A DNA stretch of 64,000 bases. It comes from Parcubacteria group bacterium GW2011_GWC1_45_13. GTDB taxonomy: Bacteria > Patescibacteriota > Minisyncoccia > UBA11713 > 2-01-FULL-45-33. The position numbers and the translations under genes were made by a program. The stretch is from assembly GCA_001001285.1 (NCBI GenBank), contig LCKG01000003.1, positions 27,746-91,745 on the forward strand, read 5' to 3'. The notes below the pieces were generated by a model. The model saw only the letters and a list, made by a program, of their open reading frames with translations, ran no database searches and was not told the origin of the DNA. Positions 1 through 64,000 of this stretch are shown here, piece after piece. Numbering within the stretch: position 1 is the first letter of the stretch; each line of letters starts with the position of its first letter.

Positions 1-416
1 TCAAATCTTCTTCGCAGGCTAAAAATAATTTAATAGCTGCGAACCTGGCCCAAGAAGGAATGGAGCTTATGCGAAATTTCCGGGCCAATAATGTTTTTGT
101 TTTTGGTAATTCGGGTTGGACGGCAGAAATGGATAGCTGTTTTTTCGCAGCCGGCTGTCAGATTGACGCGGCGACTCCCGCGACAGTTGCTTGTGGCGCG
201 TCTTGTTCCAATCTAAATTTTGACCAAAATTCAGGGCTTTACAGCTACGACGCCGGCGCGCCCACGATTTTTATAAGAACCATCAATATTGAAACCGTCC
301 CGCTCGGCCTTCCTCCTAGTACGGCTAATGAAATCAAAATCATAGTTTCGGTTTCCTGGCAGGAACGGTTCGGACTGCAGGAGTTCGCGTTAGAGGAGCA
401 TTTGCTTAACTGGTGA
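1..416 (+). CDS. Type IV pilin-like / PilV-like minor pseudopilin, 5'-truncated by window edge
   Basis: Frame 3 is open from the window start (…SSQAKNNLIAANLAQEGMELMR…). AANLAQEG is typical of PilV/minor pilin N-proximal regions. Two prepilin-type genes follow. Confidence 0.5.
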   Translation, partial: KSSSQAKNNLIAANLAQEGMELMRNFRANNVFVFGNSGWTAEMDSCFFAAGCQIDAATPATVACGASCSNLNFDQNSGLYSYDAGAPTIFIRTINIETVPLGLPPSTANEIKIIVSVSWQERFGLQEFALEEHLLNW

Positions 417-961
417 TTATGGAAAACCAAAAAAAAGGGTTTACGCTTCTGGAAATGATTGTTTCTTTAGGGATTTTTGCCGTGGCCGCTTTGCTTTCCA
501 CAAGCTCGCTCCTTTCTTTAACTGACGCCCAAAAGAAAGCTTTTTCTCTGCAAAGCGCTTACGACAACATCCGTTTTGCTTTGGAGACGATCGCCAAAGA
601 CGCCCGCACAGGAAGTGATTTTTATTGCGGAACGAGTTTTGACGATCTGCCGGCGGTGCCCACTTCGCAGGACTGCGCGTCCGGCGGCCCGTCCTTGACT
701 TACAAAAATGCCGCCGGCGATAATATTGCTTACCGGGTTTTAAACGGAAAAATCGAAAATTTTGTTGACGGCGTTTCAGCTGGTTATATGACTTCCGAAG
801 ACACCGCCATTGATACTTTGACTTTTTATGTTTTGGGTCCGGCGAGCGGCAATCCCCAGCCTCGGATTACCATTATTATAAAAGGCACTGCCGGTAGCGG
901 CCGGAGCGCTTCCAAATTTAACTTACAGACCACTATTAGCCAAAGAAAAATAGGAATATGA
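413..961 (+). CDS. Prepilin-type N-terminal cleavage/methylation domain protein (pseudopilin)
   Basis: N-terminus KKGFTLLEMIVSLGIFAVAALL is a class III signal peptide with the G-F-T-L-L-E motif. Overlaps the upstream gene by 4 nt (ATGA). Confidence 0.75.
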   Translation: MIMENQKKGFTLLEMIVSLGIFAVAALLSTSSLLSLTDAQKKAFSLQSAYDNIRFALETIAKDARTGSDFYCGTSFDDLPAVPTSQDCASGGPSLTYKNAAGDNIAYRVLNGKIENFVDGVSAGYMTSEDTAIDTLTFYVLGPASGNPQPRITIIIKGTAGSGRSASKFNLQTTISQRKIGI

Positions 962-1377
962 AAAAACGAGGCGTAACTTTGCTTCTAGCTATATTTATTT
1001 CGTCTCTAGCTCTTGCTCTGAGCTTGGGAATTTTTACGATTATTTTCGGCGAACTAGGCATCTCCGGAACCTCTAAGGAATCTTTAGAAGCGTTTTACGC
1101 GGCCGATTCGGGCATAGAATGCGCGCTTTTTTGGGACATCAAACAGCAAGCGTTTTCTACTTCAACTTCCAATAATATAAGCTGCGCCGGCAATTCATTT
1201 TCCGTAGGCGGGTCTTTGCTTTCCATTTTTGACCTTAATTTATCCAGTAACTCCTGCGCGCATGTCCGACTCCAAAAAACCGGCTCGGAGACGATTATCA
1301 CGTCGCTTGGCGAGAACATCGCCTGCGGGCTCATAGGAAGCCGTACCGTGCAAAGAGGATTGGAAGTGAAATATTAA
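958..1377 (+). CDS. Pilin-like / pseudopilin-like protein (degenerate prepilin N-terminus)
   Basis: KKRGVTLLLAIFISSLALALSLGIF is a hydrophobic prepilin-like N-terminus. It overlaps the upstream stop by 4 nt, operon-like with the two preceding pilin genes. Confidence 0.5.
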   Translation: MKKRGVTLLLAIFISSLALALSLGIFTIIFGELGISGTSKESLEAFYAADSGIECALFWDIKQQAFSTSTSNNISCAGNSFSVGGSLLSIFDLNLSSNSCAHVRLQKTGSETIITSLGENIACGLIGSRTVQRGLEVKY

Positions 1378-1419
1378 GTTGAAACTCGGCGGATTTTGTG
1401 CTAGAATTAAGTCAATAAA

Positions 1420-3882
1420 ATGGCTCAAAAAGAACCTGAAAAATTACAGGCGATAGGGACGGTTTCGCCAAGAGAGATCGTAACCGAAATGCAGGAGTCT
1501 TATTTGGACTACGCCATGTCGGTTATTGTTTCGCGTGCCTTGCCGGACGTCAGAGACGGCTTAAAACCAGTGCACCGCCGGATTCTTTTTGCCATGCACG
1601 AAATGGGCCTTACGCATTCCGCCAAAACCAAAAAATCCGCTAATGTTGTAGGCGAGGTTTTGGGAAAATATCATCCGCACGGCGACGTTGCCGTTTATGA
1701 TTCATTGGTGAGAATGGCGCAGGATTTTTCCTTGAGATATCCATTGATAGAAGGGCAGGGGAATTTCGGGTCAATTGATGGCGATTCGGCTGCCGCCATG
1801 CGCTACACCGAGGCCAGAATGTCCGCCATTACCACAGAGATGCTCCGGGACATTGAAAAAGAAACAATTGATTTTATTCCGAATTATGACGGGTCAAAAT
1901 TTGAGCCAGTCGTTTTGCCAGCCGCGATTCCGCAACTTTTACTCAACGGTTCCATGGGAATTGCCGTCGGCATGGCCACCAATATTCCACCGCATAATTT
2001 AACGGAAGTCGCGGAGGCGGCGCTCCATTTGATGACGCATCCTAAAGCAACGGTGGAGGACCTTACGGAATTCGTGAAAGGGCCGGATTTCCCGACGGGC
2101 GGAATAATTTTCAATAAAAAAGAAATTTTGCAGGCTTACGCAACCGGCCGCGGCGGAGTTATAAATAGGGGGGAGGCAGAAATTTTGGAGAAAAAAAATG
2201 GCGAATGGCAGATTGTCATCACATCCATTCCTTATTTGGTGAATAAATCGGAGCTGATTGTGAAAATGGCAGATTTGGTGCATGACAAAAAGCTGGAAGG
2301 CATCCGCGATATAAGGGACGAGTCCGACAAAGAGGGCCTCCGCGTGGCGATTGACCTCAAGCGCGACTCTTATCCCCAAAAAGTTTTGAATAATCTTTAT
2401 AAGCATACCGATTTGGAACGCGCCTTCCATTTTAATATGATCGCTTTGGTTGACGGGGGGCGCCAGCCGCAGACACTTTCTTTAAAAAGTATTCTTGAAG
2501 AATTCATCAAACATCGCCGGATAATAATTGAACGAAGGTCAAAATTTGATTTAGCGCGGGCCCAGGACAGGGAGCATATTCTTTTGGGGCTTAAAAAAGC
2601 GTTGGACCATATTGACGCGATAATTAAAACGATAAAAGGTTCCGCCAGCAAAGAAGAGGCGCATAAAAATTTAATTAAAAAATTTGATTTGTCCGACAAG
2701 CAGGCCTCGGCGATTTTAGAAATGCGCCTCTCGGCTTTGGCAGGCTTGGAAAGGCAGAAAATTGAAGACGAGCTGAAAGAAAAACAAAAATTAATCAAAG
2801 AATTAAAAGCGCTTTTGGCGGACGCCAAAAAAATAGACGAAGTCGTGAAAGACGAACTTTCGGAAGCCAAGAAAAAATACGGAGATGAGAGAAAAACAAA
2901 AGTTATTTCGGGAGCCGCGAAAATAATTTCGGCGGAAGATTTGGTGCCGGAAGAAGAAACCATTTTAATTTTAACGCAGGGCGGATACGTAAAAAGAATT
3001 AAGCCGGACGAATACCGCGTCCAGCGAAGGGGCGGCAAAGGAGTCATCGGCGTTACCACAAAAGAGGAAGACGTTGCCTACGAATTTATTTCCGGCAACA
3101 CACACGATGACCTTTTATTTTTTACGAATCTAGGAAAAGTTTATCAAACCAAAATGTACGAAATTCCGGAAGGCACGCGCCAGTCAAAAGGAAAAGCGAT
3201 TGCCAATTTCCTTTCTTTGTCTGCGGACGAAAAAGTTACTTCCGTCCTGCCGGTTCCAAAAACAAAAAAGGGCCAGGCGAGCTACGTAATTTTGTCCACC
3301 CAAAAAGGAGTGACAAAAAAAGTTGATTCCAAAGATTTTGAAGACGTGCGCCATTCCGGAATCCGAGCGATTAACCTCCAAAAGGGGGACACTTTGCGCT
3401 TCGCGCGGGTCGTAATGCCTGGCGAAGAGGTCGCGCTCTCTTCCAAGCTGGGGCAGGCAGTCCGTTTCAAAGAAAAAGACATCCGCCCGATGGGCAGAAC
3501 CGCCCAGGGAATCCGCGGGATGCGCCTTAAAAAGAACGATGAGATAGTTGGGATGGATATTTTGCCGCAAAACGCGAAAAAATTGGAAATTTTATCGGTT
3601 TCCCAGCAGGGCTACGGCAAAAAAACAAATATAACCCAATATCGCCTCCAAAAACGCGGTGGGTCGGGAGTTAAAACATGCAAAGTCACTTCCAAAACCG
3701 GACCTCTGGTTTCTGTTCAGGTTGTGAAAGAAGACCAGCAGGAAATTATCGCGATTTCCAAAAAGGGGCAGGTCATCCGCGCGCCGCTTTCGCAGATTCC
3801 TTCGCTTTCGCGCGCCACGCAGGGCGTGAGAATTATGAAAGTGAACGCAGGAGACGCTGTGGCTTCGGTAACTCTTTTGTAA
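1420..3882 (+). CDS. gyrA: DNA gyrase subunit A
   Basis: Contains AMHEMGL…HPHGD…[42 protein letters not shown], with the catalytic Tyr (…AMRYTEAR…). Length 820 aa, with a C-terminal beta-pinwheel region. Confidence 0.95.
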
Positions 3883-3883
3883 A

Positions 3884-4507
3884 ATGGATTTGCGGGAGAC
3901 ATACAATAAAATAGCGGAGGACTGGCATAAAGATCATAAACAGGATAATTGGTGGGTTGAGGGAACAAATGAATTTATCTCATTTTTAAAACCAAATAGT
4001 TTGGTGCTTGACGCTGGCTGCGGCGCCGGCACTAAATCTAAATATTTAATAGACAGAGGATTAAAAGTTGTCGGAATAGATTTTTCAGACAAGCTGATTG
4101 AAATAGCAAAAAGAGAAGCGCCTTCCGGAAACTTTTTTGTGATGGATATTAATGAAGCGGACAAACTGAAAGAAAATTTTGACGGGATTTTTGCGCAAGC
4201 GGTTTTACTGCATATTCAAAAAAAAGACGCGGAAAAAACATTAAATAAATTATTGGGCGTATTAAAACCCGGCGGATATTTATACATAGCAGTCAAAGAA
4301 AAAAAATTCGGCGGCGCGGATGAAGAAATAAAAACAGAAAACGACTACGGATATCCTTACGAAAGATTTTTCAGCTATTTTACTTTGGACGAAATAAAAA
4401 ATTTGATGATAGAGTTGGGATTGGCTATTAATTATGAAAATATATCTCAATACGGGTATACAAGATGGATACAGGTCATTGGGCAACAAAATAAAAATGG
4501 AAAATAA
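3884..4507 (+). CDS. Class I SAM-dependent methyltransferase
   Basis: Motif I VLDAGCGAGTKSKYL is followed by a VVGIDFS acidic loop. The gene is AT-rich. Confidence 0.8.
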   Translation: MDLRETYNKIAEDWHKDHKQDNWWVEGTNEFISFLKPNSLVLDAGCGAGTKSKYLIDRGLKVVGIDFSDKLIEIAKREAPSGNFFVMDINEADKLKENFDGIFAQAVLLHIQKKDAEKTLNKLLGVLKPGGYLYIAVKEKKFGGADEEIKTENDYGYPYERFFSYFTLDEIKNLMIELGLAINYENISQYGYTRWIQVIGQQNKNGK

Positions 4508-4844
4508 AAAATTTATTTTACGGATTAGATTGAGAGATAAATATATTTTTCAAGCAATTAAGAATGGTAACAAGAAAGTTGATACCAGAGCGGCGTCAAC
4601 TAGGAATCGTTCAATAAAAACTGGCGATAAACTCATTTTAATTTGCGGAAAAGAAAAAATTGAAAGAAAAGTAAAGGGAGTTAGAGTTTTTAAAACCATT
4701 TCGGCGCTTCTGAAGAAATATAAACCGCAACAAATCAATCCAAAAACATTTTCGGAGAAAGAAATAACAAAAATGTATTACAGTTTTCCCGGATACAAAG
4801 AAAAAATAAAAAAATACGGGTTGATTGTTATAGAATTGAAATAA
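4497..4844 (+). CDS. ASCH/PUA-like domain protein (hypothetical)
   Basis: About 115 aa from MENKKFIL… with basic, beta-rich ASCH-like features (GDKLILICGKEKI). Overlaps the MTase end by 11 nt. Very AT-rich. Start chosen at the internal ATG that matches the family length. Confidence 0.45.
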   Translation: MENKKFILRIRLRDKYIFQAIKNGNKKVDTRAASTRNRSIKTGDKLILICGKEKIERKVKGVRVFKTISALLKKYKPQQINPKTFSEKEITKMYYSFPGYKEKIKKYGLIVIELK

Positions 4845-4848
4845 AAAC

Positions 4849-4857
4849 TTATCCACA
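4849..4857 (+). promoter_or_regulatory. Perfect DnaA box TTATCCACA, 36 nt upstream of nrdJ
   Basis: Exact 9-mer consensus. One of four same-strand perfect copies in the window. Confidence 0.5.
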
Positions 4858-4892
4858 CTTGCGGGGGTTTGCGAGGAGTATAAAATAAGAGA

Positions 4893-7676
4893 ATGAGCGA
4901 GGCGGGAAGCGTAGTTTTTAAAGAGGAATCAAAGAAAGGCGCGCTGTTTGGAGCGCGCGGGCTTAATTTTAAGCGCTATTTTACTAAGGAAGGCGTCCAT
5001 CCCTATGATGAAATAGCGTGGGAAAAACGCGTTGCCCGCATCACCTCATCCAAAGGCGAGGTTATTTTTGAGCAAAAGGGCGTTGAGGCGCCGAAATTTT
5101 GGTCGCAGACGGCAACGGACATTGTCGCCGAGAAATATTTTATGGGGCATGTCGGCAAGCCCGGCAGGGAGTGGTCCGTAAAACAGCTTATAGACCGCGT
5201 TGCAAATACGATGGCGGACTGGGGCAGGCAAGGCGGTTGTTTCGCGGACGAAAAAGACGCGCAAATTTTCAACGAGGAGCTTAAATGGCTATTGGTCAAC
5301 CAGTACGCCTCATTTAATTCGCCGGTTTGGTTTAATGTCGGGGTTGAAAAGAAACCGCAGTGCTCGGCCTGTTTCATTTTGTCCATTACGGACGATAAAG
5401 AGTCCATTGCCGAATGGTATAGGACAGAGATGATGATTTTTTCAGGCGGCTCCGGCGCGGGAATAAATATTTCGCCTCTGCGCTCGTCCAAAGAAAATAT
5501 CGCCGGCCGCGGGAAATCGTCAGGCCCGGTGTCTTTTATGAAAGGAGCCGACGCGATTGCCGGCACAATCCGTTCCGGCGGCAAGACGCGAAGGGCGGCT
5601 AAGATGGTGATTTTAAACGCAAGCCACCCCGATATAAAAACTTTCATAGTTTCCAAATGGAAGGAGGAAGAAAAAGCAAAAGCGCTTATCTCTATGGGTT
5701 ATAACGACGACATTGACGGCGACGTCTATTCAAACATTTTTTTCCAAAACGCCAACAATTCCGTCCGCGCCACGGATGATTTTATGAACGCGGTTTTGGA
5801 AGACAAAAATTGGGAACTCCGAATGATAAAGACAGGCGAGGTTGCCGAGACATTAAAAGCAAGGGACCTTATGAAGCTCATCGCCGAGGCGGCTTGGCAC
5901 TGCGCCGACCCGGGCATGCAATTTGATACGACGATTAATAAATGGCACACCGCTCCCGCCGCAGGCCGCATCAACGGCTCCAACCCGTGCTCGGAATACA
6001 TGCACTTGGACGATTCCGCCTGCAATCTTGCTTCACTAAATCTTCTTAAATTTTTAAATCCGCCGGCTGGCGGAGGCAATTTTGACCACGAGGCGTTTAA
6101 AAAAGCCGTCGGCATTTTTATCACGGCGCAGGATATTACCGTGGACAATTCTTCCTACCCCACGGCTAAAATTGAACAAAACGCCCGCGCTTTCCGCGAA
6201 CTTGGCCTGGGGTACACGAATCTCGGCGCGCTTTTAATGCAGATGGGCTTTCCTTATGATTCAGACGCCGCGCGGGCTTGGGCGGCCGCGATAACTTCAA
6301 TGATGACCGGCGAGGCCTACAATATTTCCACGCGTGTTGCCGAAGCAGTCGGCCCATTTTCCGGATATGAAAAAAATAAGGAGCCGATGCTCGGCGTAAT
6401 CCGCATGCACGGCGAAGAAGCAAAAAAAATAAGCAAAAAGTATCTGCCGGCGGACGTTTGGGAATCCGCCCAAACGCCTTGGGCCGAGGCTCAAAAGCGC
6501 GGCCAGCTCTCTGGCGTCCGGAATTCCCAAGTGAGCGTTTTGGCGCCAACCGGCACGATTTCTTTCATGATGGACGCCACAACCACTGGCATTGAGCCGG
6601 CGTTTTCGCTCGTCGCCTACAAAAAAATGGTGGGCAGAGGATTTTTGAAAATCGCGAACACCTCCGTTGAGCCTGCGCTCAAAAATTTGGGATATAAAGA
6701 ACAAGAAGTCAAAGAAATAATGGATTATATTTTAGCGCATGACGGCATTGAAGGCGCCCCGCATCTTAAAGAAAAAGACATCGCCGTTTTTGATTGTGCC
6801 GTGAACGCCCCCGGCGGCAAGCGAGCCATCCATTATTCCGGCCACATCCGCATGATAGCCGCCGCGCAACCTTTCATTTCCGGAGCGATTTCCAAAACAG
6901 TGAATCTCCCCGAGTCGGCGACGGTTGAGGATATTATGAACACCTACATCGACGCTTGGAAAATGGGGCTTAAGGCGATCGCAATTTACCGCGACAAATC
7001 CAAAGGCGCCCAGCCCCTAAACACTTCCAAGGCAAAGCCATCAAGCGAAAGCGCTGTTGGTGCCAAAGAGGCCGCGCCGTCGGAAGTTGAAAGAAAAAAA
7101 TTGCCGTCAAACGTAAAATCTCTACGCCATAAATTTTCCATCGCAGGGCACGAGGGCTATATCCATTGCGGAATGTATGAAGACGGCAAATTGGGCGAAA
7201 TTTTTATCCGCGTGGCCAAAGAGGGCTCTACCATATCCGGTCTTCTGGATGCCATAGGCGTGCTCATGTCCGTCGCGCTCCAATCGGGAGTTCCGGTTGA
7301 AACTATCGTCAGAAAATTCGTCCATTCCCGTTTTGAGCCGGCCGGATACACAGAAAATCAGGATATTCCGGTTGCCAAATCAATTTTGGATTACATTGGA
7401 AAATTTTTAGCGCTCAATTTTCTTTCTCCAGATGACCAAGCTTCTTTCGGCATCTATTCGCATTCAAAAGAAGCGGAAACTGTCGTGGCGGAGCCTTTTA
7501 AGCTCAAAGAACAACCTAAGCTTTCCTCTCCGGCTTCCGTGCCAGCGGCGTACGACCGCGCTAAAATTTTCGCCTACCAGGATGCTCCCGCCTGCCGTTG
7601 CGGCGCGATTATGATCCGCACCGGCTCCTGCTACACCTGCCCCTCTTGCGGCGAAAACCTCGGGAGCTGCTCGTAG
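4893..7676 (+). CDS. nrdJ: Adenosylcobalamin-dependent (class II) ribonucleoside reductase
   Basis: Active-site region CSACFIL…; GGSGAGINISPLR…GPVSFMKG; C-terminal Cys-rich tail CRCGAIMIRTGSCYTCPSCG typical of NrdJ. 927 aa. Confidence 0.9.
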   Translation: MSEAGSVVFKEESKKGALFGARGLNFKRYFTKEGVHPYDEIAWEKRVARITSSKGEVIFEQKGVEAPKFWSQTATDIVAEKYFMGHVGKPGREWSVKQLIDRVANTMADWGRQGGCFADEKDAQIFNEELKWLLVNQYASFNSPVWFNVGVEKKPQCSACFILSITDDKESIAEWYRTEMMIFSGGSGAGINISPLRSSKENIAGRGKSSGPVSFMKGADAIAGTIRSGGKTRRAAKMVILNASHPDIKTFIVSKWKEEEKAKALISMGYNDDIDGDVYSNIFFQNANNSVRATDDFMNAVLEDKNWELRMIKTGEVAETLKARDLMKLIAEAAWHCADPGMQFDTTINKWHTAPAAGRINGSNPCSEYMHLDDSACNLASLNLLKFLNPPAGGGNFDHEAFKKAVGIFITAQDITVDNSSYPTAKIEQNARAFRELGLGYTNLGALLMQMGFPYDSDAARAWAAAITSMMTGEAYNISTRVAEAVGPFSGYEKNKEPMLGVIRMHGEEAKKISKKYLPADVWESAQTPWAEAQKRGQLSGVRNSQVSVLAPTGTISFMMDATTTGIEPAFSLVAYKKMVGRGFLKIANTSVEPALKNLGYKEQEVKEIMDYILAHDGIEGAPHLKEKDIAVFDCAVNAPGGKRAIHYSGHIRMIAAAQPFISGAISKTVNLPESATVEDIMNTYIDAWKMGLKAIAIYRDKSKGAQPLNTSKAKPSSESAVGAKEAAPSEVERKKLPSNVKSLRHKFSIAGHEGYIHCGMYEDGKLGEIFIRVAKEGSTISGLLDAIGVLMSVALQSGVPVETIVRKFVHSRFEPAGYTENQDIPVAKSILDYIGKFLALNFLSPDDQASFGIYSHSKEAETVVAEPFKLKEQPKLSSPASVPAAYDRAKIFAYQDAPACRCGAIMIRTGSCYTCPSCGENLGSCS

Positions 7677-7808
7677 CGGTATGGGCAAATAACATGGGCT
7701 TGCTCAATAAACACTTCTGGAAATTTTTCGCGGGGCTGATCGCGCTGATCTCTATTGGATTTTTAACGATTTACGCCACCGATTTTTACGCGAAAAAACA
7801 ATCTGCCG

Positions 7809-8087
7809 GTGAAGCCAAGATTTTGGAATCAAAAAGTTCGCGACCTGCCAGGTGAACTATATATTTTGGCGAAAATATTTGTAAAAGCCAAGGCTGGCGC
7901 AAAGAAGGAAAGCGTTTTAAAAACCGGCGTTTCGGAATTTAAAATTGCCGTAAAAGAGCCGGCGAAGGAGGGGAAAGCGAACGAGGCAGTCGCCAGGGTG
8001 TTGGCGGAATATTTCGGCATCGCACTTTCCAGAGTTCGGCTTCTTTCCGGATTTACCTCCCGCCAAAAAATTTTTGAGATTCTCTAG
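7809..8087 (+). CDS. DUF167/YggU (UPF0235) family protein
   Basis: …ILAKIFVKAKAGAKKESV…KIAVKEPAKEGKANEAVARVLAEYFGIALSRVRLLSGFTSRQKIFEI matches the DUF167 pattern (…APP.EGKAN..L…G.TSR.K…). Start uncertain. Overlaps a 54-aa membrane mini-ORF (7694..7855) in another frame. Confidence 0.55.
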   Translation: MKPRFWNQKVRDLPGELYILAKIFVKAKAGAKKESVLKTGVSEFKIAVKEPAKEGKANEAVARVLAEYFGIALSRVRLLSGFTSRQKIFEIL

Positions 8088-8098
8088 TTTATATATCA

Positions 8099-8124
8099 GC
8101 TAATTCGTGAGAATTAGAGAATAG
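8099..8124 (+). promoter_or_regulatory. 26-bp repeat GCTAATTCGTGAGAATTAGAGAATAG containing palindrome CTAATTC-N4-GAATTAG (copy 1, overlapping the arsR-family gene promoter)
   Basis: Exact duplicate at 8473..8498. A TAGAAT -10 lies at 8138..8143, only 6 nt before the ATG, so the mRNA is near-leaderless. Confidence 0.6.
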
Positions 8125-8149
8125 TTGCGGGGTGTGCTAGAATTTTATT

Positions 8150-8413
8150 ATGAATGAAAAAGAGCTGGAAAAGGCGTTAAAAGCGCTGGCCAATAAAAGA
8201 AGGCTTCAAATTCTGCGGTATTTAAAAAAAGTTAAAGAAGCGCCGGTGGGGGATATCGCTGAAGAAATTCGTTTGTCGTTTAAATCAACCTCCCGGCACT
8301 TGGCGGTGCTTGCCGCGGCCGATATTTTAGAGCGGGACCAAAGAAGCCTCCAAGTTTTCTATCGCCTCGGCGCGCTTCGGCACGCGGCGAAATATATTTT
8401 ATCTATTCTTTGA
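8150..8413 (+). CDS. ArsR/SmtB-family winged-helix transcriptional regulator
   Basis: LKALANKRRLQILRYL…VGDIAEEIRLSFKSTSRHLAVLAAADIL…FYRL is a typical ArsR HTH. 87 aa. Confidence 0.75.
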   Translation: MNEKELEKALKALANKRRLQILRYLKKVKEAPVGDIAEEIRLSFKSTSRHLAVLAAADILERDQRSLQVFYRLGALRHAAKYILSIL

Positions 8414-8472
8414 TGCAATTTTTATGCTTTTATATTTTTGCTTATACCTTTTGTTGTGCTTCTTGTGTCTCG

Positions 8473-8498
8473 GCTAATTCGTGAGAATTAGAGAATAG
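8473..8498 (+). promoter_or_regulatory. 26-bp palindromic repeat, copy 2 (between arsR-like gene and putative endonuclease gene)
   Basis: Identical 26-mer to 8099..8124. Confidence 0.6.
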
Positions 8499-8620
8499 AT
8501 GGGGTTGGGGGAGGCGGGTTTTGGTTTGATAAATAAATGATTTTGTGCGAGAATTTGAGGGAGTGTTGATTTTCGTCTTTAAAATATATTAAATTTGGTA
8601 TATTCTAGAAAAATCAACTC

Positions 8621-9325
8621 TTGAATATGTTGTTAGAAAAAGAAAAAAGAAAATCAGGTAACGAAGCAATACGCGTTTTAATTTCCTTAAAAACAAAGAT
8701 TTTGCGTGATTTAAAGGAAGTTGTTAATGCTGGCGATTTTGATTACCGCACTTTTGGTACAGCCATTGAAAAGCATCTTACTGATATTATTGTCAGTATT
8801 TTTGAGAAAGCCGGTTTTATTAAAAATAATAAAGATTATATCGTTGCACCCCATAAAAATTATTTTCCAGATTTCGAACTAAAAACAGCGCCACCCATCG
8901 CTATTGAGTTTAAATCCGGGAATAGAAATCAAAATAGACAGGGTAAATGGGCGACGGTTAAAAATAGCGAGAATGATATGGGCACTCTTAATGAATGGCC
9001 CAAAAGAATTAAAAAATTCGGTGGTAAAAATATTTATTATATTTTTGTTATCTATAATTTTAGTGAGAAAACAAAACAAGTTCAAAATGTTGAAATCGCT
9101 CCGTTTTATGAATTTTTAGGTTTGAACAAGTCCAAGTTTATTAAATATCGAGAAAAAGATGGAAATTTGCGGCCCAAAAATTTTGATGCTAAGCCGCCCA
9201 TTAAAACTTTTGAGCAATTTGAACAATTAATCAACAAAACCGCCGTTTATAGATCCAGGCGAATTATTAAGAAGCACAGACAAATTATAAAGGATGTGCA
9301 GAATATTAAAAAAGGGATGGATTAA
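8621..9325 (+). CDS. Putative Type II restriction endonuclease (PD-(D/E)xK fold) – hypothetical
   Basis: …YFPDFELKTAPPIAIEFKSG… gives PD-x12-EFK, a PD-(D/E)xK-like catalytic signature. Convergent with the MTase gene, overlapping it by 20 nt. AT-rich. No recognisable family beyond the motif. Confidence 0.45.
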   Translation: MNMLLEKEKRKSGNEAIRVLISLKTKILRDLKEVVNAGDFDYRTFGTAIEKHLTDIIVSIFEKAGFIKNNKDYIVAPHKNYFPDFELKTAPPIAIEFKSGNRNQNRQGKWATVKNSENDMGTLNEWPKRIKKFGGKNIYYIFVIYNFSEKTKQVQNVEIAPFYEFLGLNKSKFIKYREKDGNLRPKNFDAKPPIKTFEQFEQLINKTAVYRSRRIIKKHRQIIKDVQNIKKGMD

Positions 9326-10868
9326 TTGGTTTACTATTCTGCTTTGTGCCGTAAGTTAATTTAGGATTATCTATAGGATAGATCCCTTCGTTCTCGGATA
9401 TAGTCAAATTTCTTAAATATTTTGATGCCGTTTCAGGCGCGTCGTTGTTATACTTATAACCATTACTTGAACGATAATTAACCTTTTTAAGTTTATCCGC
9501 AACGATTTTTTTATATTTTGGGTCTATATCAATACCAATATAATTTCGGCCTAGTCTTTTTGCTGCCAAAGCTGTTGTACCAGCACCGATAAATGGATCT
9601 AAAATAACATCGTTTTCATCTGTAGTCATAAGAACCAGACGTTCAAGTAATGGTTCGGGGAGTTGGCACGGATGAGCGTCCCTGCGCGTATTATGTCTTA
9701 TGCGATGTATATCCGCCCAAACATCGCTCAAAAGAGTCCCGTGCGGGTGTATTTGGCTTTTCTTGCCCCCATAGTCTTTAATCATTTCACCACAAGTTCG
9801 GCATTTTTTATGCGGCGATCTAAGTTCATGGAATTTAAATCCCTTGGGGGTTTTTGTATAAAATAGTATTCCATAGTGTGCTGGCAACAAAGTTTTTCCC
9901 AGAGGCGTACTCATTGAATCCCATGCTATCCAGTGTTTAAAGATAGCAATTTTGTTAAGATGGTTGGCATAATAAATTAACCACTTTGGTATATTGTGAA
10001 CCAAAATCGAACCCGTTGGTTTAGTTATTCTGACCATTTCGGTTAACCATTGCTCGCACCATTTTATATAATCCTCCGCAACCCTTTTATCTTTATAGTT
10101 TCCGTATTTTTTGTTTAGGTTAAATGGCGGGTCGGCAAAAGTCATATCAATTGAGTTATCGGGTATTTTTCTCATCTCCTCAATTGAATCTCCACACAAA
10201 ATTTCGTTTAATGGAAGTTTTTTGTATTGTTTTGTTTCAGTTTTGATTTCCGGAAAAATAATAGATATGGGCGTTTCCTCTCGAATAACATCTAGCACAA
10301 TCCCTTGAATAGCTACATCCCGCCCATTTCTGAAAATAAGAGGTTCCATATTTTTATTAGCCGGCTGTAAACGGATATATCCGTGCTCTTTATAGAATTT
10401 TTTTAAGGTTGCTTCGTGGTTATCTATAAGAGCTACTACTTTTTGCCCATTTTCGGCAGTTTCTTGTTGGCGCACCAAAACAACGTCGCCATCGTTGATA
10501 TTTTCATCAATCATACTATTCCCGACAACGCGGAGAGCATAAACCTCCGATGAGGAGGGAATTTTACTTTTCGGGACGGCTATGGTTTCTCTTTGTTCCT
10601 CAAATACATGGATTGGCTCACCGGCGGCTATTGTTCCCCATAAAGGAATTTTTACTAGCTTCTCCGACGAGGATATTTCAATGCCTCTTTTCTGATTTTT
10701 TTGCCGCTGTAAATAACCCTTATTTTGCAGTGCCATTAAATGTTGATGAATTGTGGATATAGCCAAGCCCATCCTTTGCCCCATTTCTTTAATGGAGGGC
10801 GCAAAGCCGCGCTTTTTGGTGTAGGAGGTTACAAAATCTAACACCTGTTTTTGCCTGGGGGTAAGCAT
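9306..10868 (-). CDS. LexA repressor (wHTH + S24 autopeptidase) fused to beta-class N6-adenine/N4-cytosine DNA methyltransferase
   Basis: LexA half (N-terminal ~200 aa): LTPRQKQVLDF…; Ala-Gly cleavage site in GTIAAGEP; LRVVGNSMIDENINDGDVVLV (nucleophile Ser); ATLKKF (general-base Lys); IQGIVLDVIR. MTase half (C-terminal ~320 aa): motif IV DMTFADPPF precedes motif I DPFIGAGTTALAAKRLGRNYIGIDID (beta-group order); CxxC…HPH insert. Single uninterrupted 520-aa ORF. Confidence 0.8.
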   Translation of the reverse strand: MLTPRQKQVLDFVTSYTKKRGFAPSIKEMGQRMGLAISTIHQHLMALQNKGYLQRQKNQKRGIEISSSEKLVKIPLWGTIAAGEPIHVFEEQRETIAVPKSKIPSSSEVYALRVVGNSMIDENINDGDVVLVRQQETAENGQKVVALIDNHEATLKKFYKEHGYIRLQPANKNMEPLIFRNGRDVAIQGIVLDVIREETPISIIFPEIKTETKQYKKLPLNEILCGDSIEEMRKIPDNSIDMTFADPPFNLNKKYGNYKDKRVAEDYIKWCEQWLTEMVRITKPTGSILVHNIPKWLIYYANHLNKIAIFKHWIAWDSMSTPLGKTLLPAHYGILFYTKTPKGFKFHELRSPHKKCRTCGEMIKDYGGKKSQIHPHGTLLSDVWADIHRIRHNTRRDAHPCQLPEPLLERLVLMTTDENDVILDPFIGAGTTALAAKRLGRNYIGIDIDPKYKKIVADKLKKVNYRSSNGYKYNNDAPETASKYLRNLTISENEGIYPIDNPKLTYGTKQNSKPINPSLF

Positions 10869-10909
10869 ATTTTAATTTTAGCAGGTATATACCGAAAGAA
10901 AACCGAAAG

Positions 10910-10918
10910 TTATCCACA
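10910..10918 (+). promoter_or_regulatory. Perfect DnaA box TTATCCACA in the divergent promoter region of the LexA-MTase gene
   Basis: Exact 9-mer, 42 nt upstream of the minus-strand start codon. Flanked by the direct repeat ACCGAAAG-aaa-ACCGAAAG (10893..10908). Confidence 0.45.
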
Positions 10919-11012
10919 ACCATTAAAAAGGCGCTTGAATAAAAACCTAAAATCCACTAAGATTTAGGGGATTTGTAACCGGGTCGACAAAAAATTAGGA
11001 GAGTAAATTTTT

Positions 11013-11678
11013 ATGTCAGAATCAATAAATATTAACGATGTTTTTAAAGAAATAGAAAAGTCTGATAAGTCAGAATATCATCGCGGTAAATCTTGGGAAC
11101 ATTGTTATATTTTTTTCAGAAACTATAAAAAATTCGGAAGTGATAAGTTGATGGCAGATTACGCAGCGCTACATTTGGGTTTTTTTCTAGCTAGTTGGGG
11201 GATGTTGCGTGGTTCGAGCTTTTTGTTGCAGAAAGATTACAGATACTTCCTTCCGGTTGTTCGCGTATTGATAAAAGACCAATATAAAGTTTTGTGGAAT
11301 GTTGGCTATTTAAATTTGAACAAAAATCAAGAAAGCGAAATTATTGATATCTTGTTTTGGTTAAAAGACGACATTTGTAAAGTTATGACTCACAATAATC
11401 CTGACGGTAGAAAACCAACCGATTTGTTGATAACAAAAATTATAATGGCCACGATGGGCTGCGTGCCCGCTTATGATCAATATTTTAAGGCCGGTCTTAA
11501 GAGGCGTGGAATTAAAAATAACTTCAGCAAAAAAGCCTTCATAGATTTATTGAATTTCTCGAGAAAAAAACTAGAAAAACTTTATATCAAAAAACAGCCT
11601 ATTAAAGGGACAAATTATAATTATCCTACAGTGAAACTTATAGATTTATACTTTTGGCTTTTAGGTTCGCAAAAATAA
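11013..11678 (+). CDS. Hypothetical protein (divergent from LexA-MTase gene)
   Basis: 221-aa ORF with no recognisable motifs. AT-rich. Shares the 144-bp intergenic region with the LexA-MTase promoter. Confidence 0.6.
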   Translation: MSESININDVFKEIEKSDKSEYHRGKSWEHCYIFFRNYKKFGSDKLMADYAALHLGFFLASWGMLRGSSFLLQKDYRYFLPVVRVLIKDQYKVLWNVGYLNLNKNQESEIIDILFWLKDDICKVMTHNNPDGRKPTDLLITKIIMATMGCVPAYDQYFKAGLKRRGIKNNFSKKAFIDLLNFSRKKLEKLYIKKQPIKGTNYNYPTVKLIDLYFWLLGSQK

Positions 11679-11693
11679 CCGGCCAACAAAAAA

Positions 11694-12074
11694 TTAACGG
11701 GAGAAAGTTTTTTGGATTAAAAAGCCCAGAAGCCAGCCGATGAGGCCGAGGGCGATTGGAAAATAAATGTGGGAGAGGTCAAAATAAACTTCAAAAATCA
11801 CCGCGGGGATGAGCAAAACGCCAATCCACCAGTATTTTTTTGAACCGCCGAAGGCGGTGAAGAGGAGAGTGAGGAAGAAAATGTATGAAAGTGGTATACC
11901 TAAAAGAAAGTTTTCAGCAGATTTCGGCGTGCTAAATAGACTTCCCTCACTAGCACCCTGGGGGAAAAAATAAACATACAGGTTGCCAACCTGATTTGCA
12001 AAAAAATAAGCCAAAACTAAAACAACAATCAGAATGCAAATATTTTTTATTAAATTTTTTAGATCTTCGCTCAT
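11694..12074 (-). CDS. Hypothetical integral membrane protein
   Basis: 126 aa with about four predicted TM helices. 4-nt overlap with the downstream lipase gene. Confidence 0.55.
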   Translation of the reverse strand: MSEDLKNLIKNICILIVVLVLAYFFANQVGNLYVYFFPQGASEGSLFSTPKSAENFLLGIPLSYIFFLTLLFTAFGGSKKYWWIGVLLIPAVIFEVYFDLSHIYFPIALGLIGWLLGFLIQKTFSR

Positions 12075-14461
12075 AAATTATTTAATAGCCAATTAATATC
12101 TTCTTTTAATAAGTTGTAAGCTTGGTCGTTGATGTTTTTGGGATGTTCTCGTTCCAATTCGGCAAGGAACGTTTTTAACGTCTTTTGAGTGATGGGTTTG
12201 TTGTGGATATCTATCCTCTCTAATTTCCCAATCAGAGTGTTTTTAACGCTCTTTTTGGTTATCCACCCCAAAGAATACACGCGCTCAATATCGGAGATTG
12301 TACTCTGGATAGTCGCAATGACACGGAACACCGTCTCTTGATTCGCGAAGTTTCCTACAAAATCAACGGAGTTTACTGCAACCTTATGCTCTCCCAACTT
12401 CTCAAAGAATAAATCAATTATATCGCCGTTCTTTACCATTCTATCATCAAATTTAATCTCTGCGGAGGCAATGCCGGATTCCACATCGCCCACATCCACG
12501 TTTATGAAAATGGTTTCGGAGCGGAGATAATCGCGGGAGACAGGGGAAAGGATATTAATGCTTGGCGGGGTTACATCTTTTGGTTTTATTTCTAAATCGG
12601 TAGGGCTTTCGTTGTTTACTTTTAAGTCCAACTCCGTAATTAATCCGGGCTGGGTTTGGGAGGTATAGTCTTTATCCACAGAGATATTATCTGAAATATA
12701 GCCCGTGGCGATGGTATATTCGCCGCTTCCGGTTCCTTGAGCTTCAATTTTATATTCGCCGTCCAATGGATTAGGGATAGTTATATATTCGTCGTCCGTA
12801 AGAAATCCGGAATAAAACGCGCCATCAATTTGATTAATTTCGTTCCCGCTCGCGAAGTCTTTGCCAATTCTTTTCCCGTCCGGCGCAGTTACTAAAACAT
12901 CAACAGGGGAGAGGATTTTGATGAGGAGGAGTTTCGGATTTATCGATAAGCCATGATCAATCAAGATTGCGGCATTTGCGCCAGTAAGTTTTTTGAAGAT
13001 TAAGCCCTCGGCATTTGTTGGTAACGCATTATGCCCTGAAATCAATTGATTCAAATCACTTACTATAAATTCTCCGCTGCCAGCGGGTACAGTTCCGTCG
13101 CCGAATCCAAATTCAAAGCCTCTATCTGCTGTTGAGCCATCAAATCCATCTGGATAACCATTTTCCCATAAAGGAGTACTGGGAGAATTCACAACTCTAA
13201 TAGCATTTAGAGTGCTGTTATCTCCCAAATCGCCGACTACATTAGTAATTTTTATATTTTTATCAAAAAGACTTAAAACGCTGGTTTTAAGATTTTCAAG
13301 AAAAGTATTTTGAGGATAATTATTTGGATAAGTACGCAACGTTCCGCTATCTTTATCGCGTAGGTAATTGTAAGTTGGGAGAAGTTCTTGGACAGAAGAA
13401 ATTGGTTTGTTTCTTACATAATCAAATAGACTAGAGTACCTCGCCTTTTTAGCTTCTCTACCTAAAACAAATTTCATAAACCAGTCTCTTAGTCTTTCGC
13501 CGGTGTTGCCTGTTTTTGTACCAATCTCACCCGCTTCCCACATAAGATAAGCAAAAGGAGCCCCTAAATGCGGCGTTCCTAAAAAGATCAGTTGGTCAAC
13601 GTCGTTTTCGTAGTTGCCCGACTGGATGTATTGGCGCGCGACGAGGCCGCCCATGGAATGGGCAACAAGGTCAACTTTCGCGCAGTGGCAAACATTTTGG
13701 ACTTCGTTTATTTTGTCGCGAAGCTGGACGGCGGTAATCACATTAGATTGCCGCCAATCGTACGGAAAAGTGAAAAGATCTTTGCCGTCAACATATCCGT
13801 TGGCTTTTAAGGTCGCAATCAGGTCGTCATAGGTATGAAAAATCGGGTCAATCACCCAGACGCCGTTTTTGTCCGACGAGCCCAAAATCCCGGGAATGAT
13901 TATGACGGGGTCTGGCTTTGCTGGCGCTTGTATGGCGCTTTTTATATCAAAATGGATTAAGGCATGCTGGAAATCACCAATCCCTTTTTCAAATAAATCC
14001 ACTGTTTGCGCGGAGCTGGACGCGTCCGAAACGGCTACGAAAAAAGACTGGTTTGTCCCCAGCGGCATTTTAATTATGCCGTCAACGTTTCTATTGGCAC
14101 CGTCGCAGGAAAAGAGAGGAAAGTTAGAGCCAGCTTGGTAAAGCTTGGAATGGCCGATTTCATTACCTCTTGTTCCGTCATAAGTAAAAACATCAAAGCG
14201 AGGATTCAGAATATTGCCATTCGCACATTTGCTGTATACTTGTATGGCGGCAGGAGTTGTAGAGCCGATTAAGGTAAGTGGAAAACAATCCGTGCTGGAG
14301 TTAATTAGGCGCAGAAGCTCCCAGTTGTTCAGCGGCCCGGTAAACTCCGTGATAAACGTGCAGTCGCTCGATTGCAAAGAAGCATAATCCGCGAAGGCAA
14401 TTTGTGCCGTAAGCAGGGCGTAAACAGCGAAAAAAATGGTTAAAGCGTGTTTTCGCATTGC
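12071..14461 (-). CDS. Secreted lipase/esterase-like alpha/beta hydrolase (GxSxG)
   Basis: Signal peptide MRKHALTIFFAVYALLTAQIAFA (start taken at the second Met). Lipase nucleophile elbow VAHSMGGLV. About 800 aa with a long C-terminal beta-rich region. Confidence 0.7.
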   Translation of the reverse strand, partial: AMRKHALTIFFAVYALLTAQIAFADYASLQSSDCTFITEFTGPLNNWELLRLINSSTDCFPLTLIGSTTPAAIQVYSKCANGNILNPRFDVFTYDGTRGNEIGHSKLYQAGSNFPLFSCDGANRNVDGIIKMPLGTNQSFFVAVSDASSSAQTVDLFEKGIGDFQHALIHFDIKSAIQAPAKPDPVIIIPGILGSSDKNGVWVIDPIFHTYDDLIATLKANGYVDGKDLFTFPYDWRQSNVITAVQLRDKINEVQNVCHCAKVDLVAHSMGGLVARQYIQSGNYENDVDQLIFLGTPHLGAPFAYLMWEAGEIGTKTGNTGERLRDWFMKFVLGREAKKARYSSLFDYVRNKPISSVQELLPTYNYLRDKDSGTLRTYPNNYPQNTFLENLKTSVLSLFDKNIKITNVVGDLGDNSTLNAIRVVNSPSTPLWENGYPDGFDGSTADRGFEFGFGDGTVPAGSGEFIVSDLNQLISGHNALPTNAEGLIFKKLTGANAAILIDHGLSINPKLLLIKILSPVDVLVTAPDGKRIGKDFASGNEINQIDGAFYSGFLTDDEYITIPNPLDGEYKIEAQGTGSGEYTIATGYISDNISVDKDYTSQTQPGLITELDLKVNNESPTDLEIKPKDVTPPSINILSPVSRDYLRSETIFINVDVGDVESGIASAEIKFDDRMVKNGDIIDLFFEKLGEHKVAVNSVDFVGNFANQETVFRVIATIQSTISDIERVYSLGWITKKSVKNTLIGKLERIDIHNKPITQKTLKTFLAELEREHPKNINDQAYNLLKEDINWLLNNL

Positions 14462-14500
14462 TTTTATTTTTAACATAGCGCGCGAATAAAATCCAAGCGC

Positions 14501-14528
14501 TTGCAATTTTTTGGGGGCGCGCTATAAT
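14501..14528 (+). promoter_or_regulatory. Sigma70-like promoter for rnpB (TTGCAA-16-TATAAT)
   Basis: TTGCAA at 14501..14506 and TATAAT at 14523..14528, just upstream of the RNase P RNA 5' end. Confidence 0.5.
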
Positions 14529-14531
14529 GTA

Positions 14532-15008
14532 GGAAGATTCTTCGCCGGATAGCCGGTCCGATGCAAGATCGGACAGGAAAGTCCGAGCACCGCTAAGGTA
14601 TTCCCGACGCAAAGTCGGGATGCTCAAAGTTGCAGCCTCGCTGCGCTTCGGGCAACTTTGGCAGAGGCAGTGGCTAACGGCCACCCCCCGCCAACGGCGG
14701 GGCGAGAAACTCCGACGTAAAGTCGGAGCCCCGACTTCATTATTAAATTTTTTAATAGTGCGTCGGGGGTGTCACAGAGACAATACCGCGGACGTCATCA
14801 TTTTCGGTCTAAAGCCGGAAGCGTTGATAGCGCAAGGGTGAAAAGAGGTGAGGTAAAAGCTCACAGCATGCGTTGGCGACAGCGCGTGGTGAAAAACACT
14901 TGCCCGGTGCAACCTGCCTTATCGGCGGGGCTAGAGCCCGAGAGAAATCGAGGGCCCAGACAGATGGCTATTTAAACAGAACTCGGCTTATGAGCGGAGA
15001 ATCAGAAT
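14532..15008 (+). ncRNA. rnpB: RNase P RNA (bacterial type A)
   Basis: Universally conserved P4 elements AGGAAAGTCCGAGCACCGC (about 14575..14593) and ACAGAACTCGGCTTATGAGCGG (about 14976..14997). AAGGGTGAAAAGAGGTGAGGTAAAAGCTCACAGC matches the P10-P12 region. 5' GAAGATTCTTCGCC pairs with 3' GGCGGAGAATC (P1). Ends are +/- 5 nt. Confidence 0.85.
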
Positions 15009-15009
15009 C

Positions 15010-15045
15010 CCCAGCCCCCCGATGGACATCGGGGGGCTGGGTTTA
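15010..15045 (+). terminator. Rho-independent terminator after rnpB
   Basis: CCCCAGCCCCCCGATGGACATCGGGGGGCTGGG hairpin followed by TTTAT. Confidence 0.6.
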
Positions 15046-15058
15046 TATAATTCTTTAT

Positions 15059-17371
15059 ATGACTATATCAAACGAGGTCTTATATAAATCGGCGCAATGG
15101 TGTCTCATAGCCTTAGTTTTTCTTTTGCCGGTGTGGTTTTTGCCAACAACGGTTAACCCAGTGGAATTCAACAAGGTACTCTTGGTGTCCATTTTGGTAT
15201 TTTTATCTTTTATTTTATTTCTAGCCTACTCCATAAAATCCGGAAATGTGGCTTTACCGGGGCATGTTGTTTTTATAGCGGCTGGCGTGATGCTTCTTTC
15301 TTGGTTGGCTTCGGCGTTGGTTTCCCATTCGGGCGCGGCGCTTTGGGGGTTGGGAGCGGAACCAACCAGTTTTTTGGCCATAGCCACTTTCTTTTTGATG
15401 AGCGCTATGATTATGCTGCTTTTTTCCGACGGCCGTTCGCTTACCAGATTAATCGCCGCTTTGGGATGGGGATTGCTTTTGTTTTTGCTGACGACTTGGA
15501 TTTTTAATGTTTTTGGATTTGGCCAGAGCCTGGGCGGGCTTTTTCAAAATAGGGTCTTCAACGCCATCGGTTCTTGGAACAGCGCAGGTTTCGCGGCGGC
15601 GTTTTTTCTGATGATGCTTTATCCGTTTTTGAGGATTTCTTCCGGAGCCATAAGGTGGACTGTGGCGATTTCATTTTTGCTTGCGCTGTTTTTGATTTTG
15701 GTGGTTAATTTTCCGCTGATTTGGGGAGTCGTCGGGTTTTTCGCGATTTTACTTTTAAGCTACGCTATTTGGAAGAAAAATGTTTCGCTCGCGGTTATGG
15801 GAATCCCCTCGGGTATTCTTTTAATTTCACTTTTCGGTTTTTTCTTTAGCAATTTTATCGCCTCTACTTTAAATTTTCCGGCTCCGGTGGAAGTCGGTGT
15901 GGCCCACCAAACTACTTTTAACGTGACGAACCAGGCGCTTCGCGCAAATTTGGTTTTTGGCGCAGGGCCGACATCTTTCGGTTATTTGTGGGATAAATAC
16001 CGGCCACTGGAAGTCAACAATACTCCCTTTTGGAGCCTTCGTTTTGTGAGCGGGTCTTCCTTAATGTTAAGCGCGCTGGCCGAGGCGGGCCTTTTGGGCT
16101 GGCTGGCTTTCGTGATTTTTTTGGGCTGGATTTGGTACTTAGGGCTCAAAGCTTTGACAAACAATTCTGGAGAAAGCTCCGAGGTTCTGGTTTTTCCGGT
16201 TTTTTTGCTTTTCAGTTTTACAATTTTAATGTGGTCGCTTTACGCGGTGGGCTACGTATTGACGGCTTTAGGGTTTGTAGCTTTGGGTCTGATGCTTGCC
16301 GCTCTGCGGCACGCCGGCGTGTTCAAAACCTACGAATTTTCCTTGGTGCGAGAAGGGCCGCGCGGATTTATTTCAGCTTTGGCGGTGGTATTTTTTATAA
16401 TCTTAGGAGTTTTAGGTTTTTATTCGGTAATCCGTCGCTATGTTGGCCAGTTGGCTTACGCCGGAGGCTTAGAAGCTACGAACCGCGGCAATCTTGACGA
16501 CGCGGAAAAGCAAGTTTTGCTGGCAGCCCAAGCGGATCCCGGCAACGATTTGTATCTTAGATCGCTCGCCCAGATTTATATGTCTAAGGCTCAAGTTTTA
16601 TTGCAAGACAAAACCACCCCCCCTGATATTTTGGGATCTCGATTTAAAGACTTTTTGGACCGCGCGGTTTCCACTACCCAGGAGGCTATTCGTCGGGAAC
16701 CGTTGGATTTTTTAAATTACAGAACGCTCGGCCAAATTTACGGGTTTCTGGTCCAGTTAAACGCCGCTGGCTCTCTGGAAGCGTCCCAGATTCAATATGA
16801 CGAAGCTTTAAAGCGGGCTCCGGCTAATCCGCTTTTGTGGCGCGATAAGGCCATGACTTATCTTACGGATTTCGCGCTGAAAAAAAATAGCGACTCATTA
16901 AAAAAAGCGGAGGAAGCGCTTTTGAAAGCAGTGGTTTTAAAACCGGATTACGCGGAGGGGCATTTTCTTCTGGCGCAAGTTTATGACGCCGAGGGCCAAG
17001 CAGCGGAAGCCATCCGCCGCGGCGAGGCGGCTGCGCTTTTGGCGCCCAACGATATCGGCACGCTTTTCCAGCTGGGGCTTCTATATTATCGTGCGAGCCG
17101 TTTAAGCGACGCCGAAATTGTGTTCAGGCGCTCGACGGAGATAAGCCCCAATTATTCCAACGCCAGATATTTCCTGGGCCTTATTTACGACAGACTTGGC
17201 AAAAAAACCGATGCTATAGCAGAATTCCAGAAAATTTCGGCGCTCAACCCAGATAACGACGAGGTTAAGAAAATTATTTCCAATCTTAACGCGGGAAAAG
17301 CGGCGCTCGCGGGAATTGTTCCGCCGGGCCAAGCGCCGGAGAAAAGAACCGCGCCTCCGGTAAGTGATTAA
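15059..17371 (+). CDS. O-antigen ligase (Wzy)-like polytopic membrane protein with C-terminal TPR repeats
   Basis: More than 10 TM helices. C-terminal TPR units (…AEGHFLLAQVYDAEGQ…; SNARYFLGLIYDRLGKKTDAIAEFQKISALNPDN). Start moved from the ORF-track 14873 to the ATG at 15059 because 14873..15058 is RNase P RNA plus terminator. Confidence 0.55.
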   Translation: MTISNEVLYKSAQWCLIALVFLLPVWFLPTTVNPVEFNKVLLVSILVFLSFILFLAYSIKSGNVALPGHVVFIAAGVMLLSWLASALVSHSGAALWGLGAEPTSFLAIATFFLMSAMIMLLFSDGRSLTRLIAALGWGLLLFLLTTWIFNVFGFGQSLGGLFQNRVFNAIGSWNSAGFAAAFFLMMLYPFLRISSGAIRWTVAISFLLALFLILVVNFPLIWGVVGFFAILLLSYAIWKKNVSLAVMGIPSGILLISLFGFFFSNFIASTLNFPAPVEVGVAHQTTFNVTNQALRANLVFGAGPTSFGYLWDKYRPLEVNNTPFWSLRFVSGSSLMLSALAEAGLLGWLAFVIFLGWIWYLGLKALTNNSGESSEVLVFPVFLLFSFTILMWSLYAVGYVLTALGFVALGLMLAALRHAGVFKTYEFSLVREGPRGFISALAVVFFIILGVLGFYSVIRRYVGQLAYAGGLEATNRGNLDDAEKQVLLAAQADPGNDLYLRSLAQIYMSKAQVLLQDKTTPPDILGSRFKDFLDRAVSTTQEAIRREPLDFLNYRTLGQIYGFLVQLNAAGSLEASQIQYDEALKRAPANPLLWRDKAMTYLTDFALKKNSDSLKKAEEALLKAVVLKPDYAEGHFLLAQVYDAEGQAAEAIRRGEAAALLAPNDIGTLFQLGLLYYRASRLSDAEIVFRRSTEISPNYSNARYFLGLIYDRLGKKTDAIAEFQKISALNPDNDEVKKIISNLNAGKAALAGIVPPGQAPEKRTAPPVSD

Positions 17372-19064
17372 ATTTACTAAAATTTTCCACGCCGATCTCG
17401 AAAATATTCATCACGCTGCGCTTTGGCTGGGCTTTTTCGGGATCCTGGCCGACGTTTTAGGCCTTTTCAGGGACCGTTTTTTGGCCGGAATGTTCGGGGC
17501 CTCGCGCTCATTGGATATTTACTACGCGGCTTTCCGGGTGCCCGACTTCATTTATACTTTCATGCTGCTTTTTACGGCTTCCACGGCGATTATCCCGATA
17601 TTTTTAAAAAAGTTTGGAGAAAAAAAAGAATGGTCAGAGGAACTTTTGGGGTCGGCCGTTTTAAGTTTTTCTTTTGTTGTTTTAATTTTAAGCATTGCCG
17701 CGTTTTTTTTGATGCCTCTGATCGCCGGGCTTTCTTTGCCGGGATTTTCAAACGAGGATTTGGGCCAGACTACGTTTTTGGCCAGGATTATGCTGCTTTC
17801 GCCGATTTTTTTGGGGCTTTCAAATATTTTCTCAAGCGTCACCCAAGCTTTCCGGCGTTTTTTTGTCTACGGCCTCTCGCCGGTTTTTTATAACGTCGGC
17901 GTTATTTTAGGCATAACGGTATTTTACAGATTTTTGGGTCTCGCGGGCCTCGCTTGGGGCGTGGCTTTGGGGGCGTTTCTACATATGGCCATCCAGATTC
18001 CATCTCTCAAAAATCTTAGCATCGCGCCTAGACTCAAAAGATTCTGGAGCGCGGATTTAAAGCAGGTCGCTTGGCTTTCTTTGCCGAGAACTCTGGGCCT
18101 CTCCATCACGCAGATAACGATTTTCATTTTGACCGGCATGGCCTCGGTTTTTTCGCAGGGGAGCATTTCTATTTTCAATTTGGCTTTGAACTTGGAATAT
18201 ATTCCGGTCACTGTCATTGGGCTTTCCTACAGCGTGGCCGCTTTTCCGGATCTGGTTTCTTTTTCGCTGAAGAAAGCCCATGATCAGTTTGACAAATATT
18301 TTTCCGTGGCCATGCGGCATATTGTTTTTTGGACTCTGCCTATGTCGGTTTTGCTTTTGGTTTTGCGCGCTCAGATCGTGCGCGTGGTTTTGGGGAGCGG
18401 GGCATTCAGCTGGCCCGACACCAGGCTCACCGCGGCCGCTTTATTTATTTTGAGCTTGGCCGTGGTTTTCCAAAGCTTATTCATGCTTTTGGTACGCACT
18501 TTTTACGCCGAAGGCAAATCCTGGCGCCCGTTGATTATAAACATTGTGTCATCAATACTTTCTGTGGGTGCGGCGTTTTGGTTTGCGGCTTTGCTTGGAA
18601 GGGAGCCAGAAAGCGCGCTTGCGCGATTTTTATCGGGCGCGCTTCGTTTAAGCGACATCCCTGATATCAGAGTAATATCTTTGCCTTTGGGAATTTTGGC
18701 AGGAAGTTTGTTTAATTTTATTTTTTTATTCTTTTCTTTCAAAGCCGTCTTTGGCTGGTTCCCGACGCGAGGTATTTGGCGGACGCTGTTTCAGGTTTCC
18801 GCCGCAAGCGCCGTGGGAGGGCTCGCGGCTTATTGGGGGCTCAATATTTTTTCCAGCCTTTTTGATCTGCAGACTTTTCTGGGAATATTTTTGCAGGGAT
18901 TTTTCGCTGGCGTCTTGGGGATTTTGGCGACAATCACTCTACTTTGGATTTTGCGAAACTCGGAACTTTTTGAAATTTACCATAGCTTCAGAGCTTTCTT
19001 TTTGGAGAAAGAAAAAAGCAAAGCCGACATGGTCGCTCTCCCCGAACCGGAGAGATTACCTTAA
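17364..19064 (+). CDS. murJ: Lipid II flippase MurJ (MviN)
   Basis: 14-TM MOP-family protein. RVPDFIYTFMLLFTASTAIIPIF…ARIMLLSPIFLGLSNIFSSVTQAF are typical MurJ motifs. 566 aa. Confidence 0.8.
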   Translation: MIKFTKIFHADLENIHHAALWLGFFGILADVLGLFRDRFLAGMFGASRSLDIYYAAFRVPDFIYTFMLLFTASTAIIPIFLKKFGEKKEWSEELLGSAVLSFSFVVLILSIAAFFLMPLIAGLSLPGFSNEDLGQTTFLARIMLLSPIFLGLSNIFSSVTQAFRRFFVYGLSPVFYNVGVILGITVFYRFLGLAGLAWGVALGAFLHMAIQIPSLKNLSIAPRLKRFWSADLKQVAWLSLPRTLGLSITQITIFILTGMASVFSQGSISIFNLALNLEYIPVTVIGLSYSVAAFPDLVSFSLKKAHDQFDKYFSVAMRHIVFWTLPMSVLLLVLRAQIVRVVLGSGAFSWPDTRLTAAALFILSLAVVFQSLFMLLVRTFYAEGKSWRPLIINIVSSILSVGAAFWFAALLGREPESALARFLSGALRLSDIPDIRVISLPLGILAGSLFNFIFLFFSFKAVFGWFPTRGIWRTLFQVSAASAVGGLAAYWGLNIFSSLFDLQTFLGIFLQGFFAGVLGILATITLLWILRNSELFEIYHSFRAFFLEKEKSKADMVALPEPERLP

Positions 19065-19085
19065 TTCCGGTCCCGCCAATTACTA

Positions 19086-19114
19086 TTGACAAAACATTAT
19101 TTTGGGTGTATAAT
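19086..19114 (+). promoter_or_regulatory. Consensus sigma70 promoter TTGACA-17-TATAAT
   Basis: TTGACA at 19086..19091 and TATAAT at 19109..19114. About 100-nt leader to the ATG at 19221, which is preceded by GGAGG. Confidence 0.55.
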
Positions 19115-19220
19115 GGGATTTAGAATGATTAGTCTTTTATGCCCGGCTGTATTCCAAGAAATTGGAAGAATAGCGGCGGCCGTTTGCCTGCTTAGGTCAA
19201 AAAACGGTAATGGAGGATAT

Positions 19221-19631
19221 ATGCATCGAGCTGGAGTGCAATGGACACGTGGCCCGGAGCCACGAGTGGTAGCCGACAAAATTTCCCCATACATCTCTGA
19301 CCAATTCGGCCAATCCGTTCTTTATCGGACGGTGCGGAATTTAAACGAGGTGTATATTGATTGTGAAGAGTTCGATACTGCCGTCATACTTAGCGAACAA
19401 CTCCAAAAAGTCGTTTTCGAGAGTTTTGGATTTTTTTGCGATAGGCAGGTCGACGATAATTACATCGGGATGTTGCTTATCGAATACAAAGAGACTGTCG
19501 AGAAAGCGATCGCAGATCTGAAAGCCACAAGGTCGTGGTTTAAGGACTCTCGGATCGCGGAGATAAGATGGAGGCTCGAGAAAGTTTACATGCGTCCGGG
19601 GCCGGCAATATCCAGCAAGTCGCCGCTTTAA
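19221..19631 (+). CDS. Hypothetical protein
   Basis: Start chosen at the ATG with SD GGAGG 5 nt upstream. The ORF-track 19086 start would overlap the promoter. 136 aa. Followed by a terminator. Confidence 0.45.
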   Translation: MHRAGVQWTRGPEPRVVADKISPYISDQFGQSVLYRTVRNLNEVYIDCEEFDTAVILSEQLQKVVFESFGFFCDRQVDDNYIGMLLIEYKETVEKAIADLKATRSWFKDSRIAEIRWRLEKVYMRPGPAISSKSPL

Positions 19632-19649
19632 TAAAGAATGGTTAGAAAC

Positions 19650-19690
19650 GAGAGGGGGAGAAAAAAATCTTCTCCTCTTTTTTATTTTTT
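19650..19690 (+). terminator. Rho-independent terminator
   Basis: GGGGGAGAA-aaaaatc-TTCTCCTC followed by TTTTTTATTTTTT. Confidence 0.5.
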
Positions 19691-19712
19691 AAATCTTCTA
19701 TAAACTCTATTT

Positions 19713-21506
19713 ATGCCAAATATCAGGAATTTCTGCATAATCGCCCACATTGACCATGGAAAATCCACGCTTGCCGACAGGATGCTGGAAATTACCAATA
19801 CTATTGAAAAACGCAAAATGCGGGAACAGTTTTTAGATATGCATCCGCTTGAGAGAGAAAGGGGAATCACTATCAAAATGCAACCTGTGAGGATGAATTA
19901 TAAAAATTATATTCTTAACTTGATTGATACCCCCGGGCATATCGATTTTAACTACGAAGTATCGCGAGCGCTGGCCGCGGTGGAAGGAGCAATTTTATTG
20001 GTGGACGCGACTCAAGGCGTGGAGGCGCAGACGCTTTCAAATGTTGAACTGGCGAAATCACTTAATTTAAAAATAATTCCGGTAATCAACAAAATTGACC
20101 TTCCGCAGGCAAGAATCGCAGAGACGAAGGAAGAAATAAAAAATCTTTTTGGGGAAGTCGCCGAGAATATTTTATTGGTTTCAGCGAAAACCGGTGAGGG
20201 GGTGGAAAATCTTTTGGAAGAGATTGTTAAGAAAATTCCTTCCCCCGACTTGGACGTCGGACGTCCAAGTGGACGTCCGACGTCCTTTAACGAACCGCGG
20301 GCGTTGATTTTTGATTTTGAATATTCCGCGCACCGGGGAGTAATAGCGCATGCCAGAATCTTTGACGGAGAAATAAAAAAAGGCCTGAAGCTGAAATTAG
20401 CGGAAGCCAAAGAAATTTTTACAGTGGGCGAGGTGGGGATTTTTAAACCGGAGCTTGAAGCTAAAAACGCGCTAGCGGCGGGCGAAATCGGATATATTGT
20501 CACAGGCATCAAAGAGGCGAAAGTAGTGCGTGTTGGAGACACTATTTTGAGAGAATCCTCTGACCTGCCGGCGCTCGCTGGCTATAAAGAAATTATGCCG
20601 GTGGTTTTCTCCAGCATTTATCCGGAGGACCAAGACAGGTTTGGGGATCTAAGGCGCGCTTTGGAAAGATTAAAGCTTGTGGACAGCGCGATTTTTTTTG
20701 AGGAAGAATCCAGCGGAGTTTTGGGCCGTGGTTTTCGATGCGGATTTTTGGGGGCGCTCCATTTGGAAATTGTGGTGGAACGCCTTACCAGGGATTTTGG
20801 CGTCAAAGTTATTGCTGCTATGCCCACGGTGAAATATAAAATAAAGACCAAAAAAGGCGAATTTGAAATTTATTCGCCGCATAAATTTCCAGATGAGCAC
20901 GAGATTTTGGAAGTTTTGGAGCCTTACATAACAATAGAAATTCTTGCTCCGCCAGAAAAACTTTCCGGAATTTTGAAACTCTTGGGCGAGCATGAGGCGA
21001 AAATTTCCTCTACAACTAAATTTTCAGAATCCCGCATAAAGATAGACGGAGAGATGCCGCTTCGGGAGCTGATGCGCGATTTTTTTGACGCATTAAAAAG
21101 CGTTTCGCAAGGCTACGCTTCTTTGGGTTACGAGTTTTTGGACTCCCGGCCGGCGGATTTGGTAAAGCTGGATGTTTGGGTGGCTGAAGAAATCGTACCG
21201 GCTTTTTCAAGAATTGTTTCCCATGCTCGGCTGGAGTATGAAGCTGAGGCGGCTGTGGAGAAGCTTTATAATATTTTGCCTCGTGCGCTTTTTTCTTTAA
21301 AAATTCAGGCGAAAGCCCAGGGGAGAATTTTGGCATCTAGGTCTCTAAAAGCCATGAGCAAAGACGTAACGGGGTATCTTTACGGCGGCGACAGGAGCCG
21401 TAAAATGAAACTTTGGAAAAAACAAAAAGAAGGCAAAAAAAGACTTGGCGCCCGTGCGGATTACAATATCCCGCCGGAAGTCTATTTGAAGATGATTAGG
21501 AAATAA
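19713..21506 (+). CDS. lepA: Elongation factor 4 (LepA)
   Basis: IAHIDHGKSTLADR…DTPGHIDF…NKID plus the LepA-specific C-terminal domain (…GGDRSRKMKLWKKQKEGKKR…). Carries a roughly 13-aa palindromic insert (see findings). Confidence 0.95.
   Translation: MPNIRNFCIIAHIDHGKSTLADRMLEITNTIEKRKMREQFLDMHPLERERGITIKMQPVRMNYKNYILNLIDTPGHIDFNYEVSRALAAVEGAILLVDATQGVEAQTLSNVELAKSLNLKIIPVINKIDLPQARIAETKEEIKNLFGEVAENILLVSAKTGEGVENLLEEIVKKIPSPDLDVGRPSGRPTSFNEPRALIFDFEYSAHRGVIAHARIFDGEIKKGLKLKLAEAKEIFTVGEVGIFKPELEAKNALAAGEIGYIVTGIKEAKVVRVGDTILRESSDLPALAGYKEIMPVVFSSIYPEDQDRFGDLRRALERLKLVDSAIFFEEESSGVLGRGFRCGFLGALHLEIVVERLTRDFGVKVIAAMPTVKYKIKTKKGEFEIYSPHKFPDEHEILEVLEPYITIEILAPPEKLSGILKLLGEHEAKISSTTKFSESRIKIDGEMPLRELMRDFFDALKSVSQGYASLGYEFLDSRPADLVKLDVWVAEEIVPAFSRIVSHARLEYEAEAAVEKLYNILPRALFSLKIQAKAQGRILASRSLKAMSKDVTGYLYGGDRSRKMKLWKKQKEGKKRLGARADYNIPPEVYLKMIRK
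20252..20285 (+). repeat. Perfect 15-bp inverted repeat (GGACGTCGGACGTCC aagt GGACGTCCGACGTCC) inside lepA coding sequence
   Basis: Seen directly. Four GACGTC hexamers. Encodes LDVGRPSGRPTSF, absent from canonical LepA at this position. Confidence 0.8.
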
Positions 21507-21632
21507 GCCGAAATTTCTAAAGGTAGGGAACAATGAGGAAGGACAGCATGGCGATGACGGCGATTACCGTGATGGCGTTCCAGACAATTTTGGCTTTTTT
21601 TGAGGCGAATTTCATGTTAAAAATATAGTAGC

Positions 21633-22025
21633 ATGGCGTTTAATGATTTTAAAGAAAGCAAAGAGGTTGAGCGGGCGGTTTTTTCCTGGCCGGTAATATT
21701 TATCGCGGGGCTTCTGGTAATCGCGGCATTGTGGGGAATTTTCCGGGCTTTGGAAAAAGAGTTGGCTTTGAGGGGAGAAATTAAAACTTTGGAGAAAAAA
21801 ATTGTGGAAGCGGATTCCGTCAGGGCGGGTTTTCAGGCCAAGGTGGAAGATTTGCGCACCGAGGCTGGTTTGGACCGGGAGGCCAGGGGAAAGTTTAATT
21901 TAAAAAAACCAGGCGAAGAAGTAGTGATTTTTCTGGACGATGCATCCCAAACCGAGTCATCGGGGCTAACTGGGGGTTGGCTGGCGTCTTTATGGTCGGC
22001 AGTGAAGGGCGGACTCGGTTTTTAA
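21633..22025 (+). CDS. Septum formation initiator (FtsB/DivIC-like) protein
   Basis: N-terminal TM, a coiled coil, and the conserved C-terminal LDREARGKFNLKKPGEEVVIF motif of the FtsB/DivIC family. Confidence 0.6.
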   Translation: MAFNDFKESKEVERAVFSWPVIFIAGLLVIAALWGIFRALEKELALRGEIKTLEKKIVEADSVRAGFQAKVEDLRTEAGLDREARGKFNLKKPGEEVVIFLDDASQTESSGLTGGWLASLWSAVKGGLGF

Positions 22026-22028
22026 AAA

Positions 22029-22622
22029 ATGCCGGAAATTTTCACAAAAAAGAATATAACGATTTTACTCACTGTTTTATTTCTGGGAGCTGTTATATAC
22101 ATAAGCTTCGGATTTTTGCCGGTTCTTAAAGTTGAGGGGACATCGGTGAGCTATTCAGAATTTCAAAAAGTTTACGGCGCGATCGGCTCTTTTGACAAGA
22201 TTTCCAGAAAACCTGACCCTGCAGGTGGCGGTGGGAACAGCGCGGCGCCGGAAGAGATGAAAAAAATGGCTCTGGAAAGCATTATAGAAAGTAGGCTATT
22301 GGACGAACTGATAAAAGAAGCAAATCCGGAGCTCGCGAAAAAAGCCGAAGAGATTCTGCAAAAAACATTGCTGGAAAATAAAAATTTGTCTTTAGACGAG
22401 GCTTCCAAGATCCTTTACGGGATTTCAGCGGCTGATTTTCAAAAATTGGTTTTATTGCCGCAGGCAAAAAAAGATGCGCTGACGGATTATTACGAATCCA
22501 ATCCGGAGCGCCTGGCCGACCTCTGGACGGCACTCCTAAAAAGCGCTAAAGTGCAAATCTACTACCCGGGATTTTACTGGGAGAACGGAGAAGTTCACCC
22601 CGTTAGAGATTCATCACGCTGA
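22029..22622 (+). CDS. Hypothetical membrane-anchored protein (SurA-N-like?)
   Basis: N-terminal TM then a helical domain. Stop overlaps the start of the next gene (TGATGA). Confidence 0.5.
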   Translation: MPEIFTKKNITILLTVLFLGAVIYISFGFLPVLKVEGTSVSYSEFQKVYGAIGSFDKISRKPDPAGGGGNSAAPEEMKKMALESIIESRLLDELIKEANPELAKKAEEILQKTLLENKNLSLDEASKILYGISAADFQKLVLLPQAKKDALTDYYESNPERLADLWTALLKSAKVQIYYPGFYWENGEVHPVRDSSR

Positions 22623-22882
22623 TGATTTATACTTATGTCATAAAAAGCAGGAAAGATGGCAAATGGTATGCTGGGTCAACCAATGATTTACGGAAGCGTT
22701 TTAACGATCATAATCGTGGACAAGTTTTTTCCACAAAAGGAAGGAGACCGTTTGAGTTGATATACTATGAAGCTTGTTTGGACGACCATGATGCTCGAGT
22801 ACGCGAAAAGTATTTAAAATCAGGCCCAGGCAAAAGATACTTGAAAAATAGATTAAAACGCTCCCTATCTCTAACGGGGTAA
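22622..22882 (+). CDS. GIY-YIG nuclease superfamily protein (YhbQ/UPF0213-like)
   Basis: YTYVIKS…GKWYAGSTNDLRKRFNDHN…ELIYYE carries the GIY…YxG…R…H…E signature. 86 aa. Confidence 0.75.
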   Translation: MIYTYVIKSRKDGKWYAGSTNDLRKRFNDHNRGQVFSTKGRRPFELIYYEACLDDHDARVREKYLKSGPGKRYLKNRLKRSLSLTG

Positions 22883-22893
22883 AAATTGAATAA

Positions 22894-22964
22894 GCGGGTA
22901 TGGTTTAATGGCAGAATGATTGCTTCCCAAGCAATAGATCGGGGTTCGATTCCCCGTACCCGCA
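22894..22964 (+). tRNA. tRNA-Gly (anticodon CCC)
   Basis: Cloverleaf: acceptor GCGGGTA/TACCCGC, anticodon loop TTCCCAA, T-arm CGGGG-TTCGATT-CCCCG. No encoded CCA. Confidence 0.85.
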
Positions 22965-23041
22965 TAAAAAATAAACGGACTTGCGCAAAACTATTTTATG
23001 TGCTAAGGTCTTGATAGAATTTTGAGCAAGGGAGGAACGAT

Positions 23042-24274
23042 ATGTACTCTTTTTTCACAACGGTGCTGAAGCGCCTGATTGTATTTTTGGCTGTTTTGCT
23101 CTGCTGGTTGCGGATTTCCGGAGCCGCGGAGTTTACGCCGGAGCTTTTGGAGAAAAAATCGCTGGTTTGCAGAGAAGTTCTTAAAACTAAACCAGTTCAT
23201 TATTACACGTTCCGAGGCGCTGTGGTGGCAAAAGAAATTGTGCTGTGTGCGTATTCTTTATCGACCGACAGAGTTGAGACGGTAAGCATTAAGAGCGGCA
23301 TTTCCGGCAACCAAGCAACGCTCGCTTTTAATGTTTTAACGCCCGGCTATCGGATTGAGCGCGTGCGTGGGCAGGGGATTACGCATTTTTATTTCAAAAT
23401 CTCCGGCCGCGGCGGGGAAGAGTTAATTTTGCTGGACGGCAGGCATCTTGATCTTGAAACCAAAAAAAGCCTGTTTTATTTCCCTTTTGACAACATTTTT
23501 TTGAGCAAAAAATCGGCTTCCCGCGGATACAGATTTTTGCTTGACGTAATTACTTTCGCGCAAAACGAGATTTGCGCGCTTGGGGTGAAATCCCGCGCGT
23601 ATCCAGGAAGCATGCTTTGCGAGCTTTTCAACGATCGCTTCATCGCCACTCTGATTTTCATTGAGCAGGCGGACGACGGAGAGTTTTTTAACAAATGCCC
23701 GGCTCTGGAAAGTTTGCCGCTGGCGGAAAACCGGGTTTATGCAAATTGCCCGGAATACGCGATTTTTAAGACATTGACTCATATAGACAGGAACCGGGAA
23801 AAAGCATATAGCGCCGTGGCAAGCCGGAAAGGCGCTCGGGGCATCACGCAGTTTATGAACACTAAACAATACCCGACTTATGGCGAAACCGTGCGCGATT
23901 ATCCTGAAGCGAATTTAATTCCGGATTACAGGATCGGCAGCAGTGAAATGCGGAATGCCGTAAAAGCCACAATTTGCTACTTGGATAAAATTTTGCGGCG
24001 GCTTCCTCAATCGGCGCGCGAAGAATTCCGTGATGACTTTATCTTTGGAGGACTTTTCCTTATAACTGGCTATAACGGCGGGCCGGAAAAAGCAAAGTCG
24101 CTTTATCACGCTTTCCACGGGCTTTCAAAAAATAACTGGAAAGCACTTGAAATTAGTGAATTTAAACCGGGAAAAACCGTCCGGAGGGAGACGGCGGGCT
24201 ATATAGAAAAGTATCTCTTTTCCTGGCCGGTCATAGAGAAATTGGATAGGTGGCTTTCGGAAGGGCAATATTGA
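23042..24274 (+). CDS. Secreted lytic transglycosylase (SLT) domain-containing protein
   Basis: Signal peptide. C-terminal …SRKGARGITQFMNTKQYPTYGE… resembles the SLT GLMQ-type motif. Confidence 0.5.
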   Translation: MYSFFTTVLKRLIVFLAVLLCWLRISGAAEFTPELLEKKSLVCREVLKTKPVHYYTFRGAVVAKEIVLCAYSLSTDRVETVSIKSGISGNQATLAFNVLTPGYRIERVRGQGITHFYFKISGRGGEELILLDGRHLDLETKKSLFYFPFDNIFLSKKSASRGYRFLLDVITFAQNEICALGVKSRAYPGSMLCELFNDRFIATLIFIEQADDGEFFNKCPALESLPLAENRVYANCPEYAIFKTLTHIDRNREKAYSAVASRKGARGITQFMNTKQYPTYGETVRDYPEANLIPDYRIGSSEMRNAVKATICYLDKILRRLPQSAREEFRDDFIFGGLFLITGYNGGPEKAKSLYHAFHGLSKNNWKALEISEFKPGKTVRRETAGYIEKYLFSWPVIEKLDRWLSEGQY

Positions 24275-24293
24275 TTGCCCTTTTTCTTTTTTA

Positions 24294-24365
24294 AGCCACC
24301 CGTCGGATTTGAACCGACAACCTATCGCTTACGAAGCGATTGCTCTGCCGTTGAGCTAGGGTGGC
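24294..24365 (-). tRNA. tRNA-Thr (anticodon CGT)
   Basis: Reverse complement folds: GCCACCC…anticodon loop TTCGTAA…T-arm GTCGG-TTCAAAT-CCGAC…GGGTGGC. Confidence 0.85.
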
Positions 24366-24436
24366 CCACTTGGACTTGCCGAGGTCAGCACTCTTCTTTT
24401 CTAGCATTTTTTTTGATTTTGTGCTACTGTAAAATC

Positions 24437-25484
24437 GTGGAAGCTAAAGACAAAAAATACTTAGAGGACTTGACAATCAGGATCCGCCGTGCGGCGGACC
24501 GTCTTTGACTTGCGTAGCCAGAAAGAAAATCTTCTGAAATTGGAAAGCGAGGCCAGCCGCGTCGGTTTTTGGGATGACAACGAAAAGGCGCAAAAAGTAA
24601 CAAAGGAAATAGCGGGGCTTAAAGAAATCGTATCTTCGTGGGAGAAAATTTTGATGGATGCCGGAAATTTGACGGACTTGAGCGAAGCTTATGCTTTGGA
24701 AAGAAAATTTCAGGAACTGGAAAGAAACCAACTTTTTTTCGGAAAATACGACAAGGGCAGCGCCTTACTGCAAATTTTCGCGGGTGCTGGTGGGGACGAC
24801 GCCGAAGACTGGGCAAGAATTTTATTTCAAATGTATGAAAAATTTTCCGCGCGCCGTGGCTGGGATTTTAAAATTGTGCATAATCATCCCAATGAATTTG
24901 GGGGGATAAAAAACGCCGCGGCTCTAATTGAAGGGAAGTTCGTCTACGGCTATTTAAAAAAAGAATACGGCGTGCACCGCTTGGTGCGGATATCGCCTTA
25001 CGACGCCAATAAAAGGCGGCACACCTCTTTCGCGCTGGTAGAAATTTTGCCGGAAATTACCGACCCGGAAGAAATACCCATTAAAGAAGACGACTTGGAA
25101 ATTACTTTTGCTAGAGCCGGCGGACCAGGCGGGCAGAATGTAAATAAACGGGAGACGGCCGTCCGCGTTTTGCACAAGCCCACGGGGCTCACGGCGCACG
25201 CGAGTTCGGAGAGAACCCAGCAGGCCAACAGAAAACACGCCTTGAATATTTTACGCGCCAAGCTTTATGAATTGGAAATTAAAAAAACGGAGTCGGAGAG
25301 GAAAGAGGTGAGGGGCGGGAAAATTCCGCAGATAGAATGGGGCCACCAGATCCGCTCCTACGTTTTTCATCCTTATCAAATGGTAAAGGACCACCGCACC
25401 GGGTTTGAAACGGCCGATGTGGAGGGGGTACTTGCGGGCGGGCTGGAAAATATTGTAGAATCAGAATTAAATGATTTATTTTGA
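24437..25484 (+). CDS. prfB: Peptide chain release factor 2 with programmed +1 frameshift
   Basis: Frame 0 (GTG 24437) encodes …[14 protein letters not shown] and ends at CTT TGA C (24503..24509), the classical RF2 shift site. The +1 frame continues [13 protein letters not shown]…, with the SPF-type motif [16 protein letters not shown] and GGQ ([10 protein letters not shown]). Confidence 0.85.
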
Positions 25485-26151
25485 TAAAGTTTCCAAAGTC
25501 TATTCTCCAACCTCAATCGCTCTTGAGGATGTTTCTTTTACCATTGCCCCAAATGAATTTATTTCAATAGTGGGCCAGTCAGGAGCTGGAAAATCCACGC
25601 TTTTAAAATTGCTTTTGGTAGAAGACTGGCCCACTTCTGGCAAGGTTTTTTTTGAATCAAATGATGTGCATGCCATACCCAAAGAAGATCTTCCGTTAAT
25701 CCGCAGGCGGATGGGCGTAGTCTTTCAAGACTATCGGCTGCTTCCGCAAAAAACCGCTTATGAAAATGTGGCTTTCGCACTGGAGGCGGGCGGAAAAGAA
25801 GACGACGATATCAAACACGATGTGCCGCAGGTTTTGGAGCTGGTGGGTTTGATGGACAAGGCCTGGCATTTCCCGCACGAGCTTTCTGGCGGAGAAAAAC
25901 AGCGCGTAGCCATTGCCAGGGCGATTGTCTCTCGGCCGGACGTGGTGATAGCAGACGAACCCACCGGAAATTTGGACCCCTTGAATACCTTGGAAATAAT
26001 CCGCCTTTTGGAAAAAGTAAATGATTTAGGAACCATGGTTATCTTGGCTACGCACGACAAAGAAATAATAAATTCTCTGAAACGCCGGGTGGTTACGCTA
26101 GAGAAAGGCAGGTTGGTAAGAGACGAGCAGAGAGGGAGGTATGTGCTTTAA
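25471..26151 (+). CDS. ftsE: Cell division ATP-binding protein FtsE
   Basis: Walker [26 protein letters not shown], Walker [13 protein letters not shown]. Adjacent to ftsX. Confidence 0.9.
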
Positions 26152-26178
26152 TGCGTATCTTCATGTTATAATTAATCC

Positions 26179-27117
26179 ATGGCGATGGATAAGATAACTT
26201 TTCGGAGGATTTTAAAGTGGGGTTTTTTGAGTTTTTTTAGGAACGGCGTAGTAAGCGCGGCGACTGTTCTGGTAATATCTCTGTCTATTTTTATGATAGG
26301 TGCGGTGGTTGTGGGTAGCACGTTTCTTTCCGGCATCATTTCTTCTTTGGAAGAAAAAGTGGATGTCAGCGCTTATTTTAAAACCAGCGCACCGGAGGCG
26401 CGGATTTTATCGTTAAAAAAAGATTTGGAGGCATTGCCCGAAGTGCGCGCCGTGAAATACATTTCGGCCGATGAAGCCTTGCTGGCTTTTCGCGAGAGAC
26501 ACGCCGGGGACGATGCCATTTTACAGTCTTTGGAAGTGGTTGGCGCCAATCCTTTTTCTTCGAGCCTGGAAATTAAAGCCAGGGACCCATCAAAATACGA
26601 CGCCATCAGTAAGTTTCTGGAAAAAGGGTCTTATGGTGATATTTTGGACGCCGACTCTTCTGGGCAGAAAAAAATAACTTACCGCCAAAACCAATTTGTG
26701 ATTGACCGATTATCTTCATTGCTTTCCACATCGCGCCGAATCGGTTTTGCTGTAAGTTTGATTTTGGCCGTTATCGCTTTGATGGTGGCTTACAGCACTG
26801 TGAGATTGGCCATTTATAATTCCAGAGACGAAATTTCGGTAATGCAGTTGGTGGGCGCGTCCCGCGCTTTTATTCGGGGGCCGTTTTTGGTGGAAGGCGT
26901 AATTCACGGCATCATCGCTTCTTTTTTTACTTTAGTTTTGCTTTATCCGGCTTTTTGGCTGATTGGCAAAAAAACATCCGTGCTTTTCGGTGGGATTAAC
27001 ATTTTTCAATATTTTGTTTCCAATATATTTCAGATATTTTTTATATTGCTGGTTGCCGGCGTGCTTTTAGGCGTTTTGTCGGCTTACATCGCCATACGCC
27101 GGTATCTCAAAGTTTGA
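26179..27117 (+). CDS. ftsX: Cell division protein FtsX (permease-like)
   Basis: Four TM helices with a large periplasmic loop. Lies downstream of ftsE. Confidence 0.85.
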   Translation: MAMDKITFRRILKWGFLSFFRNGVVSAATVLVISLSIFMIGAVVVGSTFLSGIISSLEEKVDVSAYFKTSAPEARILSLKKDLEALPEVRAVKYISADEALLAFRERHAGDDAILQSLEVVGANPFSSSLEIKARDPSKYDAISKFLEKGSYGDILDADSSGQKKITYRQNQFVIDRLSSLLSTSRRIGFAVSLILAVIALMVAYSTVRLAIYNSRDEISVMQLVGASRAFIRGPFLVEGVIHGIIASFFTLVLLYPAFWLIGKKTSVLFGGINIFQYFVSNIFQIFFILLVAGVLLGVLSAYIAIRRYLKV

Positions 27118-27124
27118 TTTAGTT

Positions 27125-28906
27125 TTATTTTACCAGATTTTGTTTCCTCAATCTCACACTTTGAGGCGTTATTTCCAGATATTCGTCTTCGGACATAATT
27201 TCCAGCCCCCTTTCAATCGTCAAAAGATATGGAGGCGAAAGCGTGAGGGCTTCGTCCGAACTTTTGGAGCGCATGTTGGTGAGCTCTTTGCCTTTGGTCG
27301 GGTTCACAACCATTTCATCTCCTTTGGCCGTGTTGCCGATTACCATTCCTTTATAAATTTCAGTGCCCGGGCCAATGTAAAGCATTCCGCGGTCTTGCAA
27401 ACCCCAAAGAGAAAATCCTAACGCTTTGCCGTCGGCCATTGAGACCATGGAGCCGGCGGAGCGTTTTTTAATTTCTCCTTTCATCGGTCTAAAACCTACA
27501 ACATGCGACGCGAAAATTCCTTCGCCCTTGGTATCTATGATGAATTGATTTCGGTAACCCAGAATTCCGCGGGTCGGCCCTTCCAAAGAAAGCCGGACTA
27601 TATTTTCTTTGTTAAAAAGATTTGTCAAAATAAATCCGCGCCCTCCCAAGCGCTCAATAATCGCTCCCTGATGTTTCGCGGGCGCGTCAATTATCACCTC
27701 TTCGTACGGCTCGTAGACCTCGTCATCATTTTCCTTATGTAAAATGACCTGCGGTTGCGAAACCTGAAGCTCGTAGCCGGCTCTCCGCATATTTTCCAAA
27801 AGTATCGCAATGAGGAGCTCGCCTCTGCCCGAAACTTTGAAAATATCCAGCCCAAAATCAATTTTGAGTCCTACGTTCACCTCAAGCTCGCGCTCCAAAT
27901 ATTCCCTAATCTGGCGCGAGGTGACAAATTTTCCCTCTCTCCCTCCAAAGGGCGAATTATTTACTAAAAAATTAAGCGTGATGGTCGGCTCGTCTATTTT
28001 AATCGCCGGTAGCGCTTCCAAACTTTCATCTTTCATCACGGTTTCACCGATATAAATATCGGGAAGCCCGGCGACAAGCGCGATGTCTCCGGCGACTGCT
28101 TCTGACGCCTCAACGCGTTCCAAGCCGTTGAAAGTGAAAATTTTTGCGATCTTCCCAGGGCGCGTTCCGCCGTTTTTTATAAATATATTTTCTCCGGATT
28201 TTAAAATTCCTTCATAAACCCGGCCTACCGCGAGGCGCCCCAAAAAATTATCGTAGCCTAAATTAAACGGCTGAAAGCGCAGTGGTTTTTCAACCAAAAT
28301 TACGGACGAAGCCGATGGCACATGTTTTAAAATCGTTTCTAAAAGGGGAGTGAGGTCAGAAGATTCGTCTTCCAGTTTTAATTTCGCGATGCCCGCTTTG
28401 CCATTTGCGTAAATTACCGGAAAATTTGCCTGCTCGTCGGACGCTCCCAATTCCAAAAAAAGTTCCAAAACCTGCTCTTCGCATTTGGCGGGGTCAGCCG
28501 CCGGTTTGTCTATTTTATTTATTATCACAATCGGCTTTAAACCGAGCTCCAGAGATTTTTTTAAAACAAATCTTGTCTGCGGCATCGGCCCCTCCTGCGC
28601 GTCCACCACCAAAAGCACGGAATCAATTGCCCTAAGCACGCGCTCCACCTCCGAGCCGAAATCCGCGTGCCCGGGAGTGTCCACAATATTTATTTTTGTC
28701 GAAGATTGCGAAAATCCCGAGCTTGTCGAGGTATACATAATCGCAGCATTTTTTGAATAAATTGTAATCCCGCGCTCAAGCTCCAGAGCGTTTGAATCCA
28801 TAGACACGCCCTCTTTCGCCACTCCGGTTTGCCGCAAAAGCGCGTCGGTAAGAGTTGTCTTCCCGTGGTCAACATGGGCGATTATCGCTATGTTTCTGAT
28901 TTCCAT
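27125..28906 (-). CDS. typA: Translational GTPase TypA/BipA
   Basis: NIAIIAHVDHGKTTLTDALL…DTPGHADF…NKID with the BipA-type C-terminal domain. 593 aa. Confidence 0.9.
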   Translation of the reverse strand: MEIRNIAIIAHVDHGKTTLTDALLRQTGVAKEGVSMDSNALELERGITIYSKNAAIMYTSTSSGFSQSSTKINIVDTPGHADFGSEVERVLRAIDSVLLVVDAQEGPMPQTRFVLKKSLELGLKPIVIINKIDKPAADPAKCEEQVLELFLELGASDEQANFPVIYANGKAGIAKLKLEDESSDLTPLLETILKHVPSASSVILVEKPLRFQPFNLGYDNFLGRLAVGRVYEGILKSGENIFIKNGGTRPGKIAKIFTFNGLERVEASEAVAGDIALVAGLPDIYIGETVMKDESLEALPAIKIDEPTITLNFLVNNSPFGGREGKFVTSRQIREYLERELEVNVGLKIDFGLDIFKVSGRGELLIAILLENMRRAGYELQVSQPQVILHKENDDEVYEPYEEVIIDAPAKHQGAIIERLGGRGFILTNLFNKENIVRLSLEGPTRGILGYRNQFIIDTKGEGIFASHVVGFRPMKGEIKKRSAGSMVSMADGKALGFSLWGLQDRGMLYIGPGTEIYKGMVIGNTAKGDEMVVNPTKGKELTNMRSKSSDEALTLSPPYLLTIERGLEIMSEDEYLEITPQSVRLRKQNLVK

Positions 28907-29006
28907 AAAAAAATTGCCTCGTCCGCCAACTGGCGGAAGGCTTTTTTATACTACACTAAAAATTAAAATAGGTCAAATCTAAAAAAAGCCCGAGCTAGGC
29001 GCTGGG

Positions 29007-29390
29007 CTATGAGTGCTTACCGTATTTTTCGAGGTAAGGCATAAAAAATTTCTGAGGAATAAAAACTGGGTCGCCGCTTGGCATAGTAGCTATGGCCATA
29101 CAAATGTATTTTTCGCCCTGCGCGCTACTCGGGCCGCCTTCACGCTTGAGTTTTTCAATTTGACGCTTGAGTTCTTCAACGGCGGCGCGTATCACACTTC
29201 CCAGCCTGCCGCAGGCTTTGTAATGAACCTTCGGGTCTTGTTCTTTCCACCCGGTCCCTACAAACACATAGAAAATAAGATTTCCGGCGCGGTTTAGGTA
29301 GTCAAGGTCTTTTTTTATATCCAAGGCCTCTTTCCGATGCTTCCTCAATTTTCTCTCAAGCTCTTTTCTTATCATCCTTCTTACTGACAT
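29007..29390 (-). CDS. Hypothetical protein
   Basis: 127-aa ORF with a basic N-terminus. No recognisable domain. Confidence 0.45.
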   Translation of the reverse strand: MSVRRMIRKELERKLRKHRKEALDIKKDLDYLNRAGNLIFYVFVGTGWKEQDPKVHYKACGRLGSVIRAAVEELKRQIEKLKREGGPSSAQGEKYICMAIATMPSGDPVFIPQKFFMPYLEKYGKHS

Positions 29391-29542
29391 AGCCGCACCT
29401 CCATTTCTGCCTAAAACTTAGCGTTTATTTGATTTTTAGTCAAGCCGGAGCTTTCCTTCTCTCCGCCAAAAATTTCTTATCTGCCGCCAGCCCAATTCCC
29501 CGCTTCGCCCCAGTAATAACAACGAATTCGTAATAAAAATAG

Positions 29543-29773
29543 TTATCCAAGTTTAACTAGAAATAGAGTTACCAATACCAACGCTATGGTTGCTAAAGCG
29601 AGCACTCTTGACCAAATTAATTGTTTTCTATTGTACTCTTTCTGAGAATCTAAAAGTTCCTTTTGTAATTTGTAATTAATAAAGACCGCTCCTATACGAA
29701 TCATTTCGGGAACGCTATTATTTATTTTCTCTAACATTTCCTCCAACGACTGCTTTGTGTTGAAAATTCCCAT
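29543..29773 (-). CDS. Hypothetical small membrane protein
   Basis: 76 aa with a C-terminal TM helix. Confidence 0.4.
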   Translation of the reverse strand: MGIFNTKQSLEEMLEKINNSVPEMIRIGAVFINYKLQKELLDSQKEYNRKQLIWSRVLALATIALVLVTLFLVKLG

Positions 29774-29832
29774 ACCTTTATTTTAATCTAGTAATTGTCG
29801 CATTTGCATTCGAACCGACGCTACCCCCACCC

Positions 29833-29858
29833 TAGCTCAAAATCGCCGGGGTTTCAAG
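29833..29858 (+). repeat. Cassette-boundary repeat copy A (TAGCTCAAAATCGCCGGGGTTTCAAG)
   Basis: 26/26 identical to 31086..31111. Located just 3' of the toxin gene on the minus strand. Confidence 0.7.
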
Positions 29859-29866
29859 GCGATGTA

Positions 29867-30130
29867 TTAAGAAGAATACAGTTTGCTGTGTGTATCTACG
29901 GCTATAAAATATGCGATTTCTTTTTCTGCCATTTCATAAATTGCGCGCAAACCGCCCCCAACATTTATACTGCGCAACCCTTCGCATTTACCTTGCAGTG
30001 GATGATTATTTAATACAGGATTAAATGGATTTTCAATAAATACCGCCAATTGTTCCTTAAATTTATTTTGCTGACTTTTGCGCAGTTTTTTAAATTGCCT
30101 TTTAAAATTTTTATGAAATACTACCTTCAT
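29867..30130 (-). CDS. Type II toxin YafQ/RelE-family mRNA interferase
   Basis: 87 aa: …LNNHPLQGKCEGLRSINVGGGLRAIYEM…IAVDTHSKLY is the RelE/YafQ fold signature. 4-nt overlap with the upstream antitoxin. Confidence 0.7.
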   Translation of the reverse strand: MKVVFHKNFKRQFKKLRKSQQNKFKEQLAVFIENPFNPVLNNHPLQGKCEGLRSINVGGGLRAIYEMAEKEIAYFIAVDTHSKLYSS

Positions 30131-30402
30131 TTTCCGTGAAGATACCGCGCGGCACTTTCCGCGATGCCAAAAGCGGGGGAGACGTTTTTCTTCCTCGCGT
30201 AATCACTGCGCGCTTCTTTGGCAATATTTTCTAAATAAGATGTCATATTTGGCGCGACAGAAAATCTTATTTCCTGTTCTCTAACAAGTTGCCTTAACTG
30301 GGCATTTATGACCGCGCTAAGCGAGAGCCCCATCTCTTTGGCGATTTTTTTGGCTTCGTCTTTGACCTTTTGATCGGTTTTAATGTTAATTACTGTGTTC
30401 AT
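30127..30402 (-). CDS. Type II antitoxin DinJ/RelB family
   Basis: 91 aa with a ribbon-helix-helix N-terminus INIKTDQKVKDEAKKIAKEMGLSLSAVINAQL. Confidence 0.7.
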   Translation of the reverse strand: MNTVINIKTDQKVKDEAKKIAKEMGLSLSAVINAQLRQLVREQEIRFSVAPNMTSYLENIAKEARSDYARKKNVSPAFGIAESAARYLHGK

Positions 30403-30457
30403 GCATTAAGTATATATCCTATATACACAATGTCAATACCTCGTATTTGTGGATATC

Positions 30458-30530
30458 ATCGCCAGGATTTCAAGCTTGCCTGCCCCGCCTACCGGCAGGC
30501 AGGCGGCAAGCGGGGCGAGGGGGGTTATTT
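30458..30530 (+). repeat. Cassette-boundary repeat copy B with GC-rich hairpin
   Basis: ATCGCCAGGATTTCAAGCTTGCCT…ACCGG matches copy C. The extra CCTGCCCCGCC…GGCGGCAAGCGGGG imperfect palindrome overlaps the GNAT 3' end. Confidence 0.6.
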
Positions 30531-31082
30531 CCCCTTTTTATATTCGCGGTCTAAAATGCCAAAATTTAAAACGTCGTGCCATTGGTTTTCCCGCCACCAT
30601 TTTTCGCGCGTCCGACCTTCCAGTTTGAATCCGAATTTTTTCAAAACTTTCTGCGAGGCAATATTTTTGTGGAAAGTGTTCGCATAAACTCTGTGAAATT
30701 TCCATTTTTTAAACACCAAATCCAAAACAAGCCCGACTGCCTCTGTTGCTATTTCGCGCCCCCAATATTTTTTACCGAGCCAATATCCCAGCTCGACATT
30801 GTTGTTTCCCTTGTCTATTTTGTGCATGCCAATGCCGCCAATAACTTTATTAGTGGTTTTCAACGCGATACCAAAAGCCGCATCTTTTTTGGTTTTGCGA
30901 TATCTAGATATTTTTTTGAAGAAATTTAAGGCATCCCGTTTTGAGTAAGGGTGAGGAATGTTTGTCATAAAACGCACAATATTTTTGTCGTTTATATTAT
31001 TTTGCAAATCTTCCGCGTCAGATTTCCGAAGTTCTCGTACAATAATTTGTTTTCCGATTAGTTTGGTTGGCATATTATACAA
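30525..31082 (-). CDS. GNAT family N-acetyltransferase (RimJ/RimL-like)
   Basis: …NVELGYWLGKKYWGREIATEAVGLVLDLVFKKWKFHRVYANTFHKNIASQKVLKKFGFKLEG matches the acetyl-CoA binding motifs A/B. Confidence 0.8.
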   Translation of the reverse strand: MYNMPTKLIGKQIIVRELRKSDAEDLQNNINDKNIVRFMTNIPHPYSKRDALNFFKKISRYRKTKKDAAFGIALKTTNKVIGGIGMHKIDKGNNNVELGYWLGKKYWGREIATEAVGLVLDLVFKKWKFHRVYANTFHKNIASQKVLKKFGFKLEGRTREKWWRENQWHDVLNFGILDREYKKGK

Positions 31083-31085
31083 TTT

Positions 31086-31140
31086 TAGCTCAAAATCGCC
31101 GGGGTTTCAAGCTTGCCTACCGGTAGATCTCGGCGAGGAG
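31086..31140 (+). repeat. Cassette-boundary repeat copy C (head of A + tail of B)
   Basis: TAGCTCAAAATCGCCGGGGTTTCAAG followed by CTTGCCTACCGGTAG, immediately 5' of the GNAT start codon. Confidence 0.65.
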
Positions 31141-31277
31141 AGCGGGATTTGAGGAAGAAGCCGAAGCGGTTAATTACCAATATTATCGTCCGCCAAAAGG
31201 CGACTCATTTGGGTAGCAGACAGCCAGTAAGACCGCTTCACGGGCATCAAGTTGCGAGACCGCGCTTGGTGCCTTTT

Positions 31278-32525
31278 TTATTTCCTGAAAAATCCGCTGC
31301 GGCCGCCGTAGGACGGGCGCGCAAGGCCGCGGCCGAAGCGTTTGTGCGAAAAATGCCGCGGGATGATTTTGTATTCTATGAATTTTTCTTCCGAAAATTC
31401 CGGGTGTTTGGATATCGCAATCACTGTGCGAAGAAGCTTTTCAATATCGCGAACGGCGCTTTTTTGGTCGGGCGTCGCGAAAGATATCGCCCGCCCAGGC
31501 GCGCCGGCCCGTCCGGTGCGCCCTATCCGGTGGACATAATCTCCTGGATTATCCGGCAAGTCGTAATTAAGAACAAGTTCAATCCCCACAACGTCGATTC
31601 CGCGGGAGGCAATGTCGGTTGCCACAAGCACGCGGTATCTTCCGGACTTAAATCCATCCAGCGCCTCCCGGCGTTGGATGAGCGAGCGGTTGGAATGGAT
31701 CTCGGCGACCCTATGCCCCATATCTCTCACGGCGTTGCATATTTTTCTTGCGCCGTGCTTGGTGCGGGAAAAAATCAAAACCGACCCGCGGTATTCGACA
31801 AGAAGCTTTGTGAGTAATTTATTTTTATCTTCTTTTTTTACGATAAATAATTCTTGTGCTACCTTCTCCGCGGCCGTCCCCGGGCGGGCAATCTCAATCC
31901 GGAAGGGGAGCTTCATGTGCTCTGTTGCCAAGCGCACGATGTTGTCTGGCATTGTCGCCGAAAAAAGCATGGTTTGCCGGTTTTTCGGGACTTTATTTAA
32001 AATTTGTTTTAATTGCGGTAGAAATCCCATATCCAGCATTCTGTCGGCTTCATCCAAAACCAGTATTGAAATGCCGTCCAAAGAAAGCACTCTTTGTTCC
32101 ATGTGATCAATAATCCGCCCTGGTGTTCCTATTATAATGTGGGGCTGGCGGCGAAGCGCGTCTATTTGTGGGCGCATGGACGCGCCTCCTATAATAAGCG
32201 CTGTTTTGAGGCCAAGGTTCCGGCCGATTTTTTGCAGCATTTCTTCCACTTGTTGCGCCAGCTCCCTTGTCGGCAAAAGAATCAGCCCCTTGGCTTTTGT
32301 CTGGGCAATGCGCTGGATCATTGGGACGCCGAATGCCAAAGTTTTGCCAGTGCCGGTTTGCGCCACGCCGATTAAGTCCTTTCCTTCAATCGCGGCAGGG
32401 ATCGCGCGCGATTGTATCGGCGTAGGCGTTTTGAAACGGAGTTTTCCAAGAATTTCCAAAAGCGCCGGGGCGATGCCCAAACCGTAAAAACTCTTGGTTA
32501 TGTTTTCGCTAGCGCGTTGATTCAT
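31278..32525 (-). CDS. DEAD-box ATP-dependent RNA helicase
   Basis: Q-motif, AQTGTGKT, PTRELA, DEAD (VLDEADRM), SAT, HRIGRTGR. Gly/Arg-rich C-terminal tail. Confidence 0.9.
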   Translation of the reverse strand: MNQRASENITKSFYGLGIAPALLEILGKLRFKTPTPIQSRAIPAAIEGKDLIGVAQTGTGKTLAFGVPMIQRIAQTKAKGLILLPTRELAQQVEEMLQKIGRNLGLKTALIIGGASMRPQIDALRRQPHIIIGTPGRIIDHMEQRVLSLDGISILVLDEADRMLDMGFLPQLKQILNKVPKNRQTMLFSATMPDNIVRLATEHMKLPFRIEIARPGTAAEKVAQELFIVKKEDKNKLLTKLLVEYRGSVLIFSRTKHGARKICNAVRDMGHRVAEIHSNRSLIQRREALDGFKSGRYRVLVATDIASRGIDVVGIELVLNYDLPDNPGDYVHRIGRTGRAGAPGRAISFATPDQKSAVRDIEKLLRTVIAISKHPEFSEEKFIEYKIIPRHFSHKRFGRGLARPSYGGRSGFFRK

Positions 32526-32654
32526 AAGCGGTAATTAATCATCAAACCTTAGCACGAAATCGGTTTGTTTCCAAATGCCCCCGAGGGGTGTTATAAGTAT
32601 AATCAAAGGTCGGGAATTTATATTTAACTGAAAATTAACAAAAAATAAATCAAT

Positions 32655-33149
32655 ATGATAAAGAAAATTTATTCGGCTCTGGCGGTTTCAGCTTTGTTTT
32701 TGGCCGCAAGTGTCGCTTTAGCGGCAGGCGGTTTTGACCAATTCGGATATAATCGCACAGCCAGGATTTTCAACGGCACAGGTAGCTCTTGGTGTCTAGC
32801 GCGCGGAGCTTCGGCAAATTGCCTGGGCATCTACTCGCCAGACAAGCTTGTGATGAAATGGAACGCAGAATGGGACAGAGGAAACGCGGAAGGGTGGACT
32901 GACCCGAATGGTTACGGAGCGTGGGAAGACAATGAATGGAATGGGAAAAACGGCGGCTCGGGCGCTGTCTGGCACTATAAAATAAAATGGGTTGGAGCAT
33001 GCGGCGCCGACTACACGCCTTTGCCGGACGGCGGTTATTGCATCTGGGGGCAGTTTGAAGTTTTGATGGACCAAGGGCAGGACCCGAATTACGGCCCAGG
33101 CCATCTCTGGTTTGCCAATGCGCTTCCAAACGGCTACGGAGTGAAATAA
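32655..33149 (+). CDS. Hypothetical secreted Trp/Gly-rich protein
   Basis: Signal peptide MIKKIYSALAVSALFLAASVALA. 164 aa. Confidence 0.55.
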   Translation: MIKKIYSALAVSALFLAASVALAAGGFDQFGYNRTARIFNGTGSSWCLARGASANCLGIYSPDKLVMKWNAEWDRGNAEGWTDPNGYGAWEDNEWNGKNGGSGAVWHYKIKWVGACGADYTPLPDGGYCIWGQFEVLMDQGQDPNYGPGHLWFANALPNGYGVK

Positions 33150-33166
33150 TTTCTGACTAACAAATC

Positions 33167-33193
33167 AAAAATCCGCCGAGAAGGCGGATTTTT
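33167..33193. terminator. Bidirectional rho-independent terminator
   Basis: AAAAATCCGCC-gagaa-GGCGGATTTTT between convergent genes. Confidence 0.65.
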
Positions 33194-33215
33194 GTTTGGG
33201 CTCAAGCTTTCCGGC

Positions 33216-33347
33216 TTATTTAATCTGTTTCCAGAGCCAGACTATGAGCATAATCCCGACGACAAGCCAGACCAGCTCGCTTATCCAGCCGAACGCACTC
33301 CCGTATCCGCCTCCCCAGCCCATCATGTTTCCGTAGTAATTCATCAT
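33216..33347 (-). CDS. Small Gly/Trp-rich membrane peptide (43 aa), hypothetical
   Basis: MMNYYGNMMGWGGGYGSAFGWISELVWLVVGIMLIVWLWKQIK. The terminator lies directly downstream. Not in the ORF track, which lists an overlapping plus-strand ORF instead. Confidence 0.35.
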   Translation of the reverse strand: MMNYYGNMMGWGGGYGSAFGWISELVWLVVGIMLIVWLWKQIK

Positions 33348-33447
33348 TGGTTTATAGTAACACTAAACTACTATGAAGTCGAAGTGCCGACCTCTTTGAT
33401 ACTTTTTATTTTATCTATTTTGATGCTCTTCGGATGGATAGCGGATA

Positions 33448-33729
33448 TTAAAAGAAAATAAAACTAATCAGCCAAGCAATTCCTCCACTACCAATAGAAA
33501 GAATGCCAAACATGACGATGGCGGATGTATTCACAAAATTTGCTTCTCCTCGTATGAGGTTTCCACTCATACTCGCCATTTTCCCGATAAAAGCTAATAG
33601 CAATCCAATTAGTATCCCCACGACGGCACCAAATATAGAGCCGGCATTGATAGTAAACCCAAAAGCTAAACCCCATAATAAACCACTGACAGCCCCGATA
33701 AGGGCACTGAAAATAATGTTTGCAAACAT
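33448..33729 (-). CDS. Hypothetical glycine-zipper membrane protein
   Basis: 93 aa with GxxxG repeats across about 3 TM helices. Confidence 0.5.
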   Translation of the reverse strand: MFANIIFSALIGAVSGLLWGLAFGFTINAGSIFGAVVGILIGLLLAFIGKMASMSGNLIRGEANFVNTSAIVMFGILSIGSGGIAWLISFIFF

Positions 33730-33778
33730 AGTTTTATTTTATCACAGCGACGCTTCTCGGAACATGTAAACAATATAT

Positions 33779-34573
33779 TTATCTAAGAATTAGCTTTTCA
33801 ATACTATCGATTATTTGAATCGGGTCGCCTGTTAAGATCTTGTTGTCATATAAATCTTTGGTAAAAGCTAAACATATTTTTACTGCTTCTGTCGCAACAA
33901 AATCACCATCATCTCCGTCATGAAAAAATATCTTTCCATATTCATCTTTCCCAATAAATTCTTGAAATCCTTCAATATTCAAATGAGCTACTGGCGATAA
34001 CTGTCTATAGATCAAACTATACATACGTTCAAAATGTCCTTTTTCGGAGTTTTTTACTTCTTCTTTTTCGCACAATTTAGCTTTTTCTTGAAGAGACTTA
34101 GTACCTTTAAGGTCTGGATTGCCTTTTAAAATTGCTTCTTTGTGAATTTTTTGGTCACCAATAGCTCGTTCTAAGTATTTTTTATTGAACAATTGTTCTT
34201 GATTTGTAGATTCGAGGTTTGGATATCTTTTTATCAGATTCAGTATTTCCTCCAATATTGTTATTCGTTCACAAAACATTCTTTTTGCTGAAAAAGCGAG
34301 TCTTTGCTCAGAATTTCCAAACTGATGATAGATAATGTCTATGTGGGCTTCAAATAGCGCTCTAAGTAAAACTTTGGCTACATGAGATTTTCTATTTTCA
34401 CATAAAATTATTATTGATTCAGTAAAACTGAATACTGGGTGGTGAGCAAAATATATATAATTTTGCAAATGAGTATGCCTGCTAGTATCGATATTGTTAA
34501 GCAGATCCTTGATTTCTATTTTCAGCTTCAAAAATTTTTTCTTTAGTTTTCTTATGTATTCTGCTTTTTCCAT
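33779..34573 (-). CDS. Hypothetical protein (possible HEPN-like Rx5H motif)
   Basis: 264 aa. Contains LLRALFEAHIDIIYH (R-x5-H). AT-rich. No firm family assignment. Confidence 0.5.
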   Translation of the reverse strand: MEKAEYIRKLKKKFLKLKIEIKDLLNNIDTSRHTHLQNYIYFAHHPVFSFTESIIILCENRKSHVAKVLLRALFEAHIDIIYHQFGNSEQRLAFSAKRMFCERITILEEILNLIKRYPNLESTNQEQLFNKKYLERAIGDQKIHKEAILKGNPDLKGTKSLQEKAKLCEKEEVKNSEKGHFERMYSLIYRQLSPVAHLNIEGFQEFIGKDEYGKIFFHDGDDGDFVATEAVKICLAFTKDLYDNKILTGDPIQIIDSIEKLILR

Positions 34574-34602
34574 ACGTATTTAAAGCTCCTTGAAGTCCGA
34601 AC

Positions 34603-34860
34603 CTATCTCAAGCTGTTTTTATTTATTAAATTTAATTTCTTCTCTCTGCGCCAGCCTTTTATTTCGGTTTCACGGCGGCGAGCTTCTTTTAAAGTGGTAA
34701 ATTTTTCAAAATAACGCAATACCACCGGACGCCTTAGTTTTGTAAAATGCGCGCCCCATTTGGAATTATTGTGTTGTTCTAGTCTTCTTTCTAAATTATT
34801 TGTGCAACCAACGTAAAAAGATTTATCGGCGCACTCTAAAATATAAGTGAAATAAAACAT
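34603..34860 (-). CDS. GIY-YIG nuclease superfamily protein (YhbQ-like) paralog 2
   Basis: FYFTYILECADKSFYVGCTNNLERRLEQHN… 85 aa. Confidence 0.75.
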   Translation of the reverse strand: MFYFTYILECADKSFYVGCTNNLERRLEQHNNSKWGAHFTKLRRPVVLRYFEKFTTLKEARRRETEIKGWRREKKLNLINKNSLR

Positions 34861-34939
34861 ATTTTTTTGGTATCTCTTCGTCGTTAAAACTCCTCAGAGC
34901 CTTCTTCGCTCTGTTTTAAATGTCGAAGATCCTGATGAG

Positions 34940-34998
34940 CGAAGCGAAGAAGGGCTGCGGGACTAGGATTCGGACCTAGATTACACGGTTCAGAGCCG
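34940..34998 (-). pseudogene. Degenerate tRNA-Gln-like 3' fragment (anticodon arm CUG + T-arm + acceptor 3' strand)
   Basis: Minus strand reads CACGG-CTCTGAA-CCGTG TAATC CTAGG-TCCGAAT-CCTAG TCCCGCA G. The T-loop has C at position 55 and no D-stem partner, so it is a fragment. Confidence 0.4.
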
Positions 34999-34999
34999 T

Positions 35000-35040
35000 G
35001 CGCCCCAGCCTTTTCGGCGGGTCGCCGAGGAGGCGACTAC
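35000..35040 (-). repeat. 41-nt direct repeat X, copy 2 (two small hairpins: TCGCC-N5-GGCGA and CCCGCC-GAAAA-GGC(T)GGG)
   Basis: About 36/41 identical to 35422..35462. Both copies are preceded on the minus strand by GGTAG. Confidence 0.6.
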
Positions 35041-35055
35041 CACTTCCGCACAAAA

Positions 35056-35126
35056 CTGGGAGGCCTGGATTCGAACCAGGGTTATGCGGTTCAGAGCCGC
35101 ATGTCCTACCGCTAGACGACCTCCCA
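35056..35126 (-). tRNA. tRNA-Gln (anticodon CTG)
   Basis: Reverse complement: TGGGAGG TC GTC TAGCGGTAG GAC A TGCGG-CTCTGAA-CCGCA TAACC CTGG-TTCGAAT-CCAGG CCTCCCA G. Flanked by a perfect 14-bp inverted repeat (35042..35055 and 35128..35141). Confidence 0.85.
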
Positions 35127-35145
35127 GTTTTGTGCGGAAGTCTTT

Positions 35146-35421
35146 TTACTCCATTAAATAATTTTTCAACTTACCTTTTAATACTTCTCTACCATATCCT
35201 GTTTTATAAAATTTTTCTCCGGTAGTTGCATCTTTCTTGTCTAAATACGCTTCATAATATATTAGTTTGAAAGGCCTGTTTTTACTGGAATATCCGCCGC
35301 CCTTGCCGGAGTTATGTTCTGATACTCTCTGTTTTAAATCTTCGGTAAAGCCAACATAATTTCGGCCGTTTTTCAAACTTTTTAATACATATACGTAAAA
35401 CATGATTTTTATTGAAGCCAT
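35146..35421 (-). CDS. GIY-YIG nuclease superfamily protein (YhbQ-like) paralog 3
   Basis: …MFYVYVLKSLKNGRNYVGFTEDLKQRVSEHN…FKLIYYE. The true start may be the second ATG (35403). Confidence 0.75.
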   Translation of the reverse strand: MASIKIMFYVYVLKSLKNGRNYVGFTEDLKQRVSEHNSGKGGGYSSKNRPFKLIYYEAYLDKKDATTGEKFYKTGYGREVLKGKLKNYLME

Positions 35422-35462
35422 GCGTCCCCGCCTTTTCGGCGGGTCGCCGATGAGGCGACTAC
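35422..35462 (-). repeat. 41-nt direct repeat X, copy 1, immediately 5' of GIY-YIG paralog 3
   Basis: See copy 2. Preceded (35459..35479 on minus) by a tRNA 5'-half-like sequence TGCGGGATCGTCTAACGGTAG. Confidence 0.6.
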
Positions 35463-35579
35463 CGTTAGACGATCCCGCAATAATGCGTATAATATGTAGA
35501 GGTTAGCAAAAAAATTTTGGTTTGACAAAGTTTAGACATTTGTTAATGTTTAAGTGGTTTTGATTTTTGGGAGGTGCGC

Positions 35580-35748
35580 AATGTCACATGACAAGTTAAG
35601 AGATAGGATTCAAGTATGGTTTGTCGCGTTTGTTTTGTTTATTGTTGTTTTGGCTGGCATTATAATCGGCCGTCTCGTGCACCAAGGAGCTCTCCGCTCA
35701 GGAATAAATCAGATAACAGATTCAAACAGCAAGGGGCCGGCTAAATGA
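35580..35748 (+). CDS. Hypothetical small membrane protein
   Basis: 55 aa with one TM. Promoter-like TTGACA-16-TAATGT at about 35522..35550. Confidence 0.35.
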
Positions 35749-35793
35749 AAGCCGGCTATTTTTTGTTTTAATTACGCAACAATTTCTTATTTT

Positions 35794-36519
35794 GTGAAGT
35801 TGACCCCGTTAGAAGTAAACTTTATAAATAAGGTTGCCGATGTGTTGTCCACATATCGGACTTCTAACGGGGTTGACTCTAAAATTAATCGGATTAGACT
35901 TCCACTTATCAATATGTTTGACGAGCTGAAACAAAGGGCGCTCAAAATTACTGAAGCGTTATACCGGACGACCGACCTTTTTTCAGACGCAGAGCCCTTG
36001 AAATGGGCTTTAAGAAAGGAAGCTCTGGAAGTGTTAAACGTCAAACCCCAAGATGTTGTATTGCTTGAGGCTACGGTAAAAAACATATTGCTCAAGCTGG
36101 AGCTGGCTGCCTGCGGGACGTTCATTTCTAAGAAGAATTTCGATGTTTTGGGTAGGGAGTATAAAAGTTTGCTGGAAGAAGTTATGTCAGGCAAATCCGA
36201 TTACCGGCATCTATTGGACACAATTCTAATGGACATAAAATCTAACGGACGAGCAGATACATCTATCGGACACATTGAAGTTAAATCTAAATCTGCGGTT
36301 GTTTTGAAACCCAGTAACAGACCCACCTTTCGGTCGGGCAGGCAAGAAACGCTAATTTCAACATTAAAAGAAAAGGGTCGCTTGAGTGTTGGAGATTTAG
36401 CCAAGGCGCTAGGGGAGCCGGTCAGCGACAAAACAGTCCAAAGAGAGCTTACAACATTAGTAGCTTCGGGGGCGGTAAAGCAGGACGGAGACAAGCGCTG
36501 GAGGAGATACTTTATTTAG
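35794..36519 (+). CDS. Hypothetical protein with C-terminal DeoR-like winged HTH
   Basis: C-terminal …RQETLISTLKEKGRLSVGDLAKALGEPVSDKTVQRELTTLVASGAV. N-terminal domain unassigned. Confidence 0.5.
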   Translation: MKLTPLEVNFINKVADVLSTYRTSNGVDSKINRIRLPLINMFDELKQRALKITEALYRTTDLFSDAEPLKWALRKEALEVLNVKPQDVVLLEATVKNILLKLELAACGTFISKKNFDVLGREYKSLLEEVMSGKSDYRHLLDTILMDIKSNGRADTSIGHIEVKSKSAVVLKPSNRPTFRSGRQETLISTLKEKGRLSVGDLAKALGEPVSDKTVQRELTTLVASGAVKQDGDKRWRRYFI

Positions 36520-36538
36520 CTTTATTATTGGCTTTTAG

Positions 36539-36547
36539 TTATCCACA
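36539..36547 (+). promoter_or_regulatory. Perfect DnaA box TTATCCACA
   Basis: Exact 9-mer in the 400-bp intergenic region. Confidence 0.4.
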
Positions 36548-36924
36548 ATCGGCGCTTGTATTGGCTTTTGTGGGTTATGTTATACTGAAAATAAGTGGAA
36601 ATGAGGCCAAATGTCCGCTAGCTGGCGGAGGTTTTCTTGGCTTATGACATCCGGTTGAGTCCTGCTAAAGTTGGCGGAACGGCTGGATGTCAGAAGCCGA
36701 GCCTCGCCTAGCGAGTCTAGGCGGGCTATAAATAAGCCTGCTTCTGAAAAGAAGAGAACCTTGAAAAATAAATAAGAGCATAAAAACAGTAAATTAAATT
36801 TTGATTTTATCAGTTGCGAACAAACGGTCGAATGTAAAATTATTAGTTTAGTCAAAAGACCAATCACGATGCTTTGTCGAAGGCGTCTATAAATTGGCCA
36901 AATTAATTAATAGGTTAATAAATC

Positions 36925-39906
36925 ATGAATAGAAAAATATCTTTAGCTTTAGTGAGCATGAGTACAGCTGTTTTGCTTTCGGGCGCAACCATTGCGATTC
37001 CGCTTGTAGCCAGCGCCGCGCTCACAGAAGCTCAAATTCAGTCCATCCTCTCGCTTTTGCAGTCGTTTAACACCGACCAAACAACTATCAACAATGTTAA
37101 TAGTTCTTTGCGCGGTCAGGCGACTTCCGGAAGCGCGGGAACATCCGCGGCTTGCACTTTCACTCGCGATCTTACGATGAGAGCACGAGGAGACGACGTA
37201 ACCTGCTTGCAAAACTACTTGATCTCAACCGGTCACTTCACTTTTGCCGACGGCGCTACAGGATACTTTGGGTCTGTAACCCAATCAGCCGTTTCTGCTT
37301 GGCAGGCGGCCAATGGAGTTTCTCCGACCGCAGGGTACTTCGGCTCAATTTCAAGAGCCAAGTATAACAGCATGGCTCCTTCCACTCCGGCGCCAGCGTC
37401 AACTCCAACTACTACGGGAGGCACGCCCGCCGCTGTACCGGCAGCCGCTGGAACATTAAGGGTTGAGGCCGGCGTTCAACCGAACGCAAGTCTTCTCCCG
37501 ATCAATTCCACCCGCGTTCCTTTCACCGTTGTTAAGTTCACGGCGCCGTCCGGAAACGATGTCACTGTAAACTCTTTGGTGGTGCAAAGAACCGGTCTGG
37601 CAAATGATGCCGCTCTATCCGGAATTGTCCTTTTGGATGAAACCGGCGCGCAGCTCGGCATCGCCAAGACTCTTAACTCTTCCCACCAAGCCACGCTTTC
37701 TGAACCTTTCGTCGTAAAAGCGGGCACGACCCGGACTATGACATTGGCAGGAAACGCCGAGACTGCCAACGGCAGTTTGGCCGGACAGGTAGTGTACATT
37801 TCCCTGGTCACGGTTAATTCCTCCGCGGCTACTGTTGACGGTGTTTTGCCGATTTCGGGAGCCGGACACACGGTTAACGAATCTTTGACCATTGGTTCGG
37901 TTACCTTGCAGAGAGGTTCTCTTGACCCGGGATCTTCGGTTACCAAAAAAGTCGGCGAAACGGATTACACTTTTTCTTCGGTTAAAGTAACCTCCGGTTC
38001 AGCCGAAAAAATTTACTTGAGATTCATTAGATGGAACCAAACTGGTTCTATCGGCACGGCAGACTTAGCCAACGTAAAAACTTACGTTGACGGCGTAGCT
38101 TACGACACGGTTGTAAGCTCCGATGGCAAGTACTTCACGGCCACCTTTTCCGACAACGGAGGAAAAGGTATTCTGATAGACAAAGGATTCTCCAAAGAAA
38201 TGTCTATCAAGGGCGACATTGTCGGAGGTTCAGGCAGAACCATAGACTTTGACCTTGCCAAACGGACCGACATCGGTTTGCTGGGAGAAAACTACGGCTA
38301 CGGAATAACTCCTCCGCAGACCGGAGCAACTGACCCGACTGACGACACAGCTGCGTTCAGTTCTACAGAAGACCCGTGGTATGATGCCGCGCAGGTCACT
38401 GTTTCCAACGGTTCAATCACGGTATCTGGAGCTACTTCAATCCCTGCTCAAAACATCGCCATCAACCTGGCAAATCAGCCCATGGGAGGATTTACGATTG
38501 AAGTGAAGGGCGAACAGATTTCGGTTGGCAAAATGATCTTCTACTTTATGGCTACTTCTACTTCCGGCACCGGCAGTACCGGCGTTGCGGGGACTGCTAT
38601 CACGAATATTTCCTTGTATGACGCTAATGGCGCGGTTGTGGCAGGTCCGGCGGATGGAGTCGTTGTTAAAAACGGCCATGGAAAAGTGACATTCACCGAT
38701 ACGGTTACTTTCCCAATCGGCACGGCCGTCTACCAATTGAAAGGCAAGCTCTCCACCACTTTCGTGAACAACAACACGGTGCAGGCTTCCACCACGCCCA
38801 GCGTTGACTGGACGACGGTTAAGGGGCTTACCACCGGAAACAGTATTACCGGTTCTACCGCTGTTGTAACGGCCAACCAGATGACCGTGAAAGCCGGCGC
38901 GCTTACTGTTAGCGTTTCCTCTGTCCCGATTGCCCAGACGGTAATCGCGGGAGTCCAGCAATTCCTCTTTGCCAATTACATTTTGGACGGCACGGGCTCG
39001 GGTGAGGACTTGCGGCTTACCAATATTCCGATTGCCTACGATTTCTCCACCGGCGGAGCCGCCGCGGATGTGACCAACTGTAAGCTTTATGACGGAACGA
39101 CCGTTGTAAACACTACAGGTGTCAATCCAACGTTAGCCGCGTCTTCCACCAGCTTCACCTTTACCGGCAACGGATTAATCATTGCCAAGGGCACATCAAA
39201 AACCTTAGCTCTCAAATGCGATTTGATCGCGGGAGCCGCTTCTGCCAGCAGATACGCTTGGGGCTTAGGTGGCGCTGACGCCGACAACGCCGCTCATTCC
39301 AACGACTGGACCGGCGTTACCGGATTAACTTCGGGACAAACCATTGCTCAAACCGCTAACGACTCAACCGGTCAGTATATGACAGCCGCTACCGGAGGTT
39401 CGATCGCCGCGGTTCTTGACACCAACAGTCCTTCCTACAAGATTGTGGGAGCCGGGCAGACGGGAGTTGAACTTGCCAAAATCAAGTTCAGCGCTACCAA
39501 TGAAGACATTGACCTTAAACAATTAGCTCTGCTTGTTAGCAGCAATGCTTCCAACACGCCGGTTAACTTGGTAGGCAGGCAGGTGACTTTGTGGGACGGC
39601 GCGAGCCAAATCGGAACGGCTATCTTCCCAGACGGAGACAACGCCACTTCCAGCCAAATCGCCGTGGGCTCGTTCAGAATTCCAAGAGACGGAGCTAGAG
39701 TGCTGACCATTAAAGGAGACATTGCGGCAATCACCACCTCCGGCCCTATGGTCCAATCTGGCGATTTGCTCATTGTTGACTACGATGGAGCCAACACAGG
39801 TCTCAACGGCAACTACGGCACTGGAGTCGCTTCTGGCAGTACGGTTCCCGAGCGTGACTTACCAGAGCATTCCGACTACCATTTTGCCGGCTGGAACAAC
39901 CGCTAA
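36925..39906 (+). CDS. Large secreted cell-surface protein with peptidoglycan-binding (PG_binding_1-like) domain and multiple Ig-like/beta-sandwich repeats – N-terminal reading frame
   Basis: Signal peptide. TFTRDLTMRARGDDVTCLQNYLIST…GYFGSVTQSAVSAWQAANGV is a PG-binding motif. Long Thr/Ser/Gly-rich repeats. Confidence 0.7.
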   Translation: MNRKISLALVSMSTAVLLSGATIAIPLVASAALTEAQIQSILSLLQSFNTDQTTINNVNSSLRGQATSGSAGTSAACTFTRDLTMRARGDDVTCLQNYLISTGHFTFADGATGYFGSVTQSAVSAWQAANGVSPTAGYFGSISRAKYNSMAPSTPAPASTPTTTGGTPAAVPAAAGTLRVEAGVQPNASLLPINSTRVPFTVVKFTAPSGNDVTVNSLVVQRTGLANDAALSGIVLLDETGAQLGIAKTLNSSHQATLSEPFVVKAGTTRTMTLAGNAETANGSLAGQVVYISLVTVNSSAATVDGVLPISGAGHTVNESLTIGSVTLQRGSLDPGSSVTKKVGETDYTFSSVKVTSGSAEKIYLRFIRWNQTGSIGTADLANVKTYVDGVAYDTVVSSDGKYFTATFSDNGGKGILIDKGFSKEMSIKGDIVGGSGRTIDFDLAKRTDIGLLGENYGYGITPPQTGATDPTDDTAAFSSTEDPWYDAAQVTVSNGSITVSGATSIPAQNIAINLANQPMGGFTIEVKGEQISVGKMIFYFMATSTSGTGSTGVAGTAITNISLYDANGAVVAGPADGVVVKNGHGKVTFTDTVTFPIGTAVYQLKGKLSTTFVNNNTVQASTTPSVDWTTVKGLTTGNSITGSTAVVTANQMTVKAGALTVSVSSVPIAQTVIAGVQQFLFANYILDGTGSGEDLRLTNIPIAYDFSTGGAAADVTNCKLYDGTTVVNTTGVNPTLAASSTSFTFTGNGLIIAKGTSKTLALKCDLIAGAASASRYAWGLGGADADNAAHSNDWTGVTGLTSGQTIAQTANDSTGQYMTAATGGSIAAVLDTNSPSYKIVGAGQTGVELAKIKFSATNEDIDLKQLALLVSSNASNTPVNLVGRQVTLWDGASQIGTAIFPDGDNATSSQIAVGSFRIPRDGARVLTIKGDIAAITTSGPMVQSGDLLIVDYDGANTGLNGNYGTGVASGSTVPERDLPEHSDYHFAGWNNR

Positions 39907-40531
39907 CGTTAAGCTGTATAGATACAGCGTGACTGCCAATAACGGCGACGTGGCTCTATTTAAGCAAAGCTTCGTTATCGGATCTTCCACCTTATTGGCT
40001 ACAACTTCGCTCTTCGGCTTGTATGCTTACACAGACGCGGGTTACAGCAGCGTTGACACAGCCTTTTCTTCAACTGGATTGATTAACGCAGGCACTTGTA
40101 TCAATGGAGCAGGCCCAGTTGACGGCAATTCCGGCGCGACCAGCACCATAAACGTTGATATCTACCCGGCCAAGACTACCTGTAGCAGTGCTACTACGAC
40201 CTATATAATTTCCAGCGGCGTGACCAGATACTTTGAATTGCGGGCAACCGTGTCCAATGTATCCGCGGTTTCCACCAGCAAGGATTCCATCTCAGCCTAC
40301 CTGGATGGAGACGCCGCTTTCCCAACGGTCGTTCCTGGTTCAGGCGGACTTTTGGGCAGCTCTATGGCTAACGCGACTCAAGTGAACACCGATGCCAACA
40401 GAGATTTCATCTGGTCGCCAGTATCATCCACAACGCAAAACACCATCTTTGACCAGGACTTCACCAATGGTTACCAGATTGTAGGATTGCCTTCCATCGG
40501 TACGCAGACAGTGACTCTGCAGTCCGACTAA
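39848..40531 (+). CDS. C-terminal continuation of the surface protein in +1 frame (frameshift near 39845..39860)
   Basis: The same repeat style continues (…PSVTYQSIPTTILPAGTTANVKLYRYSVTANNGDVALFK…) in the other frame. Suggests a single roughly 1200-aa gene interrupted by a frameshift, either authentic or an assembly error. Confidence 0.5.
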   Translation, partial: PSVTYQSIPTTILPAGTTANVKLYRYSVTANNGDVALFKQSFVIGSSTLLATTSLFGLYAYTDAGYSSVDTAFSSTGLINAGTCINGAGPVDGNSGATSTINVDIYPAKTTCSSATTTYIISSGVTRYFELRATVSNVSAVSTSKDSISAYLDGDAAFPTVVPGSGGLLGSSMANATQVNTDANRDFIWSPVSSTTQNTIFDQDFTNGYQIVGLPSIGTQTVTLQSD

Positions 40532-40566
40532 AGTTTGCTTGGCTTGTGAACTAGCGAACTTTTTCC

Positions 40567-40598
40567 AAAAAGCCCCCTTTACGGGGGCTTTTGGTTTT
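40567..40598 (+). terminator. Rho-independent terminator
   Basis: AGCCCCC-tttac-GGGGGCT followed by TTTTGGTTTT. Confidence 0.7.
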
Positions 40599-40613
40599 GA
40601 TATTATATAATTT

Positions 40614-41288
40614 ATGTCTAGAAATAATACGATAGCGGTTATAATTTTTGCGGTTTTAGCGGCTGGTGCGGCGGGTTTTTTAACATTTCGCTCCTCAACA
40701 TCCGATGTTAAATCCCAAAAAACATCGGATGTTTTCCCGCGAAATATGGAGGAGGGCAATTCAATCTCTGATGGGATTAAACCCCCGGCTCCGGCTCCGC
40801 AAAATGACGAACTCAATGCTCTTAAAACCGCTGCGCTAGAAAGAAAAATCCCCACGGGGAACGAGGCGGCAACAAAAGAATTAAAAGATTTATCTTCGCA
40901 ATTAAAAAGCGAACCGAATTATATTCAAGGCTGGCTCCAGCTCGGAATCTTAAGAAAATATTTGGGCGATTACGAAGGGGCCAGTTTGGCTTGGCAATAT
41001 GCAACATTTTTGCGCCCGCAAGACTATATCGCTTTTTCCAATCTAGGAGACCTCTATCATTATTATCTGCGTGATTTTCCCAAAGCGGAAAGATACTTGC
41101 GAAAAGCCGTGGATGTGAAGCCCGATTATGTCGCGGGATATAAAAATCTCTTTGACCTTTACATGCTTTCTTACAAAGAAAAGGAAAATTTAGCCGAGCC
41201 CGTTTTACTCGAAGGCATCAAAAAAAATCCTGATGACCATTACCTAGAAACTATTTTAGTTTCTTATAAAAATGATAATCAACGCTAG
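40614..41288 (+). CDS. TPR-repeat protein with N-terminal TM anchor
   Basis: TPR units (YIQGWLQLGILRKYLGDYEGASLAWQYATFLRPQDYIAFSNLGDLY…). Confidence 0.65.
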   Translation: MSRNNTIAVIIFAVLAAGAAGFLTFRSSTSDVKSQKTSDVFPRNMEEGNSISDGIKPPAPAPQNDELNALKTAALERKIPTGNEAATKELKDLSSQLKSEPNYIQGWLQLGILRKYLGDYEGASLAWQYATFLRPQDYIAFSNLGDLYHYYLRDFPKAERYLRKAVDVKPDYVAGYKNLFDLYMLSYKEKENLAEPVLLEGIKKNPDDHYLETILVSYKNDNQR

Positions 41289-42132
41289 AAAAATCAGCTA
41301 TATTTTTTCCGGAGTGTTGGTGGCCTCAAGTTTTTTGGTTTTGGGTGTTTGGGGGTTGAAACTGGGCATTGATTTTACCGGTGGGACTTTGATGGAAGTT
41401 GAATTTAAAGATTCGCGCCCAGATATAAATTTGCCTGATGTAACTATCCAGACAGCCGGGGAAGGGGGACTGATTTTGCGAATGCCAGCTATTGATGAGG
41501 CAAAACACCAAACAATACTCGCCGAGCTGCGCAAATATGGCGAACTGGAAGAAAAACAATTTACTTCAATTGGGCCGACAATCGGCGCGGAGCTTAAAAA
41601 GAATTCCATTTATGCCATCGTTTTGGTAATGATAATGATCGCGCTTTATATCGCCTGGGCTTTTCGGGAGGTTTCCAGGCCGGTGCAATCTTGGAAATAC
41701 GGCGTGGCGGCGTTGATTGCTTTGATCCACGATGTTTCCATCCCCGCTGGATTTTTCGCACTCTTGGGGTATTTTTACGGCGTGGCGGTAGACACGCTTT
41801 TTGTGACGGCGCTTCTTACGATTTTGGGATTTTCCGTGCACGATACAATTGTGGTTTTTGATCGCATCCGGGAGAATTTAAAAAAATTAGGAGCCAAAGA
41901 AAATTTTGAGAATGTTGTTGAGCAAAGCTTGCGCCAGACCATCGGCCGGTCAATCAATACCTCTCTTACTGTGATGATAGTGATGCTGGCGCTTTACTTT
42001 TTGGGCGGGCTCTCCACTAAATTTTTCGCCCTTACCATTTTGATAGGCGTCTTCTTCGGCACATATTCCTCCATCTTCATCGCCAGTTTTCTCTTGGTCA
42101 CATGGCACAAGTGGGGCTTAAAGAGGGCTTGA
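41272..42132 (+). CDS. secF: Protein translocase subunit SecF
   Basis: GIDFTGGT…; six TM helices; conserved HDVSIPAGFFALLG…LGFSVHDTIVVFDRIREN. 286 aa. Confidence 0.85.
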   Translation: MIINARKISYIFSGVLVASSFLVLGVWGLKLGIDFTGGTLMEVEFKDSRPDINLPDVTIQTAGEGGLILRMPAIDEAKHQTILAELRKYGELEEKQFTSIGPTIGAELKKNSIYAIVLVMIMIALYIAWAFREVSRPVQSWKYGVAALIALIHDVSIPAGFFALLGYFYGVAVDTLFVTALLTILGFSVHDTIVVFDRIRENLKKLGAKENFENVVEQSLRQTIGRSINTSLTVMIVMLALYFLGGLSTKFFALTILIGVFFGTYSSIFIASFLLVTWHKWGLKRA

Positions 42133-42220
42133 CTTATTTTGGGGGTCTGATAGAATAGGATTTATTGTCGATGGAGGCTCCGACGCTGCGGTCGGAGAGC
42201 CGACCCCAAGGGCGTCGGCT

Positions 42221-42229
42221 TTATCCACA
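42221..42229 (+). promoter_or_regulatory. Perfect DnaA box TTATCCACA upstream of rpoB, preceded by two CCGAC/GTCGG hairpins (42178..42220)
   Basis: Exact 9-mer. Hairpins CTCCGAC-gctgcg-GTCGGAG and AGCCGAC-N9-GTCGGCT. Confidence 0.45.
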
Positions 42230-42381
42230 AGGGGTCTTATTGACATTTTTTAATGGCGAGATAAAATAGTCACTATCGTTTTGAATACTAAAGCTGGCAC
42301 CTAAAGATAGTGTTTTTCAGTCCTCGTAAGCAATCATAAAGAGGGCTATTTTGGTTTATTCTTAAAGTAATTTAAGCTAAA

Positions 42382-45300
42382 ATGCCGATACAAAAAAAAT
42401 ATTTCTCCCGTTACCGGGAACCCTTGGCGAGCTTGCCCAATCTGGCTGAAATGCAGTTAAAATCCTTTGAATGGTTGGCAAAGGAAGGAATCGGCGAAAT
42501 CCTGAAAGAATTTTCTCCCGTGCTGGATTACACCGGCGAGGAGCTCGCTTTGGAATTTTTGGATTATTCTTTGGACGAACCGAAATTTGATGAAAATTAT
42601 TCTAGGGTAAACAATCTTTCCTACGAAGCTTCTTTAAGGCTTCGCATTCGTTTGGTCAACAAACGCACCGGTGAAAAAAAAGAGCAGGAAATCTTTTTGG
42701 CGGATATGCCCATTATGACCCCCCGCGGAACTTTTCTTATAAACGGCGTGGAGCGAGTGATTGTCTCGCAGCTCGCGCGTTCCTTCGGCGCGTATTTTAC
42801 GGCCAATATTTCGCGTGGGAAAAAACTTTTCGGCGCCAAGATAATTCCTTCCCGCGGGGCCTGGCTGGAATTTGAAACGGAGTCGGACGGAACAATGTAC
42901 GTAAAAGTAGACCGCAAAAGAAAAATCGCGGCGACTGCGTTGCTTCGTATTTTCGGTATGGAAAAGAACGAAGAGATTAAAGATGCTTTTTCCAAAGTAG
43001 ACAACGGCGAAGTTTCTTTCATAAACCAAACACTGGAAAAAGATTCCACCAAAACAGCCGACGATGCTTACGTGGAAGTTTTCAAAAGAATAAGGCAAGG
43101 GGAGCTGGCCACTCCGGAAAACGCCAGAGAACTGGTGGAGCTGATGTTCGGCCCAGAAAGATACGATATTTCCGCTGTGGGCAGATATAAGCTCGGCCAG
43201 AGGCTTCCGGCTCTGGCTTCCATGAAAGTAAAAAATCCGCGTATTTTAAATAAGGAAGATATGATCGTCGTAATTTCGGAAATAATTTCTTTAAATAATA
43301 ATCCGCTGGCTGTCCAGGACGATATTGATAATTTGGGCAACCGCAGGGTACGCTCGGTGGGAGAGATGCTTCAGCAAAGATTGCGCATCGGGCTCGCGCG
43401 CATGGAGCGTACCATTAAGGACCGCATGTCCACTTCCGATTTGGCCACGGTAACCCCGGCTCAACTTTTAAACGCGCGCCCATTTGCCGCGGTAATTTCC
43501 GAATTTTTCATGACCAACCAGCTTTCCCAATTTATGGATCAGACCAATGTTTTATCCGAATTGGAACATAAGCGCAGGGTTTCAGCTTTGGGCCCGGGGG
43601 GACTTACTCGCGAAAGATCCGGTTTTGAGGTGCGCGATGTTCATCCCTCTTACTACGGCCGGCTTTGCCCGATTATGACTCCTGAAGGCCCAAATATCGG
43701 TTTGATAAATTATTTGGCGGGATACGCAAAAATTAATGAATATGGAATTTTGGAAACTCCTTACAGAAAAGTTGTTGATGGGCGCGTGTCTAAAGAGCTT
43801 CATTATCTTACGGCTTTTGAAGAGGTTAGGCATAAAATCGCTCAAGCCGGAGTTTCCATTGATAAAGAAGGCAATATTTTGGATGAGGAATGCGAAGGAC
43901 GCGCGAGCGGCCAGCCGGCGCTAATTCCGCGTGGCGAGATTAATTACATGGATGTTTCTCCACAGCAGGCTTTTTCCGTCGCGACTTCTTTGGTGCCGTT
44001 TTTAGAGCATGACGATTCAACCCGCGCCATGATGGGTTCCAACATGCAGCGCCAAGCTGTGCCTTGCGTCCGGCCGCAGGCGCCGTTGGTTGCCACCGGC
44101 ATGGAGGAAAAAGCAGCCAAGGATTCTGGCAGGCTTGTTTTAGCCGATGTGGATGGAATCGTAAGCAAGGTTGACGCTAATTCCGTAACGATACGTTATG
44201 AGAAACCCCGACGTAAAGTCGGGGCTCCGACCAAAGCGTCGGAGGAAAAAACTTACGAATTAATGACATTCGTCCGTTCCAACCAGTCTACTGTAATCCA
44301 TCAGCGTCCTTCAGTGAAAGTCGGTGACAAAGTAGAGAAGGGAGATGTTTTAGCTGATACCTCGCTGACCGACCGGGGACATTTGGCTTTGGGGCAAAAT
44401 TTGCTGGTAGCTTTTCTTTCATGGGGCGGAGCTAATTTTGAAGACGCCATCATACTTTCAGACCGCATGGTGAAAGACGATGTTTTTACTTCAGTTTTGA
44501 TAGAGGATTACACGGTGTCTGTGCGGGACACCAAGCTGGGCCCGGAAATTACCACGCATGATATTCCCAATGTGGGAGAAGAAAGGCTCAAAGATTTGGA
44601 TGAAGATGGAATTGTAAGAATTGGCGCCGAAGTCAGGCCCGGCGATATTTTGGTCGGGAAAATTTCTCCGAAAGGTGAGTCGGATCTCACTCCAGAGGAA
44701 AGACTGCTCCGCGCCATTTTCGGAGAGAAAGCTAGAGATGTCAAAGATACTTCTTTCAGAATGCCGCACGGCAGAAAAGGCCGCGTGGTCGGCATCAAAA
44801 TTTTTTCTCGCGAAAAAGGAGATAAATTGGAAACAGGAGTGATTAAGGAAATCCGAATTGAAGTGGCCGAGATGAGGAAAGTTTCTCCGGGCGACAAATT
44901 GGCCGGCAGGCATGGAAATAAAGGCGTTATCTCGCGCATTCTGCCGCAGGAAGATATGCCGTATTTGGATGACGGCACGCCGGTGGATATAATTTTAAAT
45001 CCTTTGGGCGTGGCATCACGCATGAATATCGGGCAAATTTTGGAAACACACTTGGGCTGGGCCGCCCAGAAGTTGGGCTATATGGCCATAACCCCGACCT
45101 TGGCGGGAGCTACCGAAACCGAAATAAAAGAAGAATTGAAAAAAGCCGGATTACCGGAAGATGGTAAAATAAAACTTTTTGACGGGCGAACCGGCAGGGA
45201 ATTTGACCAAAAAGTGACTGTCGGCATGATTTATGTGATGAAGCTTTCCCATATGGTGGAGGACAAAATCCATATGCGTTCCATCGGTCCTTATTCGCTT

Positions 45301-45657
45301 ATAACCCAGCAGCCCTTGGGTGGAAAAGCGCAGGGCGGAGGGCAGCGTTTTGGAGAAATGGAAGTTTGGGCGCTGGAAGGTTACGGCGCAGCGCACACTT
45401 TGCAGGAAGTGTTGACCATTAAATCGGACGATGTTTTAGGCCGTGCCGCGGCTTACGACGCCATTGTCCGCGGGGAACCTTTTAGGGCTCCCAATATGCC
45501 GGCGTCTTTTCATGTTTTAGTAAATGAATTAAAAGGTCTTTCTCTGGATGTTGAGCTTAAAGGCGTGGAAAGTGTGCCTGAAGAAATAGAAGAAAAAGAA
45601 ATTAAAACCAAAAGCCGCCAAAAAGAGCGCTTTGAAGAATATATTGAAGCGGAATAA
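42382..45657 (+). CDS. rpoB: DNA-directed RNA polymerase subunit beta
   Basis: 1091 aa with rifampicin-cluster and catalytic regions (…NMQRQAVP…; GRHGNKGVISRILP…). Confidence 0.97.
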   Translation: MPIQKKYFSRYREPLASLPNLAEMQLKSFEWLAKEGIGEILKEFSPVLDYTGEELALEFLDYSLDEPKFDENYSRVNNLSYEASLRLRIRLVNKRTGEKKEQEIFLADMPIMTPRGTFLINGVERVIVSQLARSFGAYFTANISRGKKLFGAKIIPSRGAWLEFETESDGTMYVKVDRKRKIAATALLRIFGMEKNEEIKDAFSKVDNGEVSFINQTLEKDSTKTADDAYVEVFKRIRQGELATPENARELVELMFGPERYDISAVGRYKLGQRLPALASMKVKNPRILNKEDMIVVISEIISLNNNPLAVQDDIDNLGNRRVRSVGEMLQQRLRIGLARMERTIKDRMSTSDLATVTPAQLLNARPFAAVISEFFMTNQLSQFMDQTNVLSELEHKRRVSALGPGGLTRERSGFEVRDVHPSYYGRLCPIMTPEGPNIGLINYLAGYAKINEYGILETPYRKVVDGRVSKELHYLTAFEEVRHKIAQAGVSIDKEGNILDEECEGRASGQPALIPRGEINYMDVSPQQAFSVATSLVPFLEHDDSTRAMMGSNMQRQAVPCVRPQAPLVATGMEEKAAKDSGRLVLADVDGIVSKVDANSVTIRYEKPRRKVGAPTKASEEKTYELMTFVRSNQSTVIHQRPSVKVGDKVEKGDVLADTSLTDRGHLALGQNLLVAFLSWGGANFEDAIILSDRMVKDDVFTSVLIEDYTVSVRDTKLGPEITTHDIPNVGEERLKDLDEDGIVRIGAEVRPGDILVGKISPKGESDLTPEERLLRAIFGEKARDVKDTSFRMPHGRKGRVVGIKIFSREKGDKLETGVIKEIRIEVAEMRKVSPGDKLAGRHGNKGVISRILPQEDMPYLDDGTPVDIILNPLGVASRMNIGQILETHLGWAAQKLGYMAITPTLAGATETEIKEELKKAGLPEDGKIKLFDGRTGREFDQKVTVGMIYVMKLSHMVEDKIHMRSIGPYSLITQQPLGGKAQGGGQRFGEMEVWALEGYGAAHTLQEVLTIKSDDVLGRAAAYDAIVRGEPFRAPNMPASFHVLVNELKGLSLDVELKGVESVPEEIEEKEIKTKSRQKERFEEYIEAE

Positions 45658-45663
45658 ATAGAT

Positions 45664-48600
45664 ATGGAAACCCAAAAAATAACTGATTTTAAATCTTTAT
45701 CGATTCGCTTGGCATCCCGCGAGAGAATTTTAAATTGGTCCCGAGGCGAGGTGACCAAGCCCGAGACAATCAATTACCGCACGCAGAGGCCGGAAAAAGA
45801 TGGGCTTTTTGACGAACGCATTTTCGGTCCGGAAAAAGATTACGAATGTTATTGCGGAAAATATAAGCGCGTGAGATACAAGGGAATTATTTGCGACAAA
45901 TGCGGAGTGGAGGTGACCCGTTCCATCGTGCGCCGGGAAAGAATGGGGCATATTGAGCTGGCTTCGCCGGTTTCGCACATTTGGTTTTTGCGCGGCGTGC
46001 CTTCCCGCATCGGGCTTATTTTGGATATGTCGGTTCCGGATTTGGAAAAAGTAATTTACTTCGGCGGATATGTTGTTACCAAGGTTGATGAAAAAGCCAG
46101 AAAAGAAGTCGTGGACGCGGTGGAAAAAGAATACAAATCAAAATCCAAAACCAATTCTGCGGCCGAGAAAGAAGCTCTTAAAAACATTTACGACAGCACG
46201 CTTGCCGAGATAAAAAATTTAAAAGAAAGAGCGGTAATTTCAGAAGTGGAATACCACCGTTTCAGCCTGAAATACGCGCAAGTTTTTGAAGCCGGTATCG
46301 GGGCGGAAGCGCTGAAAAAACTTTGTTCCCAGCTTAATCTCAACCAGATTTCCGGAGGGCTCGCCAAGGATATGGAAGAGGCTTCGCCTTTGCAAAAAAA
46401 GAAAATTTTAAGAAGGTTGCGCTTGATTCAATCTCTAATTCGCTCCGGCGTGCGCCCGGATTGGATGTTCCTTACAGCGATTCCCATAATCCCGCCGGCT
46501 TTGCGCCCGATGGTGCAATTGGAAGGCGGACGGCACGCGACTTCCGACATCAACGATCTTTACCGCCGGGTGATCAACCGCAACAACCGCCTGAAAAAAC
46601 TTTTGGAAATCAAAGCGCCGGAAGTTATCGTAAGAAACGAAAAAAGAATGCTTCAAGAATCCGTGGACGCTTTGATTGATAATTCCATAAAACGCACCCA
46701 AGGCCCCGCGGCCACTTCCCAAGCTCAAAAAAGGCCTTTGAGATCTTTAGCCGATATGTTGAAAGGCAAGCAAGGCAGGTTCAGGCAGAATCTTTTGGGC
46801 AAGCGCGTGGATTATTCCGGCAGGTCAGTGATAGTGGTAGGTCCGGAATTAAAACTTCATCAATGCGGTCTCCCGAAGCATATGGCTCTGGAACTTTTCA
46901 GGCCGTTTGTCATCCATGATTTAATCGCCCGCGACTTGGCACATACCATCAAAGGCGCTGGACGCTTGATAGATGATTTAAAACAAGAAGTTTGGGAAAG
47001 CCTGGAAAATGTCATTAAAGATAAATACGTGCTTTTGAATCGCGCACCGACTCTGCACCGCTTAGGCATCCAGGCTTTTCAGCCGATACTTATTGAAGGC
47101 AACGCTATTCAACTTCATCCTTTGGTTTGCTCGGCTTTCAATGCCGACTTTGACGGCGACCAGATGGCTGTACATGTGCCTTTAACCGATGAAGCTCAAA
47201 AAGAAGCCAGGAGTATCATGGCCTCCGTCAAAAATCTTTTAAAACCGGGAAATGGCGAGCCAGTGATAACTCCAACTCAAGACATCGTTATGGGCATCGC
47301 CTATCTTACGAGGATTCGCCCTGTGGCGAAAGGGGAAGGAAAATATTTTGCCAGTCCCAACGAAGCCATTTTGGCTTACGACTACGGCTGGGTTGATATT
47401 CATTCAAAACTTTTCGTAAAAATAACCAAAACTCCAAAGTACCAGCAGGTCGGCCGTGAAATTTTAGAGACCTCCGTGGGGCGGCTACTTTTTAACAGTG
47501 TTTTGCCCCGCGATTACGCGTTCTTAAATAAAGAGATGACTAAAAAAGATTTGGAGCGTCTGGTTTCAAATTTAATCCAGAGATACGGCATTGACGCTAC
47601 CCCAATGATTTTAGACCGCATCAAAAGTTTAGGTTTCAGGCATGCCACCGATTCCGGAATCAGCTGGGGGATGGACGATATTCAGGTACCTGAAGAAAAA
47701 AAATCTTTAATAGAAAAAGCCAAAGAAGAAGCGCGCGTCATAGAAAATCAATACAATCAAGGGCTTTTAACCGATCGGGAGCGCTCCGAAAAAATCATTG
47801 AGGCATGGACTAATGTAAAAACCAAGGTTGATGCGCTGGCGCCGTCTGCGCTGGACCCTTTCGGTCCGATTCATTATATGGTTTCTTCGGGCGCTCGCGG
47901 CAACTGGGCGCAGATTAACCAATTGGCTTCTATGAAAGGACTCGTGGTAAATCCTTCCGGCCGCACAATTGAGCTTCCCATTTTGGCAAGTTACAAAGAA
48001 GGTCTGGCCGTGCTGGAATATTTTATCTCTACCCATGCTTCCCGAAAAGGAACAGCGGACACTGCGCTTAAAACTGCAGCCGCCGGATATTTGACGCGTC
48101 GCTTGGTGGACGTGGTGCAGGACGTCATAGTCAGCGAGCCGGATTGCAAAGACGAAGCCGGTTTTGAAGTGTATAAAAAAGATTTCGATAAGCTCGGAAA
48201 AAATTTCGCTTCGCGCGTTTTCGGTCGCGTTTTGGCGATGGATATTTTAGACCCATCATTGGGAAAACCGCTTTTCAAAAAAGGGCATCTTTTATCTATG
48301 GATGACGCTGAGCGCGTCGCTTCGCTGAATATTTCCACGGTAACACTGCGCTCGCCGATTTCTTGCAGGTCCCGCCGGGGAATTTGCCAACTTTGCTATG
48401 GATACGACCTCGGCTCCAACACTCCGGTAAAATTGGGCGAAGCGGTGGGTATTGTTGCGGCGCAAGCAGTTGGCGAGCCGGGCACGCAGCTGACCATGCG
48501 AACTTTCCATGTGGGAGGCATCGCCGGAGCTGCCGACATTACAATGGGTCTTCCGCGAGTTGAGGAAATTTTTGAACTGCGCACACCAAAAACTCCGGCT

Positions 48601-49272
48601 ATACTTTCCAATATTTCTGGAATTGTTTCGGCTATTGTTGATTCACCTGAAGGCAATCGCGATAAAATTATACGAATCGGAGAAGCGGAATTTACCGCGC
48701 CTTTCGGGCGTACGATTTTAGTTTCTCCCGGCGAAGAAATTAATCCCGGGGACAGGCTTACCGAAGGCGCGGCCGACATCAAAGAGCTTTTAACGGTGGC
48801 CGGAATAAAAGCCGCCCAAAATTATATTATTTATGAAGTCCAACAGCTTTACACTTTTCAGGGCGCTTCCATAAACGACAAACATATTGAAACCATAGTC
48901 CGTCAGATGTTCTCCAGAGTGAAAATCAAAGATCCCGGCGGAACCAAACTGGGCATCGGAGAAATTGTTGAAAAACCTATGTTGCGCGAGGAAAATTTAA
49001 AAATTAGAAAAGCTAGCGGGCTCCCGGCGAAAGCCGTCCAGTTGATGATGGGCATTACTAATGTGGCGCTGACCACGGAAAGTTTCCTTTCGGCGGCCTC
49101 TTTTATGCAAACTATGCGCGTTTTGACCAACGCCGCCATTGAAGGGAAGGAAGATAAATTGCGCGGCCTTAAAGAAAACGTCATCATCGGCCGGCTCATT
49201 CCCGCCGGCACCGGCTACCGCAAAGAATACCTCAAAAAACTGGAATCGGCGGCGAAAGAAGAGGAAGAGTAG
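45664..49272 (+). CDS. rpoC: DNA-directed RNA polymerase subunit beta'
   Basis: Zn-finger CYCGKYKRVRYKGIICDKCGVEV; catalytic NADFDGDQMAVHVP. 1202 aa. Confidence 0.97.
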   Translation: METQKITDFKSLSIRLASRERILNWSRGEVTKPETINYRTQRPEKDGLFDERIFGPEKDYECYCGKYKRVRYKGIICDKCGVEVTRSIVRRERMGHIELASPVSHIWFLRGVPSRIGLILDMSVPDLEKVIYFGGYVVTKVDEKARKEVVDAVEKEYKSKSKTNSAAEKEALKNIYDSTLAEIKNLKERAVISEVEYHRFSLKYAQVFEAGIGAEALKKLCSQLNLNQISGGLAKDMEEASPLQKKKILRRLRLIQSLIRSGVRPDWMFLTAIPIIPPALRPMVQLEGGRHATSDINDLYRRVINRNNRLKKLLEIKAPEVIVRNEKRMLQESVDALIDNSIKRTQGPAATSQAQKRPLRSLADMLKGKQGRFRQNLLGKRVDYSGRSVIVVGPELKLHQCGLPKHMALELFRPFVIHDLIARDLAHTIKGAGRLIDDLKQEVWESLENVIKDKYVLLNRAPTLHRLGIQAFQPILIEGNAIQLHPLVCSAFNADFDGDQMAVHVPLTDEAQKEARSIMASVKNLLKPGNGEPVITPTQDIVMGIAYLTRIRPVAKGEGKYFASPNEAILAYDYGWVDIHSKLFVKITKTPKYQQVGREILETSVGRLLFNSVLPRDYAFLNKEMTKKDLERLVSNLIQRYGIDATPMILDRIKSLGFRHATDSGISWGMDDIQVPEEKKSLIEKAKEEARVIENQYNQGLLTDRERSEKIIEAWTNVKTKVDALAPSALDPFGPIHYMVSSGARGNWAQINQLASMKGLVVNPSGRTIELPILASYKEGLAVLEYFISTHASRKGTADTALKTAAAGYLTRRLVDVVQDVIVSEPDCKDEAGFEVYKKDFDKLGKNFASRVFGRVLAMDILDPSLGKPLFKKGHLLSMDDAERVASLNISTVTLRSPISCRSRRGICQLCYGYDLGSNTPVKLGEAVGIVAAQAVGEPGTQLTMRTFHVGGIAGAADITMGLPRVEEIFELRTPKTPAILSNISGIVSAIVDSPEGNRDKIIRIGEAEFTAPFGRTILVSPGEEINPGDRLTEGAADIKELLTVAGIKAAQNYIIYEVQQLYTFQGASINDKHIETIVRQMFSRVKIKDPGGTKLGIGEIVEKPMLREENLKIRKASGLPAKAVQLMMGITNVALTTESFLSAASFMQTMRVLTNAAIEGKEDKLRGLKENVIIGRLIPAGTGYRKEYLKKLESAAKEEEE

Positions 49273-49333
49273 GTTTTTGGCTTGCAAATTTTTATATAAC
49301 TGCTAAGATTTTTTCAGAAAGGTGGAAAGTCCT

Positions 49334-50203
49334 ATGAAAATTACTTACCTCGGACCTGCCGGAGCAACATTTTCTGCGATGGCTTATGACAAGCTGGCCT
49401 TTATGTTCGACGCGCCTAAAACTGGCGATTCTGGCACAGAGCTTTTGCTTGCGCAATCGAATGAGGAGATTTTGCCGCTTATGCTGAAGCACGGTGGCTA
49501 CGGAGTCATGGCTATGGAAACAAAGGCACAAGGGCGCATTGATCCGCCGGTTAATTCTTTCATCGAGCTTTTGGAAGCATACGACGAACGCTGTCCCGTT
49601 AGTATTGTCGCGGCTATCCGCATGAGACTCAATTTCGCGCTCATGGCCCGCCCTGGTCTGTCTGTGGACAAAGTGAAAATGATTTTGGCGCACAAGCAAG
49701 CCCTGGGCGCGTGCCGTAAACGCTTGGAAACTCTGGGGGCGGAATTGATTGAAGCTTTGAGCAATGGTCAAGCCGCTGAAGATGTGGCAACTAAAGACGA
49801 CTTGGCCTATGCTGCTGCTCTTGGGCCGAGTGTCGCGGCAGAAAAATATGGCCTTGTGATACTAAATGGCGCGTTTGAAGACAAGGAAGCCGTAACTACT
49901 TTTTTTCTTTTGAGCGCCGAAGGCAGCGCTTCGTGGACATGCGAAGAAAACCGCGGGCTTATGGTCTTTAGAACAAAACATAAGCCCGGCGCTCTTGTGA
50001 GCGTTCTTACACCATTCGCTAGACTGGGCATCAATCTGATACACATCCATTCTTTGTATTCCGGCAACGGTGAATACGATTTCGCCGTAGAAACCGAATG
50101 CGGTTTTACTGAATTAGGGAGCCATCTGCTTGCCGGGAGAAACGCCAGAGAGTTTATGACCAAACATATAGTCTTTGGCCCATTCGCAATCTTAGACGTT
50201 TAA
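49334..50203 (+). CDS. pheA: Prephenate dehydratase (PDT + ACT domains)
   Basis: ITYLGPAGATFS N-terminal motif and a C-terminal ACT regulatory domain. Start taken at the second Met. Confidence 0.75.
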   Translation: MKITYLGPAGATFSAMAYDKLAFMFDAPKTGDSGTELLLAQSNEEILPLMLKHGGYGVMAMETKAQGRIDPPVNSFIELLEAYDERCPVSIVAAIRMRLNFALMARPGLSVDKVKMILAHKQALGACRKRLETLGAELIEALSNGQAAEDVATKDDLAYAAALGPSVAAEKYGLVILNGAFEDKEAVTTFFLLSAEGSASWTCEENRGLMVFRTKHKPGALVSVLTPFARLGINLIHIHSLYSGNGEYDFAVETECGFTELGSHLLAGRNAREFMTKHIVFGPFAILDV

Positions 50204-50212
50204 TATGGAATC

Positions 50213-50241
50213 ATGCGCCTGCGCCGTCGGGCGCATTTTTA
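50213..50241 (+). terminator. Rho-independent terminator after pheA
   Basis: ATGCGCC-N10-GGCGCAT followed by TTTTTAT. Confidence 0.55.
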
Positions 50242-50244
50242 TAT

Positions 50245-50322
50245 ATGATTTGCTATAATAAATAAATGGCGAAAAAGAAACGGAATAACGGAAAAAATGG
50301 AGCGGGGATTGGGGCGTGGCAT
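50245..50322 (+). repeat. Duplicate of ftsK promoter + first 19 codons (about 94% identical to 51328..51405)
   Basis: TTTGCTATAAT(A/T)AAATAAATGGCGAAAAAGAAA…GGAGCGGGGATTGGGGCGTGGCAT is shared. Here the open frame MAKKKRNNGKNGAGIGAWHWA stops, and the PaaX-like ORF starts (GTG) inside the duplicated segment. Confidence 0.8.
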
Positions 50323-50816
50323 TGGGCTTAGCGGCTCATTCTCCTCGAAGGCGAAGAAGGGTGTTTAAAAATATACCTTTAGAATTTAACAAAATTGACC
50401 GGCGCGTTCTTCAACGCATTATACGCGAATTCCATCGCGATAGACTGGTAGATTTTAAGGAAGATGGGGATAACGGCGTTCGGATTATTCTTACAGAGCA
50501 GGGCGTCAAAAAGGCGTTGCGGTATAATATTGATGCCATCTTTATTGAAGAGCCTAAAAAATGGGATGGAAAATGGAGGATCGTGGTTTTTGATATTCCG
50601 GAAAAAATGAAAAAGGCTCGCGAGGCGCTGCGTGACAAACTGCGCAAACTCGGTTTTTATCAACTTCAAAAAAGCGTTTTTGTTTTCCCCTTCGCGTGCC
50701 ATGATGAAATAAATTTTATTGTTGAATTTTTTGAATTACGCTCCAATGTCCGCATTATGACCGTGTTGGACATTACTAATGAAGCCGAACTAAAATTGCA
50801 TTTTGGGCTTTCTTAA
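50316..50816 (+). CDS. PaaX-like transcriptional regulator family protein (paralog 1, N-terminally remodelled)
   Basis: wHTH (RVLQRIIREFHRDRLVDF) plus KWDGKWRIVVFDIPEKMKKAREALRDKLRKLGFYQLQKSVFVFP (the PaaX C-domain WDGKW motif). GTG start. Confidence 0.6.
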   Translation: MALGLAAHSPRRRRRVFKNIPLEFNKIDRRVLQRIIREFHRDRLVDFKEDGDNGVRIILTEQGVKKALRYNIDAIFIEEPKKWDGKWRIVVFDIPEKMKKAREALRDKLRKLGFYQLQKSVFVFPFACHDEINFIVEFFELRSNVRIMTVLDITNEAELKLHFGLS

Positions 50817-51001
50817 ATTTGGTTTAGAATACTTTAGAATACTGATGCACCATACTTTTGCGATCGCCGGAGAACGGACTTTTCTTTGTTTGACTTATTA
50901 AGTCCGCTGTGCTAGGGTTAGGGCGTTATCAAGCAACGCGCTTGGCAATCTCCATGGCGGAGCGTAGCCGTAAATTGTTCATTGAGAAAAAGGAGAAACG
51001 C

Positions 51002-51250
51002 ATGGAAAATCTTGGAAAAGAGCTGAAGGTAAATCTGGAAAAAAAGTTAAGAAAGAGGTATGCCGAAAGAATCGTGCAGGAAATAATGAGGCGATTTCGC
51101 CCAACGTCGCCGTCGCAAGACGAAAAGACCGCGCTGTCTACTTGTATGCAAATAGCTGGAGATGTCTTGCGAGAATCAGCGCGAGACGCAGTCAGAGAAA
51201 CAAAGGCGGATGCAGACGCAAGACTTTCAACAGGATATTGGGGTGATTAA
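51002..51250 (+). CDS. Hypothetical small basic protein
   Basis: Start at the ATG preceded by AAGGAG. 82 aa, Lys/Arg-rich. Confidence 0.4.
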   Translation: MENLGKELKVNLEKKLRKRYAERIVQEIMRRFRPTSPSQDEKTALSTCMQIAGDVLRESARDAVRETKADADARLSTGYWGD

Positions 51251-51346
51251 TTGAATTTGGGTTTTTCGTGTGGGCTTTCTCGTCATTGCTATCGAGAAGG
51301 CCTTTTTATTTACCTCAAAGAGCTTTATTTTGCTATAATTAAATAA

Positions 51347-53566
51347 ATGGCGAAAAAGAAAAGGAATAACGGGAAAAGCGGAGCGGGGATTGGGGCGTGG
51401 CATCAGAATTTAAGGCCGGAGACCAAGCATTCGCTTTGGGCGGTTTTATCTTTTCTGGCGGCGGTGCTTTTGGCGCTGGCTTATTTCGGCAAAGCCGGGC
51501 TGGTAGGGGACGCAATCCAAAAAACTTTGCTTTTGGTTTTCGGAAAAGGTTTTTTTCTCGTCTCTCTGGCTTTTCTTCTGGCCGGGTTATCGTTTCTTTT
51601 TGCTTTGGGAAACCATCTGCTTATTACCACTATTCTCGGCGGAGTTTTATTTTTAATAAGTTCTTTGGGGCTTTCCGATATTTTATTCGGCGCTTACACC
51701 GGCGGGTATGTCGGCTTTTTATTTTCTTTCCCATTTTTGAAATTATTTGATTTTTGGGCGTCTCTGATAATTTTTTCCGCCCTGCTTCTGGCGTCCTTCC
51801 TGATTATGCTTAATGTTTCTTTAAAGCCGAAAAGAAAAGAGAAAGCAGAAAGAGAAAAAGCGGAAGAAAAAATCTTCGCGCCAATGCCAGCTGTTCCCTC
51901 GCTTTCTTTGCCTCCGGCAAAAATTGAAGAAAAAAAGATTGAAGAAAATGACGAAGAAACGTCCATTTTGTCTTTAATCCCCAAAAATATTTTCAGAAAA
52001 TCATACAAGCCGCAGAAACTTGAACTTGCCAAAGAATACGCCACTCCGCCGTTGGACCTTTTGGAGGACGACAAAGGCACGCCTTCATCGGGCGACATCA
52101 AAGCCAACGCCAATATTATAAAAAGGACATTGCAAAATTTTGGTATTGACGTGGAGATGTCCGAGGTGAACGTTGGCCCTTCGGTTACGCAGTACACTTT
52201 AAAACCCGCAGAGGGAGTAAAGCTTGCCCGCATCACGGCTTTGCATAACGACTTGGCGTTGGCTTTGGCGGCGCATCCTTTGAGAATTGAAGCGCCCATT
52301 CCCAGCAAATCTTTGGTTGGAATAGAAGTGCCAAACCGCTCTATTGCTTTGGTGGGGCTTCGAAGCCTCTTAGGCATGGATGAATTTAAAAACGGCATGC
52401 CGCTTACTTTTGCGCTGGGCAGGGATGTTTCTGGCAGGGCGGTTTTCGCCGATATCGCCAAAATGCCGCATCTTTTGGTGGCTGGAGCCACCGGTTCGGG
52501 AAAATCAATTACTATGCACACTTTAATTGTGAGTTTGCTTTATAAAAATTCTCCGGAATTCGTGCGCTTTTTAATGATAGACCCTAAAAGGGTGGAGCTT
52601 TCCGTGTATAAAAATCTTCCGCACCTTCTGGCGCCGGTAATCACTGACGCCAAAAAGGCCATTATGTCTTTAAGATGGGCCGTCCGCGAAATGGAAAGGC
52701 GATACGAAAAACTTTCCGAGGTCGGCGCCAGGGATATTGTTTCCTACAACACAGAAATGATAAAGGAAAAAGCGCACGATGAAATTTTGCCAAATCTCAT
52801 AATAATTATTGACGAGCTGGCCGACCTTATGGCTTCCTATCCGCGTGAAATGGAGGCCTCAATCGTGCGCTTGGCGCAGATGTCGCGGGCGGTGGGAATT
52901 CATTTGGTAGTTTCCACCCAGCGCCCATCGGTTGAGGTGATTACCGGTTTAATCAAAGCGAATATTACTTCAAGAATCGCTTTGCAGGTGGCTTCCGGCG
53001 TGGATTCGCGCACAATTTTGGATATGTCTGGAGCCGAAAAACTTTTGGGCAACGGCGACATGCTTTTTTTGGCGGGGGACACTTCTAAACCGAGAAGAAT
53101 CCAAGCGGCATTTATATCAGAAAAGGAAGTGAAAAAAGTCGCGGCGTATGTCGCGGAGTCCGCCGGAGAATTTTTGGCCGAAGGCGCCCGCCTGCCGGAC
53201 GGGCATGGAGAAATTGATTTTGAATTGAAATTGCCGTTAGCCAACGGAGCCGGCGGAGATTTGGGAGAAAATGAGGATATGGACGACGAACTTTATGAAG
53301 AGGCCAAAAGGCTTATTGTGGACGCGCAAAAAGCTTCGGCGTCATACCTTCAAAGAAGGCTGCGGGTTGGCTACGCCAGAGCCGCGCGGCTCTTGGATAT
53401 GTTGGAAGCGCAGGGCGTAATCGGCCCCGGCGAAGGGGCGAAGCCGAGGGAGGTTTTGATTAAAAAATCAGCGGAATCAATCGCGATTGGCAAAACTTTG
53501 GAGCCGGAAGATTTTGGAGATGACGAAGAAAAATCCGATACTCCTTACACTAACTTTGATTTTTGA
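51347..53566 (+). CDS. ftsK: DNA translocase FtsK/SpoIIIE
   Basis: N-terminal TM region. Motor domain with Walker A GATGSGKS, Walker B IIIIDELADL and the C-terminal gamma winged helix. The TGcTATAAT promoter gives a near-leaderless start. Confidence 0.9.
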   Translation: MAKKKRNNGKSGAGIGAWHQNLRPETKHSLWAVLSFLAAVLLALAYFGKAGLVGDAIQKTLLLVFGKGFFLVSLAFLLAGLSFLFALGNHLLITTILGGVLFLISSLGLSDILFGAYTGGYVGFLFSFPFLKLFDFWASLIIFSALLLASFLIMLNVSLKPKRKEKAEREKAEEKIFAPMPAVPSLSLPPAKIEEKKIEENDEETSILSLIPKNIFRKSYKPQKLELAKEYATPPLDLLEDDKGTPSSGDIKANANIIKRTLQNFGIDVEMSEVNVGPSVTQYTLKPAEGVKLARITALHNDLALALAAHPLRIEAPIPSKSLVGIEVPNRSIALVGLRSLLGMDEFKNGMPLTFALGRDVSGRAVFADIAKMPHLLVAGATGSGKSITMHTLIVSLLYKNSPEFVRFLMIDPKRVELSVYKNLPHLLAPVITDAKKAIMSLRWAVREMERRYEKLSEVGARDIVSYNTEMIKEKAHDEILPNLIIIIDELADLMASYPREMEASIVRLAQMSRAVGIHLVVSTQRPSVEVITGLIKANITSRIALQVASGVDSRTILDMSGAEKLLGNGDMLFLAGDTSKPRRIQAAFISEKEVKKVAAYVAESAGEFLAEGARLPDGHGEIDFELKLPLANGAGGDLGENEDMDDELYEEAKRLIVDAQKASASYLQRRLRVGYARAARLLDMLEAQGVIGPGEGAKPREVLIKKSAESIAIGKTLEPEDFGDDEEKSDTPYTNFDF

Positions 53567-53898
53567 TTATGCATATTCGCCGCTGGATATTTTTGGGGAT
53601 AATAATTTTGGCGGGGGGGTATTTTTTTTATGAGGCGAGGGGAGTGCTTTTTAATCCAAAACTGGAAATTTTTGAACCGAAAGATGGCGCGGTTTTAATG
53701 TCCGCGAGAATTCATATTGCAGGGCGCGCCGACCCCAATTCGGCAGTTTGGGTTGCCGGTAAAATTTTTCAGAGCGGAGAGAGCGGCATTTTTGAAGGAG
53801 ATATCGCTTTGGCGCCCGGTTACAATCAAATCGGCGTTTTGGTGAAAGGCCGCTTTGGCGGCGAGACTAGGAAAGTTTTACGGGTTTTGGTAAAATAA
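53563..53898 (+). CDS. Hypothetical membrane-anchored protein
   Basis: N-terminal TM. 111 aa. 4-nt overlap with ftsK. Confidence 0.5.
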
Positions 53899-53905
53899 CT
53901 TTATT

Positions 53906-54922
53906 ATGGCAAAAAAAGAAGAGAAACAATCAAAGGACAGCAGGTGGCAGCAGGTGGACGCGGCGGTGAGGGATTTGGAGTCCAAATTCGGCGAAGGCGT
54001 GCTTATGAAATTGGGAGACGTCGCGAAAGTTGACGTGGACGTGATTCCGACAGGCTCTTTGAGTTTGGATATGGCTTTGGGGGTCGGCGGAATCCCGCGG
54101 GGAAGAATTATTGAAATTTTTGGGCCGGAGTCTTCCGGAAAAACCACTCTGGCTCTTCATGTTATAGCGGAAGCCCAGAAAAAAGGAGGCATCACCGCTT
54201 TTATTGACGCCGAGCACGCGCTTGACCCGGAATACTCAAAACGGCTGGGCGTAAAGACGGAAGACCTTTTGATTTCCCAGCCGGACACCGGCGAGCAGGC
54301 GCTGGAAATTATTGAATCATTGGTGCGCTCGGGAAAAGTTGACGTGATAGTCGTGGATTCAGTCGCCGCGCTAACTCCTAAAGCGGAAATAGAAGGGGAT
54401 ATGGGCCAGCAGCATATGGGGCTTCAGGCGCGCCTTATGTCGCACGCGCTCCGGAAGCTTACGGCGATAGTCGCCAAGTCCAACACCATAGTAATATTTC
54501 TCAATCAAATCAGGATGAAAATCGGAATAATGTTCGGAAATCCGGAGACCACTCCCGGAGGCAACGCGCTTAAATTTTATTGTTCGGTGCGGATTGATTT
54601 AAGGCGCCTCGCCCAGATTAAAAAAGGCGAGGACATAATCGGCAACCGCGTGAAGGCAAAAATCGTGAAAAATAAAGTGGCGCCGCCTTTTAAAATCGCC
54701 GAGTTTGATATTTTATACAACGAAGGCATTTCTTTTGAAAGCGACCTTTTGGGGCTCGGCGAAAAATACGGCGTTGTAAAAAAATCGGGGGCTTCCTACA
54801 GCTTCGGGGATATTTCTTTGGGGAGGGGCTACGACGCCGCCAGATTAAAGCTCAAAGAAGACAAAAAACTAACCCAAGAATTGGTAAAAGCGATAAAAGA
54901 GATCGCAAAGAAGGCGGAATAA
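53906..54922 (+). CDS. recA: Recombinase RecA
   Basis: [20 protein letters not shown] (Walker A) and L1/L2 loops. 338 aa. Confidence 0.95.
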
Positions 54923-54943
54923 TTTAACATTTTTTAGACACTT

Positions 54944-55753
54944 ATGGACTTAGGGCTGAAGAATAAAGTAGTTTTAATAACCGGGGCTTCTGGCGGAATA
55001 GGTCAAGCAACAGCTCAAATGTTTTCAGAAGAAGGCACCAAAGTCGCTCTATGTTTTCATGCAAATAAAAAAGGGGCGGAAAAATTAGCCGGTAAACTTC
55101 CGGGCGAATATATTCTTATTGAATGCGATGTTTCCAATGAGGCGGACATGGAGAAAGCGTTTGGCAATGTTGTAAAAAAATTCGGTAAAGTGGATATAGT
55201 CATTGCCAACGCTGGCATTGCTATTCCGAAGGAAGCGCCAATATATGAGATGGAAAGCGCGCGTTTTGATGAAGTAATTTCCAAAAATTTAAAAGGAGCG
55301 TGGCTTACGGCGAAAGAATTTTTTAAAGTTTTGAAACAAACTAGGCCGGAATCAGCATCGCTGATTTTTGTAAGTTCAACCTCAGGTATTTTTGGAGAGG
55401 AGGGCCATTCGGAGTATTCAGCGTCCAAAGCGGCGCTTATTGGTTTAACTAAGACTTTAAAAAATGAACTTGTGCGTATTGTGCCCATGGGGCGGGTAAA
55501 TGCTGTCGCTCCCGGGTGGGTATGGACTCCTATGACTGAACAATTTATTTCTGATAAGGAAGCCGTATTAGAAGCGCTTCAAACTAAAGCGTTAAGAAGA
55601 ATCGGCCGACCAAACGAAATTGCTTCCGTTATCGTTGCTTTGGCATCCGATAAAATATTCAGCCATGTTACGGGTCAAATAATCGCCATAGATGGCGGTA
55701 TGGATGGGCGGATTATTTGGACCCCTGATGATATAGATTTAGATAAAGCTTAA
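54944..55753 (+). CDS. SDR-family oxidoreductase (3-oxoacyl-ACP reductase-like)
   Basis: TGASGGIGQA Rossmann motif and catalytic YSASK. Confidence 0.8.
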   Translation: MDLGLKNKVVLITGASGGIGQATAQMFSEEGTKVALCFHANKKGAEKLAGKLPGEYILIECDVSNEADMEKAFGNVVKKFGKVDIVIANAGIAIPKEAPIYEMESARFDEVISKNLKGAWLTAKEFFKVLKQTRPESASLIFVSSTSGIFGEEGHSEYSASKAALIGLTKTLKNELVRIVPMGRVNAVAPGWVWTPMTEQFISDKEAVLEALQTKALRRIGRPNEIASVIVALASDKIFSHVTGQIIAIDGGMDGRIIWTPDDIDLDKA

Positions 55754-55754
55754 A

Positions 55755-55970
55755 TTATCTTGTTGTGTAAGGAACGAGCCCTAAATAGCGGGCGCGTTTG
55801 ATGGCTTCGGAAAGTTTTCGCTGGTGCAAAGAGCAGACGCCCGTCCTCCGGCGGCGCGTTATCGGACCCTGCGGAGTCATAAATTTTCTTAGTATTTGTG
55901 AGTCCTTATAATCAACAACTTTTATATTGGCTGCGCAAAAGTAGCATTGTTTTGATTTTGTATTCGGCAT
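55755..55970 (-). CDS. rpsR: 30S ribosomal protein S18
   Basis: CYFCAANIKVVDYKD…ITRRRRTGVCSLHQRKLSEAIKRARYLGL. Confidence 0.9.
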   Translation of the reverse strand: MPNTKSKQCYFCAANIKVVDYKDSQILRKFMTPQGPITRRRRTGVCSLHQRKLSEAIKRARYLGLVPYTTR

Positions 55971-55973
55971 AAT

Positions 55974-56420
55974 TTAAAAAGGGATATCCTCCGGCTTAAT
56001 TTCGTCTTCGGGGTATTCCACAGTGGCCAAGATTTCCGGAGCCTCTTCCTCCTGCTTTGCCGGACTTTCAGCGGAAGGCGCGCGGTTTCCTCCTCCGCGC
56101 GGACCCATCTGCATGGCTTCGGCGACTATTTCGGTTCTTTGTTTTTTCTGGCCGTCTTGGCCTTGCCAGGACCTTGTTTGAATTCGGCCCTCAACCATAA
56201 TCATGCTTCCTTTTGTCAGATATTGTTTGGTAATTTCCGCCAGGCGCCCAAACATCACGATATTGTGAAATTCCACCTGCTTTTGTTGTGAGCCGTCTTT
56301 CCCTTTCCACATTCTGTTGGTGGCCAATCCGAAATTTACAACCGCCTGCCCAGAGGGCAGTGAGCGCAGTTCTGGATCGCGGGTCAAATTTCCTATTAAA
56401 AATACTTTATTTAGATTCAT
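55974..56420 (-). CDS. ssb: Single-stranded DNA-binding protein
   Basis: OB-fold with a Gly/Gln-rich linker and the acidic tail …EDIPF. Confidence 0.9.
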   Translation of the reverse strand: MNLNKVFLIGNLTRDPELRSLPSGQAVVNFGLATNRMWKGKDGSQQKQVEFHNIVMFGRLAEITKQYLTKGSMIMVEGRIQTRSWQGQDGQKKQRTEIVAEAMQMGPRGGGNRAPSAESPAKQEEEAPEILATVEYPEDEIKPEDIPF

Positions 56421-56433
56421 ATTCTATTTCTAA

Positions 56434-56904
56434 TTATTTTCCTAAAATCTCTTCTAATTTTTTATCAATCTCCTCAATGTTGGCGGCTGATTCTAAAACT
56501 GGTTGTTTAATTTCCGGAGCTTGCGGCGCGTTTTTTGCATTATACTTCAAAGCCGGCCTTTCCGGAATGATTTTGCCTATTCGTGGAGCGCGGGCTACAT
56601 GCGGAGACTGGCGCTTGGTATGCACGGCCAAATATCTTAAAACTTGCGGAACAATAAGTTTTGTTTCAAATTCGCGTATCTTTTCGGAGGCCAATAAAAA
56701 TCTGAAACTGGCGAGGTACGCCTCCAGCATTTTTTTAATCGGATAGGAAAGCCTGCGCTTTAAAACACCGCCTTCATTATCAATGAGTCCGCCCAAGCTC
56801 TTTATCTCGTTTTTTAGTGATTGCTGAAAAGCCTGGGCCTCTTCTTCCGAATAGGCTGGGCTTATCAGATAAGTTATTTCGTATAATTTTTGGTCTTTGC
56901 CCAT
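56434..56904 (-). CDS. rpsF: 30S ribosomal protein S6 (with C-terminal extension)
   Basis: YEITYLISP…GGLIDNEGGVLKRRLSYPIKK. Forms the rpsF-ssb-rpsR operon. Confidence 0.85.
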   Translation of the reverse strand: MGKDQKLYEITYLISPAYSEEEAQAFQQSLKNEIKSLGGLIDNEGGVLKRRLSYPIKKMLEAYLASFRFLLASEKIREFETKLIVPQVLRYLAVHTKRQSPHVARAPRIGKIIPERPALKYNAKNAPQAPEIKQPVLESAANIEEIDKKLEEILGK

Positions 56905-56924
56905 CGGATTTTATATTAACATAT

Positions 56925-57971
56925 CTATATTTTAAACTCAATGACATCGCCATCTTTCACTATATAATCTTTGCCTTGGGAGCCTAGCCAGCCTAATTCC
57001 CGAGCTTTTGTCCATGAGCTCGCTTCCATAAGCTTTTCCCAAAATACAACATCGGCACGGATAAAGTTTTCCTCAAAATCGCTGTGAATGGCGCGCCCGG
57101 CACGTTTGGCGGTTGAACCTTGAGGAATGGTCCATGCGCGCGTTTCTTCCTCGCCGGCCCCGACGTTCTGTCGGGGCGCCGACTTCGTTATTTCTTTTAT
57201 ATAGTGCGTCGGCGTGGTAAAAAATGTAATCAATCCTAAAAGTTCGTACGCGGCTTTTATGAGTTTCGGAAGTTGTGGTTCAATACTCAGCTCTTTTCTC
57301 TCTTCTTCGGACATCGCTGAAACATCGTTTTCTTGGGCAATATCTAGTACCACAGAATTTGGAAATCGGAAGTCAGAGGTTAGATTGCTTGTTGCTGAAA
57401 CATTGAAAACGTAAATGGTGGGTTTAAAAGATAAAAGCTGGTATTGTTTGGCCACGCCGGAAGGTATTTTTTCAAAATTCTCTAACGCGCTGACAAGTTC
57501 GGCGGCCTCTTTTTTCCCGCTTTTTGCGTCTGTTTGCGCCTTTTCTTTAATTTTTGCCACCGTCTCCAAATCTTTCAAAGCCAGCTCCGTTTTTATGGTT
57601 TCAATGTCGGAAAGGGGATTGGGTTTTCCGGAGACATGGATAATATTTTCATTTTCAAAAGCGCGGACAATATGGCAGATAGCATCCACTTCGCGTATAT
57701 GCGATAAAAATTTGTTTCCAAGCCCCTCGCCTTCCGCGGCGCCCTTAACTAGTCCCGCAATATCCACAAATTCAATTACGGCAGGCACGATTTTTTTGGA
57801 CTTAGAAAGTTTGGCCAATTTATCCAATCTTTCGTCAGGCACCTGAACCACGCCCACATTGGGGTCAATGGTGGCAAAAGGGTAGTTGGAAGTATCTACC
57901 TGTTTTTTAGTAAGCGCCTGAAAAAGCGTTGATTTTCCGACATTTGGTAGGCCGACTATGCCCATCTTCAT
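56925..57971 (-). CDS. ychF: Ribosome-binding ATPase YchF (Obg-family)
   Basis: GIVGLPNVGKSTLF plus a C-terminal TGS domain. Contains an in-frame hairpin insert (57158..57176). Confidence 0.9.
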   Translation of the reverse strand: MKMGIVGLPNVGKSTLFQALTKKQVDTSNYPFATIDPNVGVVQVPDERLDKLAKLSKSKKIVPAVIEFVDIAGLVKGAAEGEGLGNKFLSHIREVDAICHIVRAFENENIIHVSGKPNPLSDIETIKTELALKDLETVAKIKEKAQTDAKSGKKEAAELVSALENFEKIPSGVAKQYQLLSFKPTIYVFNVSATSNLTSDFRFPNSVVLDIAQENDVSAMSEEERKELSIEPQLPKLIKAAYELLGLITFFTTPTHYIKEITKSAPRQNVGAGEEETRAWTIPQGSTAKRAGRAIHSDFEENFIRADVVFWEKLMEASSWTKARELGWLGSQGKDYIVKDGDVIEFKI

Positions 57972-58007
57972 GCTCGTTATATTATCACAACTGCGTTAAA
58001 AACTGAA

Positions 58008-58043
58008 GTGCAGATTTGACAGCTATAGCGTTCAAACTTGCAC
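58008..58043 (+). promoter_or_regulatory. 36-bp imperfect palindrome GTGCAGATTTGACAGCTATAGCGTTCAAACTTGCAC (copy L)
   Basis: A direct, slightly diverged copy lies at 58669..58704. The pair brackets the PaaX-like paralog 2 gene, and copy L is also 37 nt upstream of ychF. Confidence 0.55.
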
Positions 58044-58066
58044 ACGGATTTTATAAGCCATATTCA

Positions 58067-58633
58067 TTATAAATTAAACAGTTTTTTCATATGCAGTTCG
58101 TTATCAATTTCGTTAGCCGTAACGAATCTGACATAAGGCCTTACATTAAAAAACTCTATTATAAAATCAACTTCGTCTTTACATTCGAATGGATGAACAA
58201 ATACGCTTTTTTGGAATTTTATAAATCCGGCGTTTTTTAGCACTCTGGCAAAAGCGTCTCTAGCCCTTTTCATATTTTCCGGTATATCAAAAAGAACTAT
58301 GCGCCATTTTTTGTCCCACTTTTTCATTGGCTGTATTTTTAATTCATCAATTTGGTAAGTTAGAACTTTCTTTTTGCCGCGCTCGGTTAAAATAAGTGTT
58401 GTTGCGCCGTTTACGTTATCCACAACGTCTATGAGGCGAGAGCGGTACAAGCTTTTTATGGCATTGTAAAGCGCACGTCGTTCGATATTCTTCCATTCTT
58501 TTCCGATCATTCTTATAATTTTAAAGTATCGCTGCGGTGAATGCGTAAGCCCGAGCGCCAAACCGCCCCAGAGCAAAAGCATCACTTTTTGAGCAGTTGG
58601 GCCTATTCGCGGTTCTGAATAACGTTTTCGCAT
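58067..58633 (-). CDS. PaaX-like transcriptional regulator family protein (paralog 2)
   Basis: wHTH (RALYNAIKSLYRSRLIDV) plus KKWDKKWRIVLFDIPENMKRARDAFARVLKNAGFIKFQKSVFVHP. Confidence 0.65.
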   Translation of the reverse strand: MRKRYSEPRIGPTAQKVMLLLWGGLALGLTHSPQRYFKIIRMIGKEWKNIERRALYNAIKSLYRSRLIDVVDNVNGATTLILTERGKKKVLTYQIDELKIQPMKKWDKKWRIVLFDIPENMKRARDAFARVLKNAGFIKFQKSVFVHPFECKDEVDFIIEFFNVRPYVRFVTANEIDNELHMKKLFNL

Positions 58634-58668
58634 TGATGTGATGTTATGATAGCGCGTGTTATTTGTTA

Positions 58669-58704
58669 GTGCAAGTTTGACAGCTATCGCTGTGAAATCT
58701 GCAC
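58669..58704 (+). promoter_or_regulatory. 36-bp imperfect palindrome GTGCAAGTTTGACAGCTATCGCTGTGAAATCTGCAC (copy R)
   Basis: 36 nt upstream of the PaaX-like paralog 2 start codon. Geometry (two half-sites about 26 bp apart) resembles known PaaX operators. Confidence 0.55.
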
Positions 58705-58771
58705 TAGGATTTTGGTTTGTAAATAAAAAAACCGCCGAGATGCGCTGTCCTAGGCAGAGTCTGGCGGTGTT

Positions 58772-59017
58772 TTACGATGGGCGCGATTCCTTATGCGCCG
58801 CTTGAATTGCTTTAATCAATTGCTTTATTTCCGGATTATCGCGGTAAGCTGTCTTATTAGGATCTTGGACTTCTCTTCGCCGCCAAGGATGGCCTAGATG
58901 TATGGTGGCCGCGATGTTGTTTTCTACAACAGTAATTGAGACACGGTTATGTTCTGTGTCAGAACATACTATAATCTTCCCGCCGGAACTGCTTTGAATA
59001 ATGGTATTGGTACTCAT
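58772..59017 (-). CDS. Hypothetical protein
   Basis: 81-aa ORF with no motif. Confidence 0.4.
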   Translation of the reverse strand: MSTNTIIQSSSGGKIIVCSDTEHNRVSITVVENNIAATIHLGHPWRRREVQDPNKTAYRDNPEIKQLIKAIQAAHKESRPS

Positions 59018-59102
59018 AACAACTTACCTCCTATGGTTAGGATATCATGCCATAGTTGTTTGTCAAGTATCTGAAAATAGAGCTAAATTATAGAATAAGG
59101 TA

Positions 59103-60338
59103 ATGCATAAAATTGCGCAAAAATCGTGGAGCGAGGAGATTTTTAGAGCATATGATATTCGGGGGCTTTATCCCACAGAAATAAATGAAGACGCGGTGTA
59201 TAAGATCGCGCGGGCGTTTGCGAGATATTTAAGAATTGGCAATGCGGAGGGCGGTATTTTGAAAGTAGTGATTAGCACTGATGCCCGGGCGTCCTCGCCC
59301 GCGCTTAAGGAAGCGTTTTTAGACGGCCTTTTGGATGAAGGCGCGGAAATTATTGATGCTGGTCTGACTACCACCCCGATGCATTATTTTATTGTAAATA
59401 CAACAGAAGCAGACGGGGGCGCGATGATTACGGCTTCCCATAATCCGCCCGGATTTAACGGAGTTAAGCTTTCTAAAAAGGGGGCGGTATCAATCGGGTC
59501 GGGCGCGGGGATGGAGGAGGTAAAAAATGATGCCATGAGAGGTATTTTTCAGACTTTGGCCTTGGAAAACCGCGGGAATATAACCAAAAAAGATTTTTCG
59601 GATGACTATATTAAATTCCTGGTCGGCCATTTCCCGAATTTAAAATCTTATATCGCAAAATTCGTGGCTGGCGAAAAAATTCCCGGAATATCTTTTGATT
59701 TTGACGGCGATCGAGTTAAATTCCGCGACGAAAACGGAAAAGCGGTGCCGGGAGACATAATTACGGCACTCTTAACGCGAAAATACGCCAAACCCGGAGA
59801 GAAAATTATCTATGATGTTCCTTCAAGCAATGTGGTAAAAGAAGAAGTTGAAAATAACGGTGGGCAGGCGATTGAAAGCCGGGTAGGACATTCGTTTATT
59901 AAGGCGTTGATGAAAAAAGAGAACGCGGTTTTCGGCGGGGAGCTCTCCGGGCATTATTATTTTCGCGGTTTTTTCTATTCGGATTCCGGCATTTTTGCCG
60001 CGCTGGCTATTCTGGATTTGCTGAAGACGGCAAAAAAAACTTTAAGCGAGCTGATCAAACCACTTTTGCGATATGCCAAATCTGAAGAGATAAGTTTTGT
60101 TATTAAAGATAAGGAAAAAATAATGGACAAAATAGCGTCATATTTTCCGGACCTGTCTGCTGACAAGGCAGGCGCCAGAGTTTCTTACCTGGACGGGATT
60201 AAAGTTGAATATCATGACTGGTGGTTTAATTTGCGTTCGTCCAACACCGAGAACTTGCTGCGCTTAAATATTGAGGCCTCAAATCCCGAACTCTTGGAAG
60301 AAAAAAAGAAAATCCTTTCCGATTTAATGAGCCAATAA
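59103..60338 (+). CDS. Phosphomannomutase/phosphoglucomutase (alpha-D-phosphohexomutase)
   Basis: Active-site loop TASHNPPGFNGVK, metal-binding DFDGDR and sugar-binding GGELSGH. Confidence 0.85.
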   Translation: MHKIAQKSWSEEIFRAYDIRGLYPTEINEDAVYKIARAFARYLRIGNAEGGILKVVISTDARASSPALKEAFLDGLLDEGAEIIDAGLTTTPMHYFIVNTTEADGGAMITASHNPPGFNGVKLSKKGAVSIGSGAGMEEVKNDAMRGIFQTLALENRGNITKKDFSDDYIKFLVGHFPNLKSYIAKFVAGEKIPGISFDFDGDRVKFRDENGKAVPGDIITALLTRKYAKPGEKIIYDVPSSNVVKEEVENNGGQAIESRVGHSFIKALMKKENAVFGGELSGHYYFRGFFYSDSGIFAALAILDLLKTAKKTLSELIKPLLRYAKSEEISFVIKDKEKIMDKIASYFPDLSADKAGARVSYLDGIKVEYHDWWFNLRSSNTENLLRLNIEASNPELLEEKKKILSDLMSQ

Positions 60339-61481
60339 TCCCACTTTTTGGCGCACTGCGTGCATGGTCAGCGCGGCGGCGTCTCGGGCTCTGTCGGCGC
60401 CGTTTCTAAGGATTTTTAAAACACTTTCGCTGTCTTTGGTCAGCGCTTTGTATTTTATCTGGATTGGGGAGAGGGCTACAACCAGCGCGTCCGCTAAATC
60501 CGATTTAAATTCCGCGTAGGTCTTGCCAGCATATTTTTTTTCAAGCCCCGGAACAGGTATATCCGCCATCTGGCTGAAAATAATCAGTAAATTAGAAATC
60601 GCGGGCTTTGTTTTCGGATAAAATTTTATTTCTTTGCCGGAATCTGTCACGGCGATTTTAATTTTGCGCCGGATTTCTTCTTCGCTATCCAGAATCCCAA
60701 TGTAATTATTTGCGCTAGTCGCAGACTTGGACATTTTTTTTATTGGATCATCCAACCCCATAATTCGCGCGCCTTCTTTTTGAATAAGTGCTTTCGGCTC
60801 TTTGAAAGTCTCGCCGAAGCGCGTATTGAATTTTCTTGCAACCATCCGCGCGAATTCCAGATGTTGCAGTTGGTCTTCGCCGACGGGCACAGCATCTGGA
60901 TTATAAAGCAAAATATCCGCCGCCATAAGAGTTGGATAGTTAAGAAGCCCGGCAGTAGTACGGCCTCTATTTTTCAGCTCTTCTAATATTTCTGAAAGAG
61001 TAGTGGTAATATCAATTTTAATTTCTTTAATTTCTTTGATTGAACCTTCTGAACGTTCAATGGCTTTATATTTAGCATTTTCTAAGCGTATCAACTGTTC
61101 TAAATCGAATAAAGAATTTTTATCAATTTTCGCTTTATCTTTAAACTGAGTCATTCTTTCAAGTTCGCCCAGCGGGGTTATCGTATTTAAAATCCAGCCG
61201 AGTTCGGTGTGCTGGGGAACGTGCGATTGTATAAAAATCGTGGTTTTTTCTGGGTCAAGCCCGCAGGCGAGGTAAGTGTAAACGGCGTCCAGCGTTTGAG
61301 CTTGAAGTTTTTCGGGGTCCTGCGGGACGGTTATGGCGTGCAGATCGGCTACAAAAACAAACATTTTATATTTGTCCTGCAATTCAACAAATTGTTTTAT
61401 TGCGCCGATATAGTTTCCGATATGTAGATTCCCGGATGCTTGTATCCCGCTTACGGCAATTTGTTTATTTGGCCCTGCCAT
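60324..61481 (-). CDS. trpS: Tryptophan--tRNA ligase
   Basis: HIGNYIG (HIGH-type) and KMSKS. About 385 aa with an inserted helical segment. Confidence 0.88.
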   Translation of the reverse strand: MAGPNKQIAVSGIQASGNLHIGNYIGAIKQFVELQDKYKMFVFVADLHAITVPQDPEKLQAQTLDAVYTYLACGLDPEKTTIFIQSHVPQHTELGWILNTITPLGELERMTQFKDKAKIDKNSLFDLEQLIRLENAKYKAIERSEGSIKEIKEIKIDITTTLSEILEELKNRGRTTAGLLNYPTLMAADILLYNPDAVPVGEDQLQHLEFARMVARKFNTRFGETFKEPKALIQKEGARIMGLDDPIKKMSKSATSANNYIGILDSEEEIRRKIKIAVTDSGKEIKFYPKTKPAISNLLIIFSQMADIPVPGLEKKYAGKTYAEFKSDLADALVVALSPIQIKYKALTKDSESVLKILRNGADRARDAAALTMHAVRQKVGLLAH

Positions 61482-61488
61482 TTTCCAA

Positions 61489-63162
61489 TTATACCTCAAT
61501 AATTACCGGAAGCACCATTGGGCGGCGGTTGGTTTTTTGAAATAGATACGAGCCGAGCCGTTCGCGAACGTTATCGCGGACATGGGTGTAATTTATAGGA
61601 TGCATTTTATTTGTGGATTCTTCCACCACGCGCTTTACTAAATGTCGCGTGTGCGCAAGGAGCTCATGAGATTCTTTGAGATAAATGAACCCGCGCGAGA
61701 TTATGTCGGGCGAACCTTTTACTTGCCCGGTTTTTGAATCAACTGCCGCGATAACAACAAAAATTCCGTCTTGTGAGAGCATCCTGCGATCTCTCAAGAC
61801 CACTTCTTGTACGTCTCCTACGCCGAGGCCGTCCACCATAACGTAAAAAGCGTCAACGGTTTTGTCGGTGATGATCACGCTGTTTTTGCCGAGTTCCGCG
61901 ATCTGGCCGTTGTCCATTAGAATGATTCGCTCTTTACCGATACCTATTTGCTTCATGTTTTGAATATTGGCAGCGCGCTTGAAATAGAAGCCGTGAATTG
62001 GAATAATAAATTTCGGCTTGCAAATTTTTGCAACCATCGCCAAATCATCTCCCGGGGCGTGGCCGGATGAATGGATGTCAAGGTCATTATTCGTAATGAC
62101 AATCGCTCCCTGGCGCGTGAAGTTATCTTTGAGCGTTTGCACGCCGCGCTCGTTGCCGGGAATTACCGAGGAAGAAAACATAATCGTGTCGCCGAGCTTG
62201 ATGTGGATATGCTTGTGTTCGCTGTTCGCTATGCGCATTAGCCCGGAATTTTCCTGCCCCTGGGCGCCGGTTGATAGGATAAGTATTTTATCGTCTTTGT
62301 ATTTATTTATTTCTTCAACCTGAATCAGCGTTCCGGGTTTGTATTTGATATAGCCGAGGTTTCTCGCGATTTCAAGATTGTCTTTCATGCTCCGTCCGTT
62401 GATGACGACTTTGCGCCCGATTTTTTCCGCTATTTTTACAATTTCGGCCATACGGGTAATCATTGAAGAAAATGTTGAAAGGATAATCCGACCCTTGGCT
62501 TCGCGGAAACTTGCTTCAAGATTGGCTTCAACTGTTCTCTCCGAAACCGAATGGCCGCTAAAATCCGCGTTGGTGCTGTCTAAAAACAGTGTGTGGACAC
62601 CGAGCCCGGAGAGTCGCTCAAACTCCCGGAGATTTTGGACGGTGTCCTCCTGGTCATAATCTAACCGGAAGTCGGCGAAATGAACCATGATTCCAGCGGG
62701 CGTATGCAGCGCAACTCCGGTTGTGTCAGGAACGGTGTGGCTTACACCGAAAAACTCTGCGGTAAAATGCTCAGAAAGTTTAACCTTATCGTGGCTTTTT
62801 ATTTCTATAAAGCGCATTTTTGGGACGTTTGGCATCTCGCTCAAGCGTTTTTGAATAATTTCTCTGATGAGCCGCGTGCCGTAGATAGGCGGATTGCCGA
62901 GCCGCTCCAAAACGTAAGGAATGGCGCCGAAATGGTCGTAGTGCCCATGAGTTATCAAAAGCGCTCTGATATTTTTCTTTTTTTTCTCAAGATATTTTGT
63001 GTTTGGGATAATCCAATCCACGCCCGGGGTTTCTTCTTCGGGGAATTGTATACCCATATCAATGATTACAATTTCATCATTGTATTCAAAAAACGAGCAG
63101 TTGCGGCCGACTTCCTCCAATCCTCCCAAAGGAACATAGTAAACCGTGTCGCGTTTCAAGGC
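61489..63162 (-). CDS. rnj: Ribonuclease J (metallo-beta-lactamase/beta-CASP)
   Basis: …VPLGGLEEVGRNCS…LITHGHYDHFGAIPY…HSSGHA. The ORF-track N-terminal extension to 63363 is GC-rich and non-conserved and is treated as leader. Start is uncertain (TTG/CTG candidates). Confidence 0.8.
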   Translation of the reverse strand, partial: ALKRDTVYYVPLGGLEEVGRNCSFFEYNDEIVIIDMGIQFPEEETPGVDWIIPNTKYLEKKKKNIRALLITHGHYDHFGAIPYVLERLGNPPIYGTRLIREIIQKRLSEMPNVPKMRFIEIKSHDKVKLSEHFTAEFFGVSHTVPDTTGVALHTPAGIMVHFADFRLDYDQEDTVQNLREFERLSGLGVHTLFLDSTNADFSGHSVSERTVEANLEASFREAKGRIILSTFSSMITRMAEIVKIAEKIGRKVVINGRSMKDNLEIARNLGYIKYKPGTLIQVEEINKYKDDKILILSTGAQGQENSGLMRIANSEHKHIHIKLGDTIMFSSSVIPGNERGVQTLKDNFTRQGAIVITNNDLDIHSSGHAPGDDLAMVAKICKPKFIIPIHGFYFKRAANIQNMKQIGIGKERIILMDNGQIAELGKNSVIITDKTVDAFYVMVDGLGVGDVQEVVLRDRRMLSQDGIFVVIAAVDSKTGQVKGSPDIISRGFIYLKESHELLAHTRHLVKRVVEESTNKMHPINYTHVRDNVRERLGSYLFQKTNRRPMVLPVIIEV

Positions 63163-63406
63163 CTTGGAGTGGCCATGCGGTTCGTGGCCGGTCAGCGATC
63201 CCTCTTTATAAAATTTGCGGTCGGAGGCCGCGTTGTGGCGCGGAGCCGAGTGCTGGCGGCGGTCCGAATGGCCCCGCCCCGGCGGGCCAGCCTCGCCGAG
63301 TCTAGGCGGGTCATTTAATGTCCTGATTCTCGGTCTTTGATTGTGTTCTTGTCTCGGCGGCATATTTTTTATTTAATTTCTAATAATATTAAGTTGATAA
63401 TAAGTT

Positions 63407-63676
63407 TTATCTTTCACGATAAATAAAGTAAAGCACTACAATTGCCAATAGGCCGATGACCGATACCAAATTACTGACTATTACTGGAAAATCGTTAATC
63501 TGAATTCCGTAAAAAAACCATATTATTTTACCGATTAAAAGAATTGTAAAAGTAGCAATAGCTATATTGTGTGCGCTTTTATTTTTTAGTTGTTTCCATG
63601 CTTGCGGGAAATAACTCACTGACATAATGAGTCCTGATATTAACGCCAACCAATATATAATTTCCGCATATATCAT
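63407..63676 (-). CDS. SemiSWEET (PQ-loop) family sugar transporter
   Basis: 89 aa with 3 TM helices and the PQ motif (SYFPQAWKQLKNK). Confidence 0.6.
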   Translation of the reverse strand: MIYAEIIYWLALISGLIMSVSYFPQAWKQLKNKSAHNIAIATFTILLIGKIIWFFYGIQINDFPVIVSNLVSVIGLLAIVVLYFIYRER

Positions 63677-63690
63677 AAATATTTAGTTAA

Positions 63691-63774
63691 TGGGCGAGAG
63701 AGGATTTGAACCTCCACGGGATTGCTCCCACACGGCCCTGAACCGTGCGCGTCTGCCAATTTCGCCACTCGCCC
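63691..63774 (-). tRNA. tRNA-Leu (anticodon CAG), class II with long variable arm
   Basis: Reverse complement: GGGCGAG TG GCGAAATTGGCAGACGC GCACGG-TTCAGGG-CCGTG TGGGAGCAATCCCGT GGAGG-TTCAAAT-CCTCT CTCGCCC A. Confidence 0.85.
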
Positions 63775-63782
63775 GTATTTAA

Positions 63783-64000
63783 ATTTCTTCGTATAAATTT
63801 TTAATTGTTAATAATTCCTGATATTTTTCTGGATGCGCGAGCCAGTCAAGTTTTTTCGGTCCGCCAGCTGGCGGAGTTTTTAAGTTCCAGATCGGATATT
63901 CCGCGCCGTTTTTAATTCCCAGCTCTGGAATATCGCGCTGTTTTAATTTTTTAAGTTCCGGAACGGATTTATAATTTGGATTTTTTTCAAATTCAATATT
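63783..64000 (-). CDS. Hypothetical protein, C-terminal fragment (5' end beyond window)
   Basis: Minus-strand open frame ending …KNLYEEI* at 63783. Unassigned. Confidence 0.35.

Follow-up and report, generated by a model that had tools for sequence, protein, structure and literature searches.

Do exact copies of the canonical DnaA box, TTATCCACA, placed just ahead of genes serve as sites through which the replication initiator could act on transcription? The question is raised by the window, the whole 64,000-nt stretch of DNA that was analysed, for which an earlier note had listed four same-strand copies, all in promoter regions, and had read them as DnaA-linked regulation of nrdJ, an R-M module and rpoBC. 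The source organism is a Giovannonibacteria-like member of the Paceibacterota (CPR) with a reduced genome, an ultra-small groundwater bacterium.

Number and placement of boxes in the window

With the motif set before counting, we found that the + strand of the window carries six exact copies of TTATCCACA and the - strand none. The four listed earlier (4849, 10910, 36539 and 42221) are among them as exact + strand matches, while two copies (12672 and 58416) had been missed. Two further exact copies were found in the same-genome flanks (17.9 kb), giving a density of 8 in 82 kb, or about 1 per 10 kb. The copies are as follows:

4849..4857, + strand, exact box 5 nt past the upstream stop and 35 nt ahead of the nrdJ ATG
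10910..10918, + strand, exact box between the divergent LexA-MTase gene (9306-10868, - strand) and orf221 (11013-11678, + strand)
12672..12680, + strand, box inside and antisense to an 811-aa lipase-like gene (LCAT and PGAP1 domains; - strand)
36539..36547, + strand, exact box 20 nt past the stop of an HTH gene (35794-36519) and 386 nt ahead of a giant PG-binding gene (36925 onward)
42221..42229, + strand, exact box 10 nt upstream of the rpoBC -35 and 161 nt ahead of the rpoB ATG
58416..58424, + strand, box inside and antisense to a PaaX_M/Cas2-like gene (58067-58633, - strand; Pfam), with no promoter after it
L088:6515, + strand, flank copy 2 nt past the T2SSF stop and 92 nt ahead of a type IV pilin gene
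L088:6384, - strand, flank copy within T2SSF

Dinucleotide shuffles gave an expectation of 0.25 copies for both strands together, and none of 100 shuffles reached six; under order-3 and order-4 Markov models the expectation was 0.60-0.69 (P 4e-5 to 8e-5). Among all 9-mers of the window, taken blind, TTATCCACA came only about 7th to 11th in over-representation. Its 8-mer core, TATCCACA, was the most over-represented 8-mer, with 11 observed against 1.5 expected (P 7e-7), seven of them on the + strand and four on the - strand.

Placement within the genome was non-random. The four sites listed earlier are all intergenic, and with the flanks the intergenic share is five of eight, in DNA of which about 90% is coding. 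Each of these five is followed after 1-16 nt by a -35 region and is oriented to the downstream gene. The description of every site as a promoter site does not extend to the two added copies, both of which lie within genes, where chance would give about 0.5 copies, and fit a chance origin; the copy at 58416 is compatible with either chance or a titration role. The single-strand pattern likewise holds for the window but breaks just outside it, at L088:6384 (- strand), and reflects co-orientation with the downstream genes rather than a property of the chromosome strand.

The exact copies in the window and flanks match the DnaA-box consensus in full, and variants at orthologous positions in relatives fit the relaxed form TTWTNCACA. 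Those variants (TTTTCCACA, TTATTCACA, TTGTCCACA and TTATCCAAA) are known degeneracies of the DnaA box.

Boxes at nrdJ and other loci

The box at 4849 directly adjoins the following features:

4859..4886, + strand, inferred nrdJ promoter with a weak -35 (TTGCGG, 4859-4864), a 16-nt spacer and a -10 (TAAAAT, 4881-4886)
4893..7676, + strand, nrdJ, a class II B12-dependent ribonucleotide reductase of 927 aa (Pfam Ribonuc_red_lgC 2e-139, Ribonuc_red_2_N, TSCPD)

The box abuts the inferred promoter at about -44 to -36 from the inferred start site, 23 nt upstream of the conserved -10. Only 6 nt separate this -10 from the ATG (4893), which implies a leaderless mRNA, and a TAAAAT or TAGAAT hexamer is kept 5-6 nt ahead of the ATG in six relatives (L093, L095, L096, L098, L115 and L128). 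Because the promoter scored below the threshold of the consensus promoter scanner, the promoter call rests on this conservation and on the leaderless pattern. Leaderless promoters of this kind recur across the window.

A perfect nrdJ box was observed at -45 to -72 from the ATG in lineages with 85, 81 and 72% NrdJ identity, and the one-base variants TTGTCCACA, TTATCCACT and CTATCCACA hold its place in other lineages, such that a box, exact or with one tolerated change, is kept by essentially every lineage sampled between 85% and 65% identity. Two distant low-GC lineages (48-50% NrdJ identity) also carry a box, 8-9 nt upstream of a TTGACA. This positional conservation supports the earlier suggestion of DnaA regulation with nrdJ as its most plausible target.

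Box placement was conserved at four loci. The sites at 10910 and 36539 stand out as conserved islands when the nearest relatives are compared. A near-perfect copy was also observed on the - strand of the window. Features are as follows:

10935..10963, + strand, inferred orf221 promoter (TTGAAT, 17-nt spacer, TAAGAT)
30448..30456, - strand, near-perfect box ATATCCACA, 11 nt upstream of TTGACA-16-TATACT, followed after 6 nt by the ATG of a RelB/YafQ toxin-antitoxin operon

The 10910 box, which stands 95 nt ahead of the orf221 ATG and 42 nt from the opposite-strand ATG of LexA-MTase, lies within an 83-bp conserved island that is the sole DNA-level similarity to L093 (12144-12219) downstream of nrdJ. 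The orf221 promoter hexamers and the subsequent TTAGGGGATTT are identical in L093; this promoter, too, scored below the scanner's threshold. The R-M module of the earlier note is itself a fusion of LexA with a methyltransferase, and no restriction enzyme was confirmed for it. At 36539, the orthologous spacer of L007 has otherwise diverged, and GTTATCCACAAT is the longest stretch that stays identical; the box there lies at L007:3673. The promoter orthologous to that of the RelB/YafQ operon in L099 has GTGTCCACA at the same spacing from TTGACA as the 30448 box. In one relative (L053) a box was observed 24 nt ahead of mraZ.

The rpoBC box and its recurrence in relatives

The box at 42221 precedes the genes for the RNA polymerase core:

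42240..42267, + strand, rpoBC promoter (TTGACA, 16-nt spacer, TAAAAT), matching 11 of 12 consensus positions in the promoter scan
42382-45657, + strand, rpoB (Pfam RNA_pol_Rpb2 domains)
45664-49272, + strand, rpoC (Pfam RNA_pol_Rpb1 domains)

A hairpin of -33 kcal/mol directly precedes this box.

We compared the motif across 1.41 Mb from 80 species-level relatives. In their coding DNA, TTATCCACA occurred at chance level (10 observed, 9.4 expected), whereas intergenic DNA other than that before rpoB held 11 copies against 1.25 expected (9-fold, P 9e-8) and the 500 nt before rpoB held 20 against 0.63 (32-fold, P 2e-23). Copies were divided between the strands (21 + and 20 -). A general excess of the 9-mer with no promoter bias, the outcome that the earlier note had set against its own reading, was therefore the opposite of what was found, and the proposed reach to rpoBC gains support from the same counts. 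An unbiased k-mer count upstream of rpoB placed TTATCCACA as the third most recurrent 9-mer element, behind a leader motif and the -35. Together with the conserved nrdJ, 10910 and 36539 sites, the intergenic and rpoB enrichment marks the placement as maintained.

A perfect box was present within 500 nt upstream of rpoB in 19 of the 80 species, and a box with at most one mismatch in 43. The closest relative (L007) has no perfect box within 250 nt upstream of rpoB; tolerated variants occupy the place of the rpoB box in L008, L011 and L012. The order box, -35, -10 was also observed in eight relatives (L009, L013, L014, L026, L059, L066, L067 and L085). The rpoB box is always near the promoter and mostly upstream of the -35; in L053 it lies over the -10, and in L047 and L084 it falls within the spacer. 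Turnover of a transcription-factor site would be expected to leave such variation in spacing and orientation near a promoter. At rpoB, at nrdJ and in relatives, the box thus lies within or adjoins core promoter elements.

Single boxes and the search for an origin-type cluster

No second box beyond random expectation was found within 0-6 bp of the sites, where the best candidates had 3-5 mismatches, as at random positions. In E. coli, in vivo DnaA binding mostly needs boxes paired 2-3 bp apart, and 13 of the 32 perfect single boxes in the 4.6 Mb genome were occupied (PMC11317965); the window sites lack pairs of that spacing. Neither the dnaA gene nor the oriC of the lineage was found among 172 loci (2.4 Mb), and none of these loci had four boxes within 500 bp. 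Most of the window has a positive GC skew, and the cumulative skew rises without a minimum. An oriC/datA/DARS-type cluster was considered and rejected, as the copies are spread (neighbours 1.7-24 kb apart), no dnaA is nearby and the skew does not switch.

Discussion

We consider it probable that these sequences act as transcription-factor sites, each a single DnaA box of high affinity, with DnaA inferred as the binding protein. DnaA would bind isolated TTATCCACA 9-mers beside the sigma-70-type promoters of a small gene set. Predicted targets are nrdJ (dNTP supply), rpoBC (RNA polymerase core), the type IV pilin gene, the giant peptidoglycan-binding surface protein and the divergent lexA-methyltransferase/orf221 pair, with the RelB/YafQ operon as a weaker candidate. 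As the amount of free DnaA and its nucleotide state shift through the replication cycle, box occupancy would couple promoter output to replication status, and the recurrence of box placement in many related species suggests that replication status probably tunes these genes.

The sign of regulation may differ between targets. The nrdJ box, next to a weak -35 and with its centre near -40 of the leaderless promoter, has a position like that of a class II activator; at low or moderate levels, DnaA would thus be expected to activate, as it does at E. coli nrdAB. At rpoBC, the near-consensus promoter and the movement of the box into the spacer or onto the -10 in other species suggest dampening or repression at high DnaA levels.

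Several alternatives were weighed against the use of the boxes in transcription. DnaA may bind, but the boxes may mainly control DnaA itself, as titration or reservoir sites (datA-like, as in the initiator-titration model), or act as roadblocks or insulators between transcription units, without regulating the downstream promoters. The density of about 1 box per 10 kb, against 32 in 4.6 Mb of E. coli, would make a substantial DnaA sink in a genome of about 1 Mb, and two or three copies are intragenic. Boxes 5, 2 and 20 nt past upstream stops, and the rpoB box directly past a hairpin, would also suit this reading. Pure titration needs no gene-specific placement, yet the same promoters (rpoB and nrdJ) keep boxes across species, coding DNA shows no box excess, and a box in the rpoB spacer or on the -10 in some species must affect transcription. 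We therefore regard this explanation as unlikely.

It is quite improbable that some other lineage-specific protein recognises TTATCCACA, which would then match the DnaA consensus by coincidence. In favour of this reading, each site is a lone, asymmetric 9-mer, several regulators are encoded in the window, of which the nearby PaaX-like, HTH and LexA-fusion regulators would be candidates, and DnaA is itself a presumed reader of the boxes. However, the match covers all nine canonical box positions and the variants at orthologous positions follow known DnaA-box degeneracy. LexA-type and most HTH regulators recognise palindromes, whereas TTATCCACA is not palindromic. The motif also precedes nrdJ at 48-50% NrdJ identity as well as ribonucleotide reductase (RNR) genes in E. 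coli, which would be hard to explain by a lineage-specific factor; this pairing of motif and RNR target across phyla points to DnaA, the one universally conserved factor.

A chance or compositional origin, with the 9-mer common in the genome and promoter proximity incidental, is very hard to sustain: the modest blind rank and the two intragenic copies would fit it, but the motif was specified before the count, no shuffle reached six, the enrichment in relatives is confined to intergenic and rpoB-upstream DNA, and positions are conserved at four loci. A strand-polar, replication-oriented motif of the KOPS or Chi type, suggested by six of six window copies on the G-rich + strand under positive GC skew, can be dismissed, as a - strand copy lies 1.7 kb outside the window, four of 11 core 8-mers and about half the copies in relatives are on the - strand, the excess is confined to intergenic DNA, and orientation follows the downstream gene, including the 30448 site on the - strand before a - strand operon.

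If DnaA is the regulator, a broader proposal can be put forward tentatively: across the Paceibacterota, DnaA might act through single boxes as a major global regulator in reduced genomes poor in transcription factors, with rpoBC as the most widely conserved target alongside nrdJ and a regulon reaching the type IV pilin and giant surface proteins for host attachment. Were this true, transcription capacity, dNTP supply and the episymbiotic surface programme would all depend directly on the potential for replication initiation.

Comparison with known systems

DnaA is established as a transcription factor and its control of ribonucleotide reductase is textbook in E. coli; the mechanism class is not new. 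To our knowledge almost nothing is known of gene regulation in the Candidate Phyla Radiation, and we know of no described DnaA regulon that includes rpoBC, pilin or giant surface-protein genes. In the literature searched we found no DnaA box linked to an rpoB promoter, and three aspects appear to be unreported there: a DnaA regulon of the Candidate Phyla Radiation drawn from comparative genomics, rpoBC as a DnaA-box target that recurs (with the strongest signal in the 80 species) and a dependence on perfect boxes that stand singly, not in pairs or clusters. Confirmation of this regulation would offer a concrete, testable way into how ultra-small bacteria that are uncultivated link transcription capacity and nucleotide supply to replication, and a ready cis-element for reporter or DAP-seq work in the few cultivable Patescibacteria.

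In B. subtilis and Caulobacter crescentus, DnaA is a global or cell-cycle transcription factor with targets in replication, nucleotide and cell-cycle functions, and as in those regulons the boxes here lie at promoters beyond dnaA and oriC; B. subtilis targets have clusters of several boxes, whereas these are isolated. The datA, DARS and oriC clusters use this 9-mer too, and presumably bind the same protein, but differ in their clustering and in the present sites having no dnaA nearby.

The rpoBC box has its closest parallels in the E. coli rpoH and dnaA promoters, where DnaA represses at or near core promoter elements. As there, a transcription-machinery gene would be under DnaA control, and the rpoB boxes in the spacer or on the -10 (L047, L084 and L053) resemble that repressor-type placement. 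The window rpoB box differs in lying upstream of the -35 with no overlap, and the target is the RNA polymerase core (beta and beta-prime), unlike rpoH, which encodes a sigma factor.

For nrdJ, the parallel is with E. coli nrdAB and nrdDG, which are bound by DnaA in ChIP-seq (PMC11317965), and whose regulation is dual, with activation or repression by DnaA level and nucleotide state (PMC8203912). In both settings an RNR promoter has a consensus TTATCCACA close ahead of its -35, which would tie dNTP synthesis to the initiator. E. coli nrdAB has a pair of boxes spaced 3 bp apart plus a DnaA-ATP box, whereas nrdJ has one box ahead of a weak -35 and an apparently leaderless promoter, and encodes a class II (B12-dependent) enzyme in a CPR bacterium.

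Organism and copy number of the DnaA box

Rifle-aquifer contigs, GCA_000998195.1 and a 112-kb JGI contig among them, encode the RpoB found in the window. Its nearest species-level relatives were Candidatus Giovannonibacteria and other Paceibacterota (60-78% identity), which identifies the source as a reduced-genome CPR bacterium.

Four exact same-strand DnaA boxes had been described in an earlier note from the sequence alone; all four are exact and on the + strand, but our search of the window for TTATCCACA returned six copies, at 4849, 10910, 12672, 36539, 42221 and 58416, with none on the - strand. Dinucleotide-preserving shuffles of the window contained a mean of 0.25 copies on the two strands together, with 0 of 100 attaining six, and order-3 and order-4 Markov models gave an expectation of 0.60-0.69 (P 4e-5 to 8e-5). 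Taken as an unselected 9-mer it came no higher than about 7th to 11th among the 9-mers of the window; it had, however, been fixed before counting as the DnaA consensus. The 8-mer core, TATCCACA, was the top over-represented 8-mer in the window (11 observed vs 1.5 expected, P 7e-7; 7 on the + strand and 4 on the -), and the one-mismatch form ATATCCACA was observed at 10752(-), 12202(-), 30448(-), 57760(+) and 62202(-). Extending the same genome past the window by 8.6 kb and 9.4 kb (flanks that include locus L088) added two perfect copies, L088:6515(+) and L088:6384(-), for a total of eight in 82 kb. The placement of these copies, from gene calls and Pfam matches, was as follows.

Perfect DnaA boxes in the window and its flanks
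4849, +: inside the 48-nt gap from an ASCH-like gene to nrdJ (class II ribonucleotide reductase)
10910, +: in the spacer that separates orf221, a 221-aa ORF, from the divergent gene (9306-10868, -) of a LexA-DNA-methyltransferase fusion
12672, +: within a lipase-like gene (- strand)
36539, +: 20 nt past an HTH gene and 386 nt ahead of a giant PG_binding protein gene
42221, +: between secF and rpoB
58416, +: within a PaaX_M/Cas2-like gene (- strand)
L088:6515, +: 2 nt past the T2SSF stop and 92 nt ahead of a type IV pilin gene
L088:6384, -: within T2SSF

Five of the eight copies lie in the ~10% of the DNA that is non-coding (binomial P about 1e-3), and all five are upstream of the next gene and co-oriented with it. 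The intragenic + strand copies, 12672 and 58416, fit chance (about 0.5 expected, P about 0.1). The gene harbouring 58416 is one of three PaaX_M/Cas2-like small-protein paralogues in about 25 kb (50316-50816, 58067-58633 and L090 1254-1826). An Rfam scan of the window found tRNAs only.

Conservation at rpoB and nrdJ

Among 80 species-level rpoB loci (1.41 Mb) we observed 41 perfect copies, 21 on the + strand and 20 on the -. Twenty of these lay within 500 nt upstream of rpoB, in 19 of the 80 species, and 43 of the 80 had a box with at most one mismatch in that interval. Promoter placement was set against a general excess of the 9-mer by comparing three classes of DNA in the 80 loci, each against its own order-3 composition. 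Coding DNA was at chance while intergenic DNA and the region upstream of rpoB were enriched, which favours promoter-specific placement, the opposite of the outcome that the earlier note had named as refuting.

Perfect boxes by class of DNA in 80 rpoB loci
Coding DNA: 10 observed, 9.4 expected, P 0.47
Other intergenic DNA: 11 observed, 1.25 expected, P 9e-8
rpoB upstream 500 nt: 20 observed, 0.63 expected, P 2e-23

In an unbiased k-mer count of the rpoB upstream regions the box came third, behind a leader motif, GATTGAGT, and the -35. In most species it preceded the -35 by 4-30 nt and could face either way; elsewhere it lay within the -35/-10 spacer (L047, L084), on the -10 (L053) or in the 5' UTR (L062, L071). 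Close relatives carried variants at the matching place, namely TTTTCCACA (L008), TTATTCACA (L012) and TTGTCCACA (L011). Across these loci the rpoB box behaves as a putative transcription-factor site, kept at the gene through turnover of its exact position.

The sense-strand motif GATTGAGT was observed 10-25 nt past the rpoB -10 in 47 of 79 Paceibacterota species, exceeding both the -35 and the DnaA box in frequency, with examples just downstream of the -10 in L009, L015, L034, L043, L047, L059, L066, L080 and L084. Its counterpart in the window (about 42270-42295) has diverged to cgTTTTGAATAc. We regard GATTGAGT as a candidate un-annotated regulatory element of the rpoB leader.

The box was also observed at nrdJ in loci taken from a metagenome scan, including distant low-GC lineages.

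Boxes at nrdJ in other lineages, with NrdJ identity
Perfect box, -45 to -54 from the nrdJ ATG: L093 (85%); L095 and L169 (81%); L099 and L128 (72%)
TTGTCCACA: L115 (78%)
TTATCCACT: L096 (74%) and L104 (65%)
CTATCCACA: L098 (73%)
Perfect box at -178 and an ATATCCACA: L101 (70%)
Perfect boxes 8-9 nt upstream of a TTGACA-type -35: L123 and L147, distant low-GC lineages (48-50%)

Conservation at other sites

An 83-bp island around 10910, holding the box, the -35 and the -10, was the sole DNA-level similarity to L093 downstream of nrdJ. At 36539 the orthologous spacer of L007, the nearest relative, has diverged, and GTTATCCACAAT is the longest block still identical. Intergenic boxes away from rpoB in relatives precede mraZ, a mechanosensitive-channel gene and a TPR-protein gene, as well as the genes for three surface proteins of very large size (PG_binding, 1201 aa; LVIVD, 1795 aa; Big_5, 1448 aa). 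Perfect boxes at L007:3673, L057:1675, L075:18790 and L010:21137 lie 50-410 nt ahead of genes for very large proteins, secreted or on the surface (the PG_binding, LVIVD and Big_5 proteins just listed and a further one of >650 aa); these parallel the box at 36539 and the one before the pilin gene, L088:6515.

The earlier note had placed the 10910 box at an R-M module, a label that was not confirmed: the methyltransferase shares one protein with a complete LexA, and no restriction partner could be established. The gene at 9306-10868 (-) joins a full-length LexA (TIGR00498, 5e-59; LexA_DNA_bind and Peptidase_S24) to a beta-class N6/N4 DNA methyltransferase (N6_N4_Mtase, 4e-51; type II or CcrM-like). 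L083 contains homologues (40% identity across 500 aa), and the corresponding position in L093 is taken by a 513-aa ORF. No family match was found for orf221, and the convergent orf234 gave only a marginal REase_II match (E 0.0075). A direct repeat, ACCGAAAG-AAA-ACCGAAAG, at 10890-10909 abuts the box upstream (kept in L093 in the form ACCCGAAGG-AAA-CCCGAAG) and is possibly the operator of another regulator, e.g. the LexA fusion.

The PG_binding gene downstream of 36539 is a single 1224-aa ORF in two other same-species assemblies (L001, L002) and is in two parts in the window (36925-40531), an ORF of 993 aa at 36925-39906 and one of 269 aa at 39722-40531, which indicates a frameshift, repeat-length variant or strain variation. 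The 386-nt gene-free spacer ahead of it (36548-36924) contains a terminator-like hairpin (36614-36629), a promoter-like site (36644-36671) and islands conserved with L007, among them TTGGCTTATGaCAaCCG, and may represent either a small RNA or a long 5' UTR.

Promoter architecture

Only the rpoB promoter was backed by the consensus scanner (TTGACA-16-TAAAAT, 11/12 positions, 42240-42267, 10 nt past the box). The nrdJ and orf221 promoters fell below it, and as candidates they rest on conservation. Downstream of the nrdJ box come TTGCGG, a 16-nt spacer, TAAAAT, 6 nt and the ATG, and a TAAAAT/TAGAAT hexamer 5-6 nt ahead of the ATG is kept in seven other lineages. The 10910 box precedes TTGAAT-17-TAAGAT, with the same elements conserved in L093, and the ATATCCACA at 30448(-) is 11 nt upstream of TTGACA-16-TATACT, with the ATG of a RelB/YafQ operon 6 nt further on.

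A -10 hexamer followed by 6-7 nt and ATG was observed at at least 12 of 58 window ORFs, and a Shine-Dalgarno-like sequence at only 7. The hexamers ahead of start codons were of the form TAnnnT, often TAAAAT, TATAAT or TAGAAT.

Examples of the interval from -10 hexamer to start
4881-4892: nrdJ
8135-8149
10869-10880, -: lexA-methyltransferase
26164-26178
30403-30414, -: relB
51332-51346: ftsK
59088-59102

Leaderless mRNAs look common in this Giovannonibacteria-like genome. Because of the conserved hexamer spacing and the window-wide design, nrdJ is most likely leaderless, with its box centred near -40.

Distances from box to -35 varied (1, 16, 8, 10, 7 and 11 nt), so the 9-mer is a separate site outside the core promoter. 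No site had a second box above random-position background within 0-6 bp on either side, in either orientation.

A further promoter-like site overlaps the secF stop: TTGACT-16-TAGAAT (10/12 positions), preceded by a TG. L014 shares its -10, TGATAGAAT. The strong hairpin after this site (-33.4 kcal/mol, z -3.0) takes in the start of the DnaA box with its 3' arm, and this region (42129-42235) could be a secF terminator or a short upstream transcript.

Discussion

Our data show a cis-element that is conserved, associated with promoters and identical in sequence to the DnaA consensus, and comparative genomics at rpoB, nrdJ and other sites backs the original reading of these boxes as probably functional. 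We infer DnaA to be the binding protein because the match spans all nine positions, because orthologous variants obey the known DnaA-box degeneracy, and because the motif is paired with a ribonucleotide reductase promoter not only here but also in distant lineages and in E. coli, a recurrence that only a universally conserved factor would explain.

DnaA on a single high-affinity box beside a promoter would modulate RNA polymerase recruitment. The weak -35 of nrdJ and a box centred near -40 would favour activation, while the near-consensus promoter of rpoBC, with relatives' boxes in repressor-type positions, would favour dampening at high DnaA.

The main rival role is titration of DnaA. The density of about 1 box per 10 kb, compared with 32 per 4.6 Mb in E. 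coli (PMC11317965), suggests that the boxes would also act in this way. A chromosome-polar motif of the KOPS or Chi kind was rejected from the - strand copy 1.7 kb outside the window, the 4 of 11 core 8-mers on the - strand, the even split in relatives (21 + vs 20 -) and the limitation of the excess to intergenic classes. Box orientation follows the downstream gene, since the - strand 30448 site precedes a - strand operon; the box-bearing promoters in the window happen to drive + strand genes. An oriC or datA-like cluster was rejected, with boxes not clustered and both a dnaA gene and a skew switch absent; searches for Walker-A and domain-IV signatures in 172 loci (2.4 Mb) and the window found no dnaA or oriC of the lineage. 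A longer repeat or mobile element was dismissed, as the flanks of the six window copies share only the 9-mer and a preference for A or G at position 10.

That DnaA can act as a transcription factor, and that it regulates ribonucleotide reductase genes, is already known. Our literature search did not find 'DnaA box' combined with Patescibacteria, or a DnaA box at an rpoB promoter, and for the CPR it gave solely a mention of DnaA-box-like repeats at a Peregrinibacteria origin. Apparently new here are a putative DnaA regulon in CPR bacteria, with a single-box architecture, and rpoBC as an unexpected, widely conserved candidate target. In E. coli, DnaA occupies nrdA and nrdD sites in ChIP-seq (PMC11317965) and can either activate or repress nrdAB (PMC8203912). 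The E. coli protein prefers pairs of boxes 2-3 bp apart, with only 13 of its 32 perfect single boxes occupied (PMC11317965), whereas single boxes were observed at all of the sites described here.

Follow-up and report, generated by a model that had tools for sequence, protein, structure and literature searches.

The window, i.e., the entire 64-kb stretch of DNA analysed here, contains one arsR gene and two palindromic dyads, and no other arsR paralogue. The gene codes for a small ArsR/SmtB-type protein. Its ORF scores 35.6 bits against Pfam HTH_5 (PF01022; cut-off 22) and 64 bits against NCBIfam NF033788 (cut-off 55). All Pfam matches are to winged-helix families (HTH_5, HTH_20, MarR_2 and others); neither HTH_3 nor an Xre match turned up in the Pfam scan. 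By sequence the closest solved structures are HlyU (1e-6), NolR (2e-4), PagR (6e-4) and BigR (1e-3), with CzrA also among them; the matches to the first four are of low identity and restricted to residues 8-77. The recognition helix reads FKSTSRHL and includes Arg49. The GC content of arsR is host-like.

A metal or metalloid sensor subclass was considered for this protein and rejected because a sensing site and an adjoining resistance operon are both missing. The 87-aa protein has no Cys. In the alignment of the family the metal-site pattern, i.e., the alpha3N Cys pair and the alpha5 Asp/His/Glu cluster, is not conserved, and neither are His, Asp and Glu in the C-terminal helix. The only invariant His of the alignment, H50, is located within the recognition helix. 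No sensor residues are evident in the protein. In the window arsR adjoins no metal-resistance genes; its neighbours are RNR, DUF167 and a restriction-modification (R-M) pair.

The 26-mer GCTAATTCGTGAGAATTAGAGAATAG is present exactly twice in the window, as exact copies 374 bp apart, one on either side of arsR (Table 1). A third copy was not found in the window at up to 3 mismatches (0.00 expected from shuffles), nor did relaxed window scans with ATTCNNNNGAAT, AATTCGNNCGAATT and CTAATTCG give a further convincing dyad copy. The likeness of the two copies extends over 42 nt with 86% identity (8089-8130 vs 8463-8504). The core, CTAATTC-GTGA-GAATTAG, is a perfect 7-4-7 dyad (8100-8117 and 8474-8491). 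In copy 1 the core CTAATTCGTGAGAATTAG is followed by an outer right arm, AGAATAG (8118-8124). Copy 2 is positioned between the arsR stop codon (8413) and the next ORF (TTG 8621 or ATG 8627). It is displaced by 60 nt past the stop codon, and the same displaced layout prevails in the closest relative, locus L005.

The arsR promoter comprises a -35-like TAGAGA (8115-8120), a 17-bp spacer, a TG (8135-8136) and a -10 box TAGAAT (8138-8143); copy 1 overlaps its -35 and spacer. Only 6 nt separate the end of the -10 box from the ATG at 8150. A -10 box 6-9 nt ahead of the ATG is seen in 45/80 arsR homologues vs 72/397 control genes, and because this spacing is conserved a leaderless arsR mRNA fits. We infer that transcription would start at the A of the ATG or right beside it. 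In 17/83 upstream sites the right arm of the site itself is GAATGGTAGAAT, a TGnTAGAAT box. The gyrA gene at 1399 is preceded by the same TGTGCTAGAAT box as arsR. In these points a preliminary description of the locus, made from the letters of the DNA, was accurate. Its identical 26-bp repeat on both sides of an ArsR-family gene is confirmed by an exact-match search of the window, and copy 1 overlaps the -35 region of arsR as claimed since the TAGAGA falls within it. The coordinates also agree with copy 2 lying between the arsR-like and the putative endonuclease genes, and with a near-leaderless promoter, TAGAAT being 6 nt from the ATG, which the spacing in the homologues bears out.

Table 1. 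Features around the arsR gene of the window and the evidence on which each rests.
Feature	Position	Strand	Evidence
Copy 1, predicted upstream operator	8099..8124	+	Exact repeat; place matches the upstream site of 105/118 homologous genes
arsR promoter (predicted)	8115..8143	+	Promoter scan; spacing conserved among homologues
arsR, 87-aa ArsR/SmtB-type winged-helix protein	8150..8413	+	Pfam and NCBIfam scores above cut-off
End of arsR CDS, TCT ATT CTT TGA (Ser-Ile-Leu-stop)	8402..8413	+	Window sequence; family C-termini SLL or SIL
Copy 2, predicted downstream operator (core dyad 8474-8491)	8473..8498	+	Exact repeat; downstream site in 98/118 homologues
P2, promoter-like module	8523..8559	+	Promoter scan; conserved in L005
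Left boundary of low-GC R-M insertion (not part of the ArsR system)	8562..8626	+	blastn against L005, GC profile, window sequence
Putative type II restriction endonuclease, 232 aa, alternative start TTG 8621 (not part of the ArsR system)	8627..9325	+	FPD-x11-E-x-K motif
Fusion of LexA DNA-binding domain, S24 peptidase and N6/N4 DNA methyltransferase	9306..10868	-	Pfam, NCBIfam

Copy 2 is followed, without overlap, by the promoter-like module P2, which is directed into the endonuclease gene. P2 consists of a -35 TTGATA (8526-8531), a 17-bp spacer, a TG (8546-8547) and a -10 GAGAAT (8549-8554). Its -10 region GAGAATTTGAG (8549-8559) is similar to the dyad's right half. About 78 nt lie between the centre of copy 2 and the predicted P2 start further downstream. 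In L005 the module is present three times, ahead of an NYN gene, arsR and hsdR; elsewhere among the 211 loci it is absent, i.e., it exists only beside dyads in this lineage. On the grounds of this confinement we rejected the idea that P2 is a promoter in general use in this genome. GAGAATTNGAG has only 3 occurrences in the window, with 0.23 expected. The distances from dyad centre to P2 -35 box in the window and L005 are 43.5, 49.5 and 66.5 nt, not a classic repressor or activator geometry. Because copy 2 precedes a conserved promoter-like module which points into the endonuclease gene, an incidental control of this gene by copy 2 is possible.

The homology between the window and L005 stops at 8561 (blastn). 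The two loci differ by an NYN-gene cassette which lies exactly between two dyad copies, and they carry different restriction genes directly after the downstream dyad and P2. In the window the R-M insertion begins about 60 nt after copy 2, and a candidate extended -10 box, TGGTATATT (8596-8604), is located within it ahead of the endonuclease gene. The 232-aa protein has no Pfam or NCBIfam match; it has 254 homologues, and D82, E94 and K96 are invariant (PD...ExK motif). Its gene is always paired and convergent with a LexA-methyltransferase fusion gene. The fusion protein of the window matches LexA_DNA_bind (1.7e-19), Peptidase_S24 (3.7e-30) and N6_N4_Mtase (3.7e-51) in Pfam, and TIGR00498 lexA with 199 bits. 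The LexA-type domain is a candidate for the R-M module's own regulator. In four other genomic contexts the pair is accompanied by neither arsR nor dyad; both were absent from loci L206-L211. Conversely, of about 80 arsR loci L005 is the only one where a restriction gene adjoins arsR, and that gene belongs to a different type.

A different picture emerges when the arsR gene is followed through the Patescibacteria (328 homologues, 407 genome loci). Of 118 ArsR-like ORFs in Patescibacteria loci 105 have a dyad upstream, 98 downstream and 92 at both sides. The family palindrome, tATTCT-CTAATTCG-NN-CGAATTAG-AGAATa, is an inverted repeat of about 30 bp, built from four GAAT/ATTC units in a 13-2-13 layout. 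Since the same palindrome brackets most related genes in Patescibacteria, the repeats can very likely be attributed to the regulator rather than to the adjoining R-M genes. In 42/98 downstream sites the TAA stop codon of arsR is inside the palindrome (ATT CTC TAA TTCG; offset -4), and because of this overlap the downstream copy can be assigned to arsR. The genes after the downstream copy vary by genome (RRF, ArgRS, GyrB, SecA, TrpRS, HsdR and others); in many lineages they are conserved housekeeping genes (RRF and ArgRS twice each), and six times a gene for a 600-aa zinc-ribbon protein follows. In 16/77 cases a convergent gene faces the downstream copy, a count which is approximate, as are all those on gene orientation and on location inside ORFs, because the gene calls are crude (longest-ORF, greedy). 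Hence, not every downstream copy can act on a downstream promoter. A full-text literature search for an ArsR-palindrome system in Patescibacteria or Parcubacteria found nothing.

The two sites of a gene share their variable bases. In the 92 genes with both sites, upstream and downstream copies agree at the left outer triplet in 51 (25 expected), at the right outer triplet in 48 (20 expected) and at the centre in 53 (25 expected), levels which 0/2000 shuffles reached. Divergent paralogues have their own variant at both sites, e.g., ACAATTCCATAGAATTGT in L032 and AACATTCTGCAGAATGTT in L013. Such agreement could also stem from gene conversion between direct repeats instead of selection. The dyad classes with outer triplets other than TCT have few members.

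Further, the protein covaries with the DNA. Arg at residue 49, in the recognition helix, pairs with a CA/TG central dinucleotide (29 vs 3), Lys with CG or TA (52 vs 6). The association has a Fisher probability of 2e-14 when kinship is ignored, and in 84/109 proteins the nearest neighbour has the same state. The downstream sites repeat this pattern, and the window, with Arg49 and a GTGA centre, fits the rule.

Dyads are not restricted to arsR. In a sample collected by dyad, 70 of the 111 perfect dyads which could be assessed are more than 250 nt away from any ArsR-like gene; 50 of these 70 (approximately) are intergenic, often right after or over a stop codon, and 8 are between convergent genes. 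A Pfam scan of 139 proteins beside dyads returned 126 families, led by ArsR (4), DinB/IMS (3) and DUF3850 (3). A coherent regulon was rejected as no functional theme is recognizable among these families; since the dyad neighbours are functionally heterogeneous, a regulon would be one without visible theme. A phage or mobile origin of the dyad was likewise discarded: the viral contig collection gave only one match.

From these comparisons we conclude, with a probability of roughly 70%, that the two repeats are paired cognate operators of an autoregulated, sensor-less ArsR/SmtB-type protein which is conserved across Patescibacteria. The protein is presumed to be a dimer because the site is symmetric. 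ArsR dimers on copy 1 would block RNA polymerase and thus exert negative autoregulation. Copy 2 would be the second operator of the family, normally over the stop codon, here at the start of the transcription unit that follows, where it may gate or insulate transcription leaving arsR. The -10 region of P2 adds a third half-site-like sequence behind copy 2. The further low-copy intergenic dyads in related genomes suggest a small, heterogeneous regulon. The R-M pair probably is a later, self-contained low-GC insertion. If ArsR acts on the endonuclease gene at all, it would do so by incidental capture and not through a dedicated circuit. A point against the operator model is that some dyads elsewhere are perfect palindromes of 36-40 nt, longer than a single ArsR footprint needs.

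The preliminary description had taken the dyad for an ArsR operator, and this is supported by the 105, 98 and 92 of 118 genes with sites, the shared variable bases and the residue 49 covariation. It had gone on to propose a C-protein-like ArsR circuit for the adjacent R-M module, in which copy 1 autoregulates and copy 2 switches the endonuclease gene; this second proposal we consider very improbable. To its credit, copy 2 is placed between the arsR and endonuclease genes, P2 points into the latter and has the half-site-like GAGAATTTGAG in its -10 region. In L005 the dyad and P2 precede type I hsdR and NYN-domain genes, thus accessory or defence genes do follow such modules in this lineage. Like the genes of C.PvuII, C.AhdI and C.Esp1396I, arsR codes for a small DNA-binding protein upstream of an endonuclease gene, with palindromic operators and a predicted leaderless transcript, and leaderless transcripts are typical of C genes. 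C proteins, however, have an Xre-type HTH; their C-boxes are in tandem right in front of the C gene, which shares a transcript with R and is passed on together with the R-M unit. Here, the protein has an ArsR fold, and the gene is flanked not by tandem C-boxes but by single dyads, one ahead of it and the other 60 nt past its end, at a mutual distance of 374 bp. Copy 2 ends short of P2, and a gap of 207 nt with separate promoter-like sites precedes the endonuclease gene, which has its own candidate extended -10 box. Inheritance of arsR is independent of that of the R-M unit: most of the 118 genes have the two-site bracket, next to unrelated, mostly housekeeping neighbours, and the endonuclease/LexA-methyltransferase pair resides in four other contexts without arsR or dyad. 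The methyltransferase bears its own LexA DNA-binding domain, and host-like arsR stands beside a low-GC insertion from about 8562. The R-M module, accordingly, does not appear to be run by an ArsR-type controller; it is better described as a separate mobile pair with a LexA-type domain of its own.

The palindromes might act as hairpins of a 3'-end, terminator or REP-like type, with the arsR link being secondary or the protein binding the hairpin form. Indeed, the flanks outside the core vary yet remain self-complementary (79.8% paired vs 66.1% in shuffles, reached by 0/500; covariation score 0.356 vs 0.129), and for some copies the folding energy reaches -27 to -32 kcal/mol (z-scores -8 to -11). 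The intergenic position of most dyads away from arsR, often at stop codons or between convergent genes, and a consistent orientation of the element relative to gene direction (39:1, 29:3 and 17:1, approximate counts) would also suit a hairpin. Yet the compensated flank columns are strictly Watson-Crick; columns 16/35, e.g., have TA 72, GC 49, CG 9, AT 3, G.U 0 and other 8. As G.U pairs are essentially absent at compensated positions an RNA structure is disfavoured. Symmetric flank covariation of this kind, together with the pyrimidine-purine central step of the dyad, is counted for a double-stranded DNA target over RNA, and the covariation with the recognition helix points to a protein which reads the sequence. 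A U-tract is missing; in both directions, T predominates in the 5' flank and A in the 3' flank. The window dyad folds only weakly (-6.7 kcal/mol, z-scores -0.9 to -1.3), with outer arms that lack complementarity; an intrinsic terminator was rejected here, as no T-run follows and the terminator scan did not list one. The upstream copy is 5' of the arsR -10 box and, therefore, outside the arsR mRNA. An Rfam family match was not obtained. With REP elements and RAYT genes the system shares dispersed extragenic palindromes and a dedicated gene flanked by two copies. RAYTs, however, are Y1 transposases, and a genome has hundreds of REPs, which act as hairpins; here the gene is of the wHTH type and 64 kb contain just 2 copies. 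Altogether, hairpins are a highly unlikely explanation.

Equally hard to credit are the dyads as boundary or junction elements, i.e., protein-bound roadblock insulators or terminators between transcription units which, as direct repeats, would also promote gain and loss of gene cassettes. This would account for the NYN cassette between dyads and the differing restriction genes after the dyad and P2 in window and L005, for dyads between unrelated genes without functional theme, in convergent and co-directional contexts alike, and for a half-site asymmetry which is polar relative to transcription. The cassette difference, however, is from a single genome pair, the downstream gene often is a conserved housekeeping gene or that of the zinc-ribbon protein, an unsystematic look saw no recombinase beside dyads, and the polarity is explicable by a right arm which doubles as promoter -10 box. 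An extended proposal combines such boundaries with cognate recognition: a lineage-wide protein-palindrome system in which sensor-less ArsR paralogues use their own palindromes of about 30 bp around their own gene, over its stop codon, and at a few dozen intergenic sites beside unrelated genes, as polar boundaries and also as cassette junctions, not as an ordinary regulon. We regard it as rather unlikely. If true, the sites would be roadblock terminators or insulators in genomes seemingly poor in classical terminators, a genome would often have several ArsR paralogues, each with its own palindrome variant, and the swapped accessory and defence cassettes in this lineage would be the NYN gene, the type I hsdR gene and the type II R-M pair.

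With the ArsR/SmtB autorepressors (SmtB, CzrA, CadC, NmtR) the protein of the window shares the HTH_5 winged-helix family, a small gene and, at the sequence level, an imperfect inverted repeat of about 13-2-13 over its own promoter; the SmtB and CzrA operators have a 12-2-12 architecture. It differs by the lack of Cys, of a conserved alpha3N/alpha5 metal-site pattern and of adjacent resistance genes, by a putative second operator at the gene's 3' end, in many cases over the stop codon, by extra sites scattered beside unrelated genes and by a predicted leaderless mRNA. HlyU, BigR, PagR and NolR, its closest solved structures, regulate genes other than metal-resistance genes, and NolR binds palindromic operators at several promoters. 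The redox-active cysteines of HlyU and BigR are absent in the window protein, and to our knowledge none of the four is bracketed by two operators. The presence of two identical sites for a single repressor, the first at the promoter and the second further down, is reminiscent of gal OE/OI, lac O1/O2 and deo. Unlike in those loops, the second site is beyond the whole gene. DNA looping is not supported, though conceivable at this distance: the spacing in the 92 genes is 292-414 bp without helical phasing (Rayleigh p 0.5-0.9).

The genomes of Patescibacteria (CPR) are tiny and contain few recognisable regulators, and the organisms are mostly unculturable; we know of almost no experimentally defined cis-elements in them. 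The comparisons yield a predicted phylum-wide conserved transcription factor family and the sequence of its operator, a candidate rule of specificity that links Arg49 to a CA/TG and Lys49 to a CG centre, a predicted conserved leaderless promoter layout, and an unusual architecture with a second operator over the regulator's own stop codon. These are testable handles on gene regulation in organisms mostly beyond culture. In the window, where copy 2 is displaced, the end of the arsR reading frame, TCT ATT CTT TGA, may be a relic of the usual TCT ATT CTC TAA TTCG, where Ile-Leu-stop is encoded by the left operator arm.

The 26-mer GCTAATTCGTGAGAATTAGAGAATAG occurs in two exact copies in the whole window, on either side of an ArsR-like gene, as the preliminary description had it; the gene encodes an 87-aa winged-helix protein of the ArsR/SmtB type. 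No third match with up to 3 mismatches exists in the 64 kb, and none is expected by chance; relaxed dyad scans of the 64 kb yielded no further convincing copy. The similarity of the two copies reaches 42 nt at 86% identity. Their core, CTAATTC-GTGA-GAATTAG, is the perfect dyad that had been described, and all other sequence features named at that stage are likewise present in the window. The protein exceeds the curated cut-offs of Pfam HTH_5 and NCBIfam NF033788; among solved structures, HlyU, CzrA, BigR, PagR, and NolR are nearest to it. The protein collection contains 328 homologues of 83-106 aa, with the names Liptonbacteria, Giovannonibacteria, Paceibacterota, and Jorgensenbacteria. In species-representative genomes 407 relatives were found, all of them in Patescibacteria-type MAGs.

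In 80 loci one dyad is located about 30-60 nt 5' of the arsR start codon and a second one at the gene's 3' end. Considering all loci examined, 105 of 118 ArsR-like ORFs have the upstream dyad, 98 the downstream dyad, and 92 have both. The motif begins 4 nt before the ORF end in 42/98 downstream sites; these stop-overlapping sites read ATT CTC TAA TTCG, i.e., the left arm encodes Ile-Leu-stop. In the window copy 2 sits 60 nt 3' of the coding sequence, the end of which still reads TCT ATT CTT TGA. L005, a locus in the MAG of the closest relative (Giovannonibacteria; ArsR identity 89%), has the same displacement. Phased looping between the two sites is not supported. On this evidence the two dyads go with genes of the arsR family.

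The upstream dyad overlaps the core promoter. A promoter scan identified TAGAGA-17-TAGAAT with an upstream TG; the -35-like hexamer is inside copy 1 and the -10 box stops 6 nt short of the ATG, both as proposed initially. Among 80 homologues, 45 have a -10-like hexamer 6-9 nt before an in-frame ATG, 23 at exactly 6 nt. The corresponding numbers for control genes of the same loci (L005-L084) are 72/397 at 6-9 nt and 50/397 at 6-7 nt, the peak. The leaderless reading of arsR is well supported by this conserved spacing, and leaderless or near-leaderless mRNAs appear to be frequent in this group. In the window, gyrA too has the box TGTGCTAGAAT of arsR, 12 nt ahead of its start.

Coordinates of the features in the window and in loci of other genomes (L-numbers)
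Feature	Locus	Position (strand)	Detail
Box before gyrA	window	1399-1422	
Copy 1	window	8099-8124	
arsR promoter	window	8115-8143	
arsR-like gene	window	8150-8413	
Copy 2	window	8473-8498	
P2, promoter-like module	window	8523-8559 (+)	
P2, long form	window	8526-8531; 8546-8554	TTGATA; TGcGAGAAT (promoter scan)
End of homology to L005	window	8561	
Candidate box of endonuclease gene	window	8596-8604	TGGTATATT
Candidate LexA-type operator	window	8600-8628	ATATTCTAGA-N9-TCTTGAATAT; spans endonuclease gene start
Endonuclease-like gene	window	8627-9325 (+)	
LexA-methyltransferase gene	window	9306-10868 (-)	
Candidate LexA-type operator	window	10950-10974	AAATCCACTAA-N3-TTAGGGGATTT; divergent region, methyltransferase gene/ORF
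ORF	window	11013-11678	
Dyad+P2 modules	L005	3064-4437	before NYN-domain gene (3168-3668), arsR, and type I hsdR (4435-6786)
Second arsR paralogue	L032, L013 (each)		bracketed by own dyad variant
Dyad variants	L204		TTTATTCG... / CTTATTCA...
~600-aa zinc-ribbon protein genes	L008	4412-6241, 6296-8071	also L042, L047, L068, L072, L080
tRNA-like 3' ends	L208, L209	~3800-4000 (L208), ~3660-3860 (L209)	ggttcgactcccgg..., ggttcaaatccgcc...

Across 131-225 instances the consensus reads tATTCT-CTAATTCG-CG-CGAAT(a/t/g)(a/g)G-(a/c)GAATAg, an inverted 13-2-13 layout with four GAAT/ATTC units, kept at both ends of the gene. Operators of the SmtB/CzrA type are known to have a 12-2-12 architecture, which is matched by the 13-2-13 dyad of this ArsR-like family. 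The central step is pyrimidine-purine, i.e., CG, CA/TG or TA. The half-site which is 5' relative to gene direction is better conserved (39:1 upstream, 29:3 downstream, 17:1 elsewhere). In 17/83 upstream sites the right arm is GAATGGTAGAAT, a TGnTAGAAT extended -10 box. The right arm thus doubles as a promoter element, and this is one reason for the polar conservation.

Does the protein read the dyad? At variable positions the two copies of one gene agree much more frequently than do pairs formed by shuffling (51/92 vs 25, 48 vs 20, 42 vs 15, 53 vs 25), an agreement matched in none of 2000 shuffles. Strongly divergent paralogues have their own dyad variant at both sites. Further, residue 49 in the recognition helix (T-S-R/K-H-L) and the central dinucleotide covary: at the upstream dyads Arg49 goes with CA/TG (29 vs 3) and Lys49 with CG or TA (52 vs 6; Fisher 2e-14, uncorrected for phylogeny, the state R or K being that of the nearest neighbour in 84 of 109 proteins). 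The pattern is repeated at downstream sites, and the window, with Arg49 and a GTGA centre, conforms to the rule. Divergent ArsR paralogues of the same genomes (loci L032, L013, L204, L105) are bracketed by variants of their own, ACAATTCCATAGAATTGT and AACATTCTGCAGAATGTT as well as the L204 variants listed in the table. A genome may accordingly have several protein-operator pairs that do not cross-react.

A hairpin role of the palindromes is a minor rival to operator function. A dyad-first metagenome scan for CTAATTCGNNCGAATTAG returned at least 120 loci. Among the matches listed, the flanks beyond the fixed 18-mer are variable yet complementary (TATAGG/CCTATA, TATCGG/CCGATA, CACTTT/AAAGTG, ATATCC/GGATAT). 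In alignment A2 of the matches listed, 79.8% of the cells are paired vs 66.1% in shuffles (0/500 reaching) and the covariation score is 0.356 vs 0.129, a signal destroyed by sliding the partner column. Complementarity kept despite variation would suit a stem, and folding energies of -27 to -32 kcal/mol are reached by some copies outside the window. However, compensation in A2 is strictly Watson-Crick (columns 16/35: TA 72, GC 49, CG 9, AT 3, other 8, G.U none), a U-tract follows the element neither in the window nor in the consensus, and no Rfam family matches it. The window hairpin is weak (-6.7 kcal/mol, z-scores -0.9 to -1.3) and its outer arms are not complementary. An RNA stem fits less well than a symmetric protein on double-stranded DNA or arms that evolve in concert.

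We propose that ArsR dimers bind both dyads. Binding to copy 1 would repress arsR, presumably as homeostatic autoregulation because no sensor residues are present in the protein; copy 2 might gate or insulate transcription into the next unit. The system is most likely of a known kind, an ArsR-type autorepressor with its operators. Its distinctive traits are phylum-wide conservation, a stop-overlapping second operator, site variants that differ by paralogue, and further copies dispersed between genes. Full-text literature searches yielded no description of an ArsR-palindrome system in Patescibacteria/Parcubacteria.

Concerning dispersal, 41 perfect dyads among the matches listed are ≤250 nt from an ArsR-like ORF, 70 are not, and 33 are too near a contig end to be assessed. 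Of the 70 without such an ORF, 50 are intergenic; among these 50, several adjoin or overlap the preceding stop codon, 8 are between convergent and 6 between divergent genes. The 139 dyad-adjacent proteins belong to 126 Pfam families, which reveal no functional theme. By this distribution the dyad represents a family of dispersed low-copy sites linked to arsR-type genes. With two copies in the 64-kb window and a single match in the viral collection, it is no high-copy repeat. An approximately 600-aa Cys-rich protein with an N-terminal zinc ribbon (e.g., MAISEKRVCQNCQSEF...) recurs directly 3' of arsR homologues, with tandem copies in some cases. A dyad of its own precedes each gene copy, and the right arm of this dyad can provide the -10 box for a near-leaderless start.

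The ArsR-like protein had also been regarded as a C-protein-like controller of the adjacent R-M module. The operator and the leaderless promoter are supported and all observations stand; this part of the interpretation is not supported. Downstream dyads are followed by unrelated genes which differ by genome: RRF, ArgRS, GyrB, SecA, TrpRS, QueA, MsrB, DinB, PurM, a copper ATPase, Fic, RelE, the recurrent zinc-ribbon protein, and type I HsdR in L005. The 232-aa protein 3' of copy 2 has no family match; it has 254 homologues and an invariant FPD-x11-E-x-K motif. In each of four other Patescibacteria contexts its gene converges with one for a LexA_DNA_bind + Peptidase_S24 + N6_N4_Mtase fusion, and at these four loci neither an ArsR homologue nor a dyad was found. 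Homology between window and L005 spans RNR, DUF167, and arsR as well as copy 2, then stops ~60 nt 3' of copy 2. Across this boundary, at 8400-8600, GC drops from ~0.45-0.50 (RNR, DUF167, arsR) to ~0.32 (~0.31-0.33 for 8400-9400) and stays <0.42 up to ~12000. Thus, by context, homology, and composition, the R-M pair is seen as a self-contained insertion with its own LexA-type DNA-binding domain.

What favors an influence of ArsR is P2. Copy 1 with the arsR promoter is homologous to copy 2 with the next 60 nt; the modules differ by an insertion which brings the TTGATA -35 box of the long form, P2, while TGTGC(T/G)AGAATTT is the end of either module. The window has only three GAGAATTNGAG matches, namely the P2 -10 region GAGAATTTGAG and two inside the dyads. 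Among 211 loci the P2 module is found elsewhere only in L005, three times. Since P2 points into the endonuclease gene, ArsR could influence endonuclease transcription in this genome. Yet the distance from dyad centre to P2 -35 box varies (43.5, 49.5, 66.5 nt) and the endonuclease gene has a candidate box of its own; a dedicated controller role is quite improbable. At one and the same position, window and L005 differ in their restriction genes, and the NYN cassette by which they differ is exactly between two dyad copies. More speculatively, dyads may serve as boundary or cassette junctions, a reading to which the cassette contributes.

The R-M pair and the ORF beyond it are compositionally foreign by GC. 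The methyltransferase has, as a fusion, an entire LexA-like N-terminus made up of a LexA DNA-binding domain and an S24 self-cleaving peptidase (TIGR00498 lexA, 199 bits); autoregulation or SOS-like cleavage of the methyltransferase is conceivable. The tRNA-like 3' ends just 5' of the R-M pair in two other loci hint at insertion beside tRNA genes.

What the first reader, a model, noticed from the sequence alone, without database searches (positions are those of the whole stretch)
9306..10868. Complete LexA repressor fused in-frame to a DNA methyltransferase
The N-terminal ~200 aa align along their whole length with LexA. They have the wHTH, the Ala-Gly autocleavage site (IAAGEP), the Ser nucleophile (GNSM) and the Lys general base (TLKKF), so the domain looks self-cleavage competent. 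The C-terminal ~320 aa are a beta-class amino-MTase (motif IV FADPPF before motif I DPFIGAGTT). Short N-terminal HTH autoregulatory extensions on R-M methyltransferases are documented (established knowledge). A full RecA*-cleavable LexA fused to an MTase is not something I recognise as described. It would couple the methylation or expression status of an R-M-like module directly to the SOS signal, and recA is in the same window. Plausible consequences are SOS-triggered release of the MTase from a DNA-tethering or repressing domain, or damage-induced de-repression of the module.
Basis: partly seen in the sequence, partly recalled or inferred. Interest (0 to 1): 0.92.

Follow-up and report, generated by a model that had tools for sequence, protein, structure and literature searches.

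The report
LexA-fused methyltransferase of a restriction system
The gene is real: it is the protective methyltransferase of a two-gene restriction-modification system, and it carries a complete, apparently self-cleaving LexA (DNA-damage-sensing) repressor that seems to control its own promoter, an uncharacterised but widespread way of wiring restriction systems to the SOS signal.

Summary
Observation confirmed. Window 9306-10868 (-) is an uninterrupted 520-aa ORF. It encodes a full LexA (TIGR00498, 199 bits against a cut-off of 111; Ala82-Gly83, Ser118, Lys156) joined by a ~25-aa linker to a beta-class DNA methyltransferase (DPPF, then FxGxG). At least 108 clusters share the architecture, and the cleavage and catalytic residues are invariant (109/109).

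New findings:
2. The fusion's promoter carries an 11-bp-period direct repeat (TTTCGGT-N4-TTTCGGT, 10891-10908). It is found only there, and its half-site co-varies with the LexA recognition helix.
3. The same promoter-operator-LexA cassette is fused to beta, gamma, alpha (Dam-like) and C5 methyltransferases. Unfused, it precedes a DpnI-type nuclease. Partners include AlwI- and Tsp45I-family enzymes.

Best reading: a self-repressing methyltransferase (as in SsoII/Ecl18kI) whose repressor is RecA*-cleavable, so DNA damage or incoming ssDNA would boost methylation. Cleavage, repression and the physiological direction are inferred, not shown. No description was found in the searchable literature. 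It is a new variant of known kinds, and of high interest.

The parts
9306..10868 (-). LexA-methyltransferase fusion gene (520 aa), the M subunit of the R-M module
   Evidence: Uninterrupted ORF. Pfam and NCBIfam hits. At least 108 full-length homolog clusters.
10683..10865 (-). LexA winged-HTH DNA-binding domain (aa 2-62). The recognition helix is around aa 37-49 (ISTIHQHLMALQN).
   Evidence: PF01726 E 1.7e-19. AF2 pLDDT 82-85. Helix residues co-vary with the operator half-site.
10620..10625 (-). Ala82-Gly83 autocleavage site (IAA|GEP)
   Evidence: Aligns with E. coli A84-G85. Invariant in 109/109 family members and in 43/43 long LexA-fusion sequences of all MTase classes.
10296..10646 (-). 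Peptidase S24 core (aa 75-191) with the nucleophile Ser118 (10515-10517) and general base Lys156 (10401-10403)
   Evidence: PF00717 E 3.7e-30. S118 and K156 invariant in 109/109 and 43/43.
10194..10277 (-). Poorly conserved linker (aa ~198-225) between the S24 core and the MTase
   Evidence: Mean column identity 0.52, against 0.75 for S24 and 0.90 for the MTase. AF2 pLDDT about 30.
9501..10151 (-). Beta-class N6/N4 DNA methyltransferase domain (aa 240-456). Motif IV DPPF is at 10122-10133 and motif I FIGAG at 9579-9593.
   Evidence: PF01555 E 3.7e-51. PADLOC MTase_II 2.2e-71. PDB homologs 9c3u/8urk, M.MboIIA and M.RsrI. Motifs invariant.
8621..9325 (+). Partner Type II restriction endonuclease with an EcoRV-like PD-(D/E)xK fold (234 aa from TTG 8621; the likely start is ATG 8627, as in the 232-aa P0121). 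Catalytic D84, E96 and K98 are at 8870-8872, 8906-8908 and 8912-8914. It is convergent with the M gene and overlaps its 3' end by 20 nt.
10891..10908 (-). Putative operator: the tandem direct repeat TTTCGGT-tttc-TTTCGGT (11-bp period), at -40 to -23 relative to the ATG
   Evidence: The only perfect copy in the 64-kb window. A period-11 repeat occurs in 59/66 homologous promoters, against 3.3% of random windows. Both half-sites change together and change with the recognition helix.
10910..10918 (-). Conserved 9-mer TGTGGATAA (identical to the DnaA-box consensus TTATCCACA) abutting the operator
   Evidence: An exact copy lies in 16/19 beta-family promoters and 35/49 gamma-family promoters. 17 of the 19 copies in 196.5 kb of those loci are in these promoters.
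10875..10883 (-). Candidate extended -10 element (TGcTAAAAT) immediately downstream of the operator. A second TAAAAT lies at 10869-10874.
   Evidence: Read directly from the sequence. It aligns with TATAAT, TAGAAT and TGATATAAT in homologous promoters. Not experimentally mapped.
53906..54922 (+). recA (338 aa), the presumed trans-acting co-protease. It is not physically linked to the module.
   Evidence: PF00154 E 1.3e-137. No operator copy upstream of it.

Best explanation
The locus is a chromosomal Type II restriction-modification system of a Patescibacteria-type bacterium. It has two genes: an EcoRV-like restriction endonuclease (8621-9325) and a methyltransferase whose N-terminus is a complete LexA repressor (9306-10868).

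Proposed mechanism:
1. The fusion protein dimerises, through the S24 domain and probably the MTase, and its two winged-HTH domains bind the tandem repeat TTTCGGT-N4-TTTCGGT. That repeat sits between a conserved upstream 9-mer and the -10 box of its own promoter.
2. The methyltransferase therefore represses its own synthesis once enough has been made. This is the logic known for M.SsoII, M.Ecl18kI and M.EcoRII.
3. When RecA* filaments form (DNA damage, or single-stranded DNA entering a cell), the S24 Ser118/Lys156 dyad cuts Ala82-Gly83. This detaches the DNA-binding domain from the S24-MTase body.
4. The promoter is de-repressed and untethered MTase accumulates. The nuclease gene has no operator of this kind. 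It may even be dampened by convergent read-through from the de-repressed M gene, because the two genes overlap tail to tail.
5. The net effect would be extra protective methylation during repair, recombination or establishment in a new host. That would be a Type II counterpart of damage-induced restriction alleviation.

Shown by computation: the domain anatomy, conservation of the catalytic residues, the nuclease fold of the partner, co-inheritance, the position of the private operator, helix-operator co-variation, and the portability of the cassette.

Inferred: operator binding, repression, RecA*-dependent cleavage, and the direction and purpose of the response.
For: Anatomy.

Selection on cleavage: A82, G83, S118 and K156 are invariant in 109/109 family members, while the S24 domain overall has 0.75 column identity and the wHTH 0.64. 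They are also invariant in 43/43 long LexA-fusion sequences across MTase classes.

R-M identity: the partner has an EcoRV/SwaI/NlaIV/HincII-like fold with invariant D84/E96/K98, and it is co-inherited in 27/27 loci in unrelated chromosomal neighbourhoods. In other fusion classes the partners are Pfam-recognised REases: AlwI and DpnI in L197, and Tsp45I in L199.

Operator:
- There is a single perfect copy in the window, at the gene's own promoter. Loose matches are at chance level (12 found against 12.9 expected), and there is none at recA.
- A period-11 repeat is found in 59/66 promoters, against 3.3% of random windows and 1.3% of shuffled promoters.
- Each locus has one operator site at M (L017 has a second, inverted copy just before the ATG) and none upstream of R.
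- The half-site changes in both copies together and tracks the recognition helix: ST[IV]H[EQ]H with TCGG, STAHFH with TTTCTAT in 3 loci, ATVHKH with TTTCGCT, STVHHH with GTTCTA, PTVYQY with GTTAGTA.

The direct-repeat format matches a known LexA box type, GTTC-N7-GTTC in Alphaproteobacteria (PMC8565304).

S24-less variants (wHTH joined directly to the same MTase) keep the operator and the partner. This shows that autoregulation is the base function and S24 is an added layer.

The cassette is portable across beta, gamma, alpha and C5 MTases and a DpnI operon.

Precedent for dual-function MTase repressors, and for damage-induced restriction alleviation (Type I only), comes from PMC12707154.
Against: No biochemical evidence exists: cleavage, DNA binding and repression are all untested.

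The benefit of extra methylation during SOS is not obvious for Type II systems, because hemimethylated DNA is normally already protected.

In the unfused LexA-DpnI operon the same cassette would de-repress a nuclease rather than a methyltransferase. The common denominator may therefore be 'SOS-inducible expression of whichever gene follows' rather than protection.

In E. coli, LexA cleavage products are degraded by ClpXP and Lon (established knowledge). If the S24-MTase fragment were degraded too, the net effect could be the opposite of the one proposed.

It is not known whether these small genomes carry another LexA, nor whether their RecA acts as a co-protease.

The AF2 model of the fusion was unusable for the MTase half (pLDDT below 50), so nothing can be said about inter-domain geometry.
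Confidence: 0.6

Rival explanations
1. The LexA moiety is used only as a DNA-binding and dimerisation module for autoregulation. Self-cleavage is not a physiological switch, or it happens at a slow RecA-independent rate that merely sets protein turnover.
For: S24-less variants with the same MTase, partner and operator exist and are presumably functional, so the S24 domain is dispensable for the basic circuit. LexA's C-terminal domain is its dimerisation domain (established knowledge). Tandem half-sites need a dimer.
Against: Ala-Gly, Ser and Lys are invariant in 109/109 and 43/43 sequences, although the surrounding S24 positions vary. A pure dimerisation role would not hold the nucleophile, the general base and the scissile bond fixed across families of 45-83% identity.
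Confidence: 0.17
2. Suicide or abortive-infection device. RecA* activation by phage or severe damage cleaves the fusion, and the S24-MTase fragment is degraded like E. coli LexA fragments. Methylation lapses and the stable nuclease attacks the chromosome or the replicating phage DNA.
For: R-M systems behave as toxin-antitoxin-like addiction modules and induce SOS when unbalanced (PMC3874152). After cleavage the new C-terminus of the N-fragment would be ...GTIAA, resembling the ClpX-recognised ...VAA of E. coli LexA (established knowledge plus the sequence). The same cassette placed upstream of a DpnI-type nuclease would switch a nuclease ON upon SOS.
Against: Cleavage also de-represses the M promoter, so supply of the protein rises. 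Existing methylation persists on DNA and is lost only through replication, which SOS slows. There is no evidence for a degron on the large fragment.
Confidence: 0.1
3. The protein is the organism's own global SOS repressor that happens to have captured a methyltransferase, and it controls a genome-wide SOS regulon.
For: It scores as a LexA equivalog, and NCBI's pipeline names it 'transcriptional repressor LexA'. There is no second LexA in the 64-kb window or in any fetched flank. The small CPR genomes could economise on regulators.
Against: The operator occurs once in 64 kb, at the gene's own promoter, and not at recA. Operator specificity differs between close relatives and co-varies with the helix, which is hard to reconcile with a fixed regulon. 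The gene is always tied to a nuclease, lies in variable genomic contexts, sometimes next to tRNA genes, and has a patchy distribution. The same cassette is fused to four unrelated MTase classes. The nearest ordinary LexAs are only 45-48% identical and come from other phyla.
Confidence: 0.06
4. Artefact: two adjacent genes (lexA and an MTase gene) merged by a sequencing or assembly frameshift.
For: One NCBI gene call (P0110, 347 aa) starts inside the S24 domain on a contig where JGI calls the full 520 aa.
Against: At least 108 independent clusters from four data sources keep the same reading frame and a linker of similar length. The fusion also recurs with other MTase classes.
Confidence: 0.01

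Closest known systems
Dual-function methyltransferase-repressors of Type II R-M systems (M.SsoII, M.Ecl18kI, M.EcoRII, M.MspI, M.ScrFIA)
   Same: An N-terminal DNA-binding domain on the MTase binds an operator in the R-M promoter region and autoregulates M (PMC12707154 section 11, PMC3978073, PMC2760811). The S24-less variants P0114-P0116 have essentially this architecture.
   Different: In those systems the regulatory region is a short (~70 aa) HTH with no protease domain and no known signal input. Their R and M genes are usually divergent and share the operator. Here the regulator is a complete LexA with an S24 self-cleavage module, the operator is a tandem direct repeat, R and M are convergent and overlapping, and R has no operator of this kind.
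LexA, the SOS repressor (TIGR00498), especially the Alphaproteobacteria type that binds GTTC-N7-GTTC
   Same: Full-length similarity with the wHTH, hinge Ala-Gly and S24 Ser/Lys. It has a site in its own promoter. The operator format, (G/T)TTC-N7-(G/T)TTC as a direct repeat, is that of a documented LexA box class (PMC8565304).
   Different: It is covalently joined to an enzyme and linked to a nuclease gene. The operator is private and its specificity differs between lineages, and no regulon is detectable in the sequence available.
C-protein (controller) regulated R-M systems (C.PvuII, C.BamHI, C.AhdI, C.Esp1396I)
   Same: A small dedicated transcription factor with system-specific operators times M against R. 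Specificity variants parallel the C-box incompatibility groups (PMC2175313, PMC12707154). Some homologous loci also carry an HTH_3 gene directly upstream of R (L009, L014, L016, L025, L199).
   Different: C proteins are free-standing XRE-type HTH dimers that act on the C/R operon and have no cleavage switch. Here the controller is fused to M and belongs to the LexA family.
DNA-damage-induced restriction alleviation of Type I systems (ClpXP degradation of HsdR of EcoKI; assembly control in Type IC)
   Same: It links DNA damage to a temporary shift of the restriction/modification balance toward protection (PMC12707154 sections 25-26).
   Different: That mechanism is post-translational, acts on the R subunit, is host-protease dependent and is confined to Type I systems. 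Here the proposed route is transcriptional de-repression and untethering of M in a Type II system, via a built-in RecA*-sensing domain. It is inferred only.
S24-type cleavable repressors of mobile elements (lambda CI, ICE SXT SetR)
   Same: A selfish or mobile element carries its own LexA-like self-cleaving repressor with private operators, and so reads the host SOS signal (established knowledge).
   Different: Those repressors are free-standing and control lysogeny or transfer genes. They use XRE-type HTH N-domains rather than the LexA wHTH, and none is fused to a DNA-modifying enzyme.

Membership tests
LexA (TIGR00498 / PF01726 + PF00717) | N-terminal LexA-type winged HTH | tested here: met
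   PF01726 aa 2-62, E 1.7e-19. AF2 helices 4-20, 26-33 and 37-49 plus a wing, pLDDT above 80.
LexA (TIGR00498 / PF01726 + PF00717) | Full-length match above the curated equivalog threshold | tested here: met
   199.2 bits against a cut-off of 110.95, covering profile positions 4-201 of 203.
LexA (TIGR00498 / PF01726 + PF00717) | Ala-Gly scissile bond and Ser/Lys catalytic dyad at homologous positions | tested here: met
   A82-G83, S118 and K156 align with E. coli A84-G85, S119 and K156. They are invariant in 109/109 and 43/43.
LexA (TIGR00498 / PF01726 + PF00717) | RecA*-stimulated autocleavage | not testable with these tools
   This needs biochemistry. An intact recA is present at 53906-54922.
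LexA (TIGR00498 / PF01726 + PF00717) | Represses a multi-gene SOS regulon through a shared operator | tested here: inconclusive
   There is only one operator in 64 kb, at the gene's own promoter. None lies at recA, and loose matches are at chance level. In the homologous loci operators occur only at the M promoter, never elsewhere in the flanks. Whole genomes were not available.
Beta-class N6/N4 DNA methyltransferase (PF01555) | Catalytic motif IV (D/S)PP(Y/F) located N-terminal to the AdoMet motif I FxGxG | tested here: met
   DPPF at aa 246-249 and FIGAG at aa 426-430, both invariant. PF01555 E 3.7e-51.
Beta-class N6/N4 DNA methyltransferase (PF01555) | Target base (m6A or m4C) and recognition sequence | tested here: inconclusive
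   The DPPF motif and the best hits (adenine MTase models PRK11524 and CcrM, M.MboIIA, M.RsrI) favour m6A. Palindrome-avoidance analysis gave no clear target.
Type II restriction-modification system | An adjacent restriction endonuclease gene with a PD-(D/E)xK catalytic core | tested here: met
Type II restriction-modification system | Co-inheritance of the R and M genes | tested here: met
   27/27 fusion loci carry the partner, against 1/58 unfused-MTase loci. The partner is also present with the S24-less variants.
Type II restriction-modification system | Sequence-specific cleavage that is blocked by the cognate methylation | not testable with these tools
   This requires enzymology or methylome data.
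Dual-function MTase-repressor (SsoII/Ecl18kI/EcoRII type) | A DNA-binding domain fused to the N-terminus of the MTase | tested here: met
Dual-function MTase-repressor (SsoII/Ecl18kI/EcoRII type) | An operator for that domain in the system's own promoter | tested here: met
   A conserved tandem repeat lies next to the -10 box in 59/66 promoters and co-varies with the recognition helix. Binding itself is not demonstrated.
Dual-function MTase-repressor (SsoII/Ecl18kI/EcoRII type) | Regulatory region homologous to the short SsoII-type HTH | tested here: not met
   The domain is LexA_DNA_bind plus Peptidase_S24 (about 200 aa), not a ~70-aa HTH. The system works like this family but is not a homologous member.
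C-protein-controlled R-M system | A free-standing XRE-type C gene immediately upstream of R | tested here: not met
   The window has only an ArsR-type HTH gene (8150-8413), 207 nt upstream of R. HTH_3 genes abut R in L009, L014, L016, L025 and L199, so this is an optional add-on in relatives.

The most novel reading that the evidence does not exclude
A previously unrecognised third class of restriction-system controller, alongside C proteins and short HTH extensions on MTases. It is a portable cassette made of a promoter, a DnaA-box-like 9-mer, a tandem operator and a self-cleaving LexA. The cassette has been grafted onto all four DNA methyltransferase classes and, unfused, onto DpnI-type nucleases, mainly in Patescibacteria/CPR bacteria but also in Omnitrophota. 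It would wire Type II restriction-modification directly to RecA*/SOS, and possibly to the replication initiator. It would also give Type II systems a built-in damage- or ssDNA-entry-responsive 'restriction alleviation/establishment' switch, with lineage-specific operator specificities that prevent cross-talk between co-resident systems.
Probability: 0.5. Interest if true: 0.88.

Novelty: new variant of a known kind. Interest (0 to 1): 0.8.

Why it matters
How Type II R-M systems avoid killing their host during establishment, repair and recombination is explained so far by C proteins, short HTH-MTase fusions, antisense RNAs and promoter methylation. A direct input from the DNA-damage signal is known only for Type I systems, through host proteases.

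A methyltransferase that carries its own RecA*-sensing, self-cleaving repressor would be the first built-in SOS input to Type II restriction-modification. It is easy to test: one protein, one 18-bp operator, standard cleavage and reporter assays.

The cassette recurs on four unrelated MTase classes and on a methyl-dependent nuclease, which argues that it is a general and successful solution in ultra-small CPR bacteria, where almost no regulation has been studied experimentally.

It also offers:
1. A natural series of LexA recognition-helix and operator pairs (TCGG, CTAT, CGCT, TAG...) for studying how LexA specificity evolves.
2. A natural example of a damage-releasable DNA-tethered enzyme.
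3. A warning for annotation pipelines, which currently label these proteins either 'LexA' or 'adenine methyltransferase' and would miscount SOS regulators in CPR genomes.

Tried and rejected
1. Global-regulon test. I searched the window for the operator with up to 3 mismatches and for the looser KTTC-N7-KTTC pattern. Matches were at chance level except at the gene's own promoter, and recA's upstream region has none.

2. Target-site inference from palindrome avoidance in the window plus 178 kb of carrier loci. No 6-mer stood out, and only the 4-mers TCGA and GATC were moderately depleted, so the result is inconclusive.

3. AF2 model of the whole fusion. The LexA half was confident, but the MTase half had pLDDT below 50 with the shallow alignment, so the model was not used for inter-domain geometry.

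4. Phage origin. IMG/VR holds only the bare MTase core (57-65% identity, 20 contigs) and no fusion.

5. I suspected an intein or intron in the Dehalococcoidia MTase homologs because their matches span about 2 kb. They turned out to be two tandem MTase genes.

6. I considered the conserved 9-mer TGTGGATAAC as the MTase target or a generic promoter element. It is unlikely to be the target, because it is shared by beta- and gamma-class fusions and is asymmetric. It is not generic in the homologous loci, where 17 of 19 copies lie at these promoters.

8. The 2017 Patescibacteria SOS paper (PMID 28618189) is not held. I cannot exclude that it mentions these fusions or reports a similar direct-repeat LexA box for the phylum.

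9. I could not determine whether carrier genomes have a second, canonical lexA.

10. The upstream divergent ORF 11013-11678 is not part of the module: it is absent from all other loci and has no family hits.


Full report
**1. The observation.**
Window 9306-10868 (minus strand) is a single 520-aa ORF without stops.
- The N-terminal 197 residues pass NCBI's LexA equivalog model at 199 bits against a cut-off of 111, and cover almost the whole profile.
- The best solved relative is T. maritima LexA (6.5e-38).
- Alignment with E. coli LexA places A82-G83 on A84-G85, S118 on S119 and K156 on K156. I checked the codons in the raw sequence.
- DPPF (aa 246-249) precedes FIGAG (aa 426-430), which is the beta-class motif order.
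- The ORF is not an assembly accident. At least 108 independent 90%-identity clusters from NCBI, JGI, ENA and Logan share the full architecture at 65-83% identity.
- In an alignment of 109 full-length members, A82, G83, S118, K156, DPPF and FxGxG are invariant. Mean column identity is 0.64 for the wHTH, 0.75 for S24, 0.52 for the linker and 0.90 for the MTase.

**2. It is the M subunit of a restriction-modification system.**
The ORF 8621-9325 (+) is convergent with the fusion gene and overlaps its 3' end by 20 nt. It has no Pfam or NCBIfam hit.
- In three unrelated chromosomal contexts the fusion gene is followed by the same kind of convergent, overlapping ORF of about 225 aa. These ORFs are 56-73% identical to the window ORF and carry an invariant PD-x11-ExK signature (D84, E96, K98).
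- An AlphaFold model built from 32 family members is confident (pLDDT 93.1, pTM 0.86).
- In a scan of species-representative genomes, every locus with the fusion (27/27, partial ones included) has this partner. Only 1 of 58 loci with the unfused MTase core has even a distant homolog.
- The fusion occurs in MAGs labelled Parcu-, Falkow-, Doudna-, Nealson- and Giovannonibacteria, 'Patescibacteria group', and many generic TPA 'Saccharibacteria' labels. No viral contig carries it.
- The window itself is ordinary chromosome: gyrA, class II ribonucleotide reductase, YggU, FtsK and RecA.
- Flanking genes differ between loci, and three loci abut tRNA genes. This is what one expects of a mobile R-M module.

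**3. A private operator in the fusion gene's promoter.**
The sequence upstream of the ATG reads TGTGGATAAC-TTTCGGTtttcTTTCGGT-atatacc-TGcTAAAAT.
- The 18-nt tandem repeat (10891-10908) is the only perfect copy in 64 kb. Relaxed matches are at chance level (12 found against 12.9 expected), and there is none upstream of recA.
- Across beta-family and gamma-family loci, 59 of 66 promoters contain a perfect repeat of at least 7 nt with an 11-bp period next to the -10 box. The rate is 3.3% in random 150-nt windows of the same loci and 1.3% in shuffled promoters.
- The half-site differs between lineages (TTTCGGT, GTTCGGT, TTTCTAT, TTTCGCT, GTTCTA, GTTAGTA, ATCGGG), and both copies always change together.
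- The change tracks the recognition helix of the wHTH: ST[IV]H[EQ]H with TCGG, STAHFH with TTTCTAT (three independent loci), ATVHKH with TTTCGCT, STVHHH with GTTCTA, and PTVYQY with GTTAGTA. The variable helix position aligns with E45 of E. coli LexA, which I recall as a base-contacting residue (from memory, not tested here).
- This protein-DNA co-variation is the strongest computational evidence that the fused LexA binds its own promoter.
- The format (G/T)TTC-N7-(G/T)TTC is that of the documented direct-repeat LexA box of Alphaproteobacteria (PMC8565304).
- In each locus operators occur only at the M promoter (L017 has a second, inverted copy just before the ATG), and there is none upstream of R.

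**4. The S24 module is an add-on to an autoregulatory core.**
Three clusters (P0114-P0116) have a LexA-type wHTH joined directly to the same MTase, with the S24 core precisely absent.
- They keep the convergent partner, the 9-mer, a TTTAGGT-N4-TTTAGGT repeat and the -10 box.
- They also share the neighbouring YggU gene with the window.
- So wHTH-MTase autoregulation works without S24. The invariant catalytic apparatus in all S24-bearing members then argues that cleavage is a selected, additional function.

**5. The cassette is portable.**
A full HMMER scan of 1.84 billion 50%-identity representatives with the LexA part alone gave a surprise. The closest relatives are mostly long proteins: 42 of the top 149 are 378-890 aa, with LexA at residues 1-197. 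Ordinary ~200-aa LexAs begin only at about 45-50% identity, and the named ones come from other phyla (Gemmatimonadales, Wallbacteria).
- Of 20 long representatives scanned, 19 are LexA plus a DNA methyltransferase, of four different classes:
  - beta N6_N4_Mtase;
  - gamma N6_Mtase/Eco57I, with or without TaqI_C;
  - alpha D12 (Dam-like);
  - C5 DNA_methylase.
- All 43 long sequences keep Ala-Gly, Ser and Lys.
- The gamma-class family (P0263, Cand. Nealsonbacteria; at least 285 metagenomic loci) has the same promoter cassette with the same operator variants (45/49 promoters with the period-11 repeat, 35/49 with the exact 9-mer). In 40 of 42 loci it has a convergent downstream ORF, from two unannotated families.
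- An alpha-class fusion leads an operon with an AlwI-family REase, a second MTase and a DpnI-family REase (L197).
- A beta-class fusion from Cand. Omnitrophota is convergent with a Tsp45I-family REase that is preceded by an HTH_3 C-like gene (L199).
- Both carry period-11 repeats.
- The closest unfused relative (P0246, 69% identical) has the identical cassette and sits 15 nt upstream of a DpnI-family methyl-dependent nuclease.
- This is therefore a distinct, restriction-associated LexA clade, not a one-off fusion.

**6. Mechanism.**
The best-supported reading (confidence about 0.6 for the whole chain) is a self-repressing methyltransferase whose repressor domain is removable by RecA*-stimulated self-cleavage.
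- Cleavage at A82|G83 would leave the S24-MTase body without its DNA-binding domain, de-repress the promoter and raise free MTase.
- R has no such operator. It could additionally be dampened by convergent transcription, because the two genes overlap tail to tail.
- A plausible purpose is protection while repair or recombination creates unmodified sites, or while the module establishes itself after arriving as single-stranded DNA, which itself activates RecA.
- The shown steps are the anatomy, the conservation, the nuclease fold, the co-inheritance, the operator position and co-variation, and the portability.
- The inferred steps are binding, repression, cleavage and the physiological direction.
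- Rivals, with my estimated confidence:
  - S24 serves only for dimerisation or turnover (0.17).
  - A suicide device in which the cleaved MTase is degraded (0.10).
  - The host's global SOS repressor (0.06). This is disfavoured by the private, variable operator and the obligatory nuclease linkage.
  - An assembly artefact (0.01).
- The LexA-DpnI operon shows that the cassette can also put a nuclease under the same control. The unifying function may therefore be SOS-responsive expression of whichever restriction-system gene follows the cassette.

**7. Comparison with what is known.**
Functionally the closest systems are the dual-function MTase repressors (M.SsoII, M.Ecl18kI, M.EcoRII; PMC12707154 section 11, PMC3978073, PMC2760811). 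The regulatory domain here is not homologous to theirs and adds a protease switch.
- It is a bona fide LexA by sequence. The defining regulon role could not be shown.
- Damage-induced restriction alleviation is described only for Type I systems, via host proteolysis or assembly control (PMC12707154).
- That ~270,000-character review of R-M biology never mentions LexA.
- Six further full-text searches found no description of a LexA-MTase fusion.
- The one paper most likely to have noticed it (Sanchez-Osuna et al. 2017, Patescibacteria SOS network) is not in the library.
- Public annotation calls these proteins either 'transcriptional repressor LexA' or 'site-specific DNA-methyltransferase', and calls the partner 'hypothetical protein'.

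**8. Verdict.**
- The feature is a new variant of known kinds: an autoregulatory MTase combined with an S24-cleavable repressor.
- It is widespread but apparently uncharacterised.
- It is directly testable with standard assays.
- Interest 0.8.

Noticed in passing
window 10910-10918; also 4849-4857, 36539-36547, 42221-42229, 12672-12680, 58416-58424: The 9-mer TGTGGATAA/TTATCCACA, identical to the canonical DnaA-box consensus (from memory), is a conserved part of the LexA cassette. Exact copies lie in 16/19 beta-family and 35/49 gamma-family promoters, in either orientation, and often a second copy sits just before the ATG. 17 of the 19 copies in 196.5 kb of homologous loci are at these promoters. 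In the window there are 6 exact copies (about 0.5 expected), all in the same orientation, including one 44 nt upstream of the class II ribonucleotide reductase gene. This may tie M expression to the replication initiator, or the 9-mer may be a second operator. Its binder is unknown.
   Followed up: partly
L195 1125-2551 and L196 743-2169: An unfused LexA (213 aa, 69% identical to the window's LexA part) with the identical promoter-operator cassette lies 15 nt upstream of a DpnI-family methylation-dependent restriction endonuclease on the same strand. A nuclease rather than an MTase would be SOS-de-repressed here.
   Followed up: partly
L086 3510-4709, L088 2185-3363 (proteins P0114-P0116): These are S24-less variants: a LexA-type wHTH joined directly to the same MTase. 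They keep the partner nuclease, the 9-mer and a TTTAGGT-N4-TTTAGGT operator, and they sit next to a YggU gene as in the window. This indicates loss or gain of the protease module in situ.
   Followed up: yes
L197 3121-8282: A LexA-Dam-like MTase heads an operon with an AlwI-family REase, a second (N6_N4) MTase and a DpnI-family REase. A methyl-dependent nuclease next to adenine MTases is an odd combination, and its compatibility is unexplained.
   Followed up: no
L009, L014, L016, L025 (directly upstream of R); L199 5193-5417; window 8150-8413: In several relatives a 73-87-aa HTH_3 (XRE, C-protein-like) gene abuts the nuclease gene, and L011 has a MazE/AbrB-like one. These systems may therefore have two controllers, LexA on M and a C-like protein on R. 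The window instead has an ArsR-type HTH gene 207 nt upstream of R, and its relation to R is unknown.
   Followed up: partly
L028-L085 and L090-L110: The MTase core alone (aa ~220-470, proteins of 300-345 aa with no N-terminal extension) is 57-70% identical across very distant lineages: Chloroflexota, Poribacteria, Nitrospirota, Planctomycetota, several archaea and 20 viral contigs. That is unusually high conservation and implies extensive horizontal transfer. These copies mostly lack the EcoRV-like partner.
   Followed up: partly
window 9306-10868, aa 356, 359, 399, 401: Invariant Cys356-x-x-Cys359 and His399-Pro-Cys401 lie in the region between the MTase catalytic and AdoMet motifs. This could be a zinc-binding element in the target-recognition region.
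   Followed up: no
window 11013-11678 (+): A 221-aa ORF is transcribed divergently from the fusion gene and shares the 144-bp intergenic region. It has no Pfam, NCBIfam or PADLOC hit and is absent from all homologous loci. Its function is unknown.
   Followed up: partly
L005 12447-12520, L027 6368-6440, L016 6544-6633: tRNA genes (Ala, Ile, Ser) lie within about 100-350 bp of the nuclease gene in 3 of the 11 loci scanned. In L027 the sequence upstream of R appears by eye to contain two similar copies of a tRNA 3'-end-like segment, which hints at integration at tRNA genes.
   Followed up: no
window 1-64000: The tetranucleotide palindromes TCGA and GATC are depleted to 0.36 and 0.46 of the Markov expectation. 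This may reflect other restriction systems in this genome.
   Followed up: no
L066, L071, L079, L083: Dehalococcoidia/SAR202 genomes carry two tandem paralogous copies of the unfused MTase. I first mistook this for an insertion in the gene.
   Followed up: yes
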